64,000 nt of DNA from Desulfatiglandales bacterium (GTDB lineage Bacteria > Desulfobacterota > DSM-4660 > Desulfatiglandales > Desulfatiglandaceae), in contig OY762721.1 in NCBI GenBank assembly GCA_963666345.1, forward strand, positions 1,728,001 through 1,792,000, in the 5' to 3' direction. A program made the position numbers and the translations under genes. The notes under the pieces were generated by a model. It saw only the letters and a list, made by a program, of their open reading frames with translations. It did not search any database and had not been told where the DNA came from. How positions within the stretch are numbered: the first letter of the stretch is position 1; every line of letters starts with the position of its first letter. Shown here one piece after another: positions 1 to 64,000 of this stretch.

Positions 1-302
1 TCTATGAATTTGGCCTTCTGAACCAGTTTTACCTTGAAACCTCCGTCCGACTTTTTGACCTTTCTGATCTCGGTATTTGTCAGGATCTCTATGTTGGGTT
101 CATTATCCACTTCGTACATCTGAGGTGCTTCGATACAAATCGAACAGTCGTTGGTGGGAAAAGTCTTATCGAGCCTTGCCATCATTCCACCGATACTGGC
201 CGTATCATCCATCAGATAGACATGTGTACCGTATCTGGCGGCATTCAGCGCGCAGTTTATGCCGGCTATTCCGCCTCCTATAATCAATATCGATGCGTCC
301 AT
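1..302 (-). CDS. Heterodisulfide reductase subunit A-like FAD/Fe-S protein, 5' part only (runs off window edge)
   Basis: Not in ORF track. Manual translation from ATG at 302: MDASILIIGGGIAGINCALNAARYG...SIGGMMARLDKTFPTNDCSICIEAP, i.e. GxGxxG FAD motif plus HdrA signature LDKTFPTxDCSxC; GAGGCGG RBS upstream. Confidence 0.85.
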   Translation of the reverse strand, partial: MDASILIIGGGIAGINCALNAARYGTHVYLMDDTASIGGMMARLDKTFPTNDCSICIEAPQMYEVDNEPNIEILTNTEIRKVKKSDGGFKVKLVQKAKFI

Positions 303-529
303 AGATCCGCCTCTTGTCTTTTTCTGAACTTTTACACCTGTAATTTCAGCATCCTGTCAGCCCAATCGGACCTCTCCGGCAAAAACGCCCGACAGGAAAA
401 AGGTTACCGCTGCAAATGGGATGCGATTATCATCAGGCTGGAATCGGAATAGTCCGGACGATATTGACACGAACCTTCCCGACCATCCTTACAGGGATGC
501 TTTCTCGTGGATTCGAGGAACAGTGCCCC

Positions 530-739
530 TCAAATCTCGGTTATAATTATTGCCCCCGATTTACACACTGCCACGCAGGTCCTGCATCCGAGGCAATTCT
601 GTGGTCTTACTGCCTGAGCCTTGTGAGACATGTCAAAGACATCTACAGGACAAAACTTAAAGCATTCCTCACAGCCGTCACACTTTTCAGCATCAATGTG
701 CACCAGATAAACTTCGAAAGACTTGTATTTTTTACCCAT
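530..739 (-). CDS. 2x[4Fe-4S] ferredoxin
   Basis: CDGCEECFKFCP and CLGCRTCVAVC motifs; ATG at 739 preferred to TTG at 751. Confidence 0.85.
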   Translation of the reverse strand: MGKKYKSFEVYLVHIDAEKCDGCEECFKFCPVDVFDMSHKAQAVRPQNCLGCRTCVAVCKSGAIIITEI

Positions 740-832
740 AAGTTGTTTCAAAACCGGTTGAAATCGATATTTGCATCAAAACCCATACACTGCCCATCCC
801 AAAATAAGGTCATACGCTCCATTGAAGTTTAA

Positions 833-1097
833 GGACCTTCTCCCGATTAATTGGTCAATTAGCATATCTTTTTTACACAGTGCGGCATATCAGGATTCGA
901 GGGACCAAGGGGCCAAGGGTTCGAGTGAAAAACAGAGAGAAATCTAATGGAATCCTGATTTTTAGTCGATGAAATATCCACACACAAGCAGAAGAAAATT
1001 CGATGCAGCAGAAATAACATATTTAGACACCAACCACTTGAACCCCGGCCCCTGGAACCCGGGAACCCGCTGTGAAGCAGTGGGACTGAGCGAAGCG
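833..1097. mobile_element. Partial MITE-like element, family A (octamer repeats)
   Basis: Begins GGACCTTCTCCCGATTAATTGG; AGGGTTCG/AGGGACCA-type octamers; GGGAACCCGCTGTGAAGCAGTGGGACTGAGCGAAGCG nearly identical to part of the copy at 39412-39643. Confidence 0.7.
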
Positions 1098-1532
1098 CTA
1101 TTTTTTCAGTTCCTCCCACTTGTAGTCGATAAGCTCGGTTAAGACTCCGTTCAGTTTTTTTGGGTGAACAAAGGCAAATTCACAATCTCGAAAGGGTCTT
1201 GCGATTTCTCCACGCTTATCAGGGATAAAGGGGTATCCCTTGCCCTTCATCTCATCCACGGCTTCACGGGTATTGTCGACATTAAAGCTGATCAGCATGA
1301 CCCCTTCACCGTTTTTTTCTATGAACTTGGCCACATCACCTTCAGGGGATGTGGATTCCATCAATTCGAAGCCTACCTCCCCGACCCAGTAACGGGCGAC
1401 GTTTATCTTTTCAGGTTCATCCACATATGCGTCGTCCGGGCCTGATTTACCCAAAAGCGGCTCCCAGGTCTTTTTCGCCTCTTCCAGATCTTTTACCGCG
1501 ATGCAGATATGGTCTATCTTGTTGGCCTTCAT
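1098..1532 (-). CDS. VOC-family methylmalonyl-CoA epimerase-like protein
   Basis: IDHICIAV, FELME, FIEKNGEG, FVHPK..NGVLTELI motifs; AAGGAG RBS before ATG at 1532. Confidence 0.85.
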   Translation of the reverse strand: MKANKIDHICIAVKDLEEAKKTWEPLLGKSGPDDAYVDEPEKINVARYWVGEVGFELMESTSPEGDVAKFIEKNGEGVMLISFNVDNTREAVDEMKGKGYPFIPDKRGEIARPFRDCEFAFVHPKKLNGVLTELIDYKWEELKK

Positions 1533-1614
1533 AACAGACTCCTTGAGATGAGCTTTCACCCCATACCGGGCTGCCGGGACAGTCCGGCATGAGGAAAGCT
1601 CCCGTTTTGATTGC

Positions 1615-1821
1615 TTAGAATGTTACCTTTTCCAGCGGAATGGTGATCGCCTGATCAGGGCAGATGCTTCCGCATTCATTGCAGTCCTCACAGATGAATT
1701 CGGTAACCACGACCCTGCCGTCCTGCACCCTAACCGCCGAATCAGGGCATACCTCTACACACAGGGGTTGGACATTGCCCCCACACATGGTGCATTTTTC
1801 CATATCTATCTGAGCAGCCAT
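1615..1821 (-). CDS. [4Fe-4S] dicluster ferredoxin
   Basis: CTMCGGNVQPLCVEVCP (expanded spacing) and CEDCNECGSICP. Confidence 0.85.
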   Translation of the reverse strand: MAAQIDMEKCTMCGGNVQPLCVEVCPDSAVRVQDGRVVVTEFICEDCNECGSICPDQAITIPLEKVTF

Positions 1822-1836
1822 TTTAAACTCCCTATA

Positions 1837-2364
1837 TTATTTTTTTTTGTAAAGCCTTATGAGATACTCTCCTTCGCCCCTGGGAATAGCCTTGAGCATT
1901 TCAAGTCCCAGATCGATATTGAAAAACATGTTCACGTCTTCAAGTATGGCCTTGAACAGGCTCTCTCTTGTAACCGCCACCTCTTCCATGGGGACTCCGA
2001 ATTCCTTGGCAGCGGTAGGCCATGGGCATCGGGTGCACCGGATAAAGACCTCACCCGGGCTTTCTCCCTTTTCTGCAAACGCAAGCCCTCCCTCGGTCAC
2101 CCACACCCCCGCCATCGCCCTTCCGAGGTTGAGAATAAAGGCATCTTCCCCTTTCAGCCAGTTGAGTCTGGGCAGGAAGCTCTTGCCTATATCCTTTCCC
2201 ATATGCTCGGCCGCCTTCACCGCGATACCGGCAGGATCGGCATCAGGGCCGGCCAGTTCAAGCGCCACTTCACGCCACCGGTAATAGGTTTTGCAGATTT
2301 CAGTCTGGGCGCCATGCATGTTTTTCCATAATTTACTTATTTCCTTTTCTGCGTTAACTGGCAT
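1837..2364 (-). CDS. Hypothetical protein (possible V4R/ATC-hydrolase-like fold)
   Basis: 175 aa ORF tightly packed in the operon with GGAGG RBS; IRCTRCPW motif; fold assignment tentative. Confidence 0.6.
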   Translation of the reverse strand: MPVNAEKEISKLWKNMHGAQTEICKTYYRWREVALELAGPDADPAGIAVKAAEHMGKDIGKSFLPRLNWLKGEDAFILNLGRAMAGVWVTEGGLAFAEKGESPGEVFIRCTRCPWPTAAKEFGVPMEEVAVTRESLFKAILEDVNMFFNIDLGLEMLKAIPRGEGEYLIRLYKKK

Positions 2365-2377
2365 CTTCTCTTCCTCC

Positions 2378-4360
2378 TTATATCCTTAGACCGATCCGGT
2401 AACCGTCATGGACGGCGCTTGAAAGATTCCTCGGGACAAGTGCGTCACCAACGGCAAAGAGCTCCATGCCCTCCGCCTGAACCGCCTTTTTCAATCCTTC
2501 GTTGGCCTCCCTCTCCGAGATCACTATGGTGTCGAATTTTACCGGGAAGCGGTAGCCGTCATAGGTCTTGACCGTAATCTCGCCATCTGTGATCTCTTCG
2601 ATATCACAGTCATTATAGGCCATGACCCCGTTTTGTCTGAGATAGATCATATAACGCCATTTGAAGGACGGATTGATATCAAAGCCCGCGCTCTTTTCTC
2701 TTCCCACAATGGTGACCTTCTTCCCCTCTTTTGCGAGCTTGAGCGCAACTCCTATCCCGGGTTTTCTGTTTCCCCATACCACGACCCGCTCTCCGACTTC
2801 CGCCTTGCCGCTCATCACATCCAGGACATTGACGATATTTTCCCCCTCTCCCGGAAGTTTCGGGTATACGGGGCCTGTGGCAAGCACCACGCTGTCGGGC
2901 ATCTCATCCTGTATCAGCTCTTCGGTCACCTCGGTTGCCAGGTGGAATACGACACCGTATTTTTCACACATCGTCTTCTGATACTTGACGCATGTCATCA
3001 GTTCTTCGTCGCCGTACGGGGCCTGTGATGCCTCAAGAAGGGTCCCGCCTATTTCATCTCTCTTGTCGTAGACATGGACCTCGTGTCCCCTCTGTGCGGC
3101 GACATAGGCGCATTCCAGACCGGCGGGTCCGGCTCCCACAATCATAATCTCTTTTTTGTCATCTTCTTCCACCTCTTTCGGGTAGAAGCCGTCATCATGC
3201 TCATGGGCGCAAAGAGGGTTTATGTAACAGGTCATCGGCGCATCACGGAACAATCTGGCAAGGCAAAGATTACAGGCAACGCAGTGCCTGATCTCTTCTT
3301 CCCTGCCCTCCAGAACCTTTTTGGGCATGTAAGGATCGGCTATCATCGGACGGCACATCTCCCAGAAATCCAGTTCACCGTCTCCTATCGCCTTATCAGG
3401 CCGATCAGGCGTAAAGAGACGATATGCCATCTGGACCGGCACCTTCACATGCTCCTTTGCCCTCTTTGCAAGATGGAGCCAGTTTCCCTGGGGGATATCC
3501 CTGCTTATTACCGGGTATATGGATTCCTGCCAGCCGAGGGTACAGCTTATGTAATCGGCGCCGGCCTCCTCCGCGAGCTGGTAGGTGATCATCGACTCTT
3601 CAGGCGTATTACCCCTTACGTCATCCAGCAGTTCCTCTGAACAAAGTCTTATTCCTACAGGGATATCCGGGCCGCAGGCCTCTTTTACCCCCTGAATGAT
3701 CTCTACCATGGCCTGGCACCTGCCTCTTATATCCCCGCCGTATTCATCGGTCCGCCTGTTCGTATAGCTTGAGAGAAAATTGGAGATAAGATATCCCACG
3801 ATGCCCGATATCTCCATCACGTCGAAGCCGGCCTCCACGCCTCTTCTGGCCGATTCGACATGCTGTCTGATCATCTCCTTCACCTCTGCGTTGGTCATCT
3901 CATCCATCGGCTTGAATATTCTCAGCCTTTGAGGCACTGCGGAAGGACCGTGCCCGCTGTCCACTTCGACCGCGCCGACTCTTCCGCAGTCCATAAGCTG
4001 AAATCCCGCTATGGCCCGTTCTCCATGTATGGCATCGGCCATCTTCTTGAGCCCCGGGATGAACTTGTCGTCCCAGCAGCCCGCCTGTCCCACATAACCC
4101 TGTCCCTTGCGCGGCTCATCCATATAGACTCCCTGCATGAAACAGAGTCCTCCCACGACCCCCTCGGCCCTAGACCTTATATAGGCCACATCGGCATCGG
4201 TAATAAAACCGTGATGATCGTTGAGGTTGTCTTCGGTAGCCGCATACTTGATCCTGTTAGGGACCATCAGGTTCCCCAACTCGATCGGCTTGAAAATATT
4301 AGGATACCTTTTTGCTCCCGGATACGAGGAGTAATCCCATTCAAACAATACTTTGGCCAT
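2378..4360 (-). CDS. Old-yellow-enzyme family NADH:flavin oxidoreductase with [4Fe-4S] and FAD domains (FadH/Ncr/BaiCD-like architecture)
   Basis: NRRTDEYGG, CVACNLC...C cluster motif, IVGAGPAGLE FAD motif, 660 aa. Confidence 0.9.
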   Translation of the reverse strand: MAKVLFEWDYSSYPGAKRYPNIFKPIELGNLMVPNRIKYAATEDNLNDHHGFITDADVAYIRSRAEGVVGGLCFMQGVYMDEPRKGQGYVGQAGCWDDKFIPGLKKMADAIHGERAIAGFQLMDCGRVGAVEVDSGHGPSAVPQRLRIFKPMDEMTNAEVKEMIRQHVESARRGVEAGFDVMEISGIVGYLISNFLSSYTNRRTDEYGGDIRGRCQAMVEIIQGVKEACGPDIPVGIRLCSEELLDDVRGNTPEESMITYQLAEEAGADYISCTLGWQESIYPVISRDIPQGNWLHLAKRAKEHVKVPVQMAYRLFTPDRPDKAIGDGELDFWEMCRPMIADPYMPKKVLEGREEEIRHCVACNLCLARLFRDAPMTCYINPLCAHEHDDGFYPKEVEEDDKKEIMIVGAGPAGLECAYVAAQRGHEVHVYDKRDEIGGTLLEASQAPYGDEELMTCVKYQKTMCEKYGVVFHLATEVTEELIQDEMPDSVVLATGPVYPKLPGEGENIVNVLDVMSGKAEVGERVVVWGNRKPGIGVALKLAKEGKKVTIVGREKSAGFDINPSFKWRYMIYLRQNGVMAYNDCDIEEITDGEITVKTYDGYRFPVKFDTIVISEREANEGLKKAVQAEGMELFAVGDALVPRNLSSAVHDGYRIGLRI

Positions 4361-4432
4361 CTGTGCGTCCTCCTTTATGATTCTGTCGAGCGATATTTAT
4401 CTGCTCAAGAATAAAAACCCTTATCCCGCCTC

Positions 4433-5629
4433 TTACGGTAATCCGAATATGCTTACTGCGCTTACATGTATGCCCACGTTTCCTCCGACATTGTGAATAA
4501 GTCCCAGTTTCGGGTTTTTGAGCTGTCTTTCGGGGTTATCCACCCGTCCCTGAAGTTGTTTGTATACCTCGTAGGTCATCCTCAGACCGCTTGCCGAAAG
4601 AGGGTGCCCGAAACACTTAAGACCCCCGTCCGTATTTATAGGCTGCGCGCCCGATAAGAGATATCTGCCCGCTTCAATGTCCTCAGGCGCCTTGCCCCTC
4701 TCGCTGAAACCCAGATCCTCGATGGTTATCAGCTCGGTGGTGCTGAAGCAGTCGTGGAGTTCGGCCATGCTGATCTCTTCCCTGGGATTTTTGATGCCCG
4801 CCTCTTTGTAGGCGGCATTTGCCGCTGCAACGTTCTCCGGGAAACTCAAAAAATCAAATTCCTGCTGCATTGTCGACTGGCCGGCCCCTGTGGCAACCCC
4901 CTGCCCTTTTACCAGTATGTAGTCGTCCCTGAGTGTCTTTGCTATCTCAGGTGTAGTTACAATGGCCGCTGCCCCTCCGTCACTCATGCCGCACGCGTCA
5001 TATAGGGTGTAGGGCCATGATATGATTCTGGCCTTAAGCACGTCTTCCACGGTTATCTTTCGGTGCAGATGCGCCTTGGGGGTCAGAAGCCCGTTGTCGT
5101 GGTTCTTGACGTTTATGATTGCAAGCATCTTTTTGAATCCTTCGAAATCCCAGTTATAATCATCCTTGTAATGATAAAAATATCTGGTCCCGTACTGCCC
5201 GAACTGGCTCGCGGGCGGGATGTCCCATTCGGTCATACCCCTGTCAAGAGGCTCCTGGATGAACAGACCGAACCCGCCGTGATGATCCTTTGTCTTTTCA
5301 ACTCCGCATGCCAGTACGATATCAAAGACACCTGAAGCGACTCCGTAGCAGGCGTTTCTTAGGACATCCTGACCGCCCGCGCAAAAATTCTCCACCCTTG
5401 ACACGGGGATATATTGCGTCTTGAGGGCCCTGGCAAGATGCGCGCCGGTAAAACCGGACTCCCTGCTCGCATACCATGCCGCCTGAATGTCCTTAGGTTC
5501 GATTCCAGCATCCTCTATGGCCTCGTAGCATGAATCCACTACCAGGTCTTCTATCCCTTTATCCCACAGTTCACCGAACTTCGTGCAACCCATGCCGACG
5601 ATAGCTACCTTGTCTCTGATGCTTCCCAT
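4433..5629 (-). CDS. SCP2-type thiolase (IaaA/BbsB-like role inferred)
   Basis: VENFCAGG, ELHDCF, GHPLSASG motifs. Confidence 0.9.
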   Translation of the reverse strand: MGSIRDKVAIVGMGCTKFGELWDKGIEDLVVDSCYEAIEDAGIEPKDIQAAWYASRESGFTGAHLARALKTQYIPVSRVENFCAGGQDVLRNACYGVASGVFDIVLACGVEKTKDHHGGFGLFIQEPLDRGMTEWDIPPASQFGQYGTRYFYHYKDDYNWDFEGFKKMLAIINVKNHDNGLLTPKAHLHRKITVEDVLKARIISWPYTLYDACGMSDGGAAAIVTTPEIAKTLRDDYILVKGQGVATGAGQSTMQQEFDFLSFPENVAAANAAYKEAGIKNPREEISMAELHDCFSTTELITIEDLGFSERGKAPEDIEAGRYLLSGAQPINTDGGLKCFGHPLSASGLRMTYEVYKQLQGRVDNPERQLKNPKLGLIHNVGGNVGIHVSAVSIFGLP

Positions 5630-5671
5630 TTTGAGCTCCCGGCCCTGAAGGGCCCATGTTTTATGTTTTCA

Positions 5672-7087
5672 TCATCTCACAGGTTTCGATTCCCAGAAAT
5701 ATGTGCAGACCCCTTCACGGTCCGTTATCTCATCCCAGGGGGAGTATCTCCTGAAGGTCATCTCCACCGGCATGCCGACAGTTATGTTTTCACTGTCCGC
5801 CTCCGTCATATAACTCTGGATCCTTCCTCCCCCCTCGAAATCGACCTCGGTTGTAACTACAGGTATCTCAGCTCTGGGAGTAATATAATCCAGGTTATAG
5901 GTGAAGATCCTGCCCTTCCTGCCTATGAAGCTGTATTGCTCCATGCAATCTCTTTCACGGCATTTGGTGCAGACACGCTGCGGGGGATACTGAACATACC
6001 CGCATGACAGGCACCTTGAACCATGAAGGCTGACGGTTCGATCGTATTCCCTTTTCGCCGCAACCGCCGAGTATGCCGCGTGAGGCCCGGCCGCCTTTTC
6101 AATGGGGATTATGCCTCTCCACCTGAGATACCTCATGTAATCGTCGACCACCCTCCTGGAACCGCTGTGCCCTCCGATCCCCATGCTGTTTTCTCTTGCC
6201 TTTTCAATATTGCCGTTAACCTTGAAAGCGAATGCATCCGCGCCGTTTCCGTAACCCGCACAGAGTATAAGTTCCCCTTTTGATGATTGCTCAAGGGCCG
6301 CGACCAGCCCCATGAGCACGGAAGCGGCCCCTGTATCGCCTATAGAGTCTATAAGGGGGTCCTGGAGCTGTTTTTCGACGTCAAAGCCGAGGGATTTTGA
6401 GAGCTTGACACCTCGTCTGCCGTCCGGGCTGTAAAGACAGACACGGTCAAAATCATCCGGCTTGAATCCGTATCTCTCCATCAATCCCCTTATCGCCTTG
6501 CCCATGGACGGCAGATAGCCCTGTTCAACGGCGAAACGGCTCTCCCAGCTTCTCACGTATCGATCATGGTGGCTTCTCCATACATCTATTATCTCGTTGT
6601 ATACATGGAAACTTCCTTCAAGGGTCACGGCCGCATCCTTGTCTCCCAATAATATCGCGGCAGCGCCGTCTCCCAGGTTTTTTTCCTCCATTGATCCCGG
6701 GTGACCCAGCCTGCAGTCCGAGGCCACCACCATGGCGGATCTCGTTGAGCCTGCCATGACGCTGTCAAAACCCGCCTTGAGGGCCGCGGTACCGGCGCGC
6801 AGGCAGTTGCCGAATTCGGCGGTGTAGGTCTGCTCCCTGAAGTCGGAGGCCATGGCAATGGTGGTAGCCGATGAATGTTCCCTGTACGGGGCTGAAGTCG
6901 TGCCGAAATAGATCGCTTCAACACTATTTCGGTCCCTTCCCTTGAGACAGTCACTGACCGCCTCCACCGCCATCGTTACGCTGTCTTCGTCAAAGCTGCA
7001 GATCGCTTTTTCTCCCCTGCCGCCTATGACTTTCCTGTCCAGTCTGAAAAGCGGGACATATGCGCCGAATGATGTAATTCCGACCAT
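5672..7087 (-). CDS. HMG-CoA-synthase-like fold fused to DUF35 Zn-ribbon/OB-fold
   Basis: DEDSVTMAVEA, GDGAAA, GDTGAA, GYGNGAD; C-terminal CLSC..YPPQRVCTKC...GMPVEMTFR. Confidence 0.85.
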   Translation of the reverse strand: MVGITSFGAYVPLFRLDRKVIGGRGEKAICSFDEDSVTMAVEAVSDCLKGRDRNSVEAIYFGTTSAPYREHSSATTIAMASDFREQTYTAEFGNCLRAGTAALKAGFDSVMAGSTRSAMVVASDCRLGHPGSMEEKNLGDGAAAILLGDKDAAVTLEGSFHVYNEIIDVWRSHHDRYVRSWESRFAVEQGYLPSMGKAIRGLMERYGFKPDDFDRVCLYSPDGRRGVKLSKSLGFDVEKQLQDPLIDSIGDTGAASVLMGLVAALEQSSKGELILCAGYGNGADAFAFKVNGNIEKARENSMGIGGHSGSRRVVDDYMRYLRWRGIIPIEKAAGPHAAYSAVAAKREYDRTVSLHGSRCLSCGYVQYPPQRVCTKCRERDCMEQYSFIGRKGRIFTYNLDYITPRAEIPVVTTEVDFEGGGRIQSYMTEADSENITVGMPVEMTFRRYSPWDEITDREGVCTYFWESKPVR

Positions 7088-7096
7088 GTGGTACTC

Positions 7097-9118
7097 CTAT
7101 TTTGTGTATTTCGGTTTCCGCTTCTCCAGAAAGGCCGTGATTCCCTCTCTGGCTGCATCGGTGCAGGCAATCTCCCCAAAGCCCCGGTATCCTATTTCAA
7201 GCGCATCCCCGAAGTTTTCCGCGGCGGCGCCCTCTTTTATGGTCTTGACCGCTATTTGAACCGCTTCATTGCTGAGTGAAAGCCTTCCCGCCTTCGGTTC
7301 CGCCGGGACTGCGATTTCCGGTATATCCACCTTCCCTTCCCGGATCACTTCGACCTTTCCCTCCAGTTCCTTTACCTCTTCGACGGCGGCCATGATATTG
7401 CTGCGGTAATCCTCCGTAATTGTCCTAACCATCCCGATTTGCCTTGCATCCTCGACTTTGATCGATTTTCCAAGGGTTATCATCTCATGAAACAGCCCGG
7501 CGCCTTCCGGCCACTTTCTATAGGGTACGATACAGCCTCCGATGCCCGGAATTATCCCCAGGGTGATTTCAGGGAACTGGAATCTTGCGTTTTTCGTCGC
7601 CGTCATGCCGTGGCACCTTATCGCGACCTCAAGCCCGCCTCCCAGGGCAAGCCCGTTTATGGCGGCGACAACCGGTTTTTTCATGCGGTCCATATGGAGC
7701 TGTACCTTGGCGCACGCCCTGGAGTATTCGATTGACGCGTCGGCGTCTCCCAGCATTTCGGGAAATTTTCCTATATCGGCCCCCGCGGAAAAGGCGCTGT
7801 TTCCGTAGCCTGTAATTACGAATCCCTTTACCTTGGGATCTTCTTCGTAAAGTTTCAATGCGGAGAGGATCTCCTCTGTTATCTCGTCGTTCAAGGCGTT
7901 CATGGCCTGCGGCCTTCTTATGGTAATGACCTTTACCCCTTCGATCTCATCGACAAGAATATGCCGAAAAAAATCCTGATAAGCATCAACGGGTTGTTTT
8001 GCCTCAGGAAAACCCGCTCTTTGACTTTTAAACAGGCCCATTACCTTTTTCACTTCTCCTTCACCCAGATCTTTCATGATGTCAAAGGGGCCCTTTTTAA
8101 ACCCGAGCGCTATCTGGCATCCCATGTTGAGATCCGCATTTGTGCCTATTCCCCTGTCAATGATATCAAAGGATTGTGAAAATAGTATTCCCAGCATTCT
8201 GTTTCTTACAAAGGATGCCGTCTCATCCGGGACCTCCACCTTTGCGCCGGGACGATGGGTCAGCCATTTTTTAACGGACCCAAGGATGCCCGCGGGTTTG
8301 TAATGTGCACTCTCCTCCATCTGAAGTGAATTCGTCTCTATGATTATGGGGTTACCGTTGGCCATGTTCAGAACGAAGAAGGGGCCGGCAAAAACGAACT
8401 CCTCAGCGACCTTGTCTATCTGAGAGGCGGTGGCCCTTTCAAGAAGGTAAGCGGCCTCGTTACACCAGTTATCGAATACGCGGTCCAGCATGAAACATAT
8501 TGCGTTGTCCGTAATAAGAGGGACCTTCCCCGTCTGTGCGAAAAACCAGAAAAGGTAATCCATAACCTCTTTGCTTACCCTCTCCCAGCTTATTACCTCA
8601 ACCGGAAGACTTCGCCATGCTGGAGCGAAAAAATGCGTCACGGTTGTTCTTTCCTGCCTTTTCATATTGCAGAAGATCCTGTCGGCGGGTATTGAACTCG
8701 TGTTTGACGTGATGATAGTCTTCTCACTTACTATTCCTTCGATAGTCTCAAATATTTTCCGCTTCAGGGCGATGTTTTCCGTAGCAGCCTCTATGACAAG
8801 CTCGCAGTCCTTCAATCGCTCGTAATCTGTCGTGTACACTATGTTTTCCAGAACCGCGTCGGCCTTTTCCTGCTTCATCTTTCCCTTGTCAAGCGCCTTT
8901 GCGACATACCCCGAAAACCTTTCCCGAGCCTTTTTAAGGGGCTCCTCGACTATGTCGACGACATACAGGGTAGTTGCCGGAAGGGCGCTTTTGAGATAAT
9001 AACCGATATCCGGTCCGATCGTACCGGCTCCCACCACCGCCACTTCCCCGGGCAGGGCAAAAGGTTCGACCAGAAGGGGGTTATGATATGAATGGTACAG
9101 GCTCTTTGCTTGATCCAT
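7097..9118 (-). CDS. 3-hydroxyacyl-CoA dehydrogenase / enoyl-CoA hydratase fusion (HAD N-terminal)
   Basis: VVGAGTIG, IEAATEN, SNTSS, HFFAP; AFSAGADI, ALGGGLE, FPEITLGIIPG. Confidence 0.9.
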   Translation of the reverse strand: MDQAKSLYHSYHNPLLVEPFALPGEVAVVGAGTIGPDIGYYLKSALPATTLYVVDIVEEPLKKARERFSGYVAKALDKGKMKQEKADAVLENIVYTTDYERLKDCELVIEAATENIALKRKIFETIEGIVSEKTIITSNTSSIPADRIFCNMKRQERTTVTHFFAPAWRSLPVEVISWERVSKEVMDYLFWFFAQTGKVPLITDNAICFMLDRVFDNWCNEAAYLLERATASQIDKVAEEFVFAGPFFVLNMANGNPIIIETNSLQMEESAHYKPAGILGSVKKWLTHRPGAKVEVPDETASFVRNRMLGILFSQSFDIIDRGIGTNADLNMGCQIALGFKKGPFDIMKDLGEGEVKKVMGLFKSQRAGFPEAKQPVDAYQDFFRHILVDEIEGVKVITIRRPQAMNALNDEITEEILSALKLYEEDPKVKGFVITGYGNSAFSAGADIGKFPEMLGDADASIEYSRACAKVQLHMDRMKKPVVAAINGLALGGGLEVAIRCHGMTATKNARFQFPEITLGIIPGIGGCIVPYRKWPEGAGLFHEMITLGKSIKVEDARQIGMVRTITEDYRSNIMAAVEEVKELEGKVEVIREGKVDIPEIAVPAEPKAGRLSLSNEAVQIAVKTIKEGAAAENFGDALEIGYRGFGEIACTDAAREGITAFLEKRKPKYTK

Positions 9119-9187
9119 TTGTAATCTCCCGTTGATGATTGGAATCTTTCAATCTACCTGTTGTGGAAACTCATCCCTTGAAAAACC

Positions 9188-9217
9188 GGTATACAGTACA
9201 CAAGGAACAAATATCAA
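9188..9217 (-). promoter_or_regulatory. Internal sigma70-like promoter overlapped by a putative GntR operator
   Basis: Minus strand TTGATA-N18-TATACC; plus-strand GGTATACAGTACACA (9188-9202) matches the site at 29407-29421 at 13/15. Confidence 0.55.
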
Positions 9218-9254
9218 AAAAAGAGGCACCGATGACCCGCTGCCTTCCCTGGCA

Positions 9255-10982
9255 CTATATATTTGCCTTTAAAGAATCCCTGTTTCTTACGGTTGATTCA
9301 AATTCCAGATCGACTCCGCCGTCATCAAAAACCGCTCCATATTCAGACACGGCTTTCTCAACGCTCACGTATCCGTCGTAGATATCCTCCTGAAGCGATT
9401 CCAGTTCCCGCTCGAGGGGGTCTCCGAATCCTCCGCCACCGGCCGCATCCATTACGATTTCGTCACCCGGGCTCAGTTGAGTGAGCCCGTAAGGGTTTCC
9501 CCGGCCGCCGTTTACGAGGAATTGCGCCTTTGTCCCGTCTTTTCCTCCAAAGAGCCCCTCCGGCGGATATCGGTACCTTCCCGACTGAATGCCCAGGTTG
9601 ACCGGCGGTCTGGGCGCGTACTCGTCATCAGGTACTTCGATAACGACTCTTCTTCCAAGTCCGCCTTTCATCTTCCCCGGCCCTCCTGAATCTGTAATCA
9701 CGGACCGCTCCTTTATGATAAGCGGAGTGTCGCTTTCAAAAATCTCTACCGGGGTATTTGCACCGTTTGCGGGGAAAATAAAGTCATAGTAACCGTCATT
9801 TGATGAGCTGGCCCCCATGCCCCCGCCCCTTATTATGACGGAGTGCCAGGGGCTTCCCTCGCCTCTTTTCCCGTAAAACACATTCATGGTCGCGGGCGTG
9901 CCGCCGCTTCCGGCAATCACCCTGTCCGGTAAGGCCTTGGCCATTGCCCTGTAGATTATCTCGGTCATAAAATGGCCGATCTGCATGCGTGCGGCTACGG
10001 CAGCCGGAAACCTGCAGTTTACCACACTTCCCTCGGGGGCCTTCAGGCTGATGGGAGATGCGCAACCGTCGTTGTTGGGTATTTCAGGATCGAACATGCT
10101 CTTCATTGCCATAAACACATAGGCATAGGTAAAGTTGTACACCACGTTTCCGCCCCATTCTACCTGGCCCGAGGAACCTGCCAGATCCACCGTGATGTCG
10201 CTGCCTTTGACCTCGACCGCCACATGTATCTCTACATCCTCCTTCCCTTCCATCTGCTCCACAATGCCTTTTGCCCTGTATATGCCGTCCGGGACCTTGG
10301 AAATGGCCTCCCGCATGCTCTTCTCTGTCCTGTCTATAATCTCGTCGGCTATCTCATCAAGGCCGTCCATTTTATAATCATCGAGCATCTGCTTTATCTT
10401 TTCGGCACACACGTGATTTGCCGCAATCTGGCTCCTTATGTCGCCCGTTACCTCATCGGGTGTTCTCACGTTCCATCTTATCATTTCCATTACCGCTTCA
10501 TTCAGTATCCCTGCCTCATAGAGCTTTACAAAGGGGATAAAAAGGCCGTCTTCAAACACGTCATGATTGTCCGAGGAAACCCTGCCTCCTATGTCGGAAT
10601 GATGAAACACACAGGCGGTAAAAGCGGTCAGCTTTCCCTTGTAGAAGATGGGACTCATTACGCATACATCGTTGAGATGCCCGGCCAGCGCCCATGGGTC
10701 GTTCGTGATGAACACGTCGCCGTCTTTGCACTGTCCGGGGGACAGATTATTCACGAGGTTTTTTATGCCCAGGGCCATCGCCCCGGACTGGCCGGGTGTG
10801 GCGAAGCTGCCCTGCGCCAGTTCTCTTCCCCTCCTATCGGTAAACATGCAGGTATAGTCATGGGCATCCCTTAAAAGGCTCGAAAATGCGGTTCTGGCTA
10901 CAGATCCGTCCGCTTCGTCTACCACGGAAATCAATCTTCTCCAAAGGATTTCCAATGTTATGGGATCAAAGGTCAGACCCAT
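9255..10982 (-). CDS. Hydantoinase B / oxoprolinase family subunit
   Basis: RTAFSSLLRDAHD, ITNDPW..GHLND, HHSDIGG, NTPVEIFE, DSGGPGK..GG, GGGGFGDP. Confidence 0.92.
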   Translation of the reverse strand: MGLTFDPITLEILWRRLISVVDEADGSVARTAFSSLLRDAHDYTCMFTDRRGRELAQGSFATPGQSGAMALGIKNLVNNLSPGQCKDGDVFITNDPWALAGHLNDVCVMSPIFYKGKLTAFTACVFHHSDIGGRVSSDNHDVFEDGLFIPFVKLYEAGILNEAVMEMIRWNVRTPDEVTGDIRSQIAANHVCAEKIKQMLDDYKMDGLDEIADEIIDRTEKSMREAISKVPDGIYRAKGIVEQMEGKEDVEIHVAVEVKGSDITVDLAGSSGQVEWGGNVVYNFTYAYVFMAMKSMFDPEIPNNDGCASPISLKAPEGSVVNCRFPAAVAARMQIGHFMTEIIYRAMAKALPDRVIAGSGGTPATMNVFYGKRGEGSPWHSVIIRGGGMGASSSNDGYYDFIFPANGANTPVEIFESDTPLIIKERSVITDSGGPGKMKGGLGRRVVIEVPDDEYAPRPPVNLGIQSGRYRYPPEGLFGGKDGTKAQFLVNGGRGNPYGLTQLSPGDEIVMDAAGGGGFGDPLERELESLQEDIYDGYVSVEKAVSEYGAVFDDGGVDLEFESTVRNRDSLKANI

Positions 10983-10993
10983 TTTTCCCTCCT

Positions 10994-13081
10994 CTAATTT
11001 TTTATATCAACCCAGAGAAATCCGTACCGGTCCACTGAAACATCCGCGTCTTCTCCCACTATCACGGTCGATTCACGTTCTTCTATAATAGCGGGTCCCG
11101 GAAAACAGGCGCCGGGAAACAATTTGTACCGGTCATAAACGGAAAAGGGGATGAAATCCTTGGCGATCCCGGAGTAGGCGTTTCTTTTCCCCTTGATCGC
11201 GTTTTCAAGGTTTGTTTCCGCCGCATCCAGCATGGGCAGATTAAGCAGACGCTCGGGAAGGCTTGCACGCACCTTGAAATTGATGAATTCCACCGGTGAA
11301 TCAGGGTATGTTCTTCCGTAAAGCCTTTCATAGATATCGTCAAAGCGTCTTCTTACATCCTCTTTTCTCACATCCGTGAATCTGCTTTCAGGTACGGGTA
11401 TGTTTGTCTCGGAACCCTGCCCGACAAAACGAACATCCGCTGATCTTTCGAACTTTATTCCCTCGGTCCCCGCCGTCTGGAGAGTCCTGGCGCCCTCCTG
11501 TTCCATTTCCCGGTAAATGGCTTCTATCTCCTCGAAATCCGCGTCGTTTAGGCCCGTCTTGTGGCTCCTGACCAGGTCGAAAGCCCTGGGAGCGGTAAAA
11601 AACCCGAGGGCGGAGCCTACGCCCGCGTTCGGCGGCACTATGAGCCTTGCCGCGCCCAGCTTCTTTGTAAGCCCGTAGGCGTGAACAGGTCCGGCACCTC
11701 CAAAAGCACTCACCGTTACCACCTTGGGATTCCCGCCTTTTTCAGCGATGTGGGTCTTGGCGGCCGCCGCCATTGTCTCGTTTATCAGGTCATGTATGCC
11801 CCATATCGCCTGAATCAAAGACACGCCCAGGGGCCCGGCTATTTTTTCCTCTATGCCCTTTTCCGCAGCCTCCCTGTCCAGGCTCATCTCCCCTCCCAGG
11901 AAATAGTCGGGATCAAGATAACCAAGGAGGAGATCCGCATCGGTCACGCCGGGATCTTTTCCTCCCCTGCCGTAGCAGATGGGGCCCGGGTCCGCGCCTG
12001 AACTTTCAGGACCTACCTGAAGGGTTCCCATTCTGCTCACCTTGGCTATGCTTCCCCCGCCCGCCCCTATTTCCATAAGGTCGACCACCGGAACCTGAAT
12101 GGTGAGTCCGCTTCCTTTCATGAACCGCTGAACCCTTCCCACCTCGAAGGTGGGTACCACACCGGCGCTTCCGCCCTGAATAAGGCAGGATTTCGCGGTC
12201 GTGCCTCCCATATCAAAACAGAACATCTCCGAGATATCGAAGAGTTTGCCGTAATATTCACCTGATATGACGGCTGCGGTGGGACCTGATTCAATTATCC
12301 TGACGGGAAACTCCGCGGCGGTCTCAACCGAGGTGATACCCCCGCTTGAAAGCATTATGAAAAGTTTTCCGCCCGAGCCGATATCCTCCAGCCTCTTTGA
12401 AAGTCTTGAAAGATATCTTCCGGTGAGAGGTTTTACATAGGCGTTGGTTACGGTCGTGCTGGTTCTTTCATACTCCCTGATCTGAGGCAGGACTTCGTAT
12501 GAGATAGAAACGGAAATCTGAGGCGCCTTTTTTTCGATTATCTCTTTTATCATGAACTCGTGGGCCGGGTTTTCAAAGGAGTTGAGGAGGCACACGGCTA
12601 TCGATTCGACCCCCGTTTCAAGCAGCCTTTCCACACACTCCTGCGCCTCCTCCCGGCTGAGCGCCTTGAGAACCGTGCCGTCGCTTCTGACTCTCTCATC
12701 CACTTCGAACCTGAACCTTCTGGGGATAAGAGGTTTTGGAAATTCGGCAAAGACGTCATACGGCGCGTACCGTATCTCTCTTCCAAGCTCCAGGACGTCC
12801 CTGAACCCCTTTGTCGTGATCAGGCCCGTTTTCGCCCCTTTTCTCTCAATAATTGAATTTATAACCAGGGTGGTGCCATGTATGACCTCGTCCAGTTGCG
12901 CCACAAAGCCATTACGTCGGGCCTCCAGCTCCCTGATACCCTGCTCCACGGCATCTGAAGGGTCGCTGGGAGTAGTAAGGCATTTGTTAATGGTTATCTC
13001 GCCTGTCTTATCATTCAATAATACAAAGTCTGTGAAGGTTCCTCCTATATCACAGCCAAGTCTGTAATACTTTTCAGACAT
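10994..13081 (-). CDS. Hydantoinase A / oxoprolinase family ATP-binding subunit
   Basis: GCDIGGTFTD, HGTT, EYERTSTT, ESGP, DMGGTT, IGAGGGS, FGGAGPVH. Confidence 0.92.
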   Translation of the reverse strand: MSEKYYRLGCDIGGTFTDFVLLNDKTGEITINKCLTTPSDPSDAVEQGIRELEARRNGFVAQLDEVIHGTTLVINSIIERKGAKTGLITTKGFRDVLELGREIRYAPYDVFAEFPKPLIPRRFRFEVDERVRSDGTVLKALSREEAQECVERLLETGVESIAVCLLNSFENPAHEFMIKEIIEKKAPQISVSISYEVLPQIREYERTSTTVTNAYVKPLTGRYLSRLSKRLEDIGSGGKLFIMLSSGGITSVETAAEFPVRIIESGPTAAVISGEYYGKLFDISEMFCFDMGGTTAKSCLIQGGSAGVVPTFEVGRVQRFMKGSGLTIQVPVVDLMEIGAGGGSIAKVSRMGTLQVGPESSGADPGPICYGRGGKDPGVTDADLLLGYLDPDYFLGGEMSLDREAAEKGIEEKIAGPLGVSLIQAIWGIHDLINETMAAAAKTHIAEKGGNPKVVTVSAFGGAGPVHAYGLTKKLGAARLIVPPNAGVGSALGFFTAPRAFDLVRSHKTGLNDADFEEIEAIYREMEQEGARTLQTAGTEGIKFERSADVRFVGQGSETNIPVPESRFTDVRKEDVRRRFDDIYERLYGRTYPDSPVEFINFKVRASLPERLLNLPMLDAAETNLENAIKGKRNAYSGIAKDFIPFSVYDRYKLFPGACFPGPAIIEERESTVIVGEDADVSVDRYGFLWVDIKN

Positions 13082-13172
13082 AAATGCCTCCCGAATCTAC
13101 ACACTGCGAAACGCCGCATTTTAGATAGGATCTGAATGCCTCGTGAACGATAAAAAGGGTATCAACATTCAT

Positions 13173-15569
13173 TCAACAGACGTTTTTTTTCTCTTTTATA
13201 GCTGCCAGGACCTTCTCCGGAGTAATCGGAAGATCCCTCATCCTTACTCCTATGGCATCGTATACCGCGTTTGCGATAGCCGGGGCGGTCGGAACCAGTC
13301 CCGGTTCACCCACTCCCTTTGCCCCGAAAGGACCGTCTTTGTCTTCCGGCTCTATTATTACCGGTTCAATAGGGATCACGTCTTTTGCCGTAAGGATCTT
13401 GTAATCCCGGAAATTGTTATTAACCACCCGTCCATTCTCAAGCTTCAGTTCCTCGGTAAGCCCGTAGCCTACCCCGGTATAAACGGCCCCGTATACCTGG
13501 CCCAAAAGGAGAGTAGGGTTGATGGCCTTTCCCACGTCATGGGCTGCGACGAGTTTTAAGATACTGATTTCCCCGGTCTCCTCATCCACCTCCACTTCCA
13601 CACCCGTGGTTCCGAATGCGTAAGTGCAGGAAAGATTTCCCTTCAGCTCACGGTCCAGCATCTCCGTGGGAGGATCGTAAAAGGCATCCGCAGTAATCAC
13701 CTTGCTCTGCCCTGTTCCAACGTGCAGTCCCGCCCGAAGTATCCTGCTGACCTCCATTCTGAAATGCTCATTTTCAGGATCGCTCTTACAGAAGATAACC
13801 CGGTCTCTTATATCAAGGTTTTCAGGATTCGAGATAAGGGCGTAGTCGAGTTGCGGTTCGGCGAAACCTGGATCTTTTTTCTTTTGTTTCTTGAAGCCCT
13901 TCTTTATCATCAGCGGCATTTTTTCCGCCGCCATCTCGAGGATCTGTTTTTTGGCCTTTTCGCAGGCCAGTATGGCGGCGTTTCCCGCCATAAAGGTATG
14001 CCGGCTTGCATGGGTCCCGGCATCCCACAGGCAGAGACGGGTATCCCCGAATGTTATCGAAACGTCTTCAGGTCTGAACCCTATGGCCTCTGCCACCATC
14101 TGGGAAATGACCGTAGGAGAGCCCTGGCCCTGATCAGTGCCGCTTTCGATGACATCGATATAGCCGTCCTCATCGACCTTGACCGCTATGCCGTGACCGT
14201 CCGACTTATAGACCCTTGCTCCGCCTGCCACGTGTATGAGGGAAGCCATCCCGACACCCCTGCCCTTCTTGGGCGCCTTTTTTTTGTCATCCCAGTTGAG
14301 CCGCTCCTTAACGGAGTCTATGCACTCCTTCAGGCCGCACGTGGTAATCTTGAGCCTCATAGGGGTCTCCTCCCCCTCCACATTGCGGTTTATCGATCTG
14401 AATTCCGCCGGATCAATGCCCGCTTCGTTTGCAAGCGTGTCCATGGATGTCTCTACCGCAAAGCTTGCCTGTGGATTTCCATAACCCCTCATGGCCTGGC
14501 AGTAGATATTGTTGGTATAAACACACGTCGCCTTGAAGCTTACATTGGGCACCCTGTAAAGAGAAGACATGGGCATCATCATTACGGAGGGAGTGGTAAC
14601 CCCCCAGGATGTATATGCGCCGTTATCCAGCAAGGCTGAAGCCTTCCTGAAGGTAAGCCGCCCCTGTTTATCACATCCCTGTTCGATATCAAACAGGGCC
14701 GGCTGCCTCGGGGGCAGGGCCATGAATTCTTCCTCCCTCGTAAAAAGTATCTTAACCGGTCTTCTGGTCTTCAGGGCCAGCTGTATGCATATGAATTCAT
14801 AGATATCCGTATCCAGCTTTGTCCCGAAGCTTCCGCCCACCACCGGATTTACCACCCTTATTTTTTTATTTTTCAATCCGATCTGTGCGAAGTACTCGGT
14901 GATTCTGCCTTTGTCGCCGAATATGACATTTGTCTGATTGTAGAGGGTAAGGTTGTTGTTGCTGTCGAATTCGGCAATGCATCCGCTTGTACCCATGCAG
15001 CACTGGTTTACCCATGTGGTGCTCACACTGTCCTTTACCACGTAGGCGGAGTTTTCCTTTCCCTGATCGATATCACCACTTTGGAATCTCCAGGGGATTG
15101 GAAGGACGTTACTCCTTACGGGCTTGCCTCTTGCGTCTGTTTCATGGATGAGCGGGGCGGCCTCCGCCATGGCTTCATAAGGGTCGAAGACCGCCGGCAG
15201 TTCTTCATACTCCACCTTTATAAGGCTTACGGCCTCCTCCGCAATATCAGGACTTATGGCCGCAACGGCCGCTACTTCGTCTCTGTACTGACGCACCTTG
15301 TCCTTCTTTAAAACCGTCTGATCCTTGAAGAATCCGACTCTGACGTCCGGGATATCACGGCCTGTAAGTACCGCCCTTACACCGGGAAGCATCTCAGCCG
15401 CCGAAGTGTCCACATTTATGATTTTGGCGTGGGCGAAATCACTGTAGAGGATCTTGCCGTAGAGCATACCTGGTCTCTTCAGATCATCAATATAAACGGC
15501 CTTGCCGGTAACCTTTTCGGTTTCTATCGTTCTGGGGATACTCTTTCCAATGTAGAGATGCTCGGACAT
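13173..15569 (-). CDS. Xanthine dehydrogenase family molybdopterin-binding subunit
   Basis: GGSFGTK, AMRGYGNPQ, DQGQG, THASR, KGVGEPG; ATG at 15569 (MSEHL) has a GGAGG RBS. Confidence 0.92.
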   Translation of the reverse strand: MSEHLYIGKSIPRTIETEKVTGKAVYIDDLKRPGMLYGKILYSDFAHAKIINVDTSAAEMLPGVRAVLTGRDIPDVRVGFFKDQTVLKKDKVRQYRDEVAAVAAISPDIAEEAVSLIKVEYEELPAVFDPYEAMAEAAPLIHETDARGKPVRSNVLPIPWRFQSGDIDQGKENSAYVVKDSVSTTWVNQCCMGTSGCIAEFDSNNNLTLYNQTNVIFGDKGRITEYFAQIGLKNKKIRVVNPVVGGSFGTKLDTDIYEFICIQLALKTRRPVKILFTREEEFMALPPRQPALFDIEQGCDKQGRLTFRKASALLDNGAYTSWGVTTPSVMMMPMSSLYRVPNVSFKATCVYTNNIYCQAMRGYGNPQASFAVETSMDTLANEAGIDPAEFRSINRNVEGEETPMRLKITTCGLKECIDSVKERLNWDDKKKAPKKGRGVGMASLIHVAGGARVYKSDGHGIAVKVDEDGYIDVIESGTDQGQGSPTVISQMVAEAIGFRPEDVSITFGDTRLCLWDAGTHASRHTFMAGNAAILACEKAKKQILEMAAEKMPLMIKKGFKKQKKKDPGFAEPQLDYALISNPENLDIRDRVIFCKSDPENEHFRMEVSRILRAGLHVGTGQSKVITADAFYDPPTEMLDRELKGNLSCTYAFGTTGVEVEVDEETGEISILKLVAAHDVGKAINPTLLLGQVYGAVYTGVGYGLTEELKLENGRVVNNNFRDYKILTAKDVIPIEPVIIEPEDKDGPFGAKGVGEPGLVPTAPAIANAVYDAIGVRMRDLPITPEKVLAAIKEKKNVC

Positions 15570-15586
15570 TGCTTCCTCCTGTGGTA

Positions 15587-16069
15587 TTACTCTTTTTCCC
15601 TGCTCATTGCGGCCGCATTTTCTATCGCCTCGACTATCTGAACATATCCCGTGCATCGGCAGATATTCCCTGCGATAGCGGTCCTTATTTCATCCTCCGT
15701 GGGATCGGAGTTCTCCTTGAGTAGAGACTTGGCCGACATGATCATACCGGAAGTACAGAAACCGCACTGAACTCCGTTGTTTTCCAGAAAGGATCTCTGC
15801 AGCGGGTCAAGGGATCCATCCTGAGAAGCAAGCCCCTCAATTGTCGTGACCGATTTACCCTCAATCTCAAAAACAGGATACAGGCAGGAGTTTACCGCGT
15901 CTCCGTCTACCATGACCGTACAGGCTCCGCATTCGCCCACTCCGCAACCCTCCTTTGCCCCGGTAAGTTCGAAATACTCCCTCAGGGTTCTAAGAAGCGA
16001 CCAGGTGGCTGGAACTTCAGCGGTCACGGGATCACCGTTAAGGGTAAAAGGAATTACCAGTTTTTTCAT
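15587..16069 (-). CDS. Xanthine dehydrogenase family 2x[2Fe-2S] subunit
   Basis: GCGVGECGACTV...SC and QCGFC...NICRCTGY. Confidence 0.95.
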   Translation of the reverse strand: MKKLVIPFTLNGDPVTAEVPATWSLLRTLREYFELTGAKEGCGVGECGACTVMVDGDAVNSCLYPVFEIEGKSVTTIEGLASQDGSLDPLQRSFLENNGVQCGFCTSGMIMSAKSLLKENSDPTEDEIRTAIAGNICRCTGYVQIVEAIENAAAMSREKE

Positions 16070-16083
16070 TTCAATCTCCTTTG

Positions 16084-16956
16084 CTACCTGTTTTTAATCC
16101 TGTCGGCTGCCAGCCTGGCTACCCTGGGTACTAACACGGCAATCATCTCCTCACGGTACCAGGCATCGCATCTCAGACTGTCTCTCGGTGAGCAGCAGTC
16201 AGGGGAGGCCGCGATCCTGCCGGCCTCGGACAGGACCTCCTCGCTCAACGGCTTTCCTTTCATGAAATCCTCCGCCATGCCGGCCCTTACAGGTGTTGGA
16301 GCCGCTACCGTAAGGGCGATTCCGGCATCTTCGATAACATCGGAAGCACCCAGTTTCAGCGCCACGCTTACACCCACCAGAGGGAGGTTCATAGCCTTGC
16401 GCCTGGAATGTTTCCAGTAGGCACTCCCGAAATTTTCCATTTCCCCCGGAATTTCAAATTCCAGGAGTATCTCGTCATCCCTTTTGGCCGTGCGTGAAGG
16501 ACCGGTGAAAAATTCCGATATCGGAATCTTCCTGACCCCTTCCGCGCCCTCAAGGATAACCGAAGCGCCGAGAGCCAGCAGAGGTCCGGCCGTATCGGCT
16601 GATGGAGCCGCATTGACGATGTTGCCCCCGATTGTGCCCACATTCCTTACCTGCACCGAACCTACCCATGAGGCACCGTCGTTTAAGGCGCTAAGCTCGC
16701 CTTTGACAAGATCGGAGTTCTCCAGCATCCTGTGCGTGGTCAGAGAACCTATATGGTAATTCTCGTCCTTTTTTATGTAGCACAGATCCTTCAGATCCCT
16801 TATGGACACCAGAAGCTCGGGTGCCATATTCCTGTTTCTGATATTAACCATCACATCGGTGCCGCCTGCTATGACCGCGGCTTTCGAACCGTATTGCCGC
16901 AAAAGACCTATCGCCTCTTTGACGCTTCCGGGCCTGATATAATCATAATCAATCAT
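16084..16956 (-). CDS. Xanthine dehydrogenase family FAD subunit
   Basis: IAGGTD, QVRNVGTIGGNIVNAAPSAD. Confidence 0.93.
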   Translation of the reverse strand: MIDYDYIRPGSVKEAIGLLRQYGSKAAVIAGGTDVMVNIRNRNMAPELLVSIRDLKDLCYIKKDENYHIGSLTTHRMLENSDLVKGELSALNDGASWVGSVQVRNVGTIGGNIVNAAPSADTAGPLLALGASVILEGAEGVRKIPISEFFTGPSRTAKRDDEILLEFEIPGEMENFGSAYWKHSRRKAMNLPLVGVSVALKLGASDVIEDAGIALTVAAPTPVRAGMAEDFMKGKPLSEEVLSEAGRIAASPDCCSPRDSLRCDAWYREEMIAVLVPRVARLAADRIKNR

Positions 16957-16967
16957 CTCACCACCCC

Positions 16968-18263
16968 TTAGTTGTTGTCGCGGTTGTCAAATACGCGTTT
17001 GCTCTTTCTCTCGGATCTTGGAAGAGATCCGTAGTCGACTACGCTTATCTTGGCACTTACAAGTATCTGTTTTTTGATCTCGGAGGATATCCTTTTCTCT
17101 ATCTCCTGATCCTTTGACACATCAATCCCCAGGCCTCTTTCCACACGCACCGTCATGTAATCGCGTCCGTCGTCTTTCCTGTCCAGCAGGATCTGGTATT
17201 CGCTGCCAATTTCCTCGACATTGGACAGTACATGGTCTATCTGCCCGGGATAGATATTAACGGCCCGGAATATGATCATGTCGTCGGATCTTCCAAGAAG
17301 ACGGTCGTGTCTCGGCAGGATCGATCCGCAAGGGCATGTACCCGGTATAAGTCTGGTCAGATCTCTGGTTCGATATCTGATAAGCGGCACTGCCTCTTTT
17401 TTAAGAGTCGTGACAACCATCTCACCGATCTCCCCCTCGGGTGCGGGGGTCAAGGTCTCAGGGTCGAGTATTTCAAGGATATAGTAATCGGCCCAGTAGT
17501 GGATTCCGGTGTGATACTCGCAATCAAGACCTGTTCCGGGGCCGTAAAGCTCCGTCATTCCCGGGATATCATAAAGATCATCCAGCCCCAGCGATTCCTT
17601 TATGCGATTTCTCATCGCCTCGCTCGATCTTTCGGAGCCGAAGATCATCTTTTTCAGATTTATCTTGTCCCTGAGGCCCCTTTTATTGACCTCCTCTGCC
17701 ATCAGCAAGCCCATTGAAGCGGTACTGCACATAACCGTACTCTGCATATCCACGAGAAACTCGCATTGCATGTCCAGGTTTCCGGGACCCGCCGGAATCG
17801 CCATGGCTCCGAACTCTTCGCATCCCAGCTGAAAGCTGGCCCCCGCAGTCCATACCCCGTATCCTACGGCTATCTGGATCCTGTCCTCCCGGCTCAACCG
17901 GGCCATTTCATAACATCTTGCAAAAAAATGAGACCAGTCCTCGATATCCTTCCTGGTGTAGCAGAGCACCTTTCTTTTCCCCGTGGTTCCGGACGACGCA
18001 TGGATGCGAACGACATCTTCAAACGGAACCGACAGAAGGGGGAAGGGATAGCCTTCCTGGAGGTCTTTTGAAGTGGTAAAGGGAAGCTTCGTCAGATCAT
18101 CAAGGGATGTTATATCCTCAGGTCTCGCGCCTTTTTCTTCCAGTTTCTTCCTGTAAAAGGAAGAGCCCTCATAGGCATGACGAACCGTCCATTTAAGGCC
18201 CTCCAGTTGAATTGACTTTAATTCTTCTTCTGATTTCGCCGCAGGCATAAAGGTCTTGTCCAT
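16968..18263 (-). CDS. paaK: Phenylacetate-CoA ligase family (aryl-acetate CoA ligase)
   Basis: RIHASSGTTG, GMTELYGPG, PLIRYRTRD, GRSDDM; start MDKTF inferred. Confidence 0.85.
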   Translation of the reverse strand: MDKTFMPAAKSEEELKSIQLEGLKWTVRHAYEGSSFYRKKLEEKGARPEDITSLDDLTKLPFTTSKDLQEGYPFPLLSVPFEDVVRIHASSGTTGKRKVLCYTRKDIEDWSHFFARCYEMARLSREDRIQIAVGYGVWTAGASFQLGCEEFGAMAIPAGPGNLDMQCEFLVDMQSTVMCSTASMGLLMAEEVNKRGLRDKINLKKMIFGSERSSEAMRNRIKESLGLDDLYDIPGMTELYGPGTGLDCEYHTGIHYWADYYILEILDPETLTPAPEGEIGEMVVTTLKKEAVPLIRYRTRDLTRLIPGTCPCGSILPRHDRLLGRSDDMIIFRAVNIYPGQIDHVLSNVEEIGSEYQILLDRKDDGRDYMTVRVERGLGIDVSKDQEIEKRISSEIKKQILVSAKISVVDYGSLPRSERKSKRVFDNRDNN

Positions 18264-18318
18264 GACTTCTATCTCTCCATAAGCAAAATGGTAGGTGAAC
18301 ATCAGGCGATATATTTCA

Positions 18319-18450
18319 GGTTTTTCTCCAACTTAGTTGGCGAGGATGGTCCAAGCACCCAAGGAGTAAAGGGTCCAAGGGTTTTTCCCTGAAAACTTTA
18401 TCAGCATTTTCAAAAATTTATTGATCTCAACAAAAAAAGCCATGACTTAG
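18319..18450. mobile_element. Truncated MITE-like element, family A
   Basis: GGTTTTTCTCCAACTTAGTTGG end plus GGTCCAAG octamers; minus strand carries the relic EINKFLKMLIKF. Confidence 0.6.
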
Positions 18451-18463
18451 CGACTACCCCGGC

Positions 18464-19771
18464 TCAATATTTAATTAGATTGGGTAAAAACGTTATTATG
18501 CCCGGGAAAATCATCAAAATCAGGACACAGATTATATAAGCTGGAAGGAAGTAGGAGACCCCTTTAAAAACGGTGCTCAAAGGGACATCCTTGGCCATTC
18601 CCCCTACCACGTAAGTAGTCGCTCCAACAGGCGGAGTAACCGCCCCCAGGGTGGTTATGACGGTTATGGTCACCGAGAACCATATGGGGTCATATCCCAG
18701 TTTTATCGCGACCGGGAAAAAAATCGGTATCGTGATGAGCAGCAGCGCAAGAGCGTCCATTACCGCTCCACCTATTATATATATAACAAATATGATCCCC
18801 ATTATTACGATGTTGGGTACCGGAAGCCCTGAGACCCAGGCCGCGATATCGAACGGGATTCTGGTTACCGCCAGGAATTTCCCGAAAATCACCGCACCGG
18901 TCACAAGCATCATGACCATACATGAAACCCTCAGGGTATCAACTATTGAAGAAAGGAATCCCTTCCAGGAAAGGGACCGCTCGCTCAGACTTATCACCAG
19001 GGCGAAAAATGATCCCGCCGCGCCCGCCTCGGTGGGCGTGAACAGCCCGAAATAAAGGCCCAGCATGATAAGCAGGAAAAGGATAAGCATCTCCAGTGCG
19101 CCTGGAAGTGATGCAAATTTTTCTTTGAAACTTGTCTTCGGCCCGGCAGGCCCCCAGGAGGGATTCAGACAACACATCAGGTACACGCTCAGCAGGAAAA
19201 GAACCGCAAGCAGGATACCCGCCGCCACACCCCCGTAGAACAGCTTGGCGATGGACTGTCCCGTATACAACCCGATTACTATAAGAACCACGCTCGGCGG
19301 GATAACGACCCCAAGGGTAGAGCCGCAGGCTATGGCCCCGGTGCTGAGCACCGACCTGTATTTGTACTTCTTCATCTCAGGCAGGGCCACGGTCGTCATG
19401 GTCGCAGCTGTTGCGGCGTTTGAGCCGCAGATTGCGGCAAACCCGGCGCAGGCCATGACGGTCGCCATTGCCAGCCCGCCTCTGATCTGGCCCATCCACT
19501 TGTACGCGGTATTGTAGAGCTTTTCATTGACGCCGGAGAAAAAGGCCACCTCACCCATGAAGATAAAAAGGGGAATTACCGTCAGGCCGTACTTGGCGAA
19601 TGTCGCCCAAAGATCGGTGCTTGCCATGGTAAGGGCGGCCTTAAAGGAAACGGCATACCAAAAGCCGGAAAATCCCACCAGGGCCATGGCAAAGCCTACA
19701 GGCATGCCCAAAAAAAAGATAATAAGCAGAAGGATAACTATTCCAATTACCCCTATTACGGCTAGGTCCAT
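18464..19771 (-). CDS. dctM: TRAP transporter large permease
   Basis: IPLFIFMG, AAICGS, GVVIPPS, FTPTEA, TPPVG; highly hydrophobic. Confidence 0.95.
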   Translation of the reverse strand: MDLAVIGVIGIVILLLIIFFLGMPVGFAMALVGFSGFWYAVSFKAALTMASTDLWATFAKYGLTVIPLFIFMGEVAFFSGVNEKLYNTAYKWMGQIRGGLAMATVMACAGFAAICGSNAATAATMTTVALPEMKKYKYRSVLSTGAIACGSTLGVVIPPSVVLIVIGLYTGQSIAKLFYGGVAAGILLAVLFLLSVYLMCCLNPSWGPAGPKTSFKEKFASLPGALEMLILFLLIMLGLYFGLFTPTEAGAAGSFFALVISLSERSLSWKGFLSSIVDTLRVSCMVMMLVTGAVIFGKFLAVTRIPFDIAAWVSGLPVPNIVIMGIIFVIYIIGGAVMDALALLLITIPIFFPVAIKLGYDPIWFSVTITVITTLGAVTPPVGATTYVVGGMAKDVPLSTVFKGVSYFLPAYIICVLILMIFPGIITFLPNLIKY

Positions 19772-19773
19772 CT

Positions 19774-20259
19774 TCAGGATTCCTCTTTTTTCACCAGCAG
19801 TTTCAGCAGATCAATCAAAAGCACCAGGGTCAAAACCAGACAACCGAGAGCCACCCCATAGGTAAAGGGATAAAAGATTATTCTGAGGGTCTCGGTAATT
19901 TCACCCGTTCTGCAAAGGGTTCCGGCCCAGACGAACAACCGCCACGACACGATACCGAAAAAGACCATGCATGTGAGGTGATTGATCGCTTCGAGCAGTC
20001 GTACGGTCTTGGCGGAGAATTGATTCACCACTATGTCTATTGCGATGTGTCCCTTTTTCATCTGGGTGTATCCCAGTGCAAAGGCGGTGATAATGGCTCC
20101 GAAAAAGCCCATGAGTTCAAAGGTTCCGTCGATCGGGGTCCAGACAAGTCTCAAAAAGATATTGGAACATGTCAGAAAAATCATGGCGATCAACAGCATC
20201 CCGCCCAGGACGATAAGCACCTGATTAAGATACCGAGTTATCTTATCTAAAATTTCCAT
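19774..20259 (-). CDS. dctQ: TRAP transporter small permease
   Basis: About four TM segments, GHIAID motif, lies between dctP and dctM; start uncertain (20259-20301). Confidence 0.88.
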   Translation of the reverse strand: MEILDKITRYLNQVLIVLGGMLLIAMIFLTCSNIFLRLVWTPIDGTFELMGFFGAIITAFALGYTQMKKGHIAIDIVVNQFSAKTVRLLEAINHLTCMVFFGIVSWRLFVWAGTLCRTGEITETLRIIFYPFTYGVALGCLVLTLVLLIDLLKLLVKKEES

Positions 20260-20297
20260 GTCAGCCATCAAAGGGATCGTGTTCCGTTCCTGTTTGT

Positions 20298-20323
20298 CCA
20301 CCCTTCCCCGGGGGGGAAGGGTG
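20298..20323. other. Intercistronic stem-loop between dctP and dctQ
   Basis: CCACCCTTCCCC-GG-GGGGAAGGGTGG perfect 12-bp inverted repeat. Confidence 0.7.
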
Positions 20324-20335
20324 GGGCCCGGTAAA

Positions 20336-21349
20336 TTATTCCGCGGTCTGGGATTTCAGATAAAAAACTATTTCATCAGCCTTAAGCCCCTTCTTCTTCG
20401 CATCTTCAATCCATTTGTCGCTGATCGGGGCGAGCCTGTTTTCCCACCTGGCCTTTTCATCGCCGGCCAGTGTATATATTTCGATATTATGATTCTTTTT
20501 CGACCACGCGATCGATTCGTTTACATGATCGTCCATATACTTGCCGGTCCACTCACACTGCTCCTTACCCATCCCGTCCATGACCTTCTGCACATCCGGT
20601 GGAAGGGAATTCCATTTATCCATGTTCATTACCACTGCAAAGGGATAGACAGGACCGTTGAATATAGTCACATATTTGCAGAGTTCGGCATATTTGAAAT
20701 CCATAAGTGTCTCAAGCGAGGAGGCAGCCCCTTTAACGACACCCTTCTGAAGGGCTTCGGGTGTCTCCGACTGGGGCATTCCAACCGGTGCCGCCCCCAG
20801 GGCCTTCAATACCTGGGCGACTCCGCCTGAAGCCCTAAGTTCGAGCCCCTTGAGGTCTTCAAGGTTTTTGACCGGCTTTTTCGCGTATATGTTCGCGGGT
20901 GCGCAGGTAAACATTGTGAGGACTTTGACTTCTGAAAATTCTTTCGGCATGAATTTATTGTATAAATTCCAGAGGGCCCGACTTGAGGTCAAAGCGTCCG
21001 GAAATCCTATAGGCAGGGCCGTAGCGTTTGTAACTATGAAGCGGCCGGGCTGGTATGCCATGCAAAGGCATCCTATGTCCGCCTGGCCCGAGATGACCCC
21101 GTCCATCATGTTTTTCGCCCCTAAAAGGGTTCCCCCCGGATAGGTGTTTATCGCCACCTTGTTGCCGGTTCGTTTTTCCACTTCCTCTTTCCACCTTTCC
21201 ATCTGAACGCAGGGAAAGGTCGGGGCGGGAGGAAAATTCGCATAGCTAAGTTTTATTGGTCCTGCTGAGGCGGTCCCTGTCAACAAAGAAAGAGAAAGCA
21301 CTGCAGCCAAGCATACTCCACCCAGTAAAAAAAATAGTCTTGATCTCAT
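20336..21349 (-). CDS. dctP: TRAP transporter substrate-binding protein
   Basis: Signal peptide; YPGGTL, LEDLKGLELR, LQKGVVKG, MNMDKWNSLPPD. Confidence 0.93.
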   Translation of the reverse strand: MRSRLFFLLGGVCLAAVLSLSLLTGTASAGPIKLSYANFPPAPTFPCVQMERWKEEVEKRTGNKVAINTYPGGTLLGAKNMMDGVISGQADIGCLCMAYQPGRFIVTNATALPIGFPDALTSSRALWNLYNKFMPKEFSEVKVLTMFTCAPANIYAKKPVKNLEDLKGLELRASGGVAQVLKALGAAPVGMPQSETPEALQKGVVKGAASSLETLMDFKYAELCKYVTIFNGPVYPFAVVMNMDKWNSLPPDVQKVMDGMGKEQCEWTGKYMDDHVNESIAWSKKNHNIEIYTLAGDEKARWENRLAPISDKWIEDAKKKGLKADEIVFYLKSQTAE

Positions 21350-21540
21350 TTTTTGACCTCCTTATTGGTGGAAAACTCATCAATCTTTCCTTAGATGACT
21401 TAGACAATCACCTCCTTTCTCGGCAAAAAAGATATAACAGCCCGGGCAGTTTACTGAACATCTATCCGGAGTCGCTTTCTCTTCTTTTTAACGGCAAATG
21501 AAATATCTGCAACTATCCTCGCGCCTAGAGGAACTACCCG

Positions 21541-23169
21541 CTAAAAGATGTTCGGTTCGGTATATTCACCGAAGACCTCCCTGAACACATTCGCCATTTC
21601 TCCTACCGTCGCATATGACTTGCAGCATTCGACAAGGTAGGGCATGACATTTTTTTTGTCTCCGGCAGCCTTTTCAAGTCTCTGAAGCGAATCAAAGGCC
21701 GCCTTTTCATTCCTCTGCTTCTTTAATTCGTTGAGCCTTTCTATCTGCAGTCTGGCCCAGCTCTCGTTGTATTCATGAAGCTCGACTTCCATGTCCACGC
21801 CTTCGGTATACTTATTGACCCCCACCTTGGTTACTTCGCCCTTCTGGAGTTTTTTCTCATATTCATAGGCCTGTCTTGACACCTGCCTCTGAACGTAGCC
21901 GGATGATACCGCCTCAACCATCCCCCCCTGTTTTTCGACAAGCTCCATCTCTTCAAGAATTTTTTCCTCCATCTGCTTTGTAAGTGTCTCCATGAAATAG
22001 GAGCCTGCCAGGGGATCCACCGTGTCGCGCAATCCGATCTCATCCATCAATATCTGAAACGTCCTCAGGGAAAGCAGGGCCGCCCTCCGGGTGGGGATGG
22101 TGTAAGCCTCGTCGAATGAGCACAGCGCCGTGGTCTGTGCACCTGAAAGAGCGGAAGCCATGGCGTAATAGGCGCCCCTCATGATATTGTTCTCAGGCTG
22201 CTGCTTTGTCATGCCTGAGCCTCCCCCCCCGAAAATGCCTCTCAGGAAAAGCGCCTTTTTATTCTTAACGCCGTATCTCTGCCTCAAAAGTGTCGCCCAC
22301 AGCTTTCTGGCCGCCCTGAACTTTGCTACCGTCTCCCACAGGTTGCCGTATATATTGAGGTTGAATGAAAATCTCCCTACCACCTCCTCGGCGCTGTAGC
22401 CTCTTGCCACCACATTGTCTATGTAGGCGAACGCGATCAGAAGGGCGTACGATATCTCCTGGGCCGGTGTGCAACCCGATTCCCTTATATGGTAACCGCA
22501 GACCGAAACGGGATTGCACCTCGGCAGCTCCTTCATGGAATATTCGATCGTATCCCCTATGAGCCGGACGGCCGGTTCCACCGGATAAATCCAGGCCCCC
22601 CTTCCGACTATCTCCTTGAGGATATCGTTTTGGGGTGTGGCGGATATCTTTGTCCTGTCATAGCCGAAGACCTCGGCCACGGACTGATACATGGCGAGCA
22701 TTATGGATGCCACGGCATTTATGGTGAGCCCGCTTCCTATGCGGTTGAGATCGATATCCTTGAAGGCGACTTCAAAATCCCTGAGGGAATCGACCGCCAT
22801 TCCGACCCTTCCCACTTCCCCCTCGGCCATCGGGTTATCCGAATCGTATCCCATCTGGGTGGGCAGATCAAAGGCCACGTTAAGGCCTGTCTGCCCGTTA
22901 GAGATCATGAGCTTGAAGCGCTCGTTTGTCTCTTCAGGGGTCCCGAAACCCGTGTACTGTCTGGTTGTCCAGTTCCTGCTCCGGTATCCGAGCGGGTGAA
23001 GGCTCCTTGAAAAGGGGAACTCCCCCGGGTCCCCAAGGTCTTTTTGGTAATCAAAACCTATTTCTTCAAGGTCTTCAGGCGTGTATACCGGTTTTATCTC
23101 AATGCCGGACTGCAGAATAACCTCTTTTATGGCATCCCTGTCATCCTTTATATAGGTTGCAACTCCCAT
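21541..23169 (-). CDS. Acyl-CoA mutase (methylmalonyl-CoA mutase family), large substrate-binding subunit with atypical pocket
   Basis: PGEFPF.R, WTTRQYTGFG, AFDLPTQMGYDSD, QNDILKE, GYHIRESG, DPLAGSY. Confidence 0.92.
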   Translation of the reverse strand: MGVATYIKDDRDAIKEVILQSGIEIKPVYTPEDLEEIGFDYQKDLGDPGEFPFSRSLHPLGYRSRNWTTRQYTGFGTPEETNERFKLMISNGQTGLNVAFDLPTQMGYDSDNPMAEGEVGRVGMAVDSLRDFEVAFKDIDLNRIGSGLTINAVASIMLAMYQSVAEVFGYDRTKISATPQNDILKEIVGRGAWIYPVEPAVRLIGDTIEYSMKELPRCNPVSVCGYHIRESGCTPAQEISYALLIAFAYIDNVVARGYSAEEVVGRFSFNLNIYGNLWETVAKFRAARKLWATLLRQRYGVKNKKALFLRGIFGGGGSGMTKQQPENNIMRGAYYAMASALSGAQTTALCSFDEAYTIPTRRAALLSLRTFQILMDEIGLRDTVDPLAGSYFMETLTKQMEEKILEEMELVEKQGGMVEAVSSGYVQRQVSRQAYEYEKKLQKGEVTKVGVNKYTEGVDMEVELHEYNESWARLQIERLNELKKQRNEKAAFDSLQRLEKAAGDKKNVMPYLVECCKSYATVGEMANVFREVFGEYTEPNIF

Positions 23170-23286
23170 GGTTATTCATCTCCTTGTCTGACCTGTTTAA
23201 GGCCTCAACTTTTCTCCCCGCCCGTTTAATCGGGGTCATGTTCCTTAATCTCAGGAAACCGTCCCTGCCGCACGCTCAAGGATTTC

Positions 23287-23691
23287 TCACACGGGCCCGG
23301 AGGCGTTGCCTTTTATGAAATCCACGATATCCACGAATGCGGTCCCTCCGGGGAAAATCCCTCCCACACCCATCTTTTCAAGCTTATGGATATCATTGTT
23401 CGGGATTACCCCTCCAAGGACTACCAGCTTGTCGTCGACCTCTTTTTCTTTCAAAAGCCCCATAAGCTTCCTGCATATGGGCATATGGGCGCCCGACATG
23501 ATCGAAAGACCTATCACATCCGCATCTTCCTGAATCGACTGATTCACAATGCTTTCCACGGTCTGATGAAGCCCGGTGTAAATGACCTCCATGCCCGCCT
23601 CTTTCAGGGCATGCGCCACGACCTTTGCCCCCCTGTCGTGACCGTCAAGTCCCGGTTTGGCCAGAAGGACCCTTATCTTCCTCTCCAACAT
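23287..23691 (-). CDS. Cobalamin-binding small subunit of the acyl-CoA mutase
   Basis: KPGLDGHDRG (DxHxxG), GLSIMSGAH, GGVIP. Confidence 0.95.
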   Translation of the reverse strand: MLERKIRVLLAKPGLDGHDRGAKVVAHALKEAGMEVIYTGLHQTVESIVNQSIQEDADVIGLSIMSGAHMPICRKLMGLLKEKEVDDKLVVLGGVIPNNDIHKLEKMGVGGIFPGGTAFVDIVDFIKGNASGPV

Positions 23692-23742
23692 TTTCCGAGC
23701 ACCTCTTAATCGACTATGATTTTTATAGATTTCTTATGGGGC

Positions 23743-24447
23743 TTATATGACATCCTGCATGTCATATTCCCTCAGGACCGCCTCCTTACCCTTAAGGATA
23801 TGTTCCCTTACAAGCCTTTCGACACCTTCGGCGTCCCGTCTCTTTATATACGCAACTATCTGCCTGTGGTCGTCATTGCTGGTCCTGGCCCAGTCCTCCA
23901 TCTTGAGGATCATCCTCCTGAACCGGTAGATCTGCTCTCTGAGATTATTTATCAGCCTTATCAGCTTAGGGCTCCTGCTAAGGGCGTAGAGCATATCGTG
24001 AAATTCCGTATTGATCCTGGGAAGATCTTCAAGCCGGCCCTTTTCCAGGCATCTCTGGTATTCGTCTATCTTCTCCTCGACCGCACTCAATTCATGCCCG
24101 TTGTGTGCCAGGGCCGCAAGCCTTGCGGCATAGCTCTCAAGAACCGCCCTTATTCCGAAGGTCTCATCGATCTCGGCACGGGTCAGACCGGCCACAAACA
24201 GTCCGCCTGTCGGGTACTTGCAGAGAAGTCCCTCCCTTTCCAGCTTGTGTATGGCCTCCCTTACCGGTGTCCGGCTGATATCGAGCGCCTTTGCCACCTG
24301 ACTCTCAATTATCCTGGAGCCTGGGGCAAGGGAGCCGTCAACGATCGATTCCTTGAGGTTCTCATATACATACTGGCCAAGAGATCTTCTCAGCGGCAGC
24401 GATTTGAACTCCTTGAAATCAGGATATTTTATCATACCCTTTTCCAT
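23743..24447 (-). CDS. GntR (FadR/FCD subfamily) transcriptional regulator
   Basis: wHTH PGSRI.E..A..LDISRTPVREA; FCD domain N.EFH...H; start uncertain. Confidence 0.92.
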   Translation of the reverse strand: MEKGMIKYPDFKEFKSLPLRRSLGQYVYENLKESIVDGSLAPGSRIIESQVAKALDISRTPVREAIHKLEREGLLCKYPTGGLFVAGLTRAEIDETFGIRAVLESYAARLAALAHNGHELSAVEEKIDEYQRCLEKGRLEDLPRINTEFHDMLYALSRSPKLIRLINNLREQIYRFRRMILKMEDWARTSNDDHRQIVAYIKRRDAEGVERLVREHILKGKEAVLREYDMQDVI

Positions 24448-24524
24448 ATCAAAAATTATCGAACCCAAAAAGGCCCCTCTATCCCCTGAAACAACATGAA
24501 CCGGGCTGAACGCGGGCGTTCCCT

Positions 24525-25658
24525 TTATCTGAGATACTGCCTGGCGATAGTGGTCTGAAGTACCTCATGGGTACCCCCGCCGTAGAGCAGAAATCTATTG
24601 TCCCTGTAAAACCGCTGGACATCGTATTCCATGGAATAACCATACGCCCCGTAGATCCTGGTTGCCTCATCACACGCGCTGCAGGCCGATTCCACGGTGA
24701 AATACTTTGCCATTGACGCCTCGTTCAGACACTCTGTCTTATCGTCGATCAGGTGAGTGACCTTATCCACCATGAGGCGTCCCGCCTCCAGATTTACCGC
24801 CATATTGGCGATCTTGGCCTGGATGAGCTGGTATTTGCCTATCTGTTTTCCGAACTGCGCCCTCTCCTTGCAGTACCTTATGGAGGCGTCCATGGCGGCC
24901 CGGTGGATTCCTATTGCCAGTGCCGCAGTCATGATCCTTATCTCGGCAAGGATCGTCAGGAGCACATTGAGCCCCCTCCCCAGCTCCCCCAGCATGTATT
25001 CGTCCGGCACGCGGCAGTTGTTGAAATAGATTTCGGAAAGAGCGCTTGTCCTGGTTCCCAGGGTGTCGAATTTCTTGCTGTGCGAAAAACCTGGGGTATC
25101 GCTCGGGATAAAGAAGAACATGAGCCCCCTCAATCCCTTTTCAGGATCGGTCTGGCACAGTACGGTATGAAAATCTCCGTACGGTCCGCTCGTGGACCAT
25201 GTCTTCATTCCGTTTATGACCCAGCCGTCTTTCACCTTTACGGCCCTTGTCCTCACATTGCCCAGATCGGAGCCCGCCTCAGGTTCGGTAAGCTGAAAAG
25301 CGCCTATCTTCTCCCCCCTCAGGGCGGGTTTCAGATACTTTTCATGCATCTCCTTTGTCCCGTAAAGGTAAAGGCCGTTGGTTCCCATAAGGCACTGCAT
25401 GGCGGTCATGGCCCCGAGGCTCATAAGCCCTCTTGCCAGCTCCTCCATGGCGATACAGTAAAGGGTGGTATTACCTCCCGAACCCCCCGCCTTTTCGGGA
25501 TACCTTATGCCTAGGACCCCCATGCGCGCCAGTTTGTCAAACTGCTCCCTTGGAAATTCCCCCTTCTCATCAAGTTCCCTGGCAAAGGGGATGACCTCCT
25601 CATCAACGAACCTGGACATGACCTTCCGCATCAGTTTTTCCGGATCTGAACGCAGCAT
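24525..25658 (-). CDS. Acyl-CoA dehydrogenase lacking the canonical catalytic Glu (IaaF-like, inferred)
   Basis: LTEPEAGSD, NGMKTW, RAQFGKQI, YGAYGYS; LYGGGT in place of IYEGT. Confidence 0.9.
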   Translation of the reverse strand: MLRSDPEKLMRKVMSRFVDEEVIPFARELDEKGEFPREQFDKLARMGVLGIRYPEKAGGSGGNTTLYCIAMEELARGLMSLGAMTAMQCLMGTNGLYLYGTKEMHEKYLKPALRGEKIGAFQLTEPEAGSDLGNVRTRAVKVKDGWVINGMKTWSTSGPYGDFHTVLCQTDPEKGLRGLMFFFIPSDTPGFSHSKKFDTLGTRTSALSEIYFNNCRVPDEYMLGELGRGLNVLLTILAEIRIMTAALAIGIHRAAMDASIRYCKERAQFGKQIGKYQLIQAKIANMAVNLEAGRLMVDKVTHLIDDKTECLNEASMAKYFTVESACSACDEATRIYGAYGYSMEYDVQRFYRDNRFLLYGGGTHEVLQTTIARQYLR

Positions 25659-26857
25659 TATGCCCCCCGAACAGACTTGATTTCATTCATCGCTTTAACC
25701 AGCCTGGGTACCACCTCATGCAGGTCCCCCACTATCCCCCAGTCCGCCACATCGAATATGGGAGCCCCTTCATCCCTGTTTATTGCCACTACATACCTTG
25801 AGCCGAGCATACCGGCCCGGTGCTGAATCGCGCCCGAGATGCCGCAAGCTATGTACAGCTCAGGCCTTACGGTCTGTCCTGTCTGACCCACCTGTCTGTC
25901 AACCGGAAGCCAGCCTTCCTCCACTATTATCCTTGTACCTGCCACCTCGCCACCCATGGCCTCGGCAAGAGAAAACAGGGCGCCCATCCCCTCTTTGGAG
26001 CCTACTCCCCTTCCGCCCGCCACGATTACCCCTGCCTCGCCGATGCTCACTCCCTGTTTCTTCTCCTTTACGATCTCGAGGAGCTTTGTCCCTATTTCCT
26101 TTTCCTTCAACGCCACGGCGCACTTGATTACCTCTCCCCTGTTTCCCGGTTTGGGAAGGATCTCCATCACGCCGGGCCTGACCGTGGCCATCTGGGGCCT
26201 TGAGTACCTGTTGGCGATGGTGGCCATGACATTGCCGCCGAACGCGGGCCTTGTCTGGAGAAGGATACCTTCCTCTTCATCTATGCTCAGCTCGGTGCAG
26301 TCGGCAGTCAGACCCACCCCTATCCTTCTGGATACCCGCGGGGCGAGATCACGCCCTATATGGGTTGCGCCCATAAGGAGGATATTGGGTTTGTAACTGC
26401 TTACGATCTCCTGGATCACATTGGTGTAGGCGACGGTCCTGTAGTGTTCAAGCGCCTTGGACTGCGCAAGCATGACCCTGTCCGCCCCGTGCTCAATAAG
26501 GGTCTTGGAAAGGGCTGAGACCTTGTAACCCAGAAGGAGCGCCGAGACCTCCTGATCCAGTGACAAGGCAAGGTCCTGCGCCTTACCGAGAAGCTCGAGT
26601 GATACCCTGCTCAGCTTTCCCTCCCTCTGCTCGGCAAAGACCCATATGCCTTTCCTGTCGCTGAAATCAGGTATTTCCCTCGGCACCATGTCCGTATTAA
26701 TGGCCTTCTGCTTGCATACCTCAAGGCAGGCGCCGCATGATGTGCATTTATCGAGTATATGCGCCTTGCCCTCCCTCATTTCCACCGCGCCGTAGGGACA
26801 GGCCTTGAGGCAGCGCTTGCATCCGTTACACAGATCAGTTTCAACCCATACCGTCAT
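25658..26857 (-). CDS. etfA: Electron transfer flavoprotein alpha subunit with N-terminal 2x[4Fe-4S] domain
   Basis: CNGCKRCLKACP, CTSCGACLEVC; RPAFGGN, QVGQTG, GISGAIQH. Confidence 0.93.
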   Translation of the reverse strand: MTVWVETDLCNGCKRCLKACPYGAVEMREGKAHILDKCTSCGACLEVCKQKAINTDMVPREIPDFSDRKGIWVFAEQREGKLSRVSLELLGKAQDLALSLDQEVSALLLGYKVSALSKTLIEHGADRVMLAQSKALEHYRTVAYTNVIQEIVSSYKPNILLMGATHIGRDLAPRVSRRIGVGLTADCTELSIDEEEGILLQTRPAFGGNVMATIANRYSRPQMATVRPGVMEILPKPGNRGEVIKCAVALKEKEIGTKLLEIVKEKKQGVSIGEAGVIVAGGRGVGSKEGMGALFSLAEAMGGEVAGTRIIVEEGWLPVDRQVGQTGQTVRPELYIACGISGAIQHRAGMLGSRYVVAINRDEGAPIFDVADWGIVGDLHEVVPRLVKAMNEIKSVRGA

Positions 26858-26939
26858 TCTCACATCTCCACTATTATGAGGGCTCCATTTGCATGCCTGT
26901 TATCGCCGCACCAGCCGGTCTTCTCATTTTTCCCGGTTT

Positions 26940-27731
26940 TCATATCAGCTTGTTCTCCCTGAATCTTGACACCAGGGTGCCTACCGCCTCTTCGGCATCC
27001 GCCTTGATTAACTCCCCCTGCCGCTTGAACTTGGGGGCAAAGGTCTTTATGACATGAGTCAGGGATCCTTCCAGGCCTATATCCTTTGCCTGTGCTCCGA
27101 TATCCGCCGCATTCCATATGGTTATGGGGGCCTTTTCGCCGCAGGCCTTTAACAGTCCCGAAACCGCGGGATGGCGCGGAGAGTTTATTTCTCCTATCAC
27201 GGTCAGCAGGGCCGGAAGAGAGCACTGCACCTTCTCGAATCCGTTTTCCAGCCTCCTGTGTACCACCATTGTCTTCTTCTTTATCTCTTCTATTCGGGAG
27301 ACATATGTTACCTGTGATATACCCAGATACTCCGCCACCTGGGGCCCGATCTGGGCGGTATCGCCGTCTATGGCCTGGCGCCCGCACAGTATGATGTCAT
27401 AGCCGCCCATTTTTTCGATCGCCTTTCCCAGGGTGGAAGAGGTGGCCCATGTGTCGGCCCCGGCAAAGGCCCTGTCGGTCAGCAGTATCCCGGAATCGGC
27501 CCCCATGCCGATGGCCTCCGAGACCGCATCTATCGCCTGCGGGGGGCCCATGGAAAGCACCTTTACCTTGCCGCCCCAGGTCTCCTTTATACTCACCGCA
27601 GCCTCAAGCGCGTGGCGGTCATCCGGGTTTATTATGCTTTCGATCCCCTCCCTTATGAGGTTCCCGGTCTTTGGATCCAGTTTTACTTCCGTTGTATCGG
27701 GGACCTGTTTAACAAGGACGATAATCTTCAT
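26940..27731 (-). CDS. etfB: Electron transfer flavoprotein beta subunit
   Basis: KQVPD, SMGPP, FAGADT, GRQAIDGDTAQ. Confidence 0.95.
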   Translation of the reverse strand: MKIIVLVKQVPDTTEVKLDPKTGNLIREGIESIINPDDRHALEAAVSIKETWGGKVKVLSMGPPQAIDAVSEAIGMGADSGILLTDRAFAGADTWATSSTLGKAIEKMGGYDIILCGRQAIDGDTAQIGPQVAEYLGISQVTYVSRIEEIKKKTMVVHRRLENGFEKVQCSLPALLTVIGEINSPRHPAVSGLLKACGEKAPITIWNAADIGAQAKDIGLEGSLTHVIKTFAPKFKRQGELIKADAEEAVGTLVSRFRENKLI

Positions 27732-27775
27732 TGCCCTTCTCCATGCCGTGTTAAAAGCCGTGACTCGATTAATAA

Positions 27776-28012
27776 GGTTCTTCTCCCAATTAATTGGGAG
27801 AAAGGGTCCAAGGGTTCCAGGGTTCTTTGCTCCACTTACGCTTCGCTCAGTTCCACAGCTTCGTAGCAGATTCCCGGTTTCAAGAATAACCCAACTTACC
27901 TGACATCATGGCTAATGTTTAAATCTCTATAATTTACAAGCAGTTCACTCGAACCCGCGAACCCTTGACCCCTCGAATCCTTCATTTAGATCAGCTCTTT
28001 TGGAGATGATCC
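27776..28012. mobile_element. MITE-like element, family A, complete, with 8-bp TSD
   Basis: Ends GGTTCTTCTCC...GGAGATGATCC (imperfect TIR); flanked by ATTAATAA at 27768-27775 and 28013-28020. Confidence 0.85.
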
Positions 28013-28034
28013 ATTAATAATAGCCTGCGCGTTC

Positions 28035-29225
28035 CTAGATGATCTTTTCCTCTTTGAGTTGATCCAGTTGTTCGGATGAATATCCGAGCATGCCGTAAAT
28101 CTCGCCGTTATGCTCCCCGAAGCGGGGAGGAAAGGAGAGCATCCTGTTCGATTCCTCGACAAAAGAGGTCATATTGGGCGGAGGCGGCATGGTAAGGCGC
28201 GTGCCGGAGTTTTTATCCTCTGTATAGAGCAGTCGTGTCTCCACAAGGGGATCTGCGACTACCTCGGGGATGGTCTTTATCTTGCTTATCGGAATGGTTA
28301 TGGAATTGAACAGATCGATCAACTCCTCACTGCTTATCTTTGAGGTAATCTCATTGATTTTGCGGTTCAGATTCTCTACGTCCCCTATCCTGCCGGAGTT
28401 TTTCCCGTACTGCTCCTCGTCAAGGGATTTGAATATGTCAAGAGATATCATCGAACCCCACTGCCTGTCGTTACCCACGGCTATGTACACGTAACCGTTA
28501 CTCGTCTTGAATACCGATACGGGACAGAAGAATTCATGGGTATTGCCCCTTCTGGTTATGGGCCTGCCGTAAAGGGTTGAAAGGGTGATAGGCACGGTAA
28601 GCCATGACACGGAAGATTCGAACATGGACATGTTTATGCAGGAGCCCTCTCCCGTGACCTGACGCCTGAAAAGCGCCTTCATGAGCAGACCGTATGAGTG
28701 TTCGCTCGTGCCCATGTCGGGAAGCGGTATGCCCAGCACCTGTGGGTCGGAATCGGCCTCGCCCGTGAGATCCATCAGGCCTGAGCGGGCCTGAAGGATC
28801 GGATCATAGGCCCCCTCGTTGCTGTCCGGCCCGAAACCTGTAACCCCCAGCCATATTATATCCTTTTTTACTTGTCTGAGGGTGTCATAGTCGATTCCCA
28901 GTTTTTTATAGTTCCTTGGAAGCTGGTTTGTGGCGAATATATCCACCTTCAGCTCGGTGATAAGCGTCCTCAACAGATCCTGTCCCTTTGGATCACCCAG
29001 ATTCAGAGTAAGGGCCTTTTTCCCTGCGTTTATGCAGAGGAAATAGGAATTCATCCTCTCTTCTCCCAGGACATTTTCCCCTATAAACCGGTTCGGATCA
29101 CCATAAACCGGATGCTCCAGCCTGATGACCTTCATCCCGTCCTGGGCGAGTCTGTATGTGAGATATGGCAGAACCGTTGCCTGTTCAAGCGAAAGTACGG
29201 TGAGATTCTTAAAAAGACCCATCAT
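28035..29225 (-). CDS. Family III (CaiB/BaiF) CoA-transferase (IaaL-like role inferred)
   Basis: GDPNR, NAGKK, LGIDYDTL, YDPILQARSGLM, catalytic Asp in PDMGTS; GGAGG RBS. Confidence 0.9.
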   Translation of the reverse strand: MMGLFKNLTVLSLEQATVLPYLTYRLAQDGMKVIRLEHPVYGDPNRFIGENVLGEERMNSYFLCINAGKKALTLNLGDPKGQDLLRTLITELKVDIFATNQLPRNYKKLGIDYDTLRQVKKDIIWLGVTGFGPDSNEGAYDPILQARSGLMDLTGEADSDPQVLGIPLPDMGTSEHSYGLLMKALFRRQVTGEGSCINMSMFESSVSWLTVPITLSTLYGRPITRRGNTHEFFCPVSVFKTSNGYVYIAVGNDRQWGSMISLDIFKSLDEEQYGKNSGRIGDVENLNRKINEITSKISSEELIDLFNSITIPISKIKTIPEVVADPLVETRLLYTEDKNSGTRLTMPPPPNMTSFVEESNRMLSFPPRFGEHNGEIYGMLGYSSEQLDQLKEEKII

Positions 29226-29406
29226 ATTCCTCCCGGTTGAAGGTAAAAGGGTTCGAAAAGCGTAAACCGATCCTTTAACAGACAAAACAAAAAGGGAGTT
29301 AATATAAGATTAGATAGCCCGTTTAAAAACTATAAATATTATTTAAATATAATTTGCTATGATTAGGAATGTAAAAAAGACGTTTATCAGCTGTTTTGCA
29401 AAAACA

Positions 29407-29435
29407 TGTATACAGTATACATTATTTGCTGTCAA
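29407..29435 (-). promoter_or_regulatory. Main sigma70 promoter of the catabolic cluster with overlapping putative GntR operator
   Basis: Minus strand TTGACA-N17-TATACA in AT-rich DNA; TGTATACAGTATACA (29407-29421) covers the -10 box and part of the spacer. Confidence 0.7.
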
Positions 29436-29476
29436 ATTTTTTCTCACTTTTTTTTAATTTTTACAATTCATGCATG

Positions 29477-30523
29477 TCAGGACTGCCCCGCACCCCTTCC
29501 GGACACACGGCCTTTCCCCTTTTTCTGATATTTCCGCACGGCCGTATTATGCTCCCTGAGGGTCCTTGAGAAATAATGGCTCCCGTTATTCCTGGATACG
29601 AAAAAGATAAAATCTGTTTCAGCAGGATACAGTACCGCCTTGATGGCATCTTTGCCCGGACTTGCTATAGGGGCGGGAGGCAGGCCCTTTATCATGTAGG
29701 TGTTATAAGGCCCCGGTCGGGACAGGTCTTTTCTGGTAAGGTTCCCGTTAAAATCCTTAATCCCGTATATGACCGTGGGATCGCTTTCAAGCCGCATGTT
29801 TTTCCTCAAGCGGTTTAAAAAAACGCTTGCGATAAGCGGGCGCTCTGCTGCCAGACCCGTCTCCTTTTCAACTATCGAGGCAAGTGTAACCACCTCGTTT
29901 ACGGTCATGCCCTTCTCAACGGCCCGGCTTCTAAGAGGCGTCATTACCTCCAGGAAACGTTCAAGCATGGCCTCAACTATCTTTTCCGCGGGGATTCCTT
30001 TGGCAAAATGATAGGTATCAGGGTAAAGATAACCCTCAAGCGTATCCGAGGCTATGCCGTGTCTTGCGGCCGTGCCTGCGGCATTGGCGGCTGCCAGGAA
30101 CTCATCTTTTCCGGCAAGGCCTGCCTTTTCCACTATCTGTGCGATCTGGACCATGGTAAGGCCTTCAGGTATGGTCACGGAGTGCATCCTTATCTCACCC
30201 CTGCTTAAGATCTCAAGAATCTTGGCTGGCGGCATGGAAGGACTCAGGCTGTATTCGCCCGACTTTATCTTCCTGCTCTTCCCTGTTATCCTTGCCCACA
30301 GAAGAAAGGGGCGCCGGTGGGAGATAATCCCGACCTCTTCAAGTCCCTGCGCGATCTCTTTCATGGACGCACCTACCGGCACCAGGTAAACCTGTCCGGC
30401 CCCGCTGCGATCGGCCGGTCTTACAAGGTAGATTCCAAGGCCTGCCGCAATAAAGATACAGATCAGGGCCGCAACAGCTGCCAGGAATAAGACACCTCTT
30501 TTTGAAAACCCCTTATTGTTCAT
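29477..30523 (-). CDS. mltG: Endolytic transglycosylase MltG
   Basis: N-terminal TM; TIPEG, LEGYLYPDTY, LASIVEKE, LESDPTVIYG, YNTY...GLPP. Confidence 0.95.
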   Translation of the reverse strand: MNNKGFSKRGVLFLAAVAALICIFIAAGLGIYLVRPADRSGAGQVYLVPVGASMKEIAQGLEEVGIISHRRPFLLWARITGKSRKIKSGEYSLSPSMPPAKILEILSRGEIRMHSVTIPEGLTMVQIAQIVEKAGLAGKDEFLAAANAAGTAARHGIASDTLEGYLYPDTYHFAKGIPAEKIVEAMLERFLEVMTPLRSRAVEKGMTVNEVVTLASIVEKETGLAAERPLIASVFLNRLRKNMRLESDPTVIYGIKDFNGNLTRKDLSRPGPYNTYMIKGLPPAPIASPGKDAIKAVLYPAETDFIFFVSRNNGSHYFSRTLREHNTAVRKYQKKGKGRVSGRGAGQS

Positions 30524-30578
30524 AGGCTCTCTTTCCGATTACCCGGATACTTGTGGATCACCTTTTAAAAAGACGGAC

Positions 30579-30618
30579 AAATCCCCGGCCGGCCGCTTGA
30601 AGGACAGGCAGGGGATTT
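30579..30618. terminator. Hairpin downstream of the VWA gene
   Basis: AAATCCCC...GGGGATTT inverted repeat; no clear U-tract. Confidence 0.4.
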
Positions 30619-30667
30619 CGATATTATCATTTTGGTTCGGGAACACACACGCGGATACTGTCTAATC

Positions 30668-31861
30668 CTATTTCTTTCCCATCATGTGGACTATCGCCTT
30701 TTCAAGCCCGTCGATGGTCAGCTCGAACATGGGAAAGATTTCGCGGATCATATTGATGGTGCGTGTATAGGGCCATTCCGCGGACATCCTGGGGTTGAGC
30801 CACACGGAATAGGGAAAGGTCTCGGCAATGAACCTGAGTCTTTCATAACTCGGTTTCAAGGACCTTTCTTCAAGATGTATGGACCCGTCCGTTGCCATAA
30901 GCTCATAGGGCGCCATGCTCGCATCCCCCAGGATAATGAAGCGGGTATCCTTGTCAAAGCGGACCAGATCGTCCACGCTCAAAGGTTTTCTGAACCTTGG
31001 CGGGTCTTCCCAGATCTTGTCGTATATGGTGTTGTGAAAGAAAAAGGTCCTTATCTCCTTGAACTGGGCCCTGGCATAGCTGAACAGGGTCTGGACCAGT
31101 TCGATATAGGGGTCCATGGACCATCCGCCGTTGTCTATGGCGAGAATGACCCTGAGCCTGTCCCTGAGACTTCTGTCAAATACTATCTCTATCTCACCGG
31201 CGTTCTTCATGGTCTGGTATATGGTCTCATCAATGTTGACCTCGTCCTTGGGACCCACCGGCACCATGTTTCTGAGCCTTTTCAAGGCCTCCCCGATCTG
31301 GGCCTGGGTAAGGGGGCCCTCCTGTGAGTAGTCCCGGTACCTCCTGTCCATGGCGACCTTTACGGCTGACTTGTTTCTTGACACTCCTCCCACGCGCATC
31401 CCGCCCGGGTGAAAGCCTGAGTGCCCCACAGGGGAAGTCCCCCCCGTGCCTATCCATTTGCTTCCGCCGTGATGCTCTTCTTTCTGCTCTTTTAACCGGT
31501 CGAGAAAATATTTGAGAAGCTCTTCCGGGCTCAGTTTGTTCAAGGAGTCCTCATCGATGTCCAGGGCGTCCGCCAGCCCCTCGGGATCCTTGAGCCATTC
31601 CTCAAGCATGGCACGGGCCACCTGGGAAAGCTCGAATTCATCCGGCTCCTTTAACTCCGCCCCCTTGAAGTGGTGCGCGAACACCTGATCGTACAGGTCG
31701 AAATACCTCTCGCTTTTGACAAGGATGGAGCGGGCGGCCGTGTAAAAGTCATCAAGAGAGGTTATCAACCCGATGCTCAAGGCCTTCTGAAGCTTGAGAA
31801 AAGAGGTGGGGGACACGGATATGCCCACCTGTCTCAGGAGGAAGAAAAAATCTATGAACAT
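30668..31861 (-). CDS. VWA-domain (CoxE-like) protein
   Basis: KWIGTGGTSPVGH, DNGGWSMDPY (MIDAS-like), FFFHN, GDASMAPYEL, WLNP. Confidence 0.85.
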   Translation of the reverse strand: MFIDFFFLLRQVGISVSPTSFLKLQKALSIGLITSLDDFYTAARSILVKSERYFDLYDQVFAHHFKGAELKEPDEFELSQVARAMLEEWLKDPEGLADALDIDEDSLNKLSPEELLKYFLDRLKEQKEEHHGGSKWIGTGGTSPVGHSGFHPGGMRVGGVSRNKSAVKVAMDRRYRDYSQEGPLTQAQIGEALKRLRNMVPVGPKDEVNIDETIYQTMKNAGEIEIVFDRSLRDRLRVILAIDNGGWSMDPYIELVQTLFSYARAQFKEIRTFFFHNTIYDKIWEDPPRFRKPLSVDDLVRFDKDTRFIILGDASMAPYELMATDGSIHLEERSLKPSYERLRFIAETFPYSVWLNPRMSAEWPYTRTINMIREIFPMFELTIDGLEKAIVHMMGKK

Positions 31862-31882
31862 ATTGTCTTATCTCAGCGGTTT

Positions 31883-32731
31883 CTAGATCCTCATTCTTGC
31901 CGCAGCGTTCCTCGCGATAGCCTGGTCAGGGCTCTTTTTAAACAGCACCCCGAGATAAGGCGCCTCCCCCTTTACAAGGTCTTTTACCTTGAAATCGGGG
32001 TCAGCCCTCAGTGCCCTTATCCAGTTTATGAGCTCTCTTGTGGCGGGCTTTTTTTCAAGTCCCCTGAAGTCCCGCATCCGGTAAAAGGCCCTTATGGAGC
32101 TTTCAAGCAGGTCACTGCTTATTTCGGGGAAATGCACATTTATTATCCTTCTCATCATCTCCTGATCGGGAAAAGCGATATGATGGAAATTACACCGCCC
32201 CAGAAACGGATCTGAAAGGTCCTTTTTGGCGTTGGAGGTGATAATTATCACAGGCCGGTTTTTGGCCTTGATCGTCTTGTCGATCTCTATGATATCAAAC
32301 TCCATCTGATCCAGCACATCAAGCATGTCATCCTGAAAATCCGTGTCCGCCTTGTCGATCTCATCTATCAGAAGCACGACCCGGTCATCTGACACAAAGG
32401 ACTGCCCGATCTTGCCCATCTTGATGTATTCCTCGATATTGCTCACATCCCTTGTTGAATCGCTGAACCGGCTGTCATTCAACCTGGTAAGGGTGTCGTA
32501 CTGGTACAGGGTCTCAACGAGTTTCATGCTCGATTTTACATTAAGCACGATGAGCCTCATATTGAGGGCCTCTGATATGGCATGGGCCAGCATTGTCTTT
32601 CCTGTGCCCGGCTCACCCTTGAGAAGCAGCGGCATCTCAAGGGCCATGGAGATGTTTACTATCCTTGCAAGTTCATCATCCAGCACATATCTGGACGCCC
32701 CGTTAAAGGTCTCCTTAGATGCATTATCCAT
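31883..32731 (-). CDS. MoxR-family AAA+ ATPase
   Basis: GEPGTGKT, LLIDEIDKAD, ITSN, KKPATREL. Confidence 0.92.
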   Translation of the reverse strand: MDNASKETFNGASRYVLDDELARIVNISMALEMPLLLKGEPGTGKTMLAHAISEALNMRLIVLNVKSSMKLVETLYQYDTLTRLNDSRFSDSTRDVSNIEEYIKMGKIGQSFVSDDRVVLLIDEIDKADTDFQDDMLDVLDQMEFDIIEIDKTIKAKNRPVIIITSNAKKDLSDPFLGRCNFHHIAFPDQEMMRRIINVHFPEISSDLLESSIRAFYRMRDFRGLEKKPATRELINWIRALRADPDFKVKDLVKGEAPYLGVLFKKSPDQAIARNAAARMRI

Positions 32732-32884
32732 ACTGATTCATGCTCCTTTTTCCGCTTATGCAGTCCTGTTTTAAAAGCCATTTATCTATCACGATGCTGT
32801 CTGAAGGAAATTTACCATAAATGATTGCGGCTTTCATGTCAAACAAGGGCGAGAAAAGCTCAAAAACCGGGAACCCGCCCCGAG

Positions 32885-33500
32885 CCGCACGGACGCGCAT
32901 TGTTATTGGTTACTCGTTACTGGTTATTGGGAAAAACGCACCCACAGGCCCATTTCTATATACCTCTGCCTGTGCCGGCACACAAGCGGAGGCGCAGGGA
33001 CTCTTTTTCCGGCCTTATCTCATCAAAAATACCACAGAAAGTACCAGTGGCCGCAGACAGGGCTTTCTTAACCGGTGCCCTATCAGCTAAGGTAACATTT
33101 GCAAAAGCCCGGGGATGCGGTCACTTTTCCGTAAGAAATAGAGAAGGACGGGTAAAAGGGTGCCTGTGCCGTAGCGACAGCCAGCCGGACGCGGATCGTT
33201 ACTCGTTACTGGTTCTTCGTTACTGGTTACTGGTTACTGGTTGCTGGGGAAAAAGCAAGACCCCTGCCCATTCTCTCATGCCTTTGTTTGCTCAACGCAC
33301 AAGCGGAGGCGCAGGGGCTCTTTTTTCCGGCCTTATCTCATCAAGAATACCACAGAAAGTACCAGTGGCCGCAGACAGGGCTTTCTTAACCGGTGCCCTA
33401 TCAGCTAAGGTAACATTTGCAAAAGCCCGGGGATGCGGTCACTTTTCCGTAACAAATAGAGAAGGACGGGTAAAAGGGTGCCTGTGCCGTAGCGACAGCC
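32885..33500. repeat. Tandem duplication with period about 318 bp; each unit is a GTTA(C/T)TG heptamer tract plus a ~200-bp near-identical core
   Basis: 32981-33182 vs 33298-33500 differ at about 4 positions by eye; heptamer tracts near 32902 and 33198. Confidence 0.9.
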
Positions 33501-33572
33501 GGATAGACGGGAATGGTTATAACCAGGCGAGAAAAGCGGGAAACGCGGAAAATGCGAGAAGCACCTCCCCCG

Positions 33573-33636
33573 CTTGAACCCTTGGATCCTCGAATCCTTG
33601 ACCCCTCCGATCCCCGCCCCCTTGAACCCTTCCCCT
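33573..33636. repeat. CTTGAACC/CTTGGATC octamer tract (family A-type repeats without termini)
   Basis: CTTGAACCCTTGGATCCTCGAATCCTTGACCCC...CTTGAACCC. Confidence 0.6.
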
Positions 33637-33687
33637 GATAAATGCTATAAGCCCCCATAAACCCATAACCTTTCCAGGAGGTGCTTC

Positions 33688-34275
33688 ATGCCGCTCGCCT
33701 TTGAATCGATAAGCCACGGAACCATTGCCTTCGGTTTTTTCAATATAGACTCGGACATGCTTCTGCTGGATCGCTACTTTTTCTTTGCCCCTGAATTCTG
33801 CCGCTCCGTATCTGCCTTAAACAGGAACAAGGAGGCAGGGAGCCCGGTCCTGATAAAGGGCTTTTTTATTGAAAAGGCCGCGGATATCGGCGACCTCATG
33901 GGGGCCATTCACGGCGTAAGATTCGCCGGGTTTATAGGGGAGGCCTACAAAAGGTTCCCCTTTCCTGAAAGGCCGGAGGATTTCAAACAGAAGCCTGAAG
34001 GCGCTCGGAACAGGCAGGTCATGGAAGAGATTATAAAAAGGTATTCAGACCAGCTCGACATACCGCTTTCGGCAGGGGATGAAGAAACCGCGCGTATTAT
34101 ATCGGCAGGCATCTACAGGTTCACGAAACAGCAGTTTCAGGAGTTGCTGAGATACGTCTGGCGCGGAGGCTACCCTCGCTGGAAGGGGGGAGTCAGGCCC
34201 GATTACGTGACCGGCATGAAAAAGGATCTTGATTCATCTGACGCGGGGTTATTTACGGTAACCGACTGGGGTTGA
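33688..34275 (+). CDS. Hypothetical protein
   Basis: 195 aa ORF with AGGAGGT RBS; protein-like composition (AFGFFNI, DLMGAIHG, YVWRGGYPRW). Confidence 0.8.
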   Translation: MPLAFESISHGTIAFGFFNIDSDMLLLDRYFFFAPEFCRSVSALNRNKEAGSPVLIKGFFIEKAADIGDLMGAIHGVRFAGFIGEAYKRFPFPERPEDFKQKPEGARNRQVMEEIIKRYSDQLDIPLSAGDEETARIISAGIYRFTKQQFQELLRYVWRGGYPRWKGGVRPDYVTGMKKDLDSSDAGLFTVTDWG

Positions 34276-34315
34276 TCTTTTTTGAGGGTATCACCGCCTG
34301 AAGGCTTAATAGATG

Positions 34316-34582
34316 CTAGTTGAGGATAAAGCCGAGTGAGAATTCCTCCCATTCATAATCGTCATCTTCAAAATCAGTGCTGTCATCGACATATAAAATC
34401 TTGCCGAAATACTCTTCCTTTACCTCGAATTCGCCGTCATCGGAAGGCTCGAGAAGAACGCCGCAGCAGTCCGGGCATGCCGGTCCGTGAATCTCTTCTC
34501 CCTCGAAAAAACATGGAATCCAGTCGCTTTCAAGCGCCTCGACAACAGATTCGATTTCCACACCGCATATTACACATTTCAT
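34316..34582 (-). CDS. Small acidic protein with CxxC...CxxC (putative Zn-binding)
   Basis: MKCVICG...GPACPDCC; very acidic C-terminus. Confidence 0.7.
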   Translation of the reverse strand: MKCVICGVEIESVVEALESDWIPCFFEGEEIHGPACPDCCGVLLEPSDDGEFEVKEEYFGKILYVDDSTDFEDDDYEWEEFSLGFILN

Positions 34583-34797
34583 ATATTATTATTCCCCTAG
34601 ATTTGCTTTGTAGGTAATACGGGAAAAACATCAACAAGACAAGAAGAAAATAACGCGGCGGATAGAGAAATCAACCTCCGGACATAGATAAAAATCGGTA
34701 ATGGACGGGCACCCCAAAATCTGACCGGATAAAAGAAGCGGCAGCAGGCGGAAAAACCACGCCTGCCGCCGCATGAATAAAGATAAATCATACCCGC

Positions 34798-34950
34798 TGC
34801 CCATCCGGAAATGGATCATTTCCGGATGTTGCCTTCAGCCGTCAGCCATCAGCCACTAGCCAACAAATTGATATATCAAGCGTTTTACTGACTGCTGAGA
34901 GCTGATTGCTGATAGCGTGAGTCCATAAATCTTGATTTATGGATGAGCAC
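34798..34950. mobile_element. MITE-like element, family B (TCAGC repeats; TCCATAAATC-NN-GATTTATGGA palindrome)
   Basis: Ends GCCCATCCGGAAAT...ATTTATGGATGAGCAC; related copies at 42538 and 49434. Confidence 0.75.
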
Positions 34951-34955
34951 CAATA

Positions 34956-35099
34956 AGTTTCCGGACCGGAAACAAGGAGTTTTGGCCAAGATCAAGGAAA
35001 TCAAGCAATTGCGCGGAGATGTGCATATGGTACATCGCACAAGCAATTGCGCAGGTTGACGCAGATATTGGCCAAAAGGGCCATTTCCGGATGGAAACT
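34956..35099. mobile_element. MITE-like palindromic element, family C
   Basis: AGTTTCC...GGAAACT termini; internal TTTTGGCCAA/TTGGCCAAAA inverted pair and GCAATTGCGC twice; one end shares CATCCGGAAATGG with family B. Confidence 0.7.
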
Positions 35100-35101
35100 A
35101 T

Positions 35102-35626
35102 TTACAGGTTCTTCTTCTCAAACACATAAAAAAGAACCATGTATATCACCCCCACAGGTATAATCACCACCCAGGCATTTAACCCCAGGATGCCGGGAAG
35201 GGTTATCTTGCCCAAACTCCCCCACTTAAGTATGGATACCTTCATCAGAGGGTAGATCTCGGCATAGAGCGCGGCCCCGACGATCATTCCCAAAAGGCCG
35301 AAAACTGCGTCCCACCTGCCCTCTCCCAGTGCCCCCGCGGCGGTCCCCGGGCAGTATCCGAGGATGGCCCAGCCGATCCCGAAGATTATTCCGCCGATGA
35401 CATTGGCGCCTATGCCGGTGGATTTAATACTGAGGGTCACGACCCCTATGTCTCTCAGCACATACACACCCAGCATGGCCACGAGAATGGCCGAGAGCAT
35501 GAATTTTACTATCGTGAAATCGATAAGCCTTAAGGCACCGAGCTGCCTGTCATACCTTAGGACCTGCCCTTTTTGCAGAAGAAAGCCGAATATGACGCCT
35601 GTAACCAGGCCGTAGATCAGTTGCAT
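35102..35626 (-). CDS. YeeE/YedE family sulfur-compound transporter component
   Basis: G..FGFLLQKG, GG.IFGIGWAILGYCPGT; start MQLIYG with AAGGAG RBS. Confidence 0.88.
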   Translation of the reverse strand: MQLIYGLVTGVIFGFLLQKGQVLRYDRQLGALRLIDFTIVKFMLSAILVAMLGVYVLRDIGVVTLSIKSTGIGANVIGGIIFGIGWAILGYCPGTAAGALGEGRWDAVFGLLGMIVGAALYAEIYPLMKVSILKWGSLGKITLPGILGLNAWVVIIPVGVIYMVLFYVFEKKNL

Positions 35627-35628
35627 GG

Positions 35629-36147
35629 CTATTCTCCTTTCCCGTAGATGAGCCGGGCCACTATAATACCCGCTCCGAAAAAGAAGATCAGCGACAGGTA
35701 CCCGCTGATCGACATCTGCGCAAGCCCGCTCAGGCCGTGCCCGCTGGGACAACCTCCGGCAAGCCTTGCGCCAAGGATGGCTATGACACCTCCGGCAAAG
35801 GCGGCTGTGAACCTCTTTGACCTTTTTGCGCCGAAGCGCTTCTCCCACATTGGAGGCACCGCAGTTGACTTGAAATCCCCCGAGAGCTTTGAGGACCAGA
35901 GCGCCCCCAGGACGATCCCTACCACCAGCATCATCTGCCAGTCTATCCTCACCTTTTTGCTCGCGAAATATTTATTCCCGGCAACGTGCTCTGCGGCAAC
36001 ACTCCTCTCTATCAGCCCCGCCGCCCTCACAAATGTCGTTGAGGCACCCAGGTACTTACCCACAAAAAGCACGGAAAGGCATAGCAGGAGACCTGTCAGG
36101 GCACCCGCCGCGTAAGGAGACCAGCTCTTTCGTCTGAAAACCCCCAT
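35629..36147 (-). CDS. YeeE/YedE family sulfur-compound transporter component
   Basis: WSPYAAG, LGASTT, GARLAGGCPSGHGLSG. Confidence 0.88.
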   Translation of the reverse strand: MGVFRRKSWSPYAAGALTGLLLCLSVLFVGKYLGASTTFVRAAGLIERSVAAEHVAGNKYFASKKVRIDWQMMLVVGIVLGALWSSKLSGDFKSTAVPPMWEKRFGAKRSKRFTAAFAGGVIAILGARLAGGCPSGHGLSGLAQMSISGYLSLIFFFGAGIIVARLIYGKGE

Positions 36148-36272
36148 TTAGAACCTCCTTTCAACATGATGAAAATTAGACCCTTTTAATTCATAAATTA
36201 ATACTTCGCGTAAGAATACCACTATCCGCTTAAATAGACAACAGGCAGGGGATCCGGTTTTTGTCCGGTTTG

Positions 36273-36425
36273 ATTGCTCATGAATATGAAGCGATGCAGG
36301 ACAGACTTGAACTTCTAACAGATGTTCAGTTATCCCTTAATCAGCTCGAAAACGGGGAAGGAATGGCGCATGAAGATGCAAAAGAAAGGGTCTTGAAGCG
36401 GGTCAAAAAGAAGATTGAGGAATGA
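36273..36425 (+). pseudogene. C-terminal remnant of a Phd/YefM-type antitoxin
   Basis: Manual translation IAHEYEAMQDRLELLTDVQLSLNQLENGEGMAHEDAKERVLKRVKKKIEE*; in-frame TAA upstream at 36231, no N-terminal DNA-binding part, no toxin gene. Confidence 0.55.
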
Positions 36426-36450
36426 AGTATACTCCGAGGCGGGACGGTTG

Positions 36451-36469
36451 GACTTTTTACGAGACCGTT
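36451..36469. repeat. Solo terminus of a family D element
   Basis: GACTTTTTACGAGACCGTT resembles the ends of the element at 42360-42529. Confidence 0.55.
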
Positions 36470-36555
36470 AAATTTTCGTTCATCGCTGCTTCTAATGTAT
36501 ATTTTAATGTACTTTAAATAAACATTTGTATTAAATTGGTTATAGAAATCTTTTA

Positions 36556-36730
36556 TGCTTGACATAACACCCTGTTTCGTTAAGGTACTTCACATATCAT
36601 CGCTTCAAACAGCCTTCTTTTCCAAAAAGGCGCACTGACCATTACACTTCACCTGGAAATCGACCTCTCCTCCTGACAGAAGCTATCTTCTCCGTTTGAA
36701 GCGCTTGCAGTGATTCATATATTTTCAGAT
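36556..36730 (+). promoter_or_regulatory. Promoter plus structured leader, copy A (homologous to 43032-43212)
   Basis: TTGACA-N16-TAAGGT; GCTTCAAACAGCCTTCTTTT, TCCTGAC.GAAG and ATATTTTCAGA shared with copy B. Confidence 0.6.
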
Positions 36731-36904
36731 ATCTGTTTTTGCTCCCAGGCTGACCGGGAAATCAAACGGGCTTTCAGCCTCTTTCCTGCTCACATAGACA
36801 CCTAACTATTGTTGACGAAAAGACAGGACACCTTAAACGGATATATCTCGCTACGCCACCTTCTACCCGTAAACACGCCCTATCGCAGAAAGGAACATTC
36901 TAAA

Positions 36905-38239
36905 ATGGAAAAAAGCCTGTTTTTGCCTCTTAAAAAGGAAAACCTTACCACCCTGGGGATTTATCATAATTTCAAGAATGGACTGGTCGCCTTTCGGGCC
37001 GCAAGGGAGTGGGACAAGCAGACAGACTGGTCCCGATACAACAGGGATTTTACCTTTGAACACCCGCTTACCATTGATACCGCCTTTCTCGGTCACAATG
37101 AAACCCTGGACCTGTTCAAGAAACACGACCTTGAAGACTACCTGGAAGAGGTGGTGGAGCTGATCAGGAAAGGGAAACACCAGGGCATCGAATGCCTTTT
37201 TGACCGGGATCAGGACATACACTTTATAAGCAACATGCACAGCAACACACTGGGCATCAATAACGGCTATCATGCCGTCAGAAGCGGCGGGATCAGGCGT
37301 CACGATCCGGCCGGCCGCGAACTTGACGTAATCATAGACGGACTCAATCTGAGCCGGGCCATGTCCTTTAAAAATGCCGGCGCCCGGATTCCTTTCGGAG
37401 GAAGCAAGATAACGGTCCAGTGTGAACCTGTTGACCTGGAAGATAACCGCTGCATCGGTTTTCTCGCATACGCCCTGGCAAGGACCCGCTCTTTTACCGG
37501 TCCCGACATGGGCTTTTCGCCTCAACTGGCCGATGTCATGAGAAGCAGGGGATATTCGCTCAATATTGCGGGCGGCTTTGACAGCAGGGTCGGCCCTACC
37601 GGAGGCCCCACCGCCTACGGCATCTATCTGGCATTAAAGGAGGCTGCGGCATTTAAGTATGGAGCAGGCGGCCTGGCAGGTAAAACCATCGTGGTGCAGG
37701 GCGTGGGAGCCGTCGGCTATCCCCTGGTGGACGAGTATCTCAGCAAAGAGGATGTCGTAATCCATATCACCGACATTTCACAAGATCCGGTGGAAAAGCT
37801 TACGGCCCGATTTCCTGACCGTGTAAAAAAGATAGACCCGGAAGATGTGCTCACCACTGAAGCGGACATCTTTGCCCCCTGCGCAATGGGGGGCATCCTG
37901 GATGAGGCGGCAATCAGCTCGGTCAGGTTTTCGATTATACTGGGGGCCGCCAACAACCAGCTCAAGGCCTCAAGCCAGGAAGAAGAGGTGAAACTCGCAA
38001 GGCTCCTTCAGGAGAAGGGGATTCTTTTTCAGGTGGACTGGATGCACAATACAGGCGGGGTCATTGCGGGGATGGAAGAATATATACACAGGGAAAAGGC
38101 CAGCATGGAAAATATCAGGGACCATACCGAAAAGGTCTGCAGGCACGGAACCCGCAGGAATCTTGAAACCGCAAAGGCGGAAGGGATCACCCCCACGGAG
38201 ATGGCCTACAGATACTACAGTTCGAAGATCTATCAATAA
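36905..38239 (+). CDS. Leu/Phe/Val(/Trp) amino-acid dehydrogenase family protein with N-terminal extension
   Basis: GGIRR, LSRAMSFKNA, GGSK, TGPDMG, PTAYG, QGVGAVG, APCAMG, GAANNQL; start MEKSL inferred. Confidence 0.88.
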   Translation: MEKSLFLPLKKENLTTLGIYHNFKNGLVAFRAAREWDKQTDWSRYNRDFTFEHPLTIDTAFLGHNETLDLFKKHDLEDYLEEVVELIRKGKHQGIECLFDRDQDIHFISNMHSNTLGINNGYHAVRSGGIRRHDPAGRELDVIIDGLNLSRAMSFKNAGARIPFGGSKITVQCEPVDLEDNRCIGFLAYALARTRSFTGPDMGFSPQLADVMRSRGYSLNIAGGFDSRVGPTGGPTAYGIYLALKEAAAFKYGAGGLAGKTIVVQGVGAVGYPLVDEYLSKEDVVIHITDISQDPVEKLTARFPDRVKKIDPEDVLTTEADIFAPCAMGGILDEAAISSVRFSIILGAANNQLKASSQEEEVKLARLLQEKGILFQVDWMHNTGGVIAGMEEYIHREKASMENIRDHTEKVCRHGTRRNLETAKAEGITPTEMAYRYYSSKIYQ

Positions 38240-38411
38240 CGTGTCTGTATGACATGCGGCTGCCGGGTGCCGGCCGCTCTATCATGTAATGAGGGGAAGG
38301 GAATGGTTTTGTGAACTTATGCCCATCTGAAAATGAATTCTGGGCACAAGTTATTTTCCAGACCGGAATGGATGGAAACAAATAAACCCTATGGAAAAAG
38401 GAGGTAACATC

Positions 38412-39407
38412 ATGAAAAGGATAACATTTTTGCTGATGCTTTTATTGGCCCTGGGACTTGTTTTCGGTTCCACGCTTTCAGCCAAGATGATTCGAATCGG
38501 TGAGGCGCAGATTGTGGCCCATCCGGCCCTTGACAACGATTCCAAAGGGTTTGCGGCGGCCCTTGCCGAAGAAGGCTTCATAGAGGGCGAAAACATCACC
38601 ATCGACCGGCAGAACGCACAGGGCGACCAGCCCACCTGCGCGATTATAGCCAGAAAATTCGAAGACGACAGGGTTGCTCTGGTTCACGCCATCAGCACGC
38701 CCAATGCCCAGGCCCAGGTAAAGATAAGCAAGACCATACCGATTGTGTTTTCTTCGGTTACAGACCCTGTGAAGACAGGCATCGTACCCAAAATGGGCGA
38801 AACCGGAACCACAGTAACAGGTGTAAGCGACAGGTGGCCCATCACCCTGCAGTGCAGTATGTACCAGGATCTGGTTCCGGGAACCAAAAGATGGGGCACG
38901 ATCTATAACCCGGGGGACGTAAATGTCACCTTTCACATCAAGGAGATGAAAAAGGCGGTAGAGGATATGGGCGGAAAGCTTATCGAGGCGCATGTCTCCA
39001 CCAGCGCCGAAGTAATGCAGGCCATGCAGAGCCTGGTCGGCCGGGTGGACGCCATCCATATCACCTCGGACAACACATGTGTTTCCGCGTTTGAATCCAT
39101 TGTCAAGGTCTGCAACGCAAACGATATCGCCCTGTTTGCGGGTGACCGGGACTCCACCCCCAGGGGAGCGGTTGCAGCCTACGGACCCGACTACTTTCTG
39201 ATCGGATACACTGCCGGCAAAAAGGCGGCAAGGATACTAAAAGGCGAAGATCCGGGCAAGATCCCTGCCGGACTTGCATCGGAATACAGTCTCTGGGTCA
39301 GTCTTCAAAATGCCAAGGCACAGGGAGTAAAGCTCCCCGAAACACTGGTAAAAAAGGCGGCGGACAAGTTGTGGGATGAAAACGGAAACGTGATAAAGGG
39401 TAAGTAA
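38412..39407 (+). CDS. ABC substrate-binding protein, COG2984 (putative Trp/Tyr uptake)
   Basis: QIVAHPALD, QNAQGD, STPNAQ, PIVFSSVTDPV, VTGVSD, SDNT. Confidence 0.9.
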   Translation: MKRITFLLMLLLALGLVFGSTLSAKMIRIGEAQIVAHPALDNDSKGFAAALAEEGFIEGENITIDRQNAQGDQPTCAIIARKFEDDRVALVHAISTPNAQAQVKISKTIPIVFSSVTDPVKTGIVPKMGETGTTVTGVSDRWPITLQCSMYQDLVPGTKRWGTIYNPGDVNVTFHIKEMKKAVEDMGGKLIEAHVSTSAEVMQAMQSLVGRVDAIHITSDNTCVSAFESIVKVCNANDIALFAGDRDSTPRGAVAAYGPDYFLIGYTAGKKAARILKGEDPGKIPAGLASEYSLWVSLQNAKAQGVKLPETLVKKAADKLWDENGNVIKGK

Positions 39408-39411
39408 ATAT

Positions 39412-39643
39412 GGATCATCTCCAAAAGAGTTGATCCAAAAGGAGGATTCCAGGGGTCTAGGGGTCTAGGGGTCGAGTGAAATGCTTAAAGCGATGATCAA
39501 ATCCCTGGAAAGCAAACCCCCGAATCCTTGAAACCGGGAACCCGCTGCGAAGCAGTGGGACTGAGCGAAGCGTAAGCGAAGCAAAGAATCCTTGAATCCT
39601 TGAATCCTTGGACCCTTTCTCCCAAATAATTGGGAGAAGAACT
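39412..39643. mobile_element. MITE-like element, family A (reverse orientation), inside the ABC operon
   Basis: GGATCATCTCC...GGGAGAAGAAC; octamers; mini-ORF MLKAMIKSLESKPPNP* at 39481-39531. Confidence 0.85.
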
Positions 39644-39702
39644 TTAGTTATTATCAGGGGGAGGTTATCCCTTACTCCCCTATATCAAAAGATGGTGAAC
39701 AG

Positions 39703-40605
39703 ATGATATCGTTCGGTTTATTAAGGACTATTCCCATATCCCTTGAACAGGGCCTCGCATACGGGCTAGTGGCGCTCGGGATCGTCATCACTTTCCGGAT
39801 CCTTGCATTCCCGGACCTTACCGTTGACGGAAGCTTCCCACTGGGCGCGGCGGTCGTCTCCCGCCTCATCATGGAGGGGGTCTCTCCCATCTACGGTATC
39901 ATTATGGCTGTTCTCTGCGGGTTTCTGGCCGGTTGCTGCACCGGGTTTTTAAATACGAAGCTCAAGATCAACAGCCTTCTGGCAGGAATCCTTATGATGA
40001 CCATGCTCTATTCGGTGAACCTGCGCATAATGGGAAGATCAAACATTCAGCTTCTTACGGTGAACACGATTTTAACCCCGCTGGAAAACCTCGATGTCAA
40101 CAGGTTTATCCCTATCATCACCTTCTTCTTTATTACCGTATTTGCCGTAAAATTCCTTACGGACATGTTCTTTAATACCCAGCTGGGCTTTGCCATGCGG
40201 GCCACAGGCGATAACGAGCAGATGATACGCACCCTCGGGGTGAACACCGACCATATGACCATCCTGGGGATCGGGATCTCAAACGCGTTTGTGGCTCTGT
40301 CAGGCGCGCTTGTGGCCCAGGATCAGGGTTTCTCGGATGTGGGCATGGGGATCGGGATGATCGTTGCGGGCCTTGCCTCCATAATAATCGGCGAGGCCCT
40401 GTTCGGCAAAAGGACGGTACGGAGGATGACCCTGGCGGCCATTGTAGGGTCCATCATGTACAAGCTTATAATTTCGCTTGGGCTCAGGCTGGGACTGGCC
40501 CCCACTGATCTGAAGATGGCTACCGGCGTAATGGTGATTCTGGCACTCGGCATCCCCGCCCTGAAAAAGGAAAAGGAAGGCAAACTCCACCTGAGGGGGG
40601 TTTAG
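39703..40605 (+). CDS. ABC permease, COG4120
   Basis: FPDLTVDGSFPLG, LLAGIL, LYSVNLRIMG, MRATGDN, GLASIIIGE. Confidence 0.92.
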   Translation: MISFGLLRTIPISLEQGLAYGLVALGIVITFRILAFPDLTVDGSFPLGAAVVSRLIMEGVSPIYGIIMAVLCGFLAGCCTGFLNTKLKINSLLAGILMMTMLYSVNLRIMGRSNIQLLTVNTILTPLENLDVNRFIPIITFFFITVFAVKFLTDMFFNTQLGFAMRATGDNEQMIRTLGVNTDHMTILGIGISNAFVALSGALVAQDQGFSDVGMGIGMIVAGLASIIIGEALFGKRTVRRMTLAAIVGSIMYKLIISLGLRLGLAPTDLKMATGVMVILALGIPALKKEKEGKLHLRGV

Positions 40606-40618
40606 GAAAAAAAGGACA

Positions 40619-41398
40619 ATGATAAGGCTTGAAAAGGTAACCAAGACTTTCTCAAAGGGCACGATAGACGAAAAGACGGCAATAAACGGATTAAGCCTTC
40701 ACGTCCGGAAGGGGGACTTTATAACCGTCATCGGGAGCAACGGCGCCGGCAAGACCACATTTTTGAACCTTATCTCCGGCACCTTCAGACCTGATGACGG
40801 TGTTATCTTTATTGACGGCTCCGACGTGACCCATCTGCCTGAACACAAGCGTGCAAGATATCTCGGCAGGATCTTTCAGGACCCCTTGATGGGAACGGCC
40901 TCATCCATGACCATCGAGGAAAACCTTGCCATGGCCGACCTGCGCGGAAGCCCCAGGGGACTCAAGTGGGGGGTCACAAAAGCGCTCAGGGAACACTACC
41001 GGCACACACTCAGCATACTTGAGCTCGGGCTCGAAACCAGGCTGAAAGACACGGTCAGCCTCCTTTCCGGGGGCCAGCGCCAGTCAATGACACTCCTTAT
41101 GGTCACGCTGTCTCTGCCGAAACTCCTGCTTCTGGATGAACATACCGCGGCCCTTGATCCCAAAACAGCCCAGAAGGTCATGGACCTTACCAAGAAGATC
41201 GTTGAGAAGAACAACCTTACGACCATCATGGTGACTCACAACATGCAGCAGGCCATCAGGTACGGGAACCGCATGATCATGCTGCACGAGGGGGGAATCC
41301 AGTTTGATATCGAGGGAGAGGAAAAATCGGCCCTCACGGTCGAGGGGGTGGTCAGAAGGTTCGGGGCCGAACTAAAGGATGAGGCCTTACTGGTATAG
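40619..41398 (+). CDS. ABC ATP-binding protein, COG1101
   Basis: GSNGAGKT, FQDP..GT, LSGGQRQ, LLLLDEHTAALDPK. Confidence 0.93.
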   Translation: MIRLEKVTKTFSKGTIDEKTAINGLSLHVRKGDFITVIGSNGAGKTTFLNLISGTFRPDDGVIFIDGSDVTHLPEHKRARYLGRIFQDPLMGTASSMTIEENLAMADLRGSPRGLKWGVTKALREHYRHTLSILELGLETRLKDTVSLLSGGQRQSMTLLMVTLSLPKLLLLDEHTAALDPKTAQKVMDLTKKIVEKNNLTTIMVTHNMQQAIRYGNRMIMLHEGGIQFDIEGEEKSALTVEGVVRRFGAELKDEALLV

Positions 41399-41440
41399 GT
41401 GCAGGTGTAAATGCCTGACCTCCAACATCAGGAGACTGTA

Positions 41441-42361
41441 ATGCTTGAAAATAGAATCGTCTTTTTAAACGGAGATTTCATCCCCTGGGACCGGGCCACG
41501 GTTCACATCATGAGCCACAGCTTCGGCCGGGGGTCCGCCATCTTCGAGGTGCTCGGCCTTCATGAAACCAAGGAAGGTCCTGCTGTCTTCAGGCTCGATC
41601 GCCACATTGAGCGCCTCTTTAAAAGTGCCGAGCTTCTAGAAATGGAGGTCCCGATCTCCCGGGAAAAGCTTTATGAGGCGGTTATGGCCACAATCAGGCA
41701 GAACATGCTCACCCAAGGCTTTATCAAGATAATCGGTTTCTTTCCCCAGATATCCTTTGAAATCACCCCTCCCCAGAAGAGGCTCGACATCTCGATCTTT
41801 GTTGTCGATCCCGCTCAGGACCTGGGAGGTCTTGACTTCCCTGTTGAAGAAGGCACCACGATCTGCATCTCCGGCTGGCGCAAGCTCGACCCGCAGACGG
41901 TACCTGTCGAGGCCAAGGTGGCGGCAAACTACCTGAACGGGATGATGGCCCGATTAGAGGCTGGAAAGCGCGGATTTGAAAACGTGGTCATGCTCGACAC
42001 CCAGGGCTTCATTGCCGAAGGGGGCACAGAGTCCATTTTTCTGGTAAAAGATAATAGACTCATGACCCCGTCGCTGGGAACCGTCCTTGCGAGCATCACC
42101 CGCAGATCCATTCTGAGCGCCGCAAAGACCCTGGGCATGGAAACGGTTGAAGAGCGCCTGCCCCCGGACCTGCTTTTAGAGGCGGACGAGATATTTCTGT
42201 CCGGCACCCCGTTTAAGGTCCTGCCGGTAAAGCAGGTGGAAGACAGGGTGATCGAGGCTACGCCGGGGCCAATCACCCGAAGGCTCTCCACCCTGATGGA
42301 TGAGATAATCACGGGCCGGGATGAACGCTTCAAACAGTGGTTCTTTCCTGTCAAAGGTTGA
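41441..42361 (+). CDS. Class IV (BCAT/D-AAT-like) PLP aminotransferase
   Basis: FRLDRHIERL, AKVAANY (PLP Lys), EG...IF, LASITR, ADEIFLSGT; GGAG RBS before 41441. Confidence 0.9.
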   Translation: MLENRIVFLNGDFIPWDRATVHIMSHSFGRGSAIFEVLGLHETKEGPAVFRLDRHIERLFKSAELLEMEVPISREKLYEAVMATIRQNMLTQGFIKIIGFFPQISFEITPPQKRLDISIFVVDPAQDLGGLDFPVEEGTTICISGWRKLDPQTVPVEAKVAANYLNGMMARLEAGKRGFENVVMLDTQGFIAEGGTESIFLVKDNRLMTPSLGTVLASITRRSILSAAKTLGMETVEERLPPDLLLEADEIFLSGTPFKVLPVKQVEDRVIEATPGPITRRLSTLMDEIITGRDERFKQWFFPVKG

Positions 42362-42529
42362 CGGCTTCGTAAAAAGTCCAATCCCGCGACACGCGGGATT
42401 ATGCTTCATCTTTCGTCATTACGATCCCGCTGCAAGCGGGATAAGTACGCCTCACTCCTCAAGACTTGCAGGCCTTGCATTTGAACTTTTCACTGTGCCG
42501 TCTCAATTTTGACTTTTTGCGAATGCATC
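42360..42529. mobile_element. MITE-like element, family D, with 6-bp TSD
   Basis: TIR GACGGCTTCGTAAAAAGTC / GACTTTTTGCGAATGCATC (15/19); AAGGTT at 42354-42359 and 42530-42535. Confidence 0.85.
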
Positions 42530-42537
42530 AAGGTTAA

Positions 42538-42697
42538 TTCATCCATAAATCAAGATTTATGGACTCACGCAATCAGCTTTCAGCAAAATAGTCGGCATAT
42601 CAAATTGTCGGCTGCCTACTGATTGCCGACGCCTGCCCGCCGTGAATGTGGCGGGGCTGAAAGCAGTATACAGAAATGAGCAATTTTCGGATGGGCT
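42538..42697. mobile_element. MITE-like element, family B (reverse copy)
   Basis: CATCCATAAATCAAGATTTATGGACTCACGC...ATTTTCGGATGGGC. Confidence 0.7.
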
Positions 42698-42840
42698 GGT
42701 TAGAAGTCACTTTCTATTCTTAAAGTACCCAACGGCAACCAACGGCTCTTCCCTCCCCCTTCTGCCCTGTTCAGCCCTTTTTTGGATCAAATCGGGAGAT
42801 ATTTTCCGAAAAGTTGCATCACTTTCAGTTTTTGCAAATC

Positions 42841-42988
42841 TGCACATGTTTATGTGCATCAGGGAAGATAATTAGCTGAAATACCAAAAGATATTTCTGG
42901 CAGGATAATGCACATAAATATGTGCACGGATAAGTTTATGCACATAAAACTGTGCATCGCTGTTTTTCAATGCACATGTTTATGTGCA
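42841..42988. promoter_or_regulatory. Four 18-bp palindromic sites TGCACA-N6-TGTGCA
   Basis: Sites start at 42841, 42909, 42939 and 42971; first and fourth are identical (TGCACATGTTTATGTGCA). Confidence 0.7.
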
Positions 42989-43031
42989 TTCAGTACAAAT
43001 TCTTCCTAAATCAGCTTAATACGCCTTTATT

Positions 43032-43212
43032 TGCTTGACATGCCCACCTTTTCAGTTATGGTATTATTTATATCTTTGCTTCAAACAGCCTTCTTTTTCA
43101 AAAAAAGGGCTCTAACCATGACACTCCACCTTAAATTGTGCCCATCTCACTCCTGACGGAAGATCTCTTTTCCGTCGGGAGCGCTTTAAGGGAATCATAA
43201 TATATTTTCAGA
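43032..43212 (+). promoter_or_regulatory. Promoter plus structured leader, copy B
   Basis: TTGACA-N16-TATGGT; hairpin CTCCTGACGGAA/TTCCGTCGGGAG (43150-43181); mini-ORF MTLHLKLCPSHS* at 43118-43156. Confidence 0.6.
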
Positions 43213-43379
43213 AACCCGCTTTCTGTTCGTTTGCAAACGAGCACAATTTTGACCGGTGGAGTTTCCGGCTGTTTCAGGGTGCCTCTTTTGATCAATTCTT
43301 CAGGTTGACCGCTTGCTTATATAATTACTTGCCGGGAAGCGCAGATGAAATTTATTCAACATAATAAAATGGAGGGGAA

Positions 43380-43583
43380 ATGGGAGTTGAAAACGCAGTA
43401 TGTCCCTATTGTGGCCGAGAGGTAATTGTTACGGTACCTACTGGTCACAGGTTGCGTAATATTGTGCAAAATCCAAGGTACAACCCCGCCTTTAATGAAG
43501 GCGATGACAAGCTTACGACGCAGTGGTCTAAATGCCCACATTGCAGTCATGAATTCGGAGGGGTGACGAGGGATGAATCTTGA
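43380..43583 (+). CDS. Small Zn-ribbon protein (CPYC...CPHC)
   Basis: 67 aa, GGAGGGG RBS, two CPxC motifs. Confidence 0.75.
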   Translation: MGVENAVCPYCGREVIVTVPTGHRLRNIVQNPRYNPAFNEGDDKLTTQWSKCPHCSHEFGGVTRDES

Positions 43584-43658
43584 ATGTAAGAACTGGTATC
43601 TCTTTAGGTAATGAAAGCACGTTTTTTCCAATCCTTAAGCAGCAAAAAGGAGGGACAA

Positions 43659-43874
43659 ATGGCTCTCAATAACATGCCATGCCCAAAATGCATTAACGGA
43701 AAAATCCAGAAACAGGTTCCTTGCAAAAGCTGTAACGGCACCGGTTGGGCAGACTTTTCCAAAGGGAAACGTTGTACTCAATTAGGTTGCGTTAACGGGT
43801 TTGTCACCATAAGCGAACCATGTTTCACCTGCAAAGGAACGGGTTCTATTCCCGGCAAGATAACTCCTTTTTGA
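43659..43874 (+). CDS. Stand-alone DnaJ-type zinc-finger protein
   Basis: CPKCING, CKSCNGTG, CTQLGCVNG, CFTCKGTG; GGAGGG RBS. Confidence 0.8.
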   Translation: MALNNMPCPKCINGKIQKQVPCKSCNGTGWADFSKGKRCTQLGCVNGFVTISEPCFTCKGTGSIPGKITPF

Positions 43875-43963
43875 GTTGTGTAAAAGCAAATTAACACGCA
43901 CCCGCAAAAAGCTGGTGCTCTTTCTGGTCCGATTATTTGCAGTCATTATCGAGGTTAAATGCC

Positions 43964-44107
43964 GTGATATTATTTTTAACCGGAGTTTTCATAGGAGCGG
44001 CAATCGGAATTATCGTTATGTCTCTTCTGGCCGTTAACAGGGATTCCGATAAACATTCGGATGATTTGGGCGGATCGTTAAATGAGAAAACGGGCAAGCA
44101 GTTATAG
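43964..44107 (+). CDS. Small single-TM protein (47 aa)
   Basis: Manual: MILFLTGVFIGAAIGIIVMSLLAVNRDSDKHSDDLGGSLNEKTGKQL*; GAGGT RBS before GTG. Confidence 0.6.
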   Translation: MILFLTGVFIGAAIGIIVMSLLAVNRDSDKHSDDLGGSLNEKTGKQL

Positions 44108-44260
44108 AAAATAACATGCCCGCATCCGTTCGGACAAGGACGATAAATCCCGGAAAACTTGAACAAGAGGCTTGAAAACGCCATAAGTGTAACCTTTTCC
44201 GTTCATCAGTGATGGGAGCGGAGGCGGACCGCTAAAAACAGGCACCCAATTAGGAGGAAA

Positions 44261-44551
44261 ATGATGCTTCGTAGATTTTTTAGGAGCAAAAACAGGCTGG
44301 AATTATTTTCTATTGCCATGATTCTGCTCTTGATTATGGTGCTGATGATGCAAGTTAACAAAAACCATAGCGACTTTAAACCCATTACACGGCACTAAGT
44401 GACATCAGTGAAAAGCAACCCAAACAATATTAAAGGGCAAATAAGCAGCAGCATCGATAGAGTGAAGCAGGAGATGAAAAGGGATAAGGCAGTCAGTCTG
44501 CGGGTTGAAAAACTGATTAAGATTCTGAGCAACAGTCAAACGGAAATTTAA
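44261..44551 (+). pseudogene. Membrane-anchored small protein with in-frame TAA at 44396-44398 (45-aa product or interrupted ~96-codon gene)
   Basis: AGGAGG RBS; MMLRRFF...IAMILLLIMVLMM...TRH* then VTSVK...SQTEI* open in the same frame. Confidence 0.5.
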
Positions 44552-44577
44552 CCCTTTTCCGTTTGACTGTTTATTTT
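44531..44577 (+). terminator. Intrinsic terminator
   Basis: Perfect 16-bp stem AACAGTCAAACGGAAA/TTTCCGTTTGACTGTT followed by a T-rich tail. Confidence 0.8.
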
Positions 44578-44581
44578 ATCC

Positions 44582-44794
44582 GGTTCTTCTCCAACTAAGT
44601 TGTAGAAGAGGGTCCAAGGGTTCCCGGTTTCTTTGCTTCGCTCAGTCCCACCCCTCAACAGGCTCGGGGCGGGTTCCCAGTTTCAAGGGTTTGCTTTCCA
44701 GGGATTTGATCATCGCTTTAAGCAGTTCACTCGAACCCTCGGCTCCTTGACCCCTTGACCCCTTCTTTTGGATCAACTCTTTTGGAGATGATCC
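44582..44794. mobile_element. MITE-like element, family A
   Basis: GGTTCTTCTCC...GGAGATGATCC; flanks TTTTATCC/TCTTATCC (7/8 TSD). Confidence 0.85.
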
Positions 44795-44807
44795 TCTTAT
44801 CCTGATA

Positions 44808-47657
44808 TTATTGTCCTTTTTCCCCGGTTTTGCCGGACATTTCTTTCAAAATACCCTCCAGTTTGTCAAGCTCCCTTCCGTATTCGGCCCATTTCCCCTG
44901 TCGCATATAGGCCTTGGCATTGTTGTAGTATCCTATTGCCCGTTCTGCCAGATTTGCGCCTTCCGGCGTTTTAGACATGGAAGGGGAAGCCAGATGTTCC
45001 GGGGTTATTTCCTCACCCAGTATGGCACTCAGTGCCTTGTCCAGCTTATCCTCCATGATCACGCGGTTGCTGAAAGCCACGATTACCCTTTTCAGCTCCG
45101 GCAAGGCGGCGAGCTTTGCCCTGTCCTGTCCGGATAAAGCCTGACTCCCCGTAGCCTTTCCACTACCCCTTTGTTGAGTTTGCGCGGTTGCCGGAGATTC
45201 GGACTGTTCCTGTGTTGCTTCCAAATAAATCGGTTCCACATAGATAAATGAACCGCTCACTGGAATGGCTAAGAGATTGCCTCTGATGACCCTCGAACCC
45301 TTCTGGCCCCACAGGCTCAACTCCCGGGAAATTTCGGTCTGTTGATCCACCCTGGCCTCTATCTGCATGGGCCCGTAGACCAGCTTGTCTTTGGGTAATT
45401 TGTAAACCAGCAGGGTGCCGTAGTGGGGCAGGTCACTCCTGGCGGCCAGCCAGCCGATCATATTGTCCTTTCGGGAAGGGGTGAAGGGCAGCATCAGAAC
45501 AAATTCCTCCTTTTCCCCTTCGGGCAGTTTTATGATGATATAGTACGGCTTCATTTCCTGACGGGAATCTCCGTAAATCTCATCGGGAACCTGCCAGAGA
45601 TCTTCCTGGTTATAAAAGACCTGGGCATCCTGCATGTGATAGGTGGTGTAGGTCTTTGCCTGGATTTCAAAAAGGTCCCTGGGATAGCGTATGTGCCTTT
45701 TCAAATCCTCGGGCATTTCACTGAAAGGCTTGAAAAGATCCGGAAATATCTTTGCATAGGTTTTAACAATGGGATCTTTTTCATCCATTATGTAAAAGCA
45801 CACATCCCCGTTATAGGCATCAACCGTCACCTTGACGGAGTTACGGATGTAGTTAAGCGACTTGTTATTCAAGCGGTGAGGGGACCTGCGGGAATAGGGA
45901 TACATGTTGGACGTGGTGTAGGCATCCTGAATCCAGTAGAGCTTTCCCTCCGACACAACCATGTAAGGATCCCGGTCATAATCCAGAAAAGGGGCAATGG
46001 TCCCTGCACGGCGTTCAATCCGTCGATTATACATGAGCCTGCTTTCAGGGCCCAGGTATGTGGTAAAGAGTATCTGGGGATCCCTAAATTCCGTGGCAAA
46101 TAAGAGCCTTCGCAAAAAAGAATTGATATGAACGCCCCCTTTTCCCTGATAATTGGCATAGACGTTTTTGTCCCCTTTGGGATAATCAAATTCTTCGGCC
46201 CTGGTCTTTACCATGACATATTCATCGGTCTTTTCTCCGTAATAGATCTCCGGCCGGTCAATCTTCAAATCATCAACATAGGAAGGGGGCAGGTCTTTAA
46301 TAAGGAGTTGGGGAAGTCCCTCGCTGGTTACTTCATTGACCGGACTTGAGGCCAATCCGTAGCCGTGGGTATAGATCAGGTGCCTGTTGACCCAGGTATT
46401 GGCCTGCGGGGGGAGTTTATTGACCACGAGTTCACGGGCGGCCAGCATGACCTGTCTATACTGGTTATCGATTTTATATCGATCCACGTCCACGTTGTTA
46501 AAGTCGTAATACAGCCTTATGGATTGAATCTGCCTGTAGGTTTGAAGCAAAGGGCGTTCATCCCAGATCCTGATATTCTGAATCGTGACATTTTCCTTCT
46601 CGATGTCTTTCGGGCTGAGTCGCTCATTTACCTCGAAATCGACTTCTTTGATCTTATTCAGGTTGTATGCCCTGCGGGTATAATCGATATTGTAAGCGAT
46701 ATAAGGCGCTTCCTTTGCCAGTTCGTTGGGCTTGACCAGGAGCTTCTGGATAACGACAGGAAGACCGTTTGCAAGTACCACGACCGCCCCCAACCAGACG
46801 CCTAGACTTATATAGATCAGTTTCGTCCTGGGCTTGATCGCGTTCATAAAAAGGACCACTGCAAGACCCAGGGATACAAGAATCAGAACCTTGTAGACCC
46901 AGGCCTTGACATGCACGTCCGTATAGCTGGCCCCGAAGGCGGGCCCCTGGGTGGAATACAGAAGTTCGTACATTTTAAGGTGAAAACCCCACGCTAACAG
47001 CAGGGCGATGAATCCTCCCAGGAAAATAAGGTGTTTTTTAGCCTTGAGTGATATGGCAATCTTGGGCAAAGCGGGTGGTTTACCCTCTCCTTGTACAAGG
47101 TCACCGATTACTTGAACAGCGCCGTCTTTCAGGTACCATATCACGGTGAGCCCGCCTGCAAAAACGATCAAAAGCATCAGGCCGTCCCGGATGAAATTGA
47201 AAAAGGGAAGTGCGAACACATAAAAACCTATGTCCTTGTCAAAAACAGGATCCATTTGGCCGAACGGCTCCTGGTATAGATAACGCAGGACCATATCCCA
47301 TTGGGCCGCACCCTTTGAGGCGATAATAAAACTGACAATCAGGATAAATGCGACGAAAATGATATTCAGGGTGTTGGCTGAAATTCCGAATTGTGCGAAA
47401 TATTCGGCATCATACGCTAATCCCGTTCCGGCGCCTTTGGCCGGCAGACGTCTGGCCATATAAAGATTGACGGAAACAATAAGGATCAAGAGGAGCCAGA
47501 TCGCGCCGCCGAAAACGATCTTGGTCAGGAGCATGGTCCGGAAAACAGGCCAGAAGTCCAAATTCAGGAACCACAGCCAATCAGGATAAATGGAAATCAC
47601 TGACCAGAGCAAAAGCGCAACAAGGACTGCAAAGCCGATCAAGATCTTTTTCTTCAT
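44808..47657 (-). CDS. UPF0182 family membrane protein
   Basis: DPVFDKDIGFYVF.LPF, ASYTDVH, NIRIWD, DVDRY, YTHGYG, LNYIRNSVK, RGNLL. Confidence 0.93.
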   Translation of the reverse strand: MKKKILIGFAVLVALLLWSVISIYPDWLWFLNLDFWPVFRTMLLTKIVFGGAIWLLLILIVSVNLYMARRLPAKGAGTGLAYDAEYFAQFGISANTLNIIFVAFILIVSFIIASKGAAQWDMVLRYLYQEPFGQMDPVFDKDIGFYVFALPFFNFIRDGLMLLIVFAGGLTVIWYLKDGAVQVIGDLVQGEGKPPALPKIAISLKAKKHLIFLGGFIALLLAWGFHLKMYELLYSTQGPAFGASYTDVHVKAWVYKVLILVSLGLAVVLFMNAIKPRTKLIYISLGVWLGAVVVLANGLPVVIQKLLVKPNELAKEAPYIAYNIDYTRRAYNLNKIKEVDFEVNERLSPKDIEKENVTIQNIRIWDERPLLQTYRQIQSIRLYYDFNNVDVDRYKIDNQYRQVMLAARELVVNKLPPQANTWVNRHLIYTHGYGLASSPVNEVTSEGLPQLLIKDLPPSYVDDLKIDRPEIYYGEKTDEYVMVKTRAEEFDYPKGDKNVYANYQGKGGVHINSFLRRLLFATEFRDPQILFTTYLGPESRLMYNRRIERRAGTIAPFLDYDRDPYMVVSEGKLYWIQDAYTTSNMYPYSRRSPHRLNNKSLNYIRNSVKVTVDAYNGDVCFYIMDEKDPIVKTYAKIFPDLFKPFSEMPEDLKRHIRYPRDLFEIQAKTYTTYHMQDAQVFYNQEDLWQVPDEIYGDSRQEMKPYYIIIKLPEGEKEEFVLMLPFTPSRKDNMIGWLAARSDLPHYGTLLVYKLPKDKLVYGPMQIEARVDQQTEISRELSLWGQKGSRVIRGNLLAIPVSGSFIYVEPIYLEATQEQSESPATAQTQQRGSGKATGSQALSGQDRAKLAALPELKRVIVAFSNRVIMEDKLDKALSAILGEEITPEHLASPSMSKTPEGANLAERAIGYYNNAKAYMRQGKWAEYGRELDKLEGILKEMSGKTGEKGQ

Positions 47658-47990
47658 TATTTAGCCTCCCTCAGATATTTAAATGATAGCTTATAATACC
47701 ATTTTGTAAATCATAAATCTCTAAAACAGTGAGCTATGCTTCAGAGTAAGGGCGGCGGTCAAATCCGCAGTTGACTTTCGACTGGAGTTGACAAAAAGGC
47801 ACCGCAGCCTCAAATCAACATGCAGTTCGATAAATGGTACCACTTGAAAAACCGAGTGATAGTAACAGGCAACTATCAAATATATGACAAAAAACCGGTT
47901 AAGAGATATTGGAAAAATCAAAGGCGGGCCCCAAAATCATAAAGATTGGCGAGTGATTTATGGCCGGGGCGGAGGCTTTTTATTTGAAAG

Positions 47991-48836
47991 CTACTTTTTT
48001 ACAAGTTCCAGGAATTTGGCTTCTTCGCCCTCCACCATGCGGTAGCAGTACTTGTCCTCATCCGGGAAGCTGCCCTCCTTGACCTCTTTGACATACTCTG
48101 CCATGGCGTCCGTGATTACCCGGGCCACGTTGCAGTATTTCTTGACGAATTTTGGAGTGAAGGCCTGGAACTGGCCGATCAGATCACTGACGATCAACAG
48201 TTGCCCATCGCAGTGCGGTCCCGCCCCTATGGACAAGACCGGAATTTTCAGCTTCTGCCAGATATACTTCATCACTTCCGGCGGCACAGCTTCCACAAGC
48301 AGCATTTTGGCACCTGCCGCTTCTACGGCCAAGGCGTCTTGCACCACCAGTTTTGCAGTTTCGGCAGTGCGGCCCTGGGCTTTGTGGCCGCCAAGTTGCC
48401 CTGAGCTTTGGGGAGTAAGGCCGATGTGGCCGATAACGTTGATGCCGGCATCAGTGATTGCGCGAATGCGGCCGGTCACGCGCACGCCGCCTTCCAGCTT
48501 GACGGCATCTACATCGGCATGCTTTAAAAAACGCACGGCATTATCCACCGCCTGTTCGTCAGATGCCTGATAGCTGCCTAAGGGCATATCACCCACAACA
48601 AAGCACTCGGGTGCTCCCCGTCGCACAGCCTCGCTGTGCGCGATACATTGATCCATGGTCACAGGCATAGTGCTGTTGTACCCGTAGACGCACATCCCCA
48701 GGCTGTCACCCACCAGAATCATTTCTACCCCCGCTGCCTGGGCAAACTGAGCGGTAGGGAAGTCATATGATGTCAACCAGGTGATTTTTTCCCCTCTGGA
48801 CTTCATCTGGTAAAGATCAAAAATGCTTTTTTTCAT
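47991..48836 (-). CDS. panB: 3-methyl-2-oxobutanoate hydroxymethyltransferase
   Basis: LTSYD, LVGDSLGM, DMP.GSY, VKLEGG, GHIGLTPQ, IGAG..CDGQ. Confidence 0.96.
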   Translation of the reverse strand: MKKSIFDLYQMKSRGEKITWLTSYDFPTAQFAQAAGVEMILVGDSLGMCVYGYNSTMPVTMDQCIAHSEAVRRGAPECFVVGDMPLGSYQASDEQAVDNAVRFLKHADVDAVKLEGGVRVTGRIRAITDAGINVIGHIGLTPQSSGQLGGHKAQGRTAETAKLVVQDALAVEAAGAKMLLVEAVPPEVMKYIWQKLKIPVLSIGAGPHCDGQLLIVSDLIGQFQAFTPKFVKKYCNVARVITDAMAEYVKEVKEGSFPDEDKYCYRMVEGEEAKFLELVKK

Positions 48837-48908
48837 TGATTCACTCCTCAATGCAATGTTGAACGCGGTGGATGAACGTGCATGAGGCAGGGTTTTACGA
48901 AAAGGAAA

Positions 48909-49409
48909 TCAGGCTACCAGCTTAAATTTTCCCTTTACCGCCCCGCAGACAGGACAATTGTCAGGGGCCTCATCCTCGCTCACATAACCGCAGACCTGGC
49001 ATACGTAATAATCGGTGTGACGATCGGAGAGCATGTCGTTCATGGCCTTTTTATAAAGCCGGGCATGACGGTCTTCCACATCCCGGGACTGGGAAAAGGC
49101 CTTTACAATTTTTTCCTTTCCTTCATCAGCCGCGTCTTTGATCAGTCTGGGGTACTCCTCCACGTTTGCCTTTATCTCATTTTCAAAGGCCCTCTTCACG
49201 TTTTCCTCGGTCGACCCAATCTTTCCGCGCATCTGCAGGAGATATCTTCTGGCATGGACCGATTCCGCATCTGAAATGGCGCGAAAAAGGCGTGCTATCC
49301 GGGCGTATCCTTCAGAATCGGCCTTCATTGCAAAGGCCTCGTTCCGGACGGCGGCCTTGGATTCGGCGGCAAACGCGTAGGCAAGGTTTTTTTCCGTTTT
49401 GTCAGCCAT
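48909..49409 (-). CDS. rbr: Rubrerythrin
   Basis: AFAAES, E..HA, E...EYP, E.RH; C-terminal CQVCGY...CPVC. Confidence 0.9.
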   Translation of the reverse strand: MADKTEKNLAYAFAAESKAAVRNEAFAMKADSEGYARIARLFRAISDAESVHARRYLLQMRGKIGSTEENVKRAFENEIKANVEEYPRLIKDAADEGKEKIVKAFSQSRDVEDRHARLYKKAMNDMLSDRHTDYYVCQVCGYVSEDEAPDNCPVCGAVKGKFKLVA

Positions 49410-49433
49410 GGCTTTGACCCCCTGTTTTTTTTA

Positions 49434-49551
49434 GTGCTCGTCCATAAATCTTGATTTATGGACTCATGCCATAAGCAATCAGTGCACCAAAAAAATGGCG
49501 CACAAGCCTTCAGCAGTCAGTAAAACACTTAAGATATCAATTTGTTGGCTA
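49434..49551. mobile_element. MITE-like element, family B (partial)
   Basis: GTGCTCGTCCATAAATCTTGATTTATGGAC...CAGCAGTCAGTAAAAC...TCAATTTGTTGGCTA, reverse-complement match to part of 34798-34950. Confidence 0.7.
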
Positions 49552-49626
49552 TTTACCCATACCCGAGCCTGCCCGCCAATAGATAAGGTTCTCCACCAGG
49601 GCAAGCCCTGATGGAGCAGGCCCCCC

Positions 49627-50427
49627 TTAGTACACGCAAAGCTCGGAAACAACCTCCTTGACGCCTTTCACAGCCTCAAGCACCGATTTGATCGCCTCTG
49701 ATTCATCTACTGTGCCTGCAAGCCCGCTTATAAAGACCTTGCCCTGTTCGGGCACCTCTATAAAAAGCAGATTTATATTGAAACCTTTTTCCATGAGGGC
49801 AGCCTTGGCCTTCTTTTTAAGGGACAGCCTGGCCATCGCATCCAGTGAATCCAGCCCGCAGTCGGAGACACGTTCCCTCACCATTGTTATTATCAGGCTG
49901 GCGGCATAGTCCCCTCCCAGCTTGTCGGTGTTGATCACCAGATCGTAAAGCGAAGAATCCTTCCAGTCCAGCTGGTAGGTATTCCTCATAAATTCGTCCC
50001 GTTCCCGGTCCGCTTTTTCTACTATTTTTTTCGCTTTCTGTTCACTCATGCCGGTTCTATCCGCAATCCGATTGATCCTGGTTGCCTCGGAGCAGCTGCA
50101 GAGCACATGAAACGCGCAGTCAAAGTCATGCAGGAGCACCTGGCTCGCATGCCCGACTATCACCGCTGAACCGCGGTTTGCCATGTCATAGACCAGCGAT
50201 TCCATCAGTTCACGAAACCGTTCAGGTTTGTGACTCAGGAGACGATCGAAAAACCCGGCCCGTTTTTCATCCAGATGTGCCATCTCATCGCCCGAAATAC
50301 CGATTTTGACCGCCTCATCCCTGAAGCGCTCATCATCGTAAAGTTCAAAATCAAGGGCCTCGGCGACCTTGTGCCCGATCATCGCCGCGCCGCTCCCGAT
50401 GGTCCGGGATATTGTAATTAACGACAT
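49627..50427 (-). CDS. Cytidylate kinase-like family protein with C-terminal BON-like domain
   Basis: ITISR..GSG, VIVGH, D.ER, YDLVINT; C-terminal V.GV.EV. Confidence 0.8.
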   Translation of the reverse strand: MSLITISRTIGSGAAMIGHKVAEALDFELYDDERFRDEAVKIGISGDEMAHLDEKRAGFFDRLLSHKPERFRELMESLVYDMANRGSAVIVGHASQVLLHDFDCAFHVLCSCSEATRINRIADRTGMSEQKAKKIVEKADRERDEFMRNTYQLDWKDSSLYDLVINTDKLGGDYAASLIITMVRERVSDCGLDSLDAMARLSLKKKAKAALMEKGFNINLLFIEVPEQGKVFISGLAGTVDESEAIKSVLEAVKGVKEVVSELCVY

Positions 50428-50679
50428 ACTATTTATCCTCCTTAAGGATTGAATTTATCTGAAACATCTCCGATGACCTATTAACGGAAATTTAAACATA
50501 CAGCAAAACCTCTCCGAAACTCAACAGATTTTGGGTGTCAAACAGGGCAACTGGGGTCACCCATCCAGGTCTGACTTTGACCTATGCTTGAAATTAATGT
50601 AAGTTACCGCAGCATTAAACCCGTTACAGTTCGATAAACGGTATCATCCAAAGGGGCACGGATAGAAACTTCAAAAACA

Positions 50680-51001
50680 GGTTCTTCTCCAACCTAGTTG
50701 GTGAAGAGGGTCCAAGGACCCAAGGAGCCAAGGGTTCAAAAGTTTGTTTTCTATGGGCTTTACCAGCATTTTTAACAATTTTTTGATCTCTGTGTACCTT
50801 ATGTTATTTGAGGATTTTTCATTTATTCCATATACCTGAAAAGAGTTCGCAGGATTTCTGCAACAGCTTTAAATCTTTGTAATGCTTTAGCGTATCCGCC
50901 GTTTCAATGGAGCACTTGAATCCTATGAGCTCTCAGCCGCTTAAATAAGAAGAATTTCTTTATTTAACCCTGTTTAACGCCAACTAATCGGGAGATGATC
51001 C
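50680..51001. mobile_element. MITE-like element, family A, with perfect 8-bp TSD and decayed four-helix-bundle gene
   Basis: CAAAAACA at 50672-50679 and 51002-51009; minus-strand relics LKHYKDLKLLQKSCEL and EIKKLLKMLVKPIENKLLNP. Confidence 0.85.
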
Positions 51002-51051
51002 CAAAAACATAACAAAGCGTAAAGTGCGGCCTGGCCGTAAGATCTTGAATC

Positions 51052-51594
51052 ATGACGGATAAAGACCGGGAAAAATGGGACTCACGATACCTGAAGGAGA
51101 TGGGCGCCTCCGAGGCCTCCCAGATTCTGAAGGCCTTTTTCGGTCTTGCGCCCTGCGGCAACGCCCTGGACATCGCCTGCGGAAACGGGAGAAACAGCCT
51201 TTTTCTTGCCTCAAAAGGCTTTACCGTGGATGCGGTGGATGTATCTAAAGTGGCAACCGCTCATCTGAAGGGAAAAGATCCCAAAATAAATGTCATGCGC
51301 CGGGACATGGATACCTGGATAATCCCGCAAAACCGCTATGAGCTTGTTGTAAACATCCGTTTTCTGGACAGGCGCCTGTTTCCGATGATCAAGGAGGGAC
51401 TTAGAACAGGAGGTGTCCTGATTTTTGAATCATTTATCGGCGGGAAAAAGGATAAATATCGTCTCAGGCAGAACGAACTGATTCACGCCTTTCAGCCACT
51501 TCGCATAGTCTATTACGAAGAAAAAGAATCAGATCACGACAGGTTCGATCAAACAGCCTCACTTGTTGCCGTTAAAACGGACCCGGCCGTTTGA
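51052..51594 (+). CDS. Class I SAM-dependent methyltransferase (TehB-like)
   Basis: ALDIACGNGRN, VDAVDVS, L..GGVLIFE. Confidence 0.88.
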   Translation: MTDKDREKWDSRYLKEMGASEASQILKAFFGLAPCGNALDIACGNGRNSLFLASKGFTVDAVDVSKVATAHLKGKDPKINVMRRDMDTWIIPQNRYELVVNIRFLDRRLFPMIKEGLRTGGVLIFESFIGGKKDKYRLRQNELIHAFQPLRIVYYEEKESDHDRFDQTASLVAVKTDPAV

Positions 51595-52113
51595 CCTCTG
51601 TTTCTTTTTTGCGGACCCGGCATAATAGTTTTTCAGGGAAGTGGGGTCGTTACCTTTTTCACGCAGCCGGATGCCCCCCTTTTCAAGGGTAATGAGCCTT
51701 TTTTTATACAGTCTGCCCACTGCGTTTTTGAATGTCTTTTTGCTTATGCCGAAAAGATCGGCGATTACCTTTGGCCGGCTTTTATCGGTGACCGCGATAA
51801 ACCCGCCCATCTGCCGCAGTTTGTCCATGATTTTCCTGGACTCGGAATAAATTGCCTTATAGCCCGGCTTCTGCAGGCAGAGGTCTATCTTTTTATCGTC
51901 GCGGATATTTTTGATAAACCCGTCGATTTCCCGGCCGATTTCAAGCGGCTGAAACACCTCGTTATTATACAGGACACCTTTGTGCGTGCCGTTTATGACG
52001 GCGATAAACCCCATCCTGGTTTTATCGGAGATAAGAAGCGCTACCTTCTGGCCCGCATGAAAATCCGCCTCTTCTTTTTGCTCCCCGACTTTTTTATGGG
52101 TATTTGTTACCAT
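51559..52113 (-). CDS. cvfB: Short CvfB/YitL-like protein (S1 plus winged helix)
   Basis: GVLYNNEVFQ, FIKNIRDDKKIDL, DKS.P..I...FGISKKTFK.AVG.LYK; N-terminal S1 repeats absent. Confidence 0.75.
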   Translation of the reverse strand: MVTNTHKKVGEQKEEADFHAGQKVALLISDKTRMGFIAVINGTHKGVLYNNEVFQPLEIGREIDGFIKNIRDDKKIDLCLQKPGYKAIYSESRKIMDKLRQMGGFIAVTDKSRPKVIADLFGISKKTFKNAVGRLYKKRLITLEKGGIRLREKGNDPTSLKNYYAGSAKKKQRSNGRVRFNGNK

Positions 52114-52374
52114 CGCATTTCTCCGGCGATTGGTGCCGGCCGGTGCCTGCTTACCGCTCCTCTGTTGACCCGGTCGGGTCTTTCTCATCTTCATCGGTTT
52201 AAACCGCCTTATTTACCGGCCTTGGCCGCCTTTTATCTCTTTCTTCTATTTCCTGAACCGGCATCGTCTGCCACGACCTTCGCTTCCCGTTAAATTCCGG
52301 GACCTGTAAAATCTCTGAATAACAGTGGATGAATCCCATCCGCCCCATGTAGGCCCTCATGGGGATGGATCATT

Positions 52375-52410
52375 AAAAAAGGCATCCCCCGTTTAACAGG
52401 TGATGCCTTT
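52375..52410 (-). terminator. Intrinsic terminator of cspA
   Basis: Minus strand GGCATC...GATGCC followed by T6. Confidence 0.7.
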
Positions 52411-52429
52411 GATTGTCCCAAAAAGCAGT

Positions 52430-52630
52430 TTAGATAACGGTCACATTGGCTGCAGAAGGACCCTTAGGTCCCTGCTGGATGTCAAAGCTAACTCGCTCAC
52501 CTTCGCTGAGGGATTTAAAACCGTTCGCATTGATTGCGCTGTGATGCACAAACACATCCGGTCCGTCTTCCTGTTCAATGAATCCGAAACCTTTTTGATC
52601 ATTAAACCACTTTACAGTTCCATTTGGCAT
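52430..52630 (-). CDS. cspA: Cold-shock protein
   Basis: [25 protein letters not shown]. Confidence 0.96.
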
Positions 52631-53098
52631 GATATCATCCTCCTTTCGATAAATTTCAATGTTACAGACTGAAGGATGATAACGTTTAAAAACTTATAAT
52701 CCAAGCAGAAAGAACCCCGCCCGCCGATTTCCGGCAGGACTTGTTTGATACCATACTTTAAGCACCTTTACGGTAATAGCAAGCCGGATATTCATTTTTT
52801 CTGCAACAAACAGTAAATGTGAAGGAATAAAAACAGATGGACACCCAGGTTTCCATCAGGAAACGGCCTGTTATCCATAAATTCTGACAATGGATTCAGG
52901 GCCGCAGGATCTGATCGGGGGAAACAGGGTTCAGGGGGTCACGAAACAGGACGTGCCGTCACGCAGGTCTTTTACCCTTTTTCTTAAACGCGCTTCCTCC
53001 AGGTAGGCCTTCTGGATCTTTTTGTTCGTCTTAAGCTCCGAGGCGGGCACTTAAACAATGAAGGCATTCCCTCTTACTATTGTCTTTGATGCGGCCGC

Positions 53099-54574
53099 AT
53101 GTTAACTTCCAGGGAGACGATTCAAAAACATCTTACAGGCGGTCTGGAAAAGAAGAGGCATGACGTGGACAGGATCAAAGATGTCCGGGACAAGGTAAGG
53201 AAGACACTTTCGGAGTACCGCATGATCCGTACCGGCGACAAGGTTGTGGTGGCCGTGTCGGGCGGACCCGATTCCGTATGCCTTATCCACATCCTGAACG
53301 AACTCAAAGGGGAATTCCAGATAGAGCTTGCGGTCGCCCATTTTGATCATGGATTGAGGCCTGAACAGGATAAATCAGAGACCCTGTTTGTAAAGGCGCT
53401 TGCAGAAAAACTGGGGCTCCCTTTTGATACTTCGAAAGCAGGCGACGCGCTTTCAAATAAAGACAATTCCCTTGAAGAGCGGGCAAGGGATGAAAGGTAT
53501 AAATTTCTTGAACTTACCAGGGCCGGCCGCTCGGCCCAGAAGATAGCCCTCGGTCACAACCTGAACGACCAGGCCGAGACCGTCCTTATGAGGCTTTTGA
53601 GAGGGAGCGGGCCTGCCGGTCTCGCAGGTATCCCTCCTGTAAGGGACGGGGTGATCATCAGACCGCTCATCGAAATTACCAGGCAGGAGATAGAGGAATA
53701 TCTCCTGGTCAGGGGAATCGAATCGGCAACTGATCCCTCCAACCGGGATACCAGATTTTTGAGGAACAGGATCCGCCACCGGCTCCTGCCGCTTCTTACC
53801 ACCTTTCAGCCTCGCATAGTTGAGATCCTGGGGAACAGCTCAAGGATAATAAGGGAAGACGACCTGTTTATGGAGTCGATAGCGGAAAAATGGGTAAAAG
53901 AAAACTCGACTGAAAAATCGCGAACCATCCTTTTCCCCCTTGCCCCTTACAGGGATCTGGCCGGCGCTCTTCAGCGCCGAATAGCCCGATCCTGCCTCAA
54001 AAGGCTTTGCAGCGGAAACCTTCGCAGGATAGACTCGGCGCACCTTGAATCGGTCAGGCGGATGGCATTGGGCCAAAGGCCGCAGGCGGCCTTGTCCCTG
54101 CCGAAGGGAATTACCGTCAGCAGGGTCTACGACACGATCCTTTTCAGAAGCAACATGGATGAGGCGGATCAGGGCCTTCAGGTCGTCATTGACGGAGAAG
54201 GAACATTTTCAATCGGTTCCGAAGGCTGGTCACTTTCCATTAAGGAGGTCGAAAAGGCGGATTATTCCCCTTCGGGACAGAGGGACGATGTCGAATATAT
54301 TAATGGAGACCTGATCAGGTTTCCCCTGCTGCTGAGAAATATCAGGCCTGGTGACAGGATAATTCCTTTGGGCATGAAGGGGCGAAAAAAGATAAAGGAC
54401 CTCTTTATCGATCTCAAGATTCCTTCCCTGAAAAGGTCTCGGACACCTGTCCTTTTCTCAAAGGACAGGGCCGTATGGGTCTGCGGCATAAGGCTGGATG
54501 ACCGTTTCAAGGTCACATCAGGCACCAAAAAGGTGTTTAAGCTCAGATACGGCGGGCCCTGTCACAAGGATTGA
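53099..54574 (+). CDS. tilS: tRNA(Ile)-lysidine synthetase
   Basis: SGGPDS, HFDHGLR, GHNLNDQAET, DPSN, RNRIR; start uncertain. Confidence 0.95.
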   Translation: MLTSRETIQKHLTGGLEKKRHDVDRIKDVRDKVRKTLSEYRMIRTGDKVVVAVSGGPDSVCLIHILNELKGEFQIELAVAHFDHGLRPEQDKSETLFVKALAEKLGLPFDTSKAGDALSNKDNSLEERARDERYKFLELTRAGRSAQKIALGHNLNDQAETVLMRLLRGSGPAGLAGIPPVRDGVIIRPLIEITRQEIEEYLLVRGIESATDPSNRDTRFLRNRIRHRLLPLLTTFQPRIVEILGNSSRIIREDDLFMESIAEKWVKENSTEKSRTILFPLAPYRDLAGALQRRIARSCLKRLCSGNLRRIDSAHLESVRRMALGQRPQAALSLPKGITVSRVYDTILFRSNMDEADQGLQVVIDGEGTFSIGSEGWSLSIKEVEKADYSPSGQRDDVEYINGDLIRFPLLLRNIRPGDRIIPLGMKGRKKIKDLFIDLKIPSLKRSRTPVLFSKDRAVWVCGIRLDDRFKVTSGTKKVFKLRYGGPCHKD

Positions 54575-54582
54575 TCACGCAA

Positions 54583-55626
54583 TCAGCCTTTTTCACCAAG
54601 GAGTTTCCTGATGCCCCGGCCGTAGGGGGGCCTGACGATTCCCCTCTCGGTTATTATGGCGGAGACATATCTTGAAGGGGTTATGTCAAAGGCGGGGTTG
54701 ATTGCCCTGACCCCCTCCGGTCCAAGGAGTCTTCTCCCGATCCTTGATATCTCCTCCGGGGCCCTCTCCTCAACAGGGATAAGATCCCCGTTTTCCGTCA
54801 TGGGGTCGATCGTAGATACGGGCGCTGCAACATAAAAGGGGACATTATTTTCATGGGCCAGCACCGCGACCTGGTATGTGCCGATCTTGTTTGCCACATC
54901 ACCGTTTAAAGCGATCCTGTCCGCCCCTGTAACAACCAGGTCTATCTTTTTCCGGCGCATCAGAAAACCGGCCGCATTATCCGCTATCACGGACACGGGG
55001 ATCCCCTCTTCCATCATCTCGAAGGCCGTCAGTCTGAGACCCTGGAGCCAGGGCCTTGTCTCATCGGCTATTACGGCTATGTCCTTCCCTGCTTCACTGG
55101 CGGCCCTTATGACGCCGAGCGCGGTCCCGTAGCCCCCGGTTGCAAGAGAGCCCGCATTGCAATGGGTCAATATGGTTGCCTTCTCAGGCACAAGTGCCTG
55201 CCCGATCTTTCCCATCTCCCTGTTGATGCCTATGTCCTGCTCAAGCATCAACTCCGATTCCCTTCTTAAGGAGGCCGCAAGCTCATCGACCGGAACACCC
55301 GCCATATCCCGGGCAAGCCTGTTCATTCTTTCCACGGCCCACCTGAGGTTTACGGCAGTGGGCCTTGCCTCGATCATCTGCCTGCCCATTTTTTCGAACC
55401 TCATCATGAATTTGTCATGGGATACCGTCCCTATGACCCTGGCGCCCAGGGCAAGGCCCATTGCCGCGGCAACTCCGATGGCGGGCGCCCCCCTGATCAC
55501 CATTTTTTTTATCGCGGCTATGACGTCCCCGTATCCCCTGCAGTCATACCATCTGACAGTATTGGGCAGGACCCTCTGGTCTATCATCCTTACGATATTA
55601 CCGTGCCATTTTATGGTTGGGACCAT
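54583..55626 (-). CDS. mtnA: S-methyl-5-thioribose-1-phosphate isomerase
   Basis: RGAPAIG, RPTAVNL, THCNAG.LATGGYGTALG, ETRP.LQG, NPAFDITP. Confidence 0.95.
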   Translation of the reverse strand: MVPTIKWHGNIVRMIDQRVLPNTVRWYDCRGYGDVIAAIKKMVIRGAPAIGVAAAMGLALGARVIGTVSHDKFMMRFEKMGRQMIEARPTAVNLRWAVERMNRLARDMAGVPVDELAASLRRESELMLEQDIGINREMGKIGQALVPEKATILTHCNAGSLATGGYGTALGVIRAASEAGKDIAVIADETRPWLQGLRLTAFEMMEEGIPVSVIADNAAGFLMRRKKIDLVVTGADRIALNGDVANKIGTYQVAVLAHENNVPFYVAAPVSTIDPMTENGDLIPVEERAPEEISRIGRRLLGPEGVRAINPAFDITPSRYVSAIITERGIVRPPYGRGIRKLLGEKG

Positions 55627-55888
55627 ATTATCCCCTCTTTGCGTCAGCTTGCCGGGCCTGGGATGTTGTCGGATTTTCACAAGGCATTCAAACGCCAGCA
55701 TAGCCCCTGATCTATTAAGGTGGAGGTGGGCGGATCCTGCGGGAAAATCCGTTTGCCCACGGCAGGCGGGCGTCTTTTAAAAAGCAGGGTGCCGAGGGAT
55801 CAGGTGAACAGAGGCACAAAAAGGTCATGCCCTTCCACTTGAATCCTCAAACCCTGGAGCAAATATCCTGAAGATAACCCTTAGCACA

Positions 55889-56962
55889 CTAATCGATACG
55901 TTCCATCCAGCCGCGTGAGTCATCCTTGTATCCATACTGGATGCCCACGATTTCGTCATAGAGTCTCTGGGAAAGTTCGCCCCTGTTTCCGCCTGCCACC
56001 ATGTAATCATTGCCCTTGTAGGTTATCTGGCCCACAGGAGATATGACCGCGGCCGTTCCCGTGCCGAATGCCTCTTTGAGCGTACCCTTTTCAGATGCCT
56101 CGACAACCTCGTCAATGGAAAGAAAACGTTCGGAGACCTTGAATCCCCAGTCGCTTACTATCTGCATGACCGAATCTCTTGTGACACCGGGCAGGATGCT
56201 TCCTGAAAGCGGGGCCGTGATTACTTCATCGCCTATGACGAAAAACATGTTCATGGTCCCCACCTCTTCGATATATCTGTGCTCGGCCGCATCCAGCCAC
56301 AGGACCTGGGTAAAGCCTTTCTCCTTCGCCTTTTCAGCGGCAAAAAGGCTTGCCGCGTAATTCCCGGCGGCCTTGGCCTCACCGGTCCCACCCTTGGGAG
56401 CCCTGACATGGAAATCTTCCACATATATCTTTACCGGGTTAAGTCCTTCCTTGTAGTAGGCCCCTACCGGTCCCAGTATGATAAAGAACAGGTAGTTATT
56501 TGAAGGCCGGACACCCAGGTGGGGTTCAGTGGCAATCATCGTGGGCCGGATATAAAGGGAGGTCCCCTCCGATCCGGGAATCCACTGCCTGTCAAGAAGT
56601 ATCAGCTTTTTCATCCCCTCCATAGCCAGGTCTATCTCAACCTCCGGCATACAGAGCCTTTTGGCGGACTGGTTGAGCCTCTCGAAGTTTTTTCTCGCCC
56701 TGAAAAGATGGACCCCGCCGTCTTTTCCGGCATACGCCTTCAGACCTTCAAATATCTCCTGACCGTAATGAATCGCCATGGCGGCCGGATCAAGGGACAG
56801 ATTCGCGTATGGCGCGATCCTGGGATCGAGCCACCCCTTTCCCGCCTCATAGTCCATCATGAACATATGATCCGTGGTTATATCTCCGAAACCCAGCCGG
56901 GATTCATCCTCCGGCTTGGGCTTCATCTGTTCAGGTTCGATTTCCTTGACTTTGATTTCCAT
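55889..56962 (-). CDS. ilvE: Branched-chain amino-acid aminotransferase
   Basis: FGD..TDHM, HYGQEIFEGLKAY, LYIRP, KAAGNY, EEVGTMN, GTGTAAVISP. Confidence 0.95.
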   Translation of the reverse strand: MEIKVKEIEPEQMKPKPEDESRLGFGDITTDHMFMMDYEAGKGWLDPRIAPYANLSLDPAAMAIHYGQEIFEGLKAYAGKDGGVHLFRARKNFERLNQSAKRLCMPEVEIDLAMEGMKKLILLDRQWIPGSEGTSLYIRPTMIATEPHLGVRPSNNYLFFIILGPVGAYYKEGLNPVKIYVEDFHVRAPKGGTGEAKAAGNYAASLFAAEKAKEKGFTQVLWLDAAEHRYIEEVGTMNMFFVIGDEVITAPLSGSILPGVTRDSVMQIVSDWGFKVSERFLSIDEVVEASEKGTLKEAFGTGTAAVISPVGQITYKGNDYMVAGGNRGELSQRLYDEIVGIQYGYKDDSRGWMERID

Positions 56963-57372
56963 AGATTTCTCCTTTTTATGGTAATAATGTGATATTTCAT
57001 AGCACAAGCCGGACCTAAAGACAATACGGCCGATGCCGGTTCCACCATCGGGGCATGATCCCCGCCTCAGCGGCATTGTATCAAGTCCATTGATCTTCGT
57101 ATCAGGTCCGAATTAAGTGGAGGATTTTGATGTCACGCAACCATTATTGTCCATAAAAATCCGATATACCGCGAATCAAAGGCAACTATATTTTTCGTTG
57201 ACAAAATAAGGCCTCTTAGATTATTAGTTTGTTAATAAACTCAAAGGCTTTGGCACAGGGCCTTATCAGCGTCCTTTGAGTAACAGCGGCCGGTACCGGC
57301 CGTATGCGCGACCTTTTTTATTACCATATAATAAGGTTTATAATCAATAACCTCATAATAACTGATGAGGCC

Positions 57373-58005
57373 ATGAATAAATTATTTTCAAATTCCATTT
57401 CCATCTCTGTTTTTTCCCTGCTTATTATATTGTCCTGCTGGTCAACCGCCCTTGCCCAGGAGCCTAAAAAGATCCTCAGTATCGAGGCCTTTGACATGCT
57501 CAATACGGTCCCCGATACCTACATTATGGATGTAAGGACCAGGGCCGAGTACCAGTTCGTCGGGCACCCCTTAAATGCCTATCTGTTTCCCTATATGTTC
57601 ATGACAAATGAATTCGTCAAAAAAGACGAACAGTACTCCTACAGGTATAACCTGAAAAACAAGGACTTTGTCGAACAGATCGCGAATGTGTTCAAAAAAT
57701 CCGATAACCTGCTTATAATGGGTGCCGACGGAACAAGGAGTGACCCCGCGGCTAAAGAACTTATCGAAGCGGGGTTCAAAAATGTCTATGATGTTGAGGA
57801 CGGATTTGAAGGCTCGGAATTTCCCGCCTTCAAGGACAGCAACAAACACAAATTCTATCGTCAGCTGGCTAAGAGAAATAAGATTTACGGGTTCGGACAC
57901 AGGAGGCACTATGGATGGCAATGGTGGGGCCTGCCCTGGACATATGAAATAAACCCCAAATTTATCTACCCTCCGGATCTTTCACCTCCAAAGCAGAAAA
58001 AATAG
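57373..58005 (+). CDS. Exported rhodanese-like domain protein without active-site Cys
   Basis: Signal peptide; DVRT..EY.FVGHP; LIMGADGTRS; GF.NVY....GFEG; GW...GLPW. Confidence 0.8.
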   Translation: MNKLFSNSISISVFSLLIILSCWSTALAQEPKKILSIEAFDMLNTVPDTYIMDVRTRAEYQFVGHPLNAYLFPYMFMTNEFVKKDEQYSYRYNLKNKDFVEQIANVFKKSDNLLIMGADGTRSDPAAKELIEAGFKNVYDVEDGFEGSEFPAFKDSNKHKFYRQLAKRNKIYGFGHRRHYGWQWWGLPWTYEINPKFIYPPDLSPPKQKK

Positions 58006-58178
58006 CAATGTTGGAGGCCACCCGGCCTTGTCTATGAATGAAACATGCCCGGCCTTTAAATAAAGAATCTTTTAATTCTCCTTTCGCGGTAAAGGATAAT
58101 CGCCCCGCTTAATGTTGACAAAATTGCTGCTCCGTATTAGTTTTCCTGTAAATATTGCCATGCGAAAGGAGAATTATA

Positions 58179-58502
58179 ATGGCTGACGTACTGCATGTAA
58201 CAGATGATAGCTTTGAGGAAGAGATACTGAAATCCGATATCCCGGCTGTGGTCGATTTCTGGGCGGAGTGGTGCGGCCCGTGTAAAATGGTGGGTCCGGT
58301 AGTTGAGGAGCTGGCCAAACAATACGCCGGCAAGATAAAGGTCGCTTCCATGGATGTGGATTCAAACCGACAGACACCCGGAAAATTCGGGATCAGGAAC
58401 ATTCCCACGCTTATCTTCTTCAAGAATGGCGAGGTCGCAAATACCGTGATCGGGGCACAGCCCAAGAGCGCCCTTGAAGAAGAAATTAACAAGCTCCTGT
58501 AG
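58179..58502 (+). CDS. trxA: Thioredoxin
   Basis: DFWAEWCGPCK, IPTL; AAGGAG RBS. Confidence 0.97.
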   Translation: MADVLHVTDDSFEEEILKSDIPAVVDFWAEWCGPCKMVGPVVEELAKQYAGKIKVASMDVDSNRQTPGKFGIRNIPTLIFFKNGEVANTVIGAQPKSALEEEINKLL

Positions 58503-58572
58503 AATAACCGGCTGAAGGCATTTACCAGGCGTTTTTTTGATGCAGGTTTTTGCCTTTTTTGAGGAGAGCATC

Positions 58573-59487
58573 GTGGAAGATCTTGTAATAATAGGAGCAG
58601 GGCCTGCAGGTCTCACCGCAGGCCTTTATGCTGCCCGTGCGCGTCTTAAGACCGTCGTTCTTGAAAAGCTCTCACCCGGCGGACAGATATTAATGACCGA
58701 CTGGGTGGAAAATTATCCAGGTTTCCCTGACGGTCTCTCCGGATTTGAGCTGGTCGACAGGATGAAAAGACAGGCTGAAAAATTCGGCCTCAAAATCGAG
58801 AGCCATGAGGTAAAAGGACTTGAGCTTTCACCGGAAAAAAAGATTATAACCCATGACGGGGGCGTGCTGGAGACCAGGACCGTTATTATCGCATGCGGAG
58901 CAAATCCGCAGAAACTCGGCATAGAAGGGGAAAACCTGCTTACCGGAAGAGGCGTGTCCTACTGCGCTACCTGTGACGGCCCCTTTTACAGAGATCAGGA
59001 GGTCGCCGTTGTCGGCGGAGGAGATACGGCCGTTGAAGAGGCGCTTTTTCTCACCAAGTTCGCCTCCAAGGTCTTTCTGATCCACAGGAGGGATGAACTC
59101 AGGGCCACCAAGCTGCTTCAGGAAAGGGCAATGGCCGAGGAAAAGCTTGAAATCATATGGGACAGCATCCCTAAAAAGATAGTCGGGCAGAAAGAGGTGG
59201 AGGGGATTGATCTTTCCAACGTAAAGACGGGGCAAGGTTCTTTTCTGCCTGCCCAGGGTGTTTTTATCTTCATAGGCTACAGGGCGAACAGTAATTTTCT
59301 GGACGGAATCGTTCAACTGGATGAACATGGTTTTGTTGTTACCCGGGGAGATATGCAGACTTCGGTACCGGGAGTTTTCGCCGCGGGAGACATAAGATCC
59401 AAACTTCTCCGCCAGGTCTCCACCGCTGTAGGGGAAGGGGCGACAGCCGCCTTTGCCGCTGAAAAATACATAGACAACCATAAATAG
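58573..59487 (+). CDS. trxB: Thioredoxin reductase
   Basis: GAGPAG, ENYPGF, CATCDG, GGGDTA, FAAGD; GTG start after GAGGAG. Confidence 0.96.
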   Translation: MEDLVIIGAGPAGLTAGLYAARARLKTVVLEKLSPGGQILMTDWVENYPGFPDGLSGFELVDRMKRQAEKFGLKIESHEVKGLELSPEKKIITHDGGVLETRTVIIACGANPQKLGIEGENLLTGRGVSYCATCDGPFYRDQEVAVVGGGDTAVEEALFLTKFASKVFLIHRRDELRATKLLQERAMAEEKLEIIWDSIPKKIVGQKEVEGIDLSNVKTGQGSFLPAQGVFIFIGYRANSNFLDGIVQLDEHGFVVTRGDMQTSVPGVFAAGDIRSKLLRQVSTAVGEGATAAFAAEKYIDNHK

Positions 59488-59495
59488 GTATTTTC

Positions 59496-60236
59496 ATGAA
59501 CAGGGACCGTAAATTCAGATGGCTTATTTTGGCAGTAGCCGCGATATTGCTTCTCAACGGATGTGCCATGCTCGACGGGTTAATGGGAAAAGATACTGAA
59601 CTCTCGCCTGACGAGCTGATGTACGAGGGCGTCAAAAATATGGAGCGGGGCAGATATACCGCCGCAACCGAGGCCTTCCAGACCATTAAGGACCGCTACC
59701 CTTACAGCAAGTACGCTCTTGAGGCGGAACTCAGGCTGGCTGACATGCTTTTTAAAAGGGAGCTTTACGACGAGGCGTTTAATGGCTACGACGATTTTGA
59801 GAAGCTGCACCCGAGAAATGCGGAAATACCATATGTAATCTACCAGAAAGGCATGTGTCATCTTGAACAGGTGTCCACCATCGACCGGGACCAGTCACAC
59901 ACGCTCAAGGCAAAGGAAGAGTTTAACAGGCTGCTGGAAAGATTTCCAAAGAGTCCCCACGCCAACAGAGGTCGCAAGAAGCTCAGGGAATGCTACATGC
60001 ATCTGGCCGAGTATGAGCTTTACGTGGGTCACTTCTACTACAAGAGTAAAAAATATCAGGCTGCCATAAACAGGTATCTGCATCTCATAGAAAACTATCC
60101 CGACCTGGGCCAGTACCATGAAGCCATGATATATCTCAACAAATGCAGGGAAAAGATCTCCGATTCCGAGCCCCGGGGCAGGCCTGAAAAGCCTGAGAGC
60201 TGGTGGAAGAGATTAACTCCCTCCTTTCTCCACTAG
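59496..60236 (+). CDS. bamD: Outer-membrane protein assembly factor BamD
   Basis: Lipobox LNGC; YPYSKYA, F..LHP, DRDQ, LAEYELYVGHFY. Confidence 0.92.
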   Translation: MNRDRKFRWLILAVAAILLLNGCAMLDGLMGKDTELSPDELMYEGVKNMERGRYTAATEAFQTIKDRYPYSKYALEAELRLADMLFKRELYDEAFNGYDDFEKLHPRNAEIPYVIYQKGMCHLEQVSTIDRDQSHTLKAKEEFNRLLERFPKSPHANRGRKKLRECYMHLAEYELYVGHFYYKSKKYQAAINRYLHLIENYPDLGQYHEAMIYLNKCREKISDSEPRGRPEKPESWWKRLTPSFLH

Positions 60237-62858
60237 ATCGTAAAACGCCTCAAAGGCCTCTCCCAGCTTATCAGGAAGATTTCCCCCGCCCTGGGCCATA
60301 TCGGGTCTGCCGCCCCCCTTTCCGCCCACAATGGGAGATATCTGTTTGATTATATCACCGGCCCTGAAACGACCCACAAGATCCTTGGTGACAACGCAAT
60401 TCAGCATAACGGTACCTTCCTTGCCGGCTCCAAGAAGGATGACGCCTGATTTAACCTTGTCCCTGATTCTATCCCCCGACTCCCTTAACTCCTTTGGCGA
60501 GGCGACATCAATTTCCCGGGCCAGGGCATTTACATCTCCTATTTGTCTTACTTGGGAGAGAAAATCATCCGATTTTTTTGTCATGAGTTTTGCCTTGAGG
60601 GATTCGACTTCCCTTTCCCTTTCCTTCTGCTCCCTCAGGATATGATCTATCCGTTCCTCGAGTCTTTCAGGCAAAGTCTTCAGGACGGAACAGGCGCGTT
60701 TCAGGACCATTTCCTGCTGCTGATCGTGAATAAGGGCGCCCTGCCCGGTAACGGCCTCTATCCTGCGGACATTCGCGGCGACAGCGCCTTCGGATATGAT
60801 CCTGAAAAGACCTATATCTCCGGTGCGGGCCGTATGGGTCCCGCCGCACAATTCCATGCTCATGCCCTCACCCACGTTTACCACCCTGACCTGTTCGCCG
60901 TAACGTTCCTCAAAGATTGCCATGGCACCTGTCTTCATCGCCTCTTCCTTTGACATGGCCTCCACGCTCACTGCGAGGTTTTCCCTGATATAACTGTTGA
61001 CAAGGGCCTCAATCTCAAGCAGTTTTTCCTGACCGACCTGGGTGAAATGGCTGAAATCGAAACGGAATCTTTGTGAGGTGACAAGTGAACCGGCCTGCTT
61101 CACATGATCACCGAGCAGATGTCTCAGTGCGGCATGAAGCAGATGCGTGGCAGAATGATTACAGGCGGTGTCTCTTCTGGTCTTTTCATCGACCATCGCC
61201 CTTACGCCCTCACCCCGCCTGATTGATCCCCTTTCCACACGGCCTTTATGTATTATGAGTTTCTGGGCCACCTTCAGGGTGTCTTCAACAACAAATCTAA
61301 GGTCTTCCCCTTCAATTATGCCGACATCCCCCACCTGGCCGCCCGCCCTTCCGTAAAACGGCGTACGGTCAAGAAGCACCTCCGCCTCGGTGCCCGCCTC
61401 GACACTGTCCGCCTCCTTTCCTCCAACAAGAAGACCTACAACCCGGGACTCCGCCTCAAGTGAGGCATATCCCTCGAAGATCGATTTGACTCCCCGTCCG
61501 AGAAGCTTCCTGTAGGTTTCAGGGATCTCCTCCTCACCGCTGCCCTTCCACGATTCCTGAGACATGGCCCGCTGCCTGGCCATCGCCTTTTCATACCCGT
61601 CCATGTCAACGGTGAGACCTTCATCTCTGGCCACATCCTCCACCATGTCGAGGGACAGGCCGAAGGTGTCGTAAAGCTTGAAGGCCACATCCCCTGAAAT
61701 TACGGTGCCGCCCTTTTTTCTTAACTCGGCAAGCTCCTCTTCAAATACCCTCATGCTGTAATTTAGCGTGTCTGAAAATCGCCTTTCTTCATTTTCAACA
61801 ACGCCCTCGATAAATTTCCTGGACCTCTCAAGTTCCGGATAATCATCTCCCATGAGATCAATCACCCTGCCGCATATCATAAAGAAAAAGGAGTCTTTCA
61901 GGTTGAAAATACGGCCGTATCGGATGGCCCTTCTGATAATCCTCCTTAACACATAACCCCTGCCCTCGTTTGAAGGCATAATGCCGTCACCTATCAGAAA
62001 GGCGGCGGCCCTGGCGTGGTCCGCAATAACCTTGAAGGCTACCCCGTTTTTTCCGTCACTCTTATAGGGCATCCCTGAAAGATCCTCTATCCTTGATATC
62101 AGGCGCCGCAGGATGTCTGTTTCATAGTTCGACGGGGCCCCCTGAACAACCGCGGCAAGTCTCTCAAGCCCCATTCCGGTATCGATATTTTTCTGAGGAA
62201 GCGGACTGAGCGTGCCGTCCGCCGCCCTGTCAAACTGGGTGAATACCAGATTGTATATTTCCAGATATCGGTCGCAGTCGCATCCCACCCCGCAATCGGC
62301 CCTGCCGCACGAAAAAGCCGGTCCCTGATCGATATAGATCTCCGAGCATGGGCCGCAGGGACCGGTATCCCCCATAGACCAGAAATTATCCTTTTCACCC
62401 AGGCGCACTATCCTTTCAGAGGGGACACCCACCTGTTCCCTCCAGATATCAAATGCCTCTTCATCATCCCTGTAGATCGAGACATAAAGTTTGTCCGGAT
62501 CGAGTCCGTATACATCAGTCAGAAGTTCCCATGCCCAGGAGATCGCTTCTTCCTTGAAATAATCACCAAAGGAAAAATTGCCCAGCATTTCAAAAAAGGT
62601 ATGATGACGGCCCGTATAACCCACGTTTTCAAGATCGTTGTGTTTTCCCCCGGCCCTGACGCATTTCTGGGAGGTCACGGCCCTGGTATAGCCCCGTTTC
62701 TCCTCTCCGAGAAAAAGCCTCTTAAACTGAACCATGCCCGCGTTGGTAAACAACAGCGTGGGATCATCCATGGGGATCAAAGAGGCGCTTTCCACGATCT
62801 CATGGCCCTTTTTTCTGTAAAACTGCAAAAATCTTTCCCTTATCTCTCTTGTCTCCAT
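60213..62858 (-). CDS. alaS: Alanyl-tRNA synthetase
   Basis: DPTLLFTNAGM, HHTFFEMLGNFSFGDYFK, DTGMGLER, HSATHLLH, ELCGGTH, GGGRPDMAQGG. Confidence 0.98.
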   Translation of the reverse strand: METREIRERFLQFYRKKGHEIVESASLIPMDDPTLLFTNAGMVQFKRLFLGEEKRGYTRAVTSQKCVRAGGKHNDLENVGYTGRHHTFFEMLGNFSFGDYFKEEAISWAWELLTDVYGLDPDKLYVSIYRDDEEAFDIWREQVGVPSERIVRLGEKDNFWSMGDTGPCGPCSEIYIDQGPAFSCGRADCGVGCDCDRYLEIYNLVFTQFDRAADGTLSPLPQKNIDTGMGLERLAAVVQGAPSNYETDILRRLISRIEDLSGMPYKSDGKNGVAFKVIADHARAAAFLIGDGIMPSNEGRGYVLRRIIRRAIRYGRIFNLKDSFFFMICGRVIDLMGDDYPELERSRKFIEGVVENEERRFSDTLNYSMRVFEEELAELRKKGGTVISGDVAFKLYDTFGLSLDMVEDVARDEGLTVDMDGYEKAMARQRAMSQESWKGSGEEEIPETYRKLLGRGVKSIFEGYASLEAESRVVGLLVGGKEADSVEAGTEAEVLLDRTPFYGRAGGQVGDVGIIEGEDLRFVVEDTLKVAQKLIIHKGRVERGSIRRGEGVRAMVDEKTRRDTACNHSATHLLHAALRHLLGDHVKQAGSLVTSQRFRFDFSHFTQVGQEKLLEIEALVNSYIRENLAVSVEAMSKEEAMKTGAMAIFEERYGEQVRVVNVGEGMSMELCGGTHTARTGDIGLFRIISEGAVAANVRRIEAVTGQGALIHDQQQEMVLKRACSVLKTLPERLEERIDHILREQKEREREVESLKAKLMTKKSDDFLSQVRQIGDVNALAREIDVASPKELRESGDRIRDKVKSGVILLGAGKEGTVMLNCVVTKDLVGRFRAGDIIKQISPIVGGKGGGRPDMAQGGGNLPDKLGEAFEAFYDLVEKGGS

Positions 62859-62936
62859 TTAAATATCCTGCTCATGTCTTGTTAAATTTCGGCAAAAATT
62901 ATCCCCGATGACCGCGCCCGTCTATGCTTCAGACAC

Positions 62937-63959
62937 TTATTCGGCCGGTTTTGAGGGGTCTGTTTTTTCTTTATTCCCGGCAAGGCCGGCCTTTTCTTTT
63001 ATAAGACCTGCAATCCTGTCTCTGATATCAACGTTTTCCATTAGAAAATTCTTCACGTTTTCCCTGCCCTGTCCGATCCTTTCCTTTCCGAAAGAATACC
63101 ATGCCCCGCTCTTTTCAACTATCCCGAGTGATACCCCCAGGTCCAGGATATCTCCCTCTTTGGAGATTCCATGGCCGTACATTATATCAAATTCAGCCTC
63201 TCTGAAGGGGGGCGAAATCTTGTTTTTAACCACCTTGACCCTGGTCCTGTTTCCCGCCATCCGGTCACCATCCTTGATGGCCCCTATTCTTCTTATGTCC
63301 AGGCGCTGGCTCGCGTAGAACTTGAGTGCGTTACCTCCGGTAGTGGTTTCCGGATTCCCGAACATTACCCCTATTTTCATTCTTATCTGATTAATAAAGA
63401 TGACGCAGGTCTTCGATTTGCTTATTGTGGCGGTCAGTTTCCTGAGTGCCTGGGACATCAGCCTGGCCTGAAGGCCTACATGATGATCGCCCATCTCTCC
63501 TTCTATCTCGGCCCTCGGTACCAGGGCGGCCACGGAATCGATTATAAGGGCGTCAATAGCGCCGCTTCTCACAAGTATCTCGGTGATATCGAGAGCCTGT
63601 TCTCCGGTGTCGGGCTGGGACACAAGGAGGCTGTCCACATCAACCCCCAGTTTTCTCGCATATCCTATGTCCAGGGCGTGTTCCGCGTCGATAAAGGCCA
63701 CCATGCCGCCCGCCTTCTGAGCTTCAGACGCGATATGAAGTGCCAGGGTGGTTTTTCCGGAAGATTCAGGGCCGTATATCTCAACTACCCTTCCCCTTGG
63801 AACCCCCCCGACCCCCAGGGCGATATCAAGTGAAAGGGATCCGGTGGAAATGGAGGGAACGTCTATTGCCGACCCGTCACCCATTTTCATTATGGAACCA
63901 CGGCCGAACTGTTTTTCAATTTGAGAAATGGCCTGTTCAACTGCTTTATCTCTATCCAT
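62937..63959 (-). CDS. recA: Recombinase A
   Basis: [43 protein letters not shown]. Confidence 0.98.
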
Positions 63960-64000
63960 AGGTCCTACCTCCAATGGGACGGCACCCGGATAAAATCGGT

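What the first reader, a model, noticed from the sequence alone, without database searches (positions are those of the whole stretch)
4433..29435. Candidate anaerobic indole-3-acetate (auxin) degradation cluster in a strict-anaerobe genomic background
Seen in sequence: one co-oriented cluster encodes a Mo-hydroxylase (3 subunits), hydantoinase A/B, aryl-acetate CoA ligase, class III CoA-transferase, split B12 mutase, acyl-CoA dehydrogenase, HAD/ECH fusion, thiolase, GntR regulator and transporter. Established: this enzyme combination is that of the iaa pathway of Aromatoleum aromaticum/Azoarcus evansii (IaaIJK, IaaCE, IaaB, IaaL, IaaGH, IaaF, IaaP, IaaA, IaaR). The route is IAA to 2-oxo-IAA, ring opening to (2-aminophenyl)succinyl-CoA, mutase to 2-aminobenzylmalonyl-CoA, oxidative decarboxylation, then beta-oxidation to 2-aminobenzoyl-CoA. 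Inference: this is a deltaproteobacterial variant with TRAP uptake, a PaaK-type ligase, its own ETF, an epimerase and extra redox genes. The substrate could also be a related N-heterocyclic arylacetate.
Basis: partly seen in the sequence, partly recalled or inferred. Interest (0 to 1): 0.9.

Follow-up and report, generated by a model that had tools for sequence, protein, structure and literature searches.

The report
Anaerobic auxin (indoleacetate) breakdown gene cluster
This is a sulfate reducer's copy of the known oxygen-free pathway that breaks the plant hormone indoleacetate down to 2-aminobenzoyl-CoA, a kind of cluster already predicted in print for such bacteria, with some unusual add-on genes at one end.

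Summary

The reading as an iaa-type (anaerobic indoleacetate) cluster is supported:
- The acyl-CoA dehydrogenase has GGG in place of the catalytic YEG motif, the published IaaF (benzylmalonyl-CoA dehydrogenase) signature.
- It groups with orthologues from syntenic clusters and away from 7 paralogues in its own genome.
- The gene order CoA-transferase, ETF, ACAD, GntR, mutase, (TRAP), ligase, Mo-enzyme, hydantoinase recurs in many Desulfobacterota.
- The mutase is not a true methylmalonyl-CoA mutase, and the Mo-enzyme flavin subunit lacks the reductase-type Fe-S insertion.
- The genome has DsrA and the ring-cleaving hydrolase Oah.

It is not new as a kind: Schuhle et al. 2021 (PMC8360864) already cite predicted iaa operons with their own ETF in sulfate reducers.

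Newer points:
- The ETF is of the CarDE (bifurcating) type with a ferredoxin domain.
- The thiolase is paired with a PhlA/HMGCS-like-DUF35 fusion.
- The distal end holds a 2-naphthoyl-CoA-reductase-like enzyme followed by Hdr-like genes.

Direct comparison with Aromatoleum proteins could not be made. The substrate is inferred.

The parts
28035..29285 (-). Family III CoA-transferase (IaaL-like; proposed phenylsuccinyl-CoA intramolecular transferase). First gene of the cluster.
   Evidence: PF02515, 241 bits. All NCBIfam equivalogs score below cut-off. Nearest solved structure is succinate-hydroxymethylglutarate CoA-transferase, 166 bits. Syntenic in relatives.
27768..28012 (.). Roughly 245-bp dispersed repeat inserted between the CoA-transferase and ETF beta genes.
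   Evidence: 85 matches in the own genome. Contigs of relatives in 3 RNA-library runs join 27767 to 28013 without it.
26940..27731 (-). ETF small (beta) subunit of the CarD / bifurcating-ETF type.
   Evidence: PF01012. CarD 6fah_B scores 272.7 bits, against 81-82 bits for non-bifurcating ETF beta. It carries GRQAIDGDTAQIGP, matching CarD and the C. difficile ETF small subunit.
25658..26863 (-). ETF large (alpha) subunit with an N-terminal 2x[4Fe-4S] ferredoxin domain (CarE type).
   Evidence: Fer4 + ETF + ETF_alpha domains. CarE 6fah_A scores 412 bits over residues 6-395, against 140 bits for human ETF alpha. The ferredoxin domain with 8 or more Cys is present in 70 of 79 orthologue hits.
24525..25658 (-). 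IaaF-type acyl-CoA dehydrogenase (proposed decarboxylating (2-aminobenzyl)malonyl-CoA dehydrogenase).
   Evidence: Reads LLYGGGTHEV, with GGG in place of YEG; this signature is described in PMC8360864. 120 of 120 close homologues also have GGG. It sits in a 12-row set with SH-aLRT 99 that contains none of 7 own-genome paralogues.
23743..24468 (-). GntR/FCD transcriptional regulator.
   Evidence: PF00392 + PF07729. It sits between the ACAD and the mutase genes in most relatives.
23287..23691 (-). B12-binding small subunit of the acyl-CoA mutase.
   Evidence: PF02310; TIGR00640, 148 bits, above cut-off.
21541..23169 (-). Acyl-CoA mutase large subunit (IaaG/H-like; proposed phenylsuccinyl-CoA/benzylmalonyl-CoA mutase).
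   Evidence: PF01642, 584 bits. The MCM equivalog NF006944 scores 446, below its cut-off of 876. HcmA 4r3u scores 449 bits and MCM 352 bits. It keeps RQYTGF and VGRGAW as in MCM but has GIFGGGGSG where P. shermanii MCM has HSQTSGWS. That motif is present in 56 of 60 orthologue hits.
18464..21349 (-). TRAP transporter: DctP 20336-21349, DctQ 19774-20301, DctM 18464-19771.
   Evidence: PF03480, PF04290 and PF06808. Present at the same place in many relatives but not all.
16968..18302 (-). PaaK-family arylacetate-CoA ligase (IaaB-like).
   Evidence: TIGR02155 scores 397 bits, below its cut-off of 646. Phenylacetate-CoA ligase 4r1l scores 359 bits.
13173..16956 (-). Three-subunit molybdenum hydroxylase: FAD subunit 16084-16956, 2Fe-2S subunit 15587-16069, Mo subunit 13173-15656. 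The listed Mo ORF overlaps the Fe-S gene by 70 bases, so the true start is probably later.
   Evidence: Pfam domains. All NCBIfam equivalogs score below cut-off. The Mo subunit is nearest to 4-hydroxybenzoyl-CoA reductase alpha, 1rm6, 395 bits. The FAD subunit has no four-Cys insertion.
9255..13081 (-). ATP-dependent hydantoinase-type lactamase: HydA 10994-13081 (695 aa) and HydB 9255-10982 (575 aa). Proposed 2-oxoindoleacetyl-CoA gamma-lactamase.
   Evidence: PF01968/PF05378/PF19278 and PF02538. Best NCBIfam matches are caprolactamase alpha/beta, below cut-off. The two-gene hydAB order with no gamma subunit fits the Hyd branch criteria in PMC5214803.
7097..9118 (-). 3-Hydroxyacyl-CoA dehydrogenase / enoyl-CoA hydratase fusion (beta-oxidation of 2-aminocinnamoyl-CoA).
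   Evidence: PF02737 + PF00378. Orthologues at 64-69% identity lie next to the cluster in 9 of the 80 loci, in other positions, and in G260.
5672..7087 (-). HMGCS/PhlA-like condensing-enzyme domain fused to DUF35 (zinc ribbon + OB fold). Probable partner of the thiolase.
   Evidence: Archaeal HMGCS 6esq_I, 123.5 bits; PhlA 9skh_A, 122.6 bits; DUF35 6esq_E, 60 bits. The Cys aligned with HMGCS is kept; the aligned Glu and His positions are Thr and Tyr, and their catalytic role is recalled, not from a call. HMGCS equivalog scores 228, below its cut-off of 244.
4433..5629 (-). SCP-x/archaeal-type thiolase (proposed 2-aminobenzoylacetyl-CoA thiolase).
   Evidence: NF004810, 485 bits, above its cut-off of 403. 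Nearest solved structures are 7yvy and 6esq_A (archaeal thiolase of the thiolase/HMGCS/DUF35 complex); BbsB scores 119 bits.
2378..4360 (-). OYE + FAD + [4Fe-4S] flavoenzyme resembling 2-naphthoyl-CoA reductase (type III aryl-CoA reductase-like).
   Evidence: PF00724 + PF07992. NCR 6qkg scores 459 bits over residues 18-660, against 256 bits for FadH. The motif CVACNLC...C is present. Orthologues at 81-85% identity occur in 3 of 21 IaaF-positive genomes.
1837..2364 (-). 175-aa conserved protein with a predicted H-NOX/V4R/Bet3-like fold.
   Evidence: Weak PF14196 match, E 0.0015, below cut-off. 285 homologues. Model pLDDT 83.8. Foldseek TM 0.44-0.54 to H-NOX and Bet3/TRAPPC3 chains. It follows the OYE gene in 3 of 3 relatives examined.
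1098..1559 (-). Glyoxalase/VOC-family protein resembling methylmalonyl-CoA epimerase.
   Evidence: PF13669. TIGR03081 scores 81.5, below its cut-off of 115. 81-86% orthologues follow the OYE and 175-aa genes in G260, G378 and G306.
1..302 (-). 5' part of an HdrA-like FAD/Fe-S gene that runs off the window's left edge. HdrA-MvhD-like and GltD-like genes follow outside the window.
   Evidence: tblastn with the G378 448-aa orthologue gives 80% identity from window 257 down to -1035. The HdrA-MvhD-like gene lies at -1065 to -3173 and the GltD-like gene at -3251 to -4950, the latter as two matches that overlap by 19 bases.

Best explanation
This is an iaa-type catabolic cluster of a sulfate/sulfite-reducing Desulfobacterota genome. 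It converts indole-3-acetate (or indoleacetyl-CoA made from tryptophan) to 2-aminobenzoyl-CoA plus acetyl-CoA without oxygen.

Proposed order of steps. All are inferred for this organism. Per PMC8360864, IaaF is biochemically shown in Aromatoleum, and IaaB and IaaL are reported as shown by Schuhle 2016, which I could not read.
1. TRAP uptake.
2. The PaaK-like ligase makes indoleacetyl-CoA.
3. The three-subunit Mo-hydroxylase makes 2-oxoindoleacetyl-CoA.
4. The ATP-dependent HydAB lactamase opens the ring to (2-aminophenyl)succinyl-CoA.
5. The family III CoA-transferase moves CoA to the other carboxyl group.
6. The split B12 mutase gives (2-aminobenzyl)malonyl-CoA.
7. The GGG-type ACAD oxidises and decarboxylates it to 2-aminocinnamoyl-CoA, passing electrons to the cluster's own CarDE-like ETF.
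8. The HAD-ECH fusion, then the thiolase with its PhlA-like-DUF35 partner, release 2-aminobenzoyl-CoA and acetyl-CoA.
9. 2-Aminobenzoyl-CoA enters the genome's benzoyl-CoA pathway.
For: - Domain content of all genes fits.
- The ACAD has GGG in place of YEG. PMC8360864 states that all IaaF-subclass members have this motif and that all are encoded in iaa operons. 120 of 120 close homologues share it.
- In a quick ML tree of 47 rows, the ACAD lies in a 12-row set (SH-aLRT 99) of orthologues from syntenic loci. 0 of the 7 own-genome paralogues included fall in that set.
- Gene order around the ACAD is conserved in many of the 80 fetched loci and in 4 of 7 whole-genome stretches with nearly the full core set.
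- 21 of 400 other sampled genomes of the phylum have an orthologue at E <= 1e-120, spread over several families.
- The mutase is not a true MCM (446 bits against a cut-off of 876). It keeps the Tyr and Arg that MCM has at the aligned positions (their roles in substrate and carboxylate binding are recalled) and has a Gly-rich stretch.
- The Mo subunit is nearest to the CoA-ester enzyme 4-hydroxybenzoyl-CoA reductase, while the FAD subunit lacks a four-Cys insertion.
- HydAB has Hyd-type sizes and gene order.
- Relative G260 has TrpB-like, IorA and IorB genes embedded in its cluster. The own genome's IorA passes the TIGR03336 cut-off.
- The own genome has Oah and DsrA above cut-off and six AOR-family genes.
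- PMC8360864 says predicted iaa operons with an ETF occur in Desulfatiglans anilini, other sulfate reducers and Ferroglobus.
Against: - No Aromatoleum or Azoarcus Iaa sequence could be obtained, so orthology to the characterised enzymes is indirect. It rests on one motif, gene content and a paper's statement.
- GGG also occurs in ACADs outside the clade (for example P0150, P0166, P0171, P0176, P0196), so the motif is necessary but not sufficient.
- My searches found no sulfate reducer shown to grow on or be induced by indoleacetate.
- Every NCBIfam equivalog hit for the ligase, Mo-enzyme, hydantoinase, mutase and transferase is below cut-off, so specificity is open.
- The beta-oxidation genes here (HAD-ECH, PhlA-like-DUF35, thiolase) are not at this position in most relatives. 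The fusion has no orthologue above 46% identity in 21 IaaF-positive genomes.
Confidence: 0.7

Rival explanations
1. The enzyme logic is the same but the physiological input differs. One option is that the cluster handles indoleacetyl-CoA made internally from tryptophan or indole (TrpB-like enzyme, transaminase, IorAB) rather than external auxin. Another is a related arylacetate or N-heterocyclic acetate taken up by the TRAP system.
For: - TrpB-like and IorAB genes are embedded in the G260 cluster and lie about 16-20 kb to the left in the own genome.
- The ligase is only PaaK-like and below cut-off.
- Close homologues come mostly from marine-sediment-type MAGs, where plant auxin is not an obvious substrate.
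Against: - A ligase and a solute-binding transporter sit inside the cluster, which argues for uptake of a free acid.
- IorAB is not contiguous with the cluster in this genome.
- The pathway after indoleacetyl-CoA would be identical, so this refines the main reading rather than opposing it.
Confidence: 0.2
2. The Mo-enzyme is a 4-hydroxybenzoyl-CoA-reductase-type aminobenzoyl-CoA reductase that removes the amino group reductively. It would not be an indoleacetyl-CoA hydroxylase.
For: - The Mo subunit's best solved relative is 4-hydroxybenzoyl-CoA reductase alpha, and TIGR03194 is its best NCBIfam hit.
- In D. anilini, an HBCR-like enzyme is proposed as a 4-aminobenzoyl-CoA reductase (PMC7500099, passages).
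Against: - TIGR03194 scores 575, below its cut-off of 994, and the match stops at residue 582.
- The FAD subunit is best matched by XdhB. It aligns to the HBCR beta model only in two pieces and has no four-Cys insertion. That HBCR beta carries an extra [4Fe-4S] in such an insertion is recalled, not from a call.
- Without a hydroxylase, the lactamase would have no substrate.
Confidence: 0.05
3. The cluster is an accidental neighbourhood of unrelated housekeeping operons: propionate/methylmalonyl-CoA metabolism, purine hydroxylase, oxoprolinase and fatty-acid beta-oxidation.
For: Each family on its own has housekeeping members. The promoter and terminator scans gave no more sites than shuffled sequence, so operon structure is not shown.
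Against: - The same combination and order recur in different families of the phylum and in Aminicenantes and Thermoplasmata MAGs.
- No protein reaches the cut-off of the housekeeping equivalog.
- The ACAD lacks the catalytic Glu.
Confidence: 0.03

Closest known systems
iaa operon of Aromatoleum aromaticum EbN1 / Azoarcus evansii (anaerobic indoleacetate degradation). Sources: PMC8360864 (abstract, introduction, discussion and passages read) and PMC5214803 (passages read).
   Same: CoA ligase, Mo-enzyme, hydantoinase-type gamma-lactamase, family III CoA-transferase, split B12 mutase, GGG-type decarboxylating ACAD, beta-oxidation genes, a regulator and a binding protein for uptake.
   Different: - It has its own CarDE-type ETF with a ferredoxin domain. 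The paper says EbN1 has only one non-bifurcating ETF, which does not react with IaaF.
- The thiolase is SCP-x type and paired with a PhlA/HMGCS-like-DUF35 fusion.
- An NCR-like reductase with Hdr-like genes lies at the distal end.
- Sequence-level orthology was not testable here.
Predicted iaa operons of strict anaerobes (Desulfatiglans anilini, other sulfate reducers, strain NaphS2, Desulfocarbo indianensis, Ferroglobus placidus), as cited in PMC8360864 from Schuhle et al. 2016, which is not held in the library.
   Same: A strict-anaerobe host, an iaaF orthologue with GGG, and an ETF paralogue encoded in the operon.
   Different: The paper calls that ETF non-bifurcating. Here both ETF subunits are far closer to bifurcating ETFs (412 and 273 bits) than to non-bifurcating ones (140 and 82 bits).
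Caffeyl-CoA reductase-ETF complex CarCDE of Acetobacterium woodii (PDB 6fah).
   Same: An ACAD-family enzyme acting on a cinnamoyl-type CoA ester, together with EtfB/EtfA in which EtfA carries an N-terminal two-cluster ferredoxin domain.
   Different: CarC reduces caffeyl-CoA. Here the ACAD lacks the catalytic Glu and is expected to run oxidatively with decarboxylation.
2-Naphthoyl-CoA reductase and other type III aryl-CoA reductases. Sources: PMC6502838 and PMC13365417 (passages read).
   Same: The three-domain OYE/FAD/[4Fe-4S] architecture, and NCR is the best solved match.
   Different: It sits beside an indoleacetate-type cluster, not a PAH cluster. Its substrate is unknown. The NCR-specific Trp that blocks the NADPH site was not checked.
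Archaeal thiolase/HMGCS/DUF35 complex (6esq), the PhlACB acyltransferase (5m3k, 9skh) and benzoylsuccinyl-CoA thiolase BbsAB (7pxp).
   Same: An SCP-x-type thiolase together with a DUF35 zinc-ribbon/OB protein and a KAS III/HMGCS-like partner.
   Different: DUF35 is fused to the HMGCS-like domain. The residues aligned with the (recalled) HMGCS catalytic Glu and His are Thr and Tyr. The setting is degradative.

Membership tests
iaa (anaerobic indoleacetate) cluster | IaaF-subclass ACAD with GGG in place of the YEG active-site motif | tested here: met
   LLYGGGTHEV. The criterion comes from PMC8360864. 120 of 120 close homologues share it.
iaa (anaerobic indoleacetate) cluster | The ACAD belongs to a clade whose members are all encoded with other iaa genes | tested here: met
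   It lies in a 12-row set, SH-aLRT 99, all from syntenic loci, with 0 of 7 own-genome paralogues inside (quick tree, careful search unfinished). Synteny.
iaa (anaerobic indoleacetate) cluster | CoA ligase, Mo-hydroxylase, two-subunit hydantoinase-type lactamase, family III CoA-transferase and split B12 mutase present together | tested here: met
   Met at domain level. HydAB order and sizes fit the Hyd branch.
iaa (anaerobic indoleacetate) cluster | Reciprocal best hits or co-clustering with A. aromaticum EbN1 IaaA-R proteins | not testable with these tools
   No tool returned an EbN1 sequence (tried). Ebenau-Jehle 2012 is not held.
iaa (anaerobic indoleacetate) cluster | Induction by, or turnover of, indoleacetate | not testable with these tools
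   Only contigs from RNA libraries of marine sediment lie on the cluster. That shows neither transcription nor substrate.
Methylmalonyl-CoA mutase (true MCM) | Reaches the NF006944 equivalog cut-off; catalytic and B12 domains fused | tested here: not met
   446 bits against a cut-off of 876. B12 domain is on a separate 134-aa protein. HcmA scores above MCM.
4-Hydroxybenzoyl-CoA reductase | TIGR03194/03195 cut-offs, and the extra [4Fe-4S] insertion in the FAD subunit (this feature is recalled) | tested here: not met
   575 against a cut-off of 994, and 111 against 404. No four-Cys insertion in the 290-aa FAD subunit.
Bifurcating-type (CarDE/Bcd-Etf-like) ETF | Both subunits closer to bifurcating than to non-bifurcating ETFs; DGDTAQ(V/I)GP stretch in the small subunit; CarE-like ferredoxin domain | tested here: met
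   412 against 140 bits, and 273 against 82 bits. The alignments show the stretch and the Fd domain. Actual bifurcation is not testable here.
Type III aryl-CoA reductase (NCR-like) | OYE TIM barrel + [4Fe-4S] linker + FAD domain; NCR as the closest characterised relative | tested here: met
Type III aryl-CoA reductase (NCR-like) | Bulky Trp (W459 in NCR) blocking the NADPH site; activity only with low-potential donors | not tested
   The feature is taken from PMC6502838.
HMG-CoA synthase | Catalytic Glu-Cys-His triad (recalled) and the equivalog cut-off | tested here: not met
   Cys is kept, but the aligned Glu and His positions are Thr and Tyr. NF003274 scores 228 against a cut-off of 244.

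The most novel reading that the evidence does not exclude
The distal module is an ATP-independent, ferredoxin- or bifurcation-driven reductase system for the pathway's end product, 2-aminobenzoyl-CoA. The module comprises the NCR-like OYE flavoenzyme (2378-4360), the H-NOX/V4R-like 175-aa protein, the VOC-family protein, and then the HdrA-like, HdrA-MvhD-like and GltD-like genes running off the window.

Two-electron reduction of the ring would give an enamine. That enamine either loses ammonia to give benzoyl-CoA, or tautomerises and hydrolyses to 6-oxocyclohex-1-ene-1-carbonyl-CoA, the substrate of the genome's Oah. This would be the first type III aryl-CoA reductase acting on a monocyclic substrate.

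Separately, the CarDE-type ETF could be the missing physiological oxidant of IaaF.
Probability: 0.15. Interest if true: 0.8.

Novelty: new member of a known kind. Interest (0 to 1): 0.4.

Why it matters
- The cluster type is common. 541 stretches in a one-genome-per-species collection encode a relative of the ACAD, and 21 of 400 other sampled genomes of the phylum have an orthologue. Anaerobic turnover of indoleacetate or tryptophan-derived indoleacetyl-CoA may therefore be a routine trait of sediment sulfate reducers.
- PMC8360864 leaves open what re-oxidises IaaF without oxygen. This locus, and 70 of 79 orthologue hits, pair the enzyme with a CarDE-like ETF carrying a ferredoxin domain. That gives a concrete candidate to test, and it differs from the paper's description of these ETFs as non-bifurcating.
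- The NCR-like reductase beside the cluster, with Hdr-like genes downstream, offers a candidate for the unassigned reductive step on aminobenzoyl-CoA in strict anaerobes.

Tried and rejected
- **Getting Aromatoleum Iaa sequences for reciprocal comparison.**
  - The word-index search listed only hits of 85% identity or more.
  - The representative search has no names.
  - The genome-contig scan kept the best 80 of 541 relatives, all MAGs down to 59% identity.
  - Cluster look-ups gave only MAG names.
  - The plasmid tblastn peaked at 43% identity, and the best hit (a Massilia plasmid) is not an iaa cluster.
  - The ESM Atlas gave only generic names.
- **Literature.** Ebenau-Jehle 2012 (PMC3370604) is not held. 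Schuhle 2016 did not appear.
- **Earlier scan findings.** Nothing was on record.
- **Promoter and terminator scans.** Counts were within the shuffled expectation (21 against 18.1, 23 against 20.1, 12 against 13.4, 23 against 17.7), so nothing can be said about operon structure.
- **The 175-aa protein as a C=N hydrolase** (from the weak ATC_hydrolase hit). The fold search gave H-NOX and Bet3/TRAPPC3-like chains at TM 0.44-0.54, not a hydrolase. I dropped the idea.
- **The VOC protein as a dedicated benzylmalonyl-CoA epimerase.** This is possible, but the gene travels with the OYE gene in 3 of 3 relatives examined, two of them away from the iaaF contig. I do not assert it.
- **RNA evidence.** Three metatranscriptome runs from one study hold contigs (mostly 90-99% alike) over 29, 30 and 29 of 30 bins of 9300-29285. 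Contigs in an RNA library do not show transcription and no silent control stretch was laid, so this is not used as support.
- **Complex prediction** for ACAD-ETF was not run, because a textbook pair would pass by likeness to solved complexes.

Full report
**What is there.** The window is G000:C1:1728001-1792000 of a single-contig 4.16-Mb genome. Between 1098 and 29285 all long ORFs with family matches lie on the minus strand. In transcription order they are:
- family III CoA-transferase, 28035-29285
- ETF beta, 26940-27731
- ferredoxin-ETF alpha, 25658-26863
- acyl-CoA dehydrogenase (ACAD), 24525-25658
- GntR/FCD regulator, 23743-24468
- B12-binding mutase subunit, 23287-23691
- mutase large subunit, 21541-23169
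- TRAP DctP, DctQ, DctM, 21349-18464
- PaaK-like ligase, 16968-18302
- Mo-hydroxylase FAD, 2Fe-2S and Mo subunits, 16956-13173
- hydantoinase A and B, 13081-9255
- HAD-ECH fusion, 7097-9118
- HMGCS/PhlA-like-DUF35 fusion, 5672-7087
- SCP-x-type thiolase, 4433-5629
- OYE/FAD/Fe-S flavoenzyme, 2378-4360
- 175-aa protein, 1837-2364
- VOC/epimerase-like protein, 1098-1559

MltG at 29477-30523 marks the right-hand end. It missed the 5672-7087 gene, and its left boundary of 4433 cuts off genes that it mentions in its own text.

**The cluster leaves the window.** A minus-strand ORF starts at 302 and runs off position 1. tblastn with the orthologue from genome G378 gives 80% identity from window 257 down to -1035. 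An HdrA-MvhD-like gene follows (-1065 to -3173), then a GltD-like Fe-S flavoprotein gene (-3251 to -4950). The GltD-like match is in two pieces that overlap by 19 bases, so the gene may be split or frameshifted.

**The key test.**
[quoted passage not shown] - The window's ACAD reads LLYGGGTHEV at that place. All 120 of the 120 listed close homologues (85-98% identity) also have GGG.
- GGG is not unique to the clade, since several unrelated representatives have it too. I therefore built a tree of 47 rows:
  - the window protein;
  - 10 hand-picked orthologues from fetched loci;
  - the 7 of 12 own-genome paralogues for which loci were held;
  - 29 hand-picked single-domain representatives out of the 150 listed.
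- The careful search did not finish, so only the quick IQ-TREE result is available. In it the window protein lies in a set of 12 rows with SH-aLRT 99, all taken from syntenic clusters of Desulfobacterota, Aminicenantes and Thermoplasmata. None of the 7 own-genome paralogues (YEG, GEG or other) is inside that set.

**Synteny.**
- A scan of one genome per species found 570 pattern matches, of which 541 encode a relative. The best 80 were kept, and all are MAGs.
- tblastn of 25 window proteins against these 80 loci (10-kb flanks) shows the order CoA-transferase, ETF beta, ETF alpha, ACAD, GntR, mutase small, mutase large. This is followed either by TRAP, ligase and Mo subunits, or by HydA, HydB, ligase and Mo subunits, wherever the contig is long enough.
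- Seven genomes were then examined with longer stretches. At least three of these stretches are the same contigs as fetched loci, judged by identical lengths.
  - G140, G295, G318 and G354 held nearly the whole core set together. G140 gave no ETF beta hit, G318 gave no Fe-S or Mo-subunit hit, and HydAB in G354 is only 29-36% identical.
  - G260 was cut by a contig end.
  - G326 and G185 showed only ACAD, ETF, TRAP, a GntR-like gene and, in G326, part of a CoA-transferase.
- In a sample of the phylum, 22 of 401 genomes including this one have an orthologue at E <= 1e-120 (19 of 340 high-quality genomes), scattered over several families.

**Individual enzymes.**
- *Mutase.* It scores 446 bits on the true-MCM equivalog (cut-off 876) and has its B12 domain on a separate protein. 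Its best solved relative is the split 2-hydroxyisobutyryl-CoA mutase (449 bits), ahead of MCM (352 bits).
  - In the printed alignments it keeps RQYTGF and VGRGAW, as MCM does, where HcmA has Ile and Gln. From memory, these are the Tyr and the carboxylate-binding Arg of MCM.
  - It has GIFGGGGSG where P. shermanii MCM has HSQTSGWS.
  - Among 60 orthologue hits of at least 55% identity, 56 show the Gly-rich stretch, 59 the Tyr motif and 58 the Arg motif. The rest lacked coverage, and some records are duplicates.
  - I infer a dicarboxylyl-CoA substrate with a bulky substituent.
- *Mo subunit.* It is nearest to 4-hydroxybenzoyl-CoA reductase alpha (395 bits), which fits a CoA-ester substrate. 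The FAD subunit is XdhB-like and has no four-Cys insertion, which fits a hydroxylase rather than an HBCR-type reductase. The HBCR insertion is recalled, not taken from a call.
- *HydA and HydB* (695 and 575 aa). They match caprolactamase best, come in hydAB order and have no gamma subunit. These are the Hyd-branch criteria given in PMC5214803, which also names '2-oxoindoleacetyl-CoA gamma-lactamases' as a sub-cluster of that branch (passages).
- *Ligase.* PaaK-like.
- *CoA-transferase.* Only distantly related to any solved structure.

**Genomic background.** The genome encodes DsrA and the ring-cleaving hydrolase Oah, both above curated cut-offs, and six AOR-family proteins. A sulfite-reducing anaerobe with a benzoyl-CoA lower pathway is therefore a fair description.

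**Independent context for an indole substrate.**
- In G260, the closest relative examined, the genes lie on one strand in this order:
  1. ligase, Mo subunits and HAD-ECH;
  2. a PAS-V4R-LuxR regulator, a PLP-dependent (PALP-domain) enzyme, IorA-like and IorB-like genes, an SBF transporter and TetR;
  3. the OYE gene, the 175-aa gene and the VOC gene;
  4. Hdr-like genes and an M24-family gene;
  5. HydAB.
- For the G260 genes, only Pfam domains were read for the PALP and IorA-like proteins. The IorB-like protein was best matched by IOR beta models but below their cut-offs (126.9 against 205.8).
- The own genome has the orthologous pair about 16-20 kb left of the window, separated from the cluster by unrelated genes. 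The TrpB-like gene scores 740 bits (cut-off 366), and IorA, 75% identical to the G260 protein, scores 659 bits (cut-off 650.9).
- Indolepyruvate:ferredoxin oxidoreductase makes arylacetyl-CoA, so this supports indoleacetyl-CoA as the pathway's entry compound. It also raises the possibility that tryptophan, not external auxin, is a main source.

**Points that differ from what is in print.**
1. *The ETF.* PMC8360864 says the ETF paralogues in strict-anaerobe iaa operons are non-bifurcating.
   - Here the large subunit matches CarE of the bifurcating caffeyl-CoA reductase complex over its whole length, including the N-terminal ferredoxin domain (412 bits). Human ETF alpha scores 140 bits.
   - The small subunit matches CarD (273 bits) against 82 bits for non-bifurcating ETF beta.
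   - The small subunit shares the GRQAIDGDTAQ(V/I)GP stretch with CarD and the C. difficile ETF small subunit.
   - The ferredoxin domain is present in 70 of 79 orthologue hits. The other 9 begin later in the query, and I did not check whether they are cut by contig ends.
   - Sequence type does not prove bifurcation.
2. *The thiolase partner.* The thiolase's neighbour is a fusion of a PhlA/HMGCS-like domain and DUF35. This resembles the archaeal thiolase/HMGCS/DUF35 complex and PhlACB. The residues aligned with the (recalled) HMGCS catalytic Glu and His are Thr and Tyr. It has no orthologue above 46% identity in the 21 IaaF-positive genomes searched: 10 of 21 gave any hit at E <= 1e-40.
3. 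*The OYE enzyme.* Its best solved relative is 2-naphthoyl-CoA reductase (459 bits against 256 for FadH), and it has the Fe-S Cys motif.
   - Of the 21 genomes, 8 have a hit at E <= 1e-100: three at 81-85% identity and five at 36-39%.
   - In all three close cases the OYE gene is followed by the 175-aa and VOC genes. In the two of them whose downstream genes I scanned (G260, G378), Hdr-like genes follow as well.
   - In G260 the module is embedded in the iaa-type cluster. In G378 and G306 it sits beside a different Mo-hydroxylase.
[quoted passage not shown] - The 175-aa protein models with pLDDT 83.8 and resembles H-NOX and Bet3 chains at TM 0.44-0.54. I read it as a ligand-binding fold, not an enzyme.

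**Verdict.** This is a genuine, well-conserved iaa-type cluster. The assignment rests on the IaaF signature, clade membership, synteny and context, not on direct comparison with the characterised Aromatoleum proteins, which no tool could supply. As a kind it is already in print for sulfate reducers, so it counts as a new member of a known kind. The substrate, and every step in this organism, is inferred. The ETF type and the NCR-like/Hdr-like module are the parts worth an experiment.

Noticed in passing
window 27768-28012: A stretch of about 245 bp between the CoA-transferase and ETF beta genes belongs to a dispersed repeat family. There are 85 matches in the own genome, including near-full copies at window 39410-39646 and 44582-44794. 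Contigs of relatives in three RNA-library runs join 27767 directly to 28013, so the insertion is specific to this genome or strain.
   Followed up: partly
window 25658-27731: The cluster's ETF is CarDE-like (bifurcating type) with an N-terminal two-cluster ferredoxin domain. PMC8360864 describes the ETFs of strict-anaerobe iaa operons as non-bifurcating.
   Followed up: partly
window 5672-7087 and 4433-5629: An HMGCS/PhlA-like domain is fused to DUF35 next to an SCP-x-type thiolase. This is a bacterial, degradative look-alike of the archaeal thiolase/HMGCS/DUF35 and PhlACB complexes. The aligned HMGCS Glu and His positions are Thr and Tyr, and no close orthologue was found in 21 related genomes.
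   Followed up: partly
window 1-4360 and G000:C1:1723050-1728000 (L117): A conserved module comprises the NCR-like OYE gene, the H-NOX/V4R-like 175-aa gene, the VOC gene, an HdrA-like gene, an HdrA-MvhD-like gene and a GltD-like gene (HdrBC-like in G260). The first three genes are found at 49-86% identity in G260, G378 and G306, always near a Mo-hydroxylase. The Hdr-like genes were confirmed in G260 and G378.
   Followed up: partly
L110/L111 (G260:C24) and L116:11961-15578 (own genome): A PLP-dependent (PALP-domain) enzyme gene and IorA/IorB-like indolepyruvate:ferredoxin oxidoreductase genes are embedded in the iaa-type cluster of relative G260. In the own genome the TrpB-like and IorA pair, both above NCBIfam cut-offs, lies about 16-20 kb left of the window. 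This hints at a tryptophan or indole feed into the pathway.
   Followed up: partly
L117:11050-12815 (left of the window): The GltD-like gene matches its G378 orthologue in two pieces that overlap by 19 bases (residues 10-417 and 412-584). This suggests a frameshift or a split gene in this genome.
   Followed up: no
window 13173-15656: The listed Mo-subunit ORF overlaps the 2Fe-2S gene by 70 bases, and all family matches begin at residue 30-50. The true start is probably an internal codon.
   Followed up: no
window 30668-32731: Beyond MltG lie a 397-aa protein with a weak VWA_CoxE match (E 0.0066, below cut-off) and a MadB/MoxR-like AAA ATPase. The pair is shared with locus L059 at 69% and 79% identity. 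I did not examine whether it has anything to do with Mo-enzyme maturation.
   Followed up: no
window 9300-29285: Three marine-sediment metatranscriptome runs of one study hold contigs 90-99% alike over 29, 30 and 29 of 30 bins of the cluster. DNA carry-over was not excluded and no control stretch was laid.
   Followed up: partly
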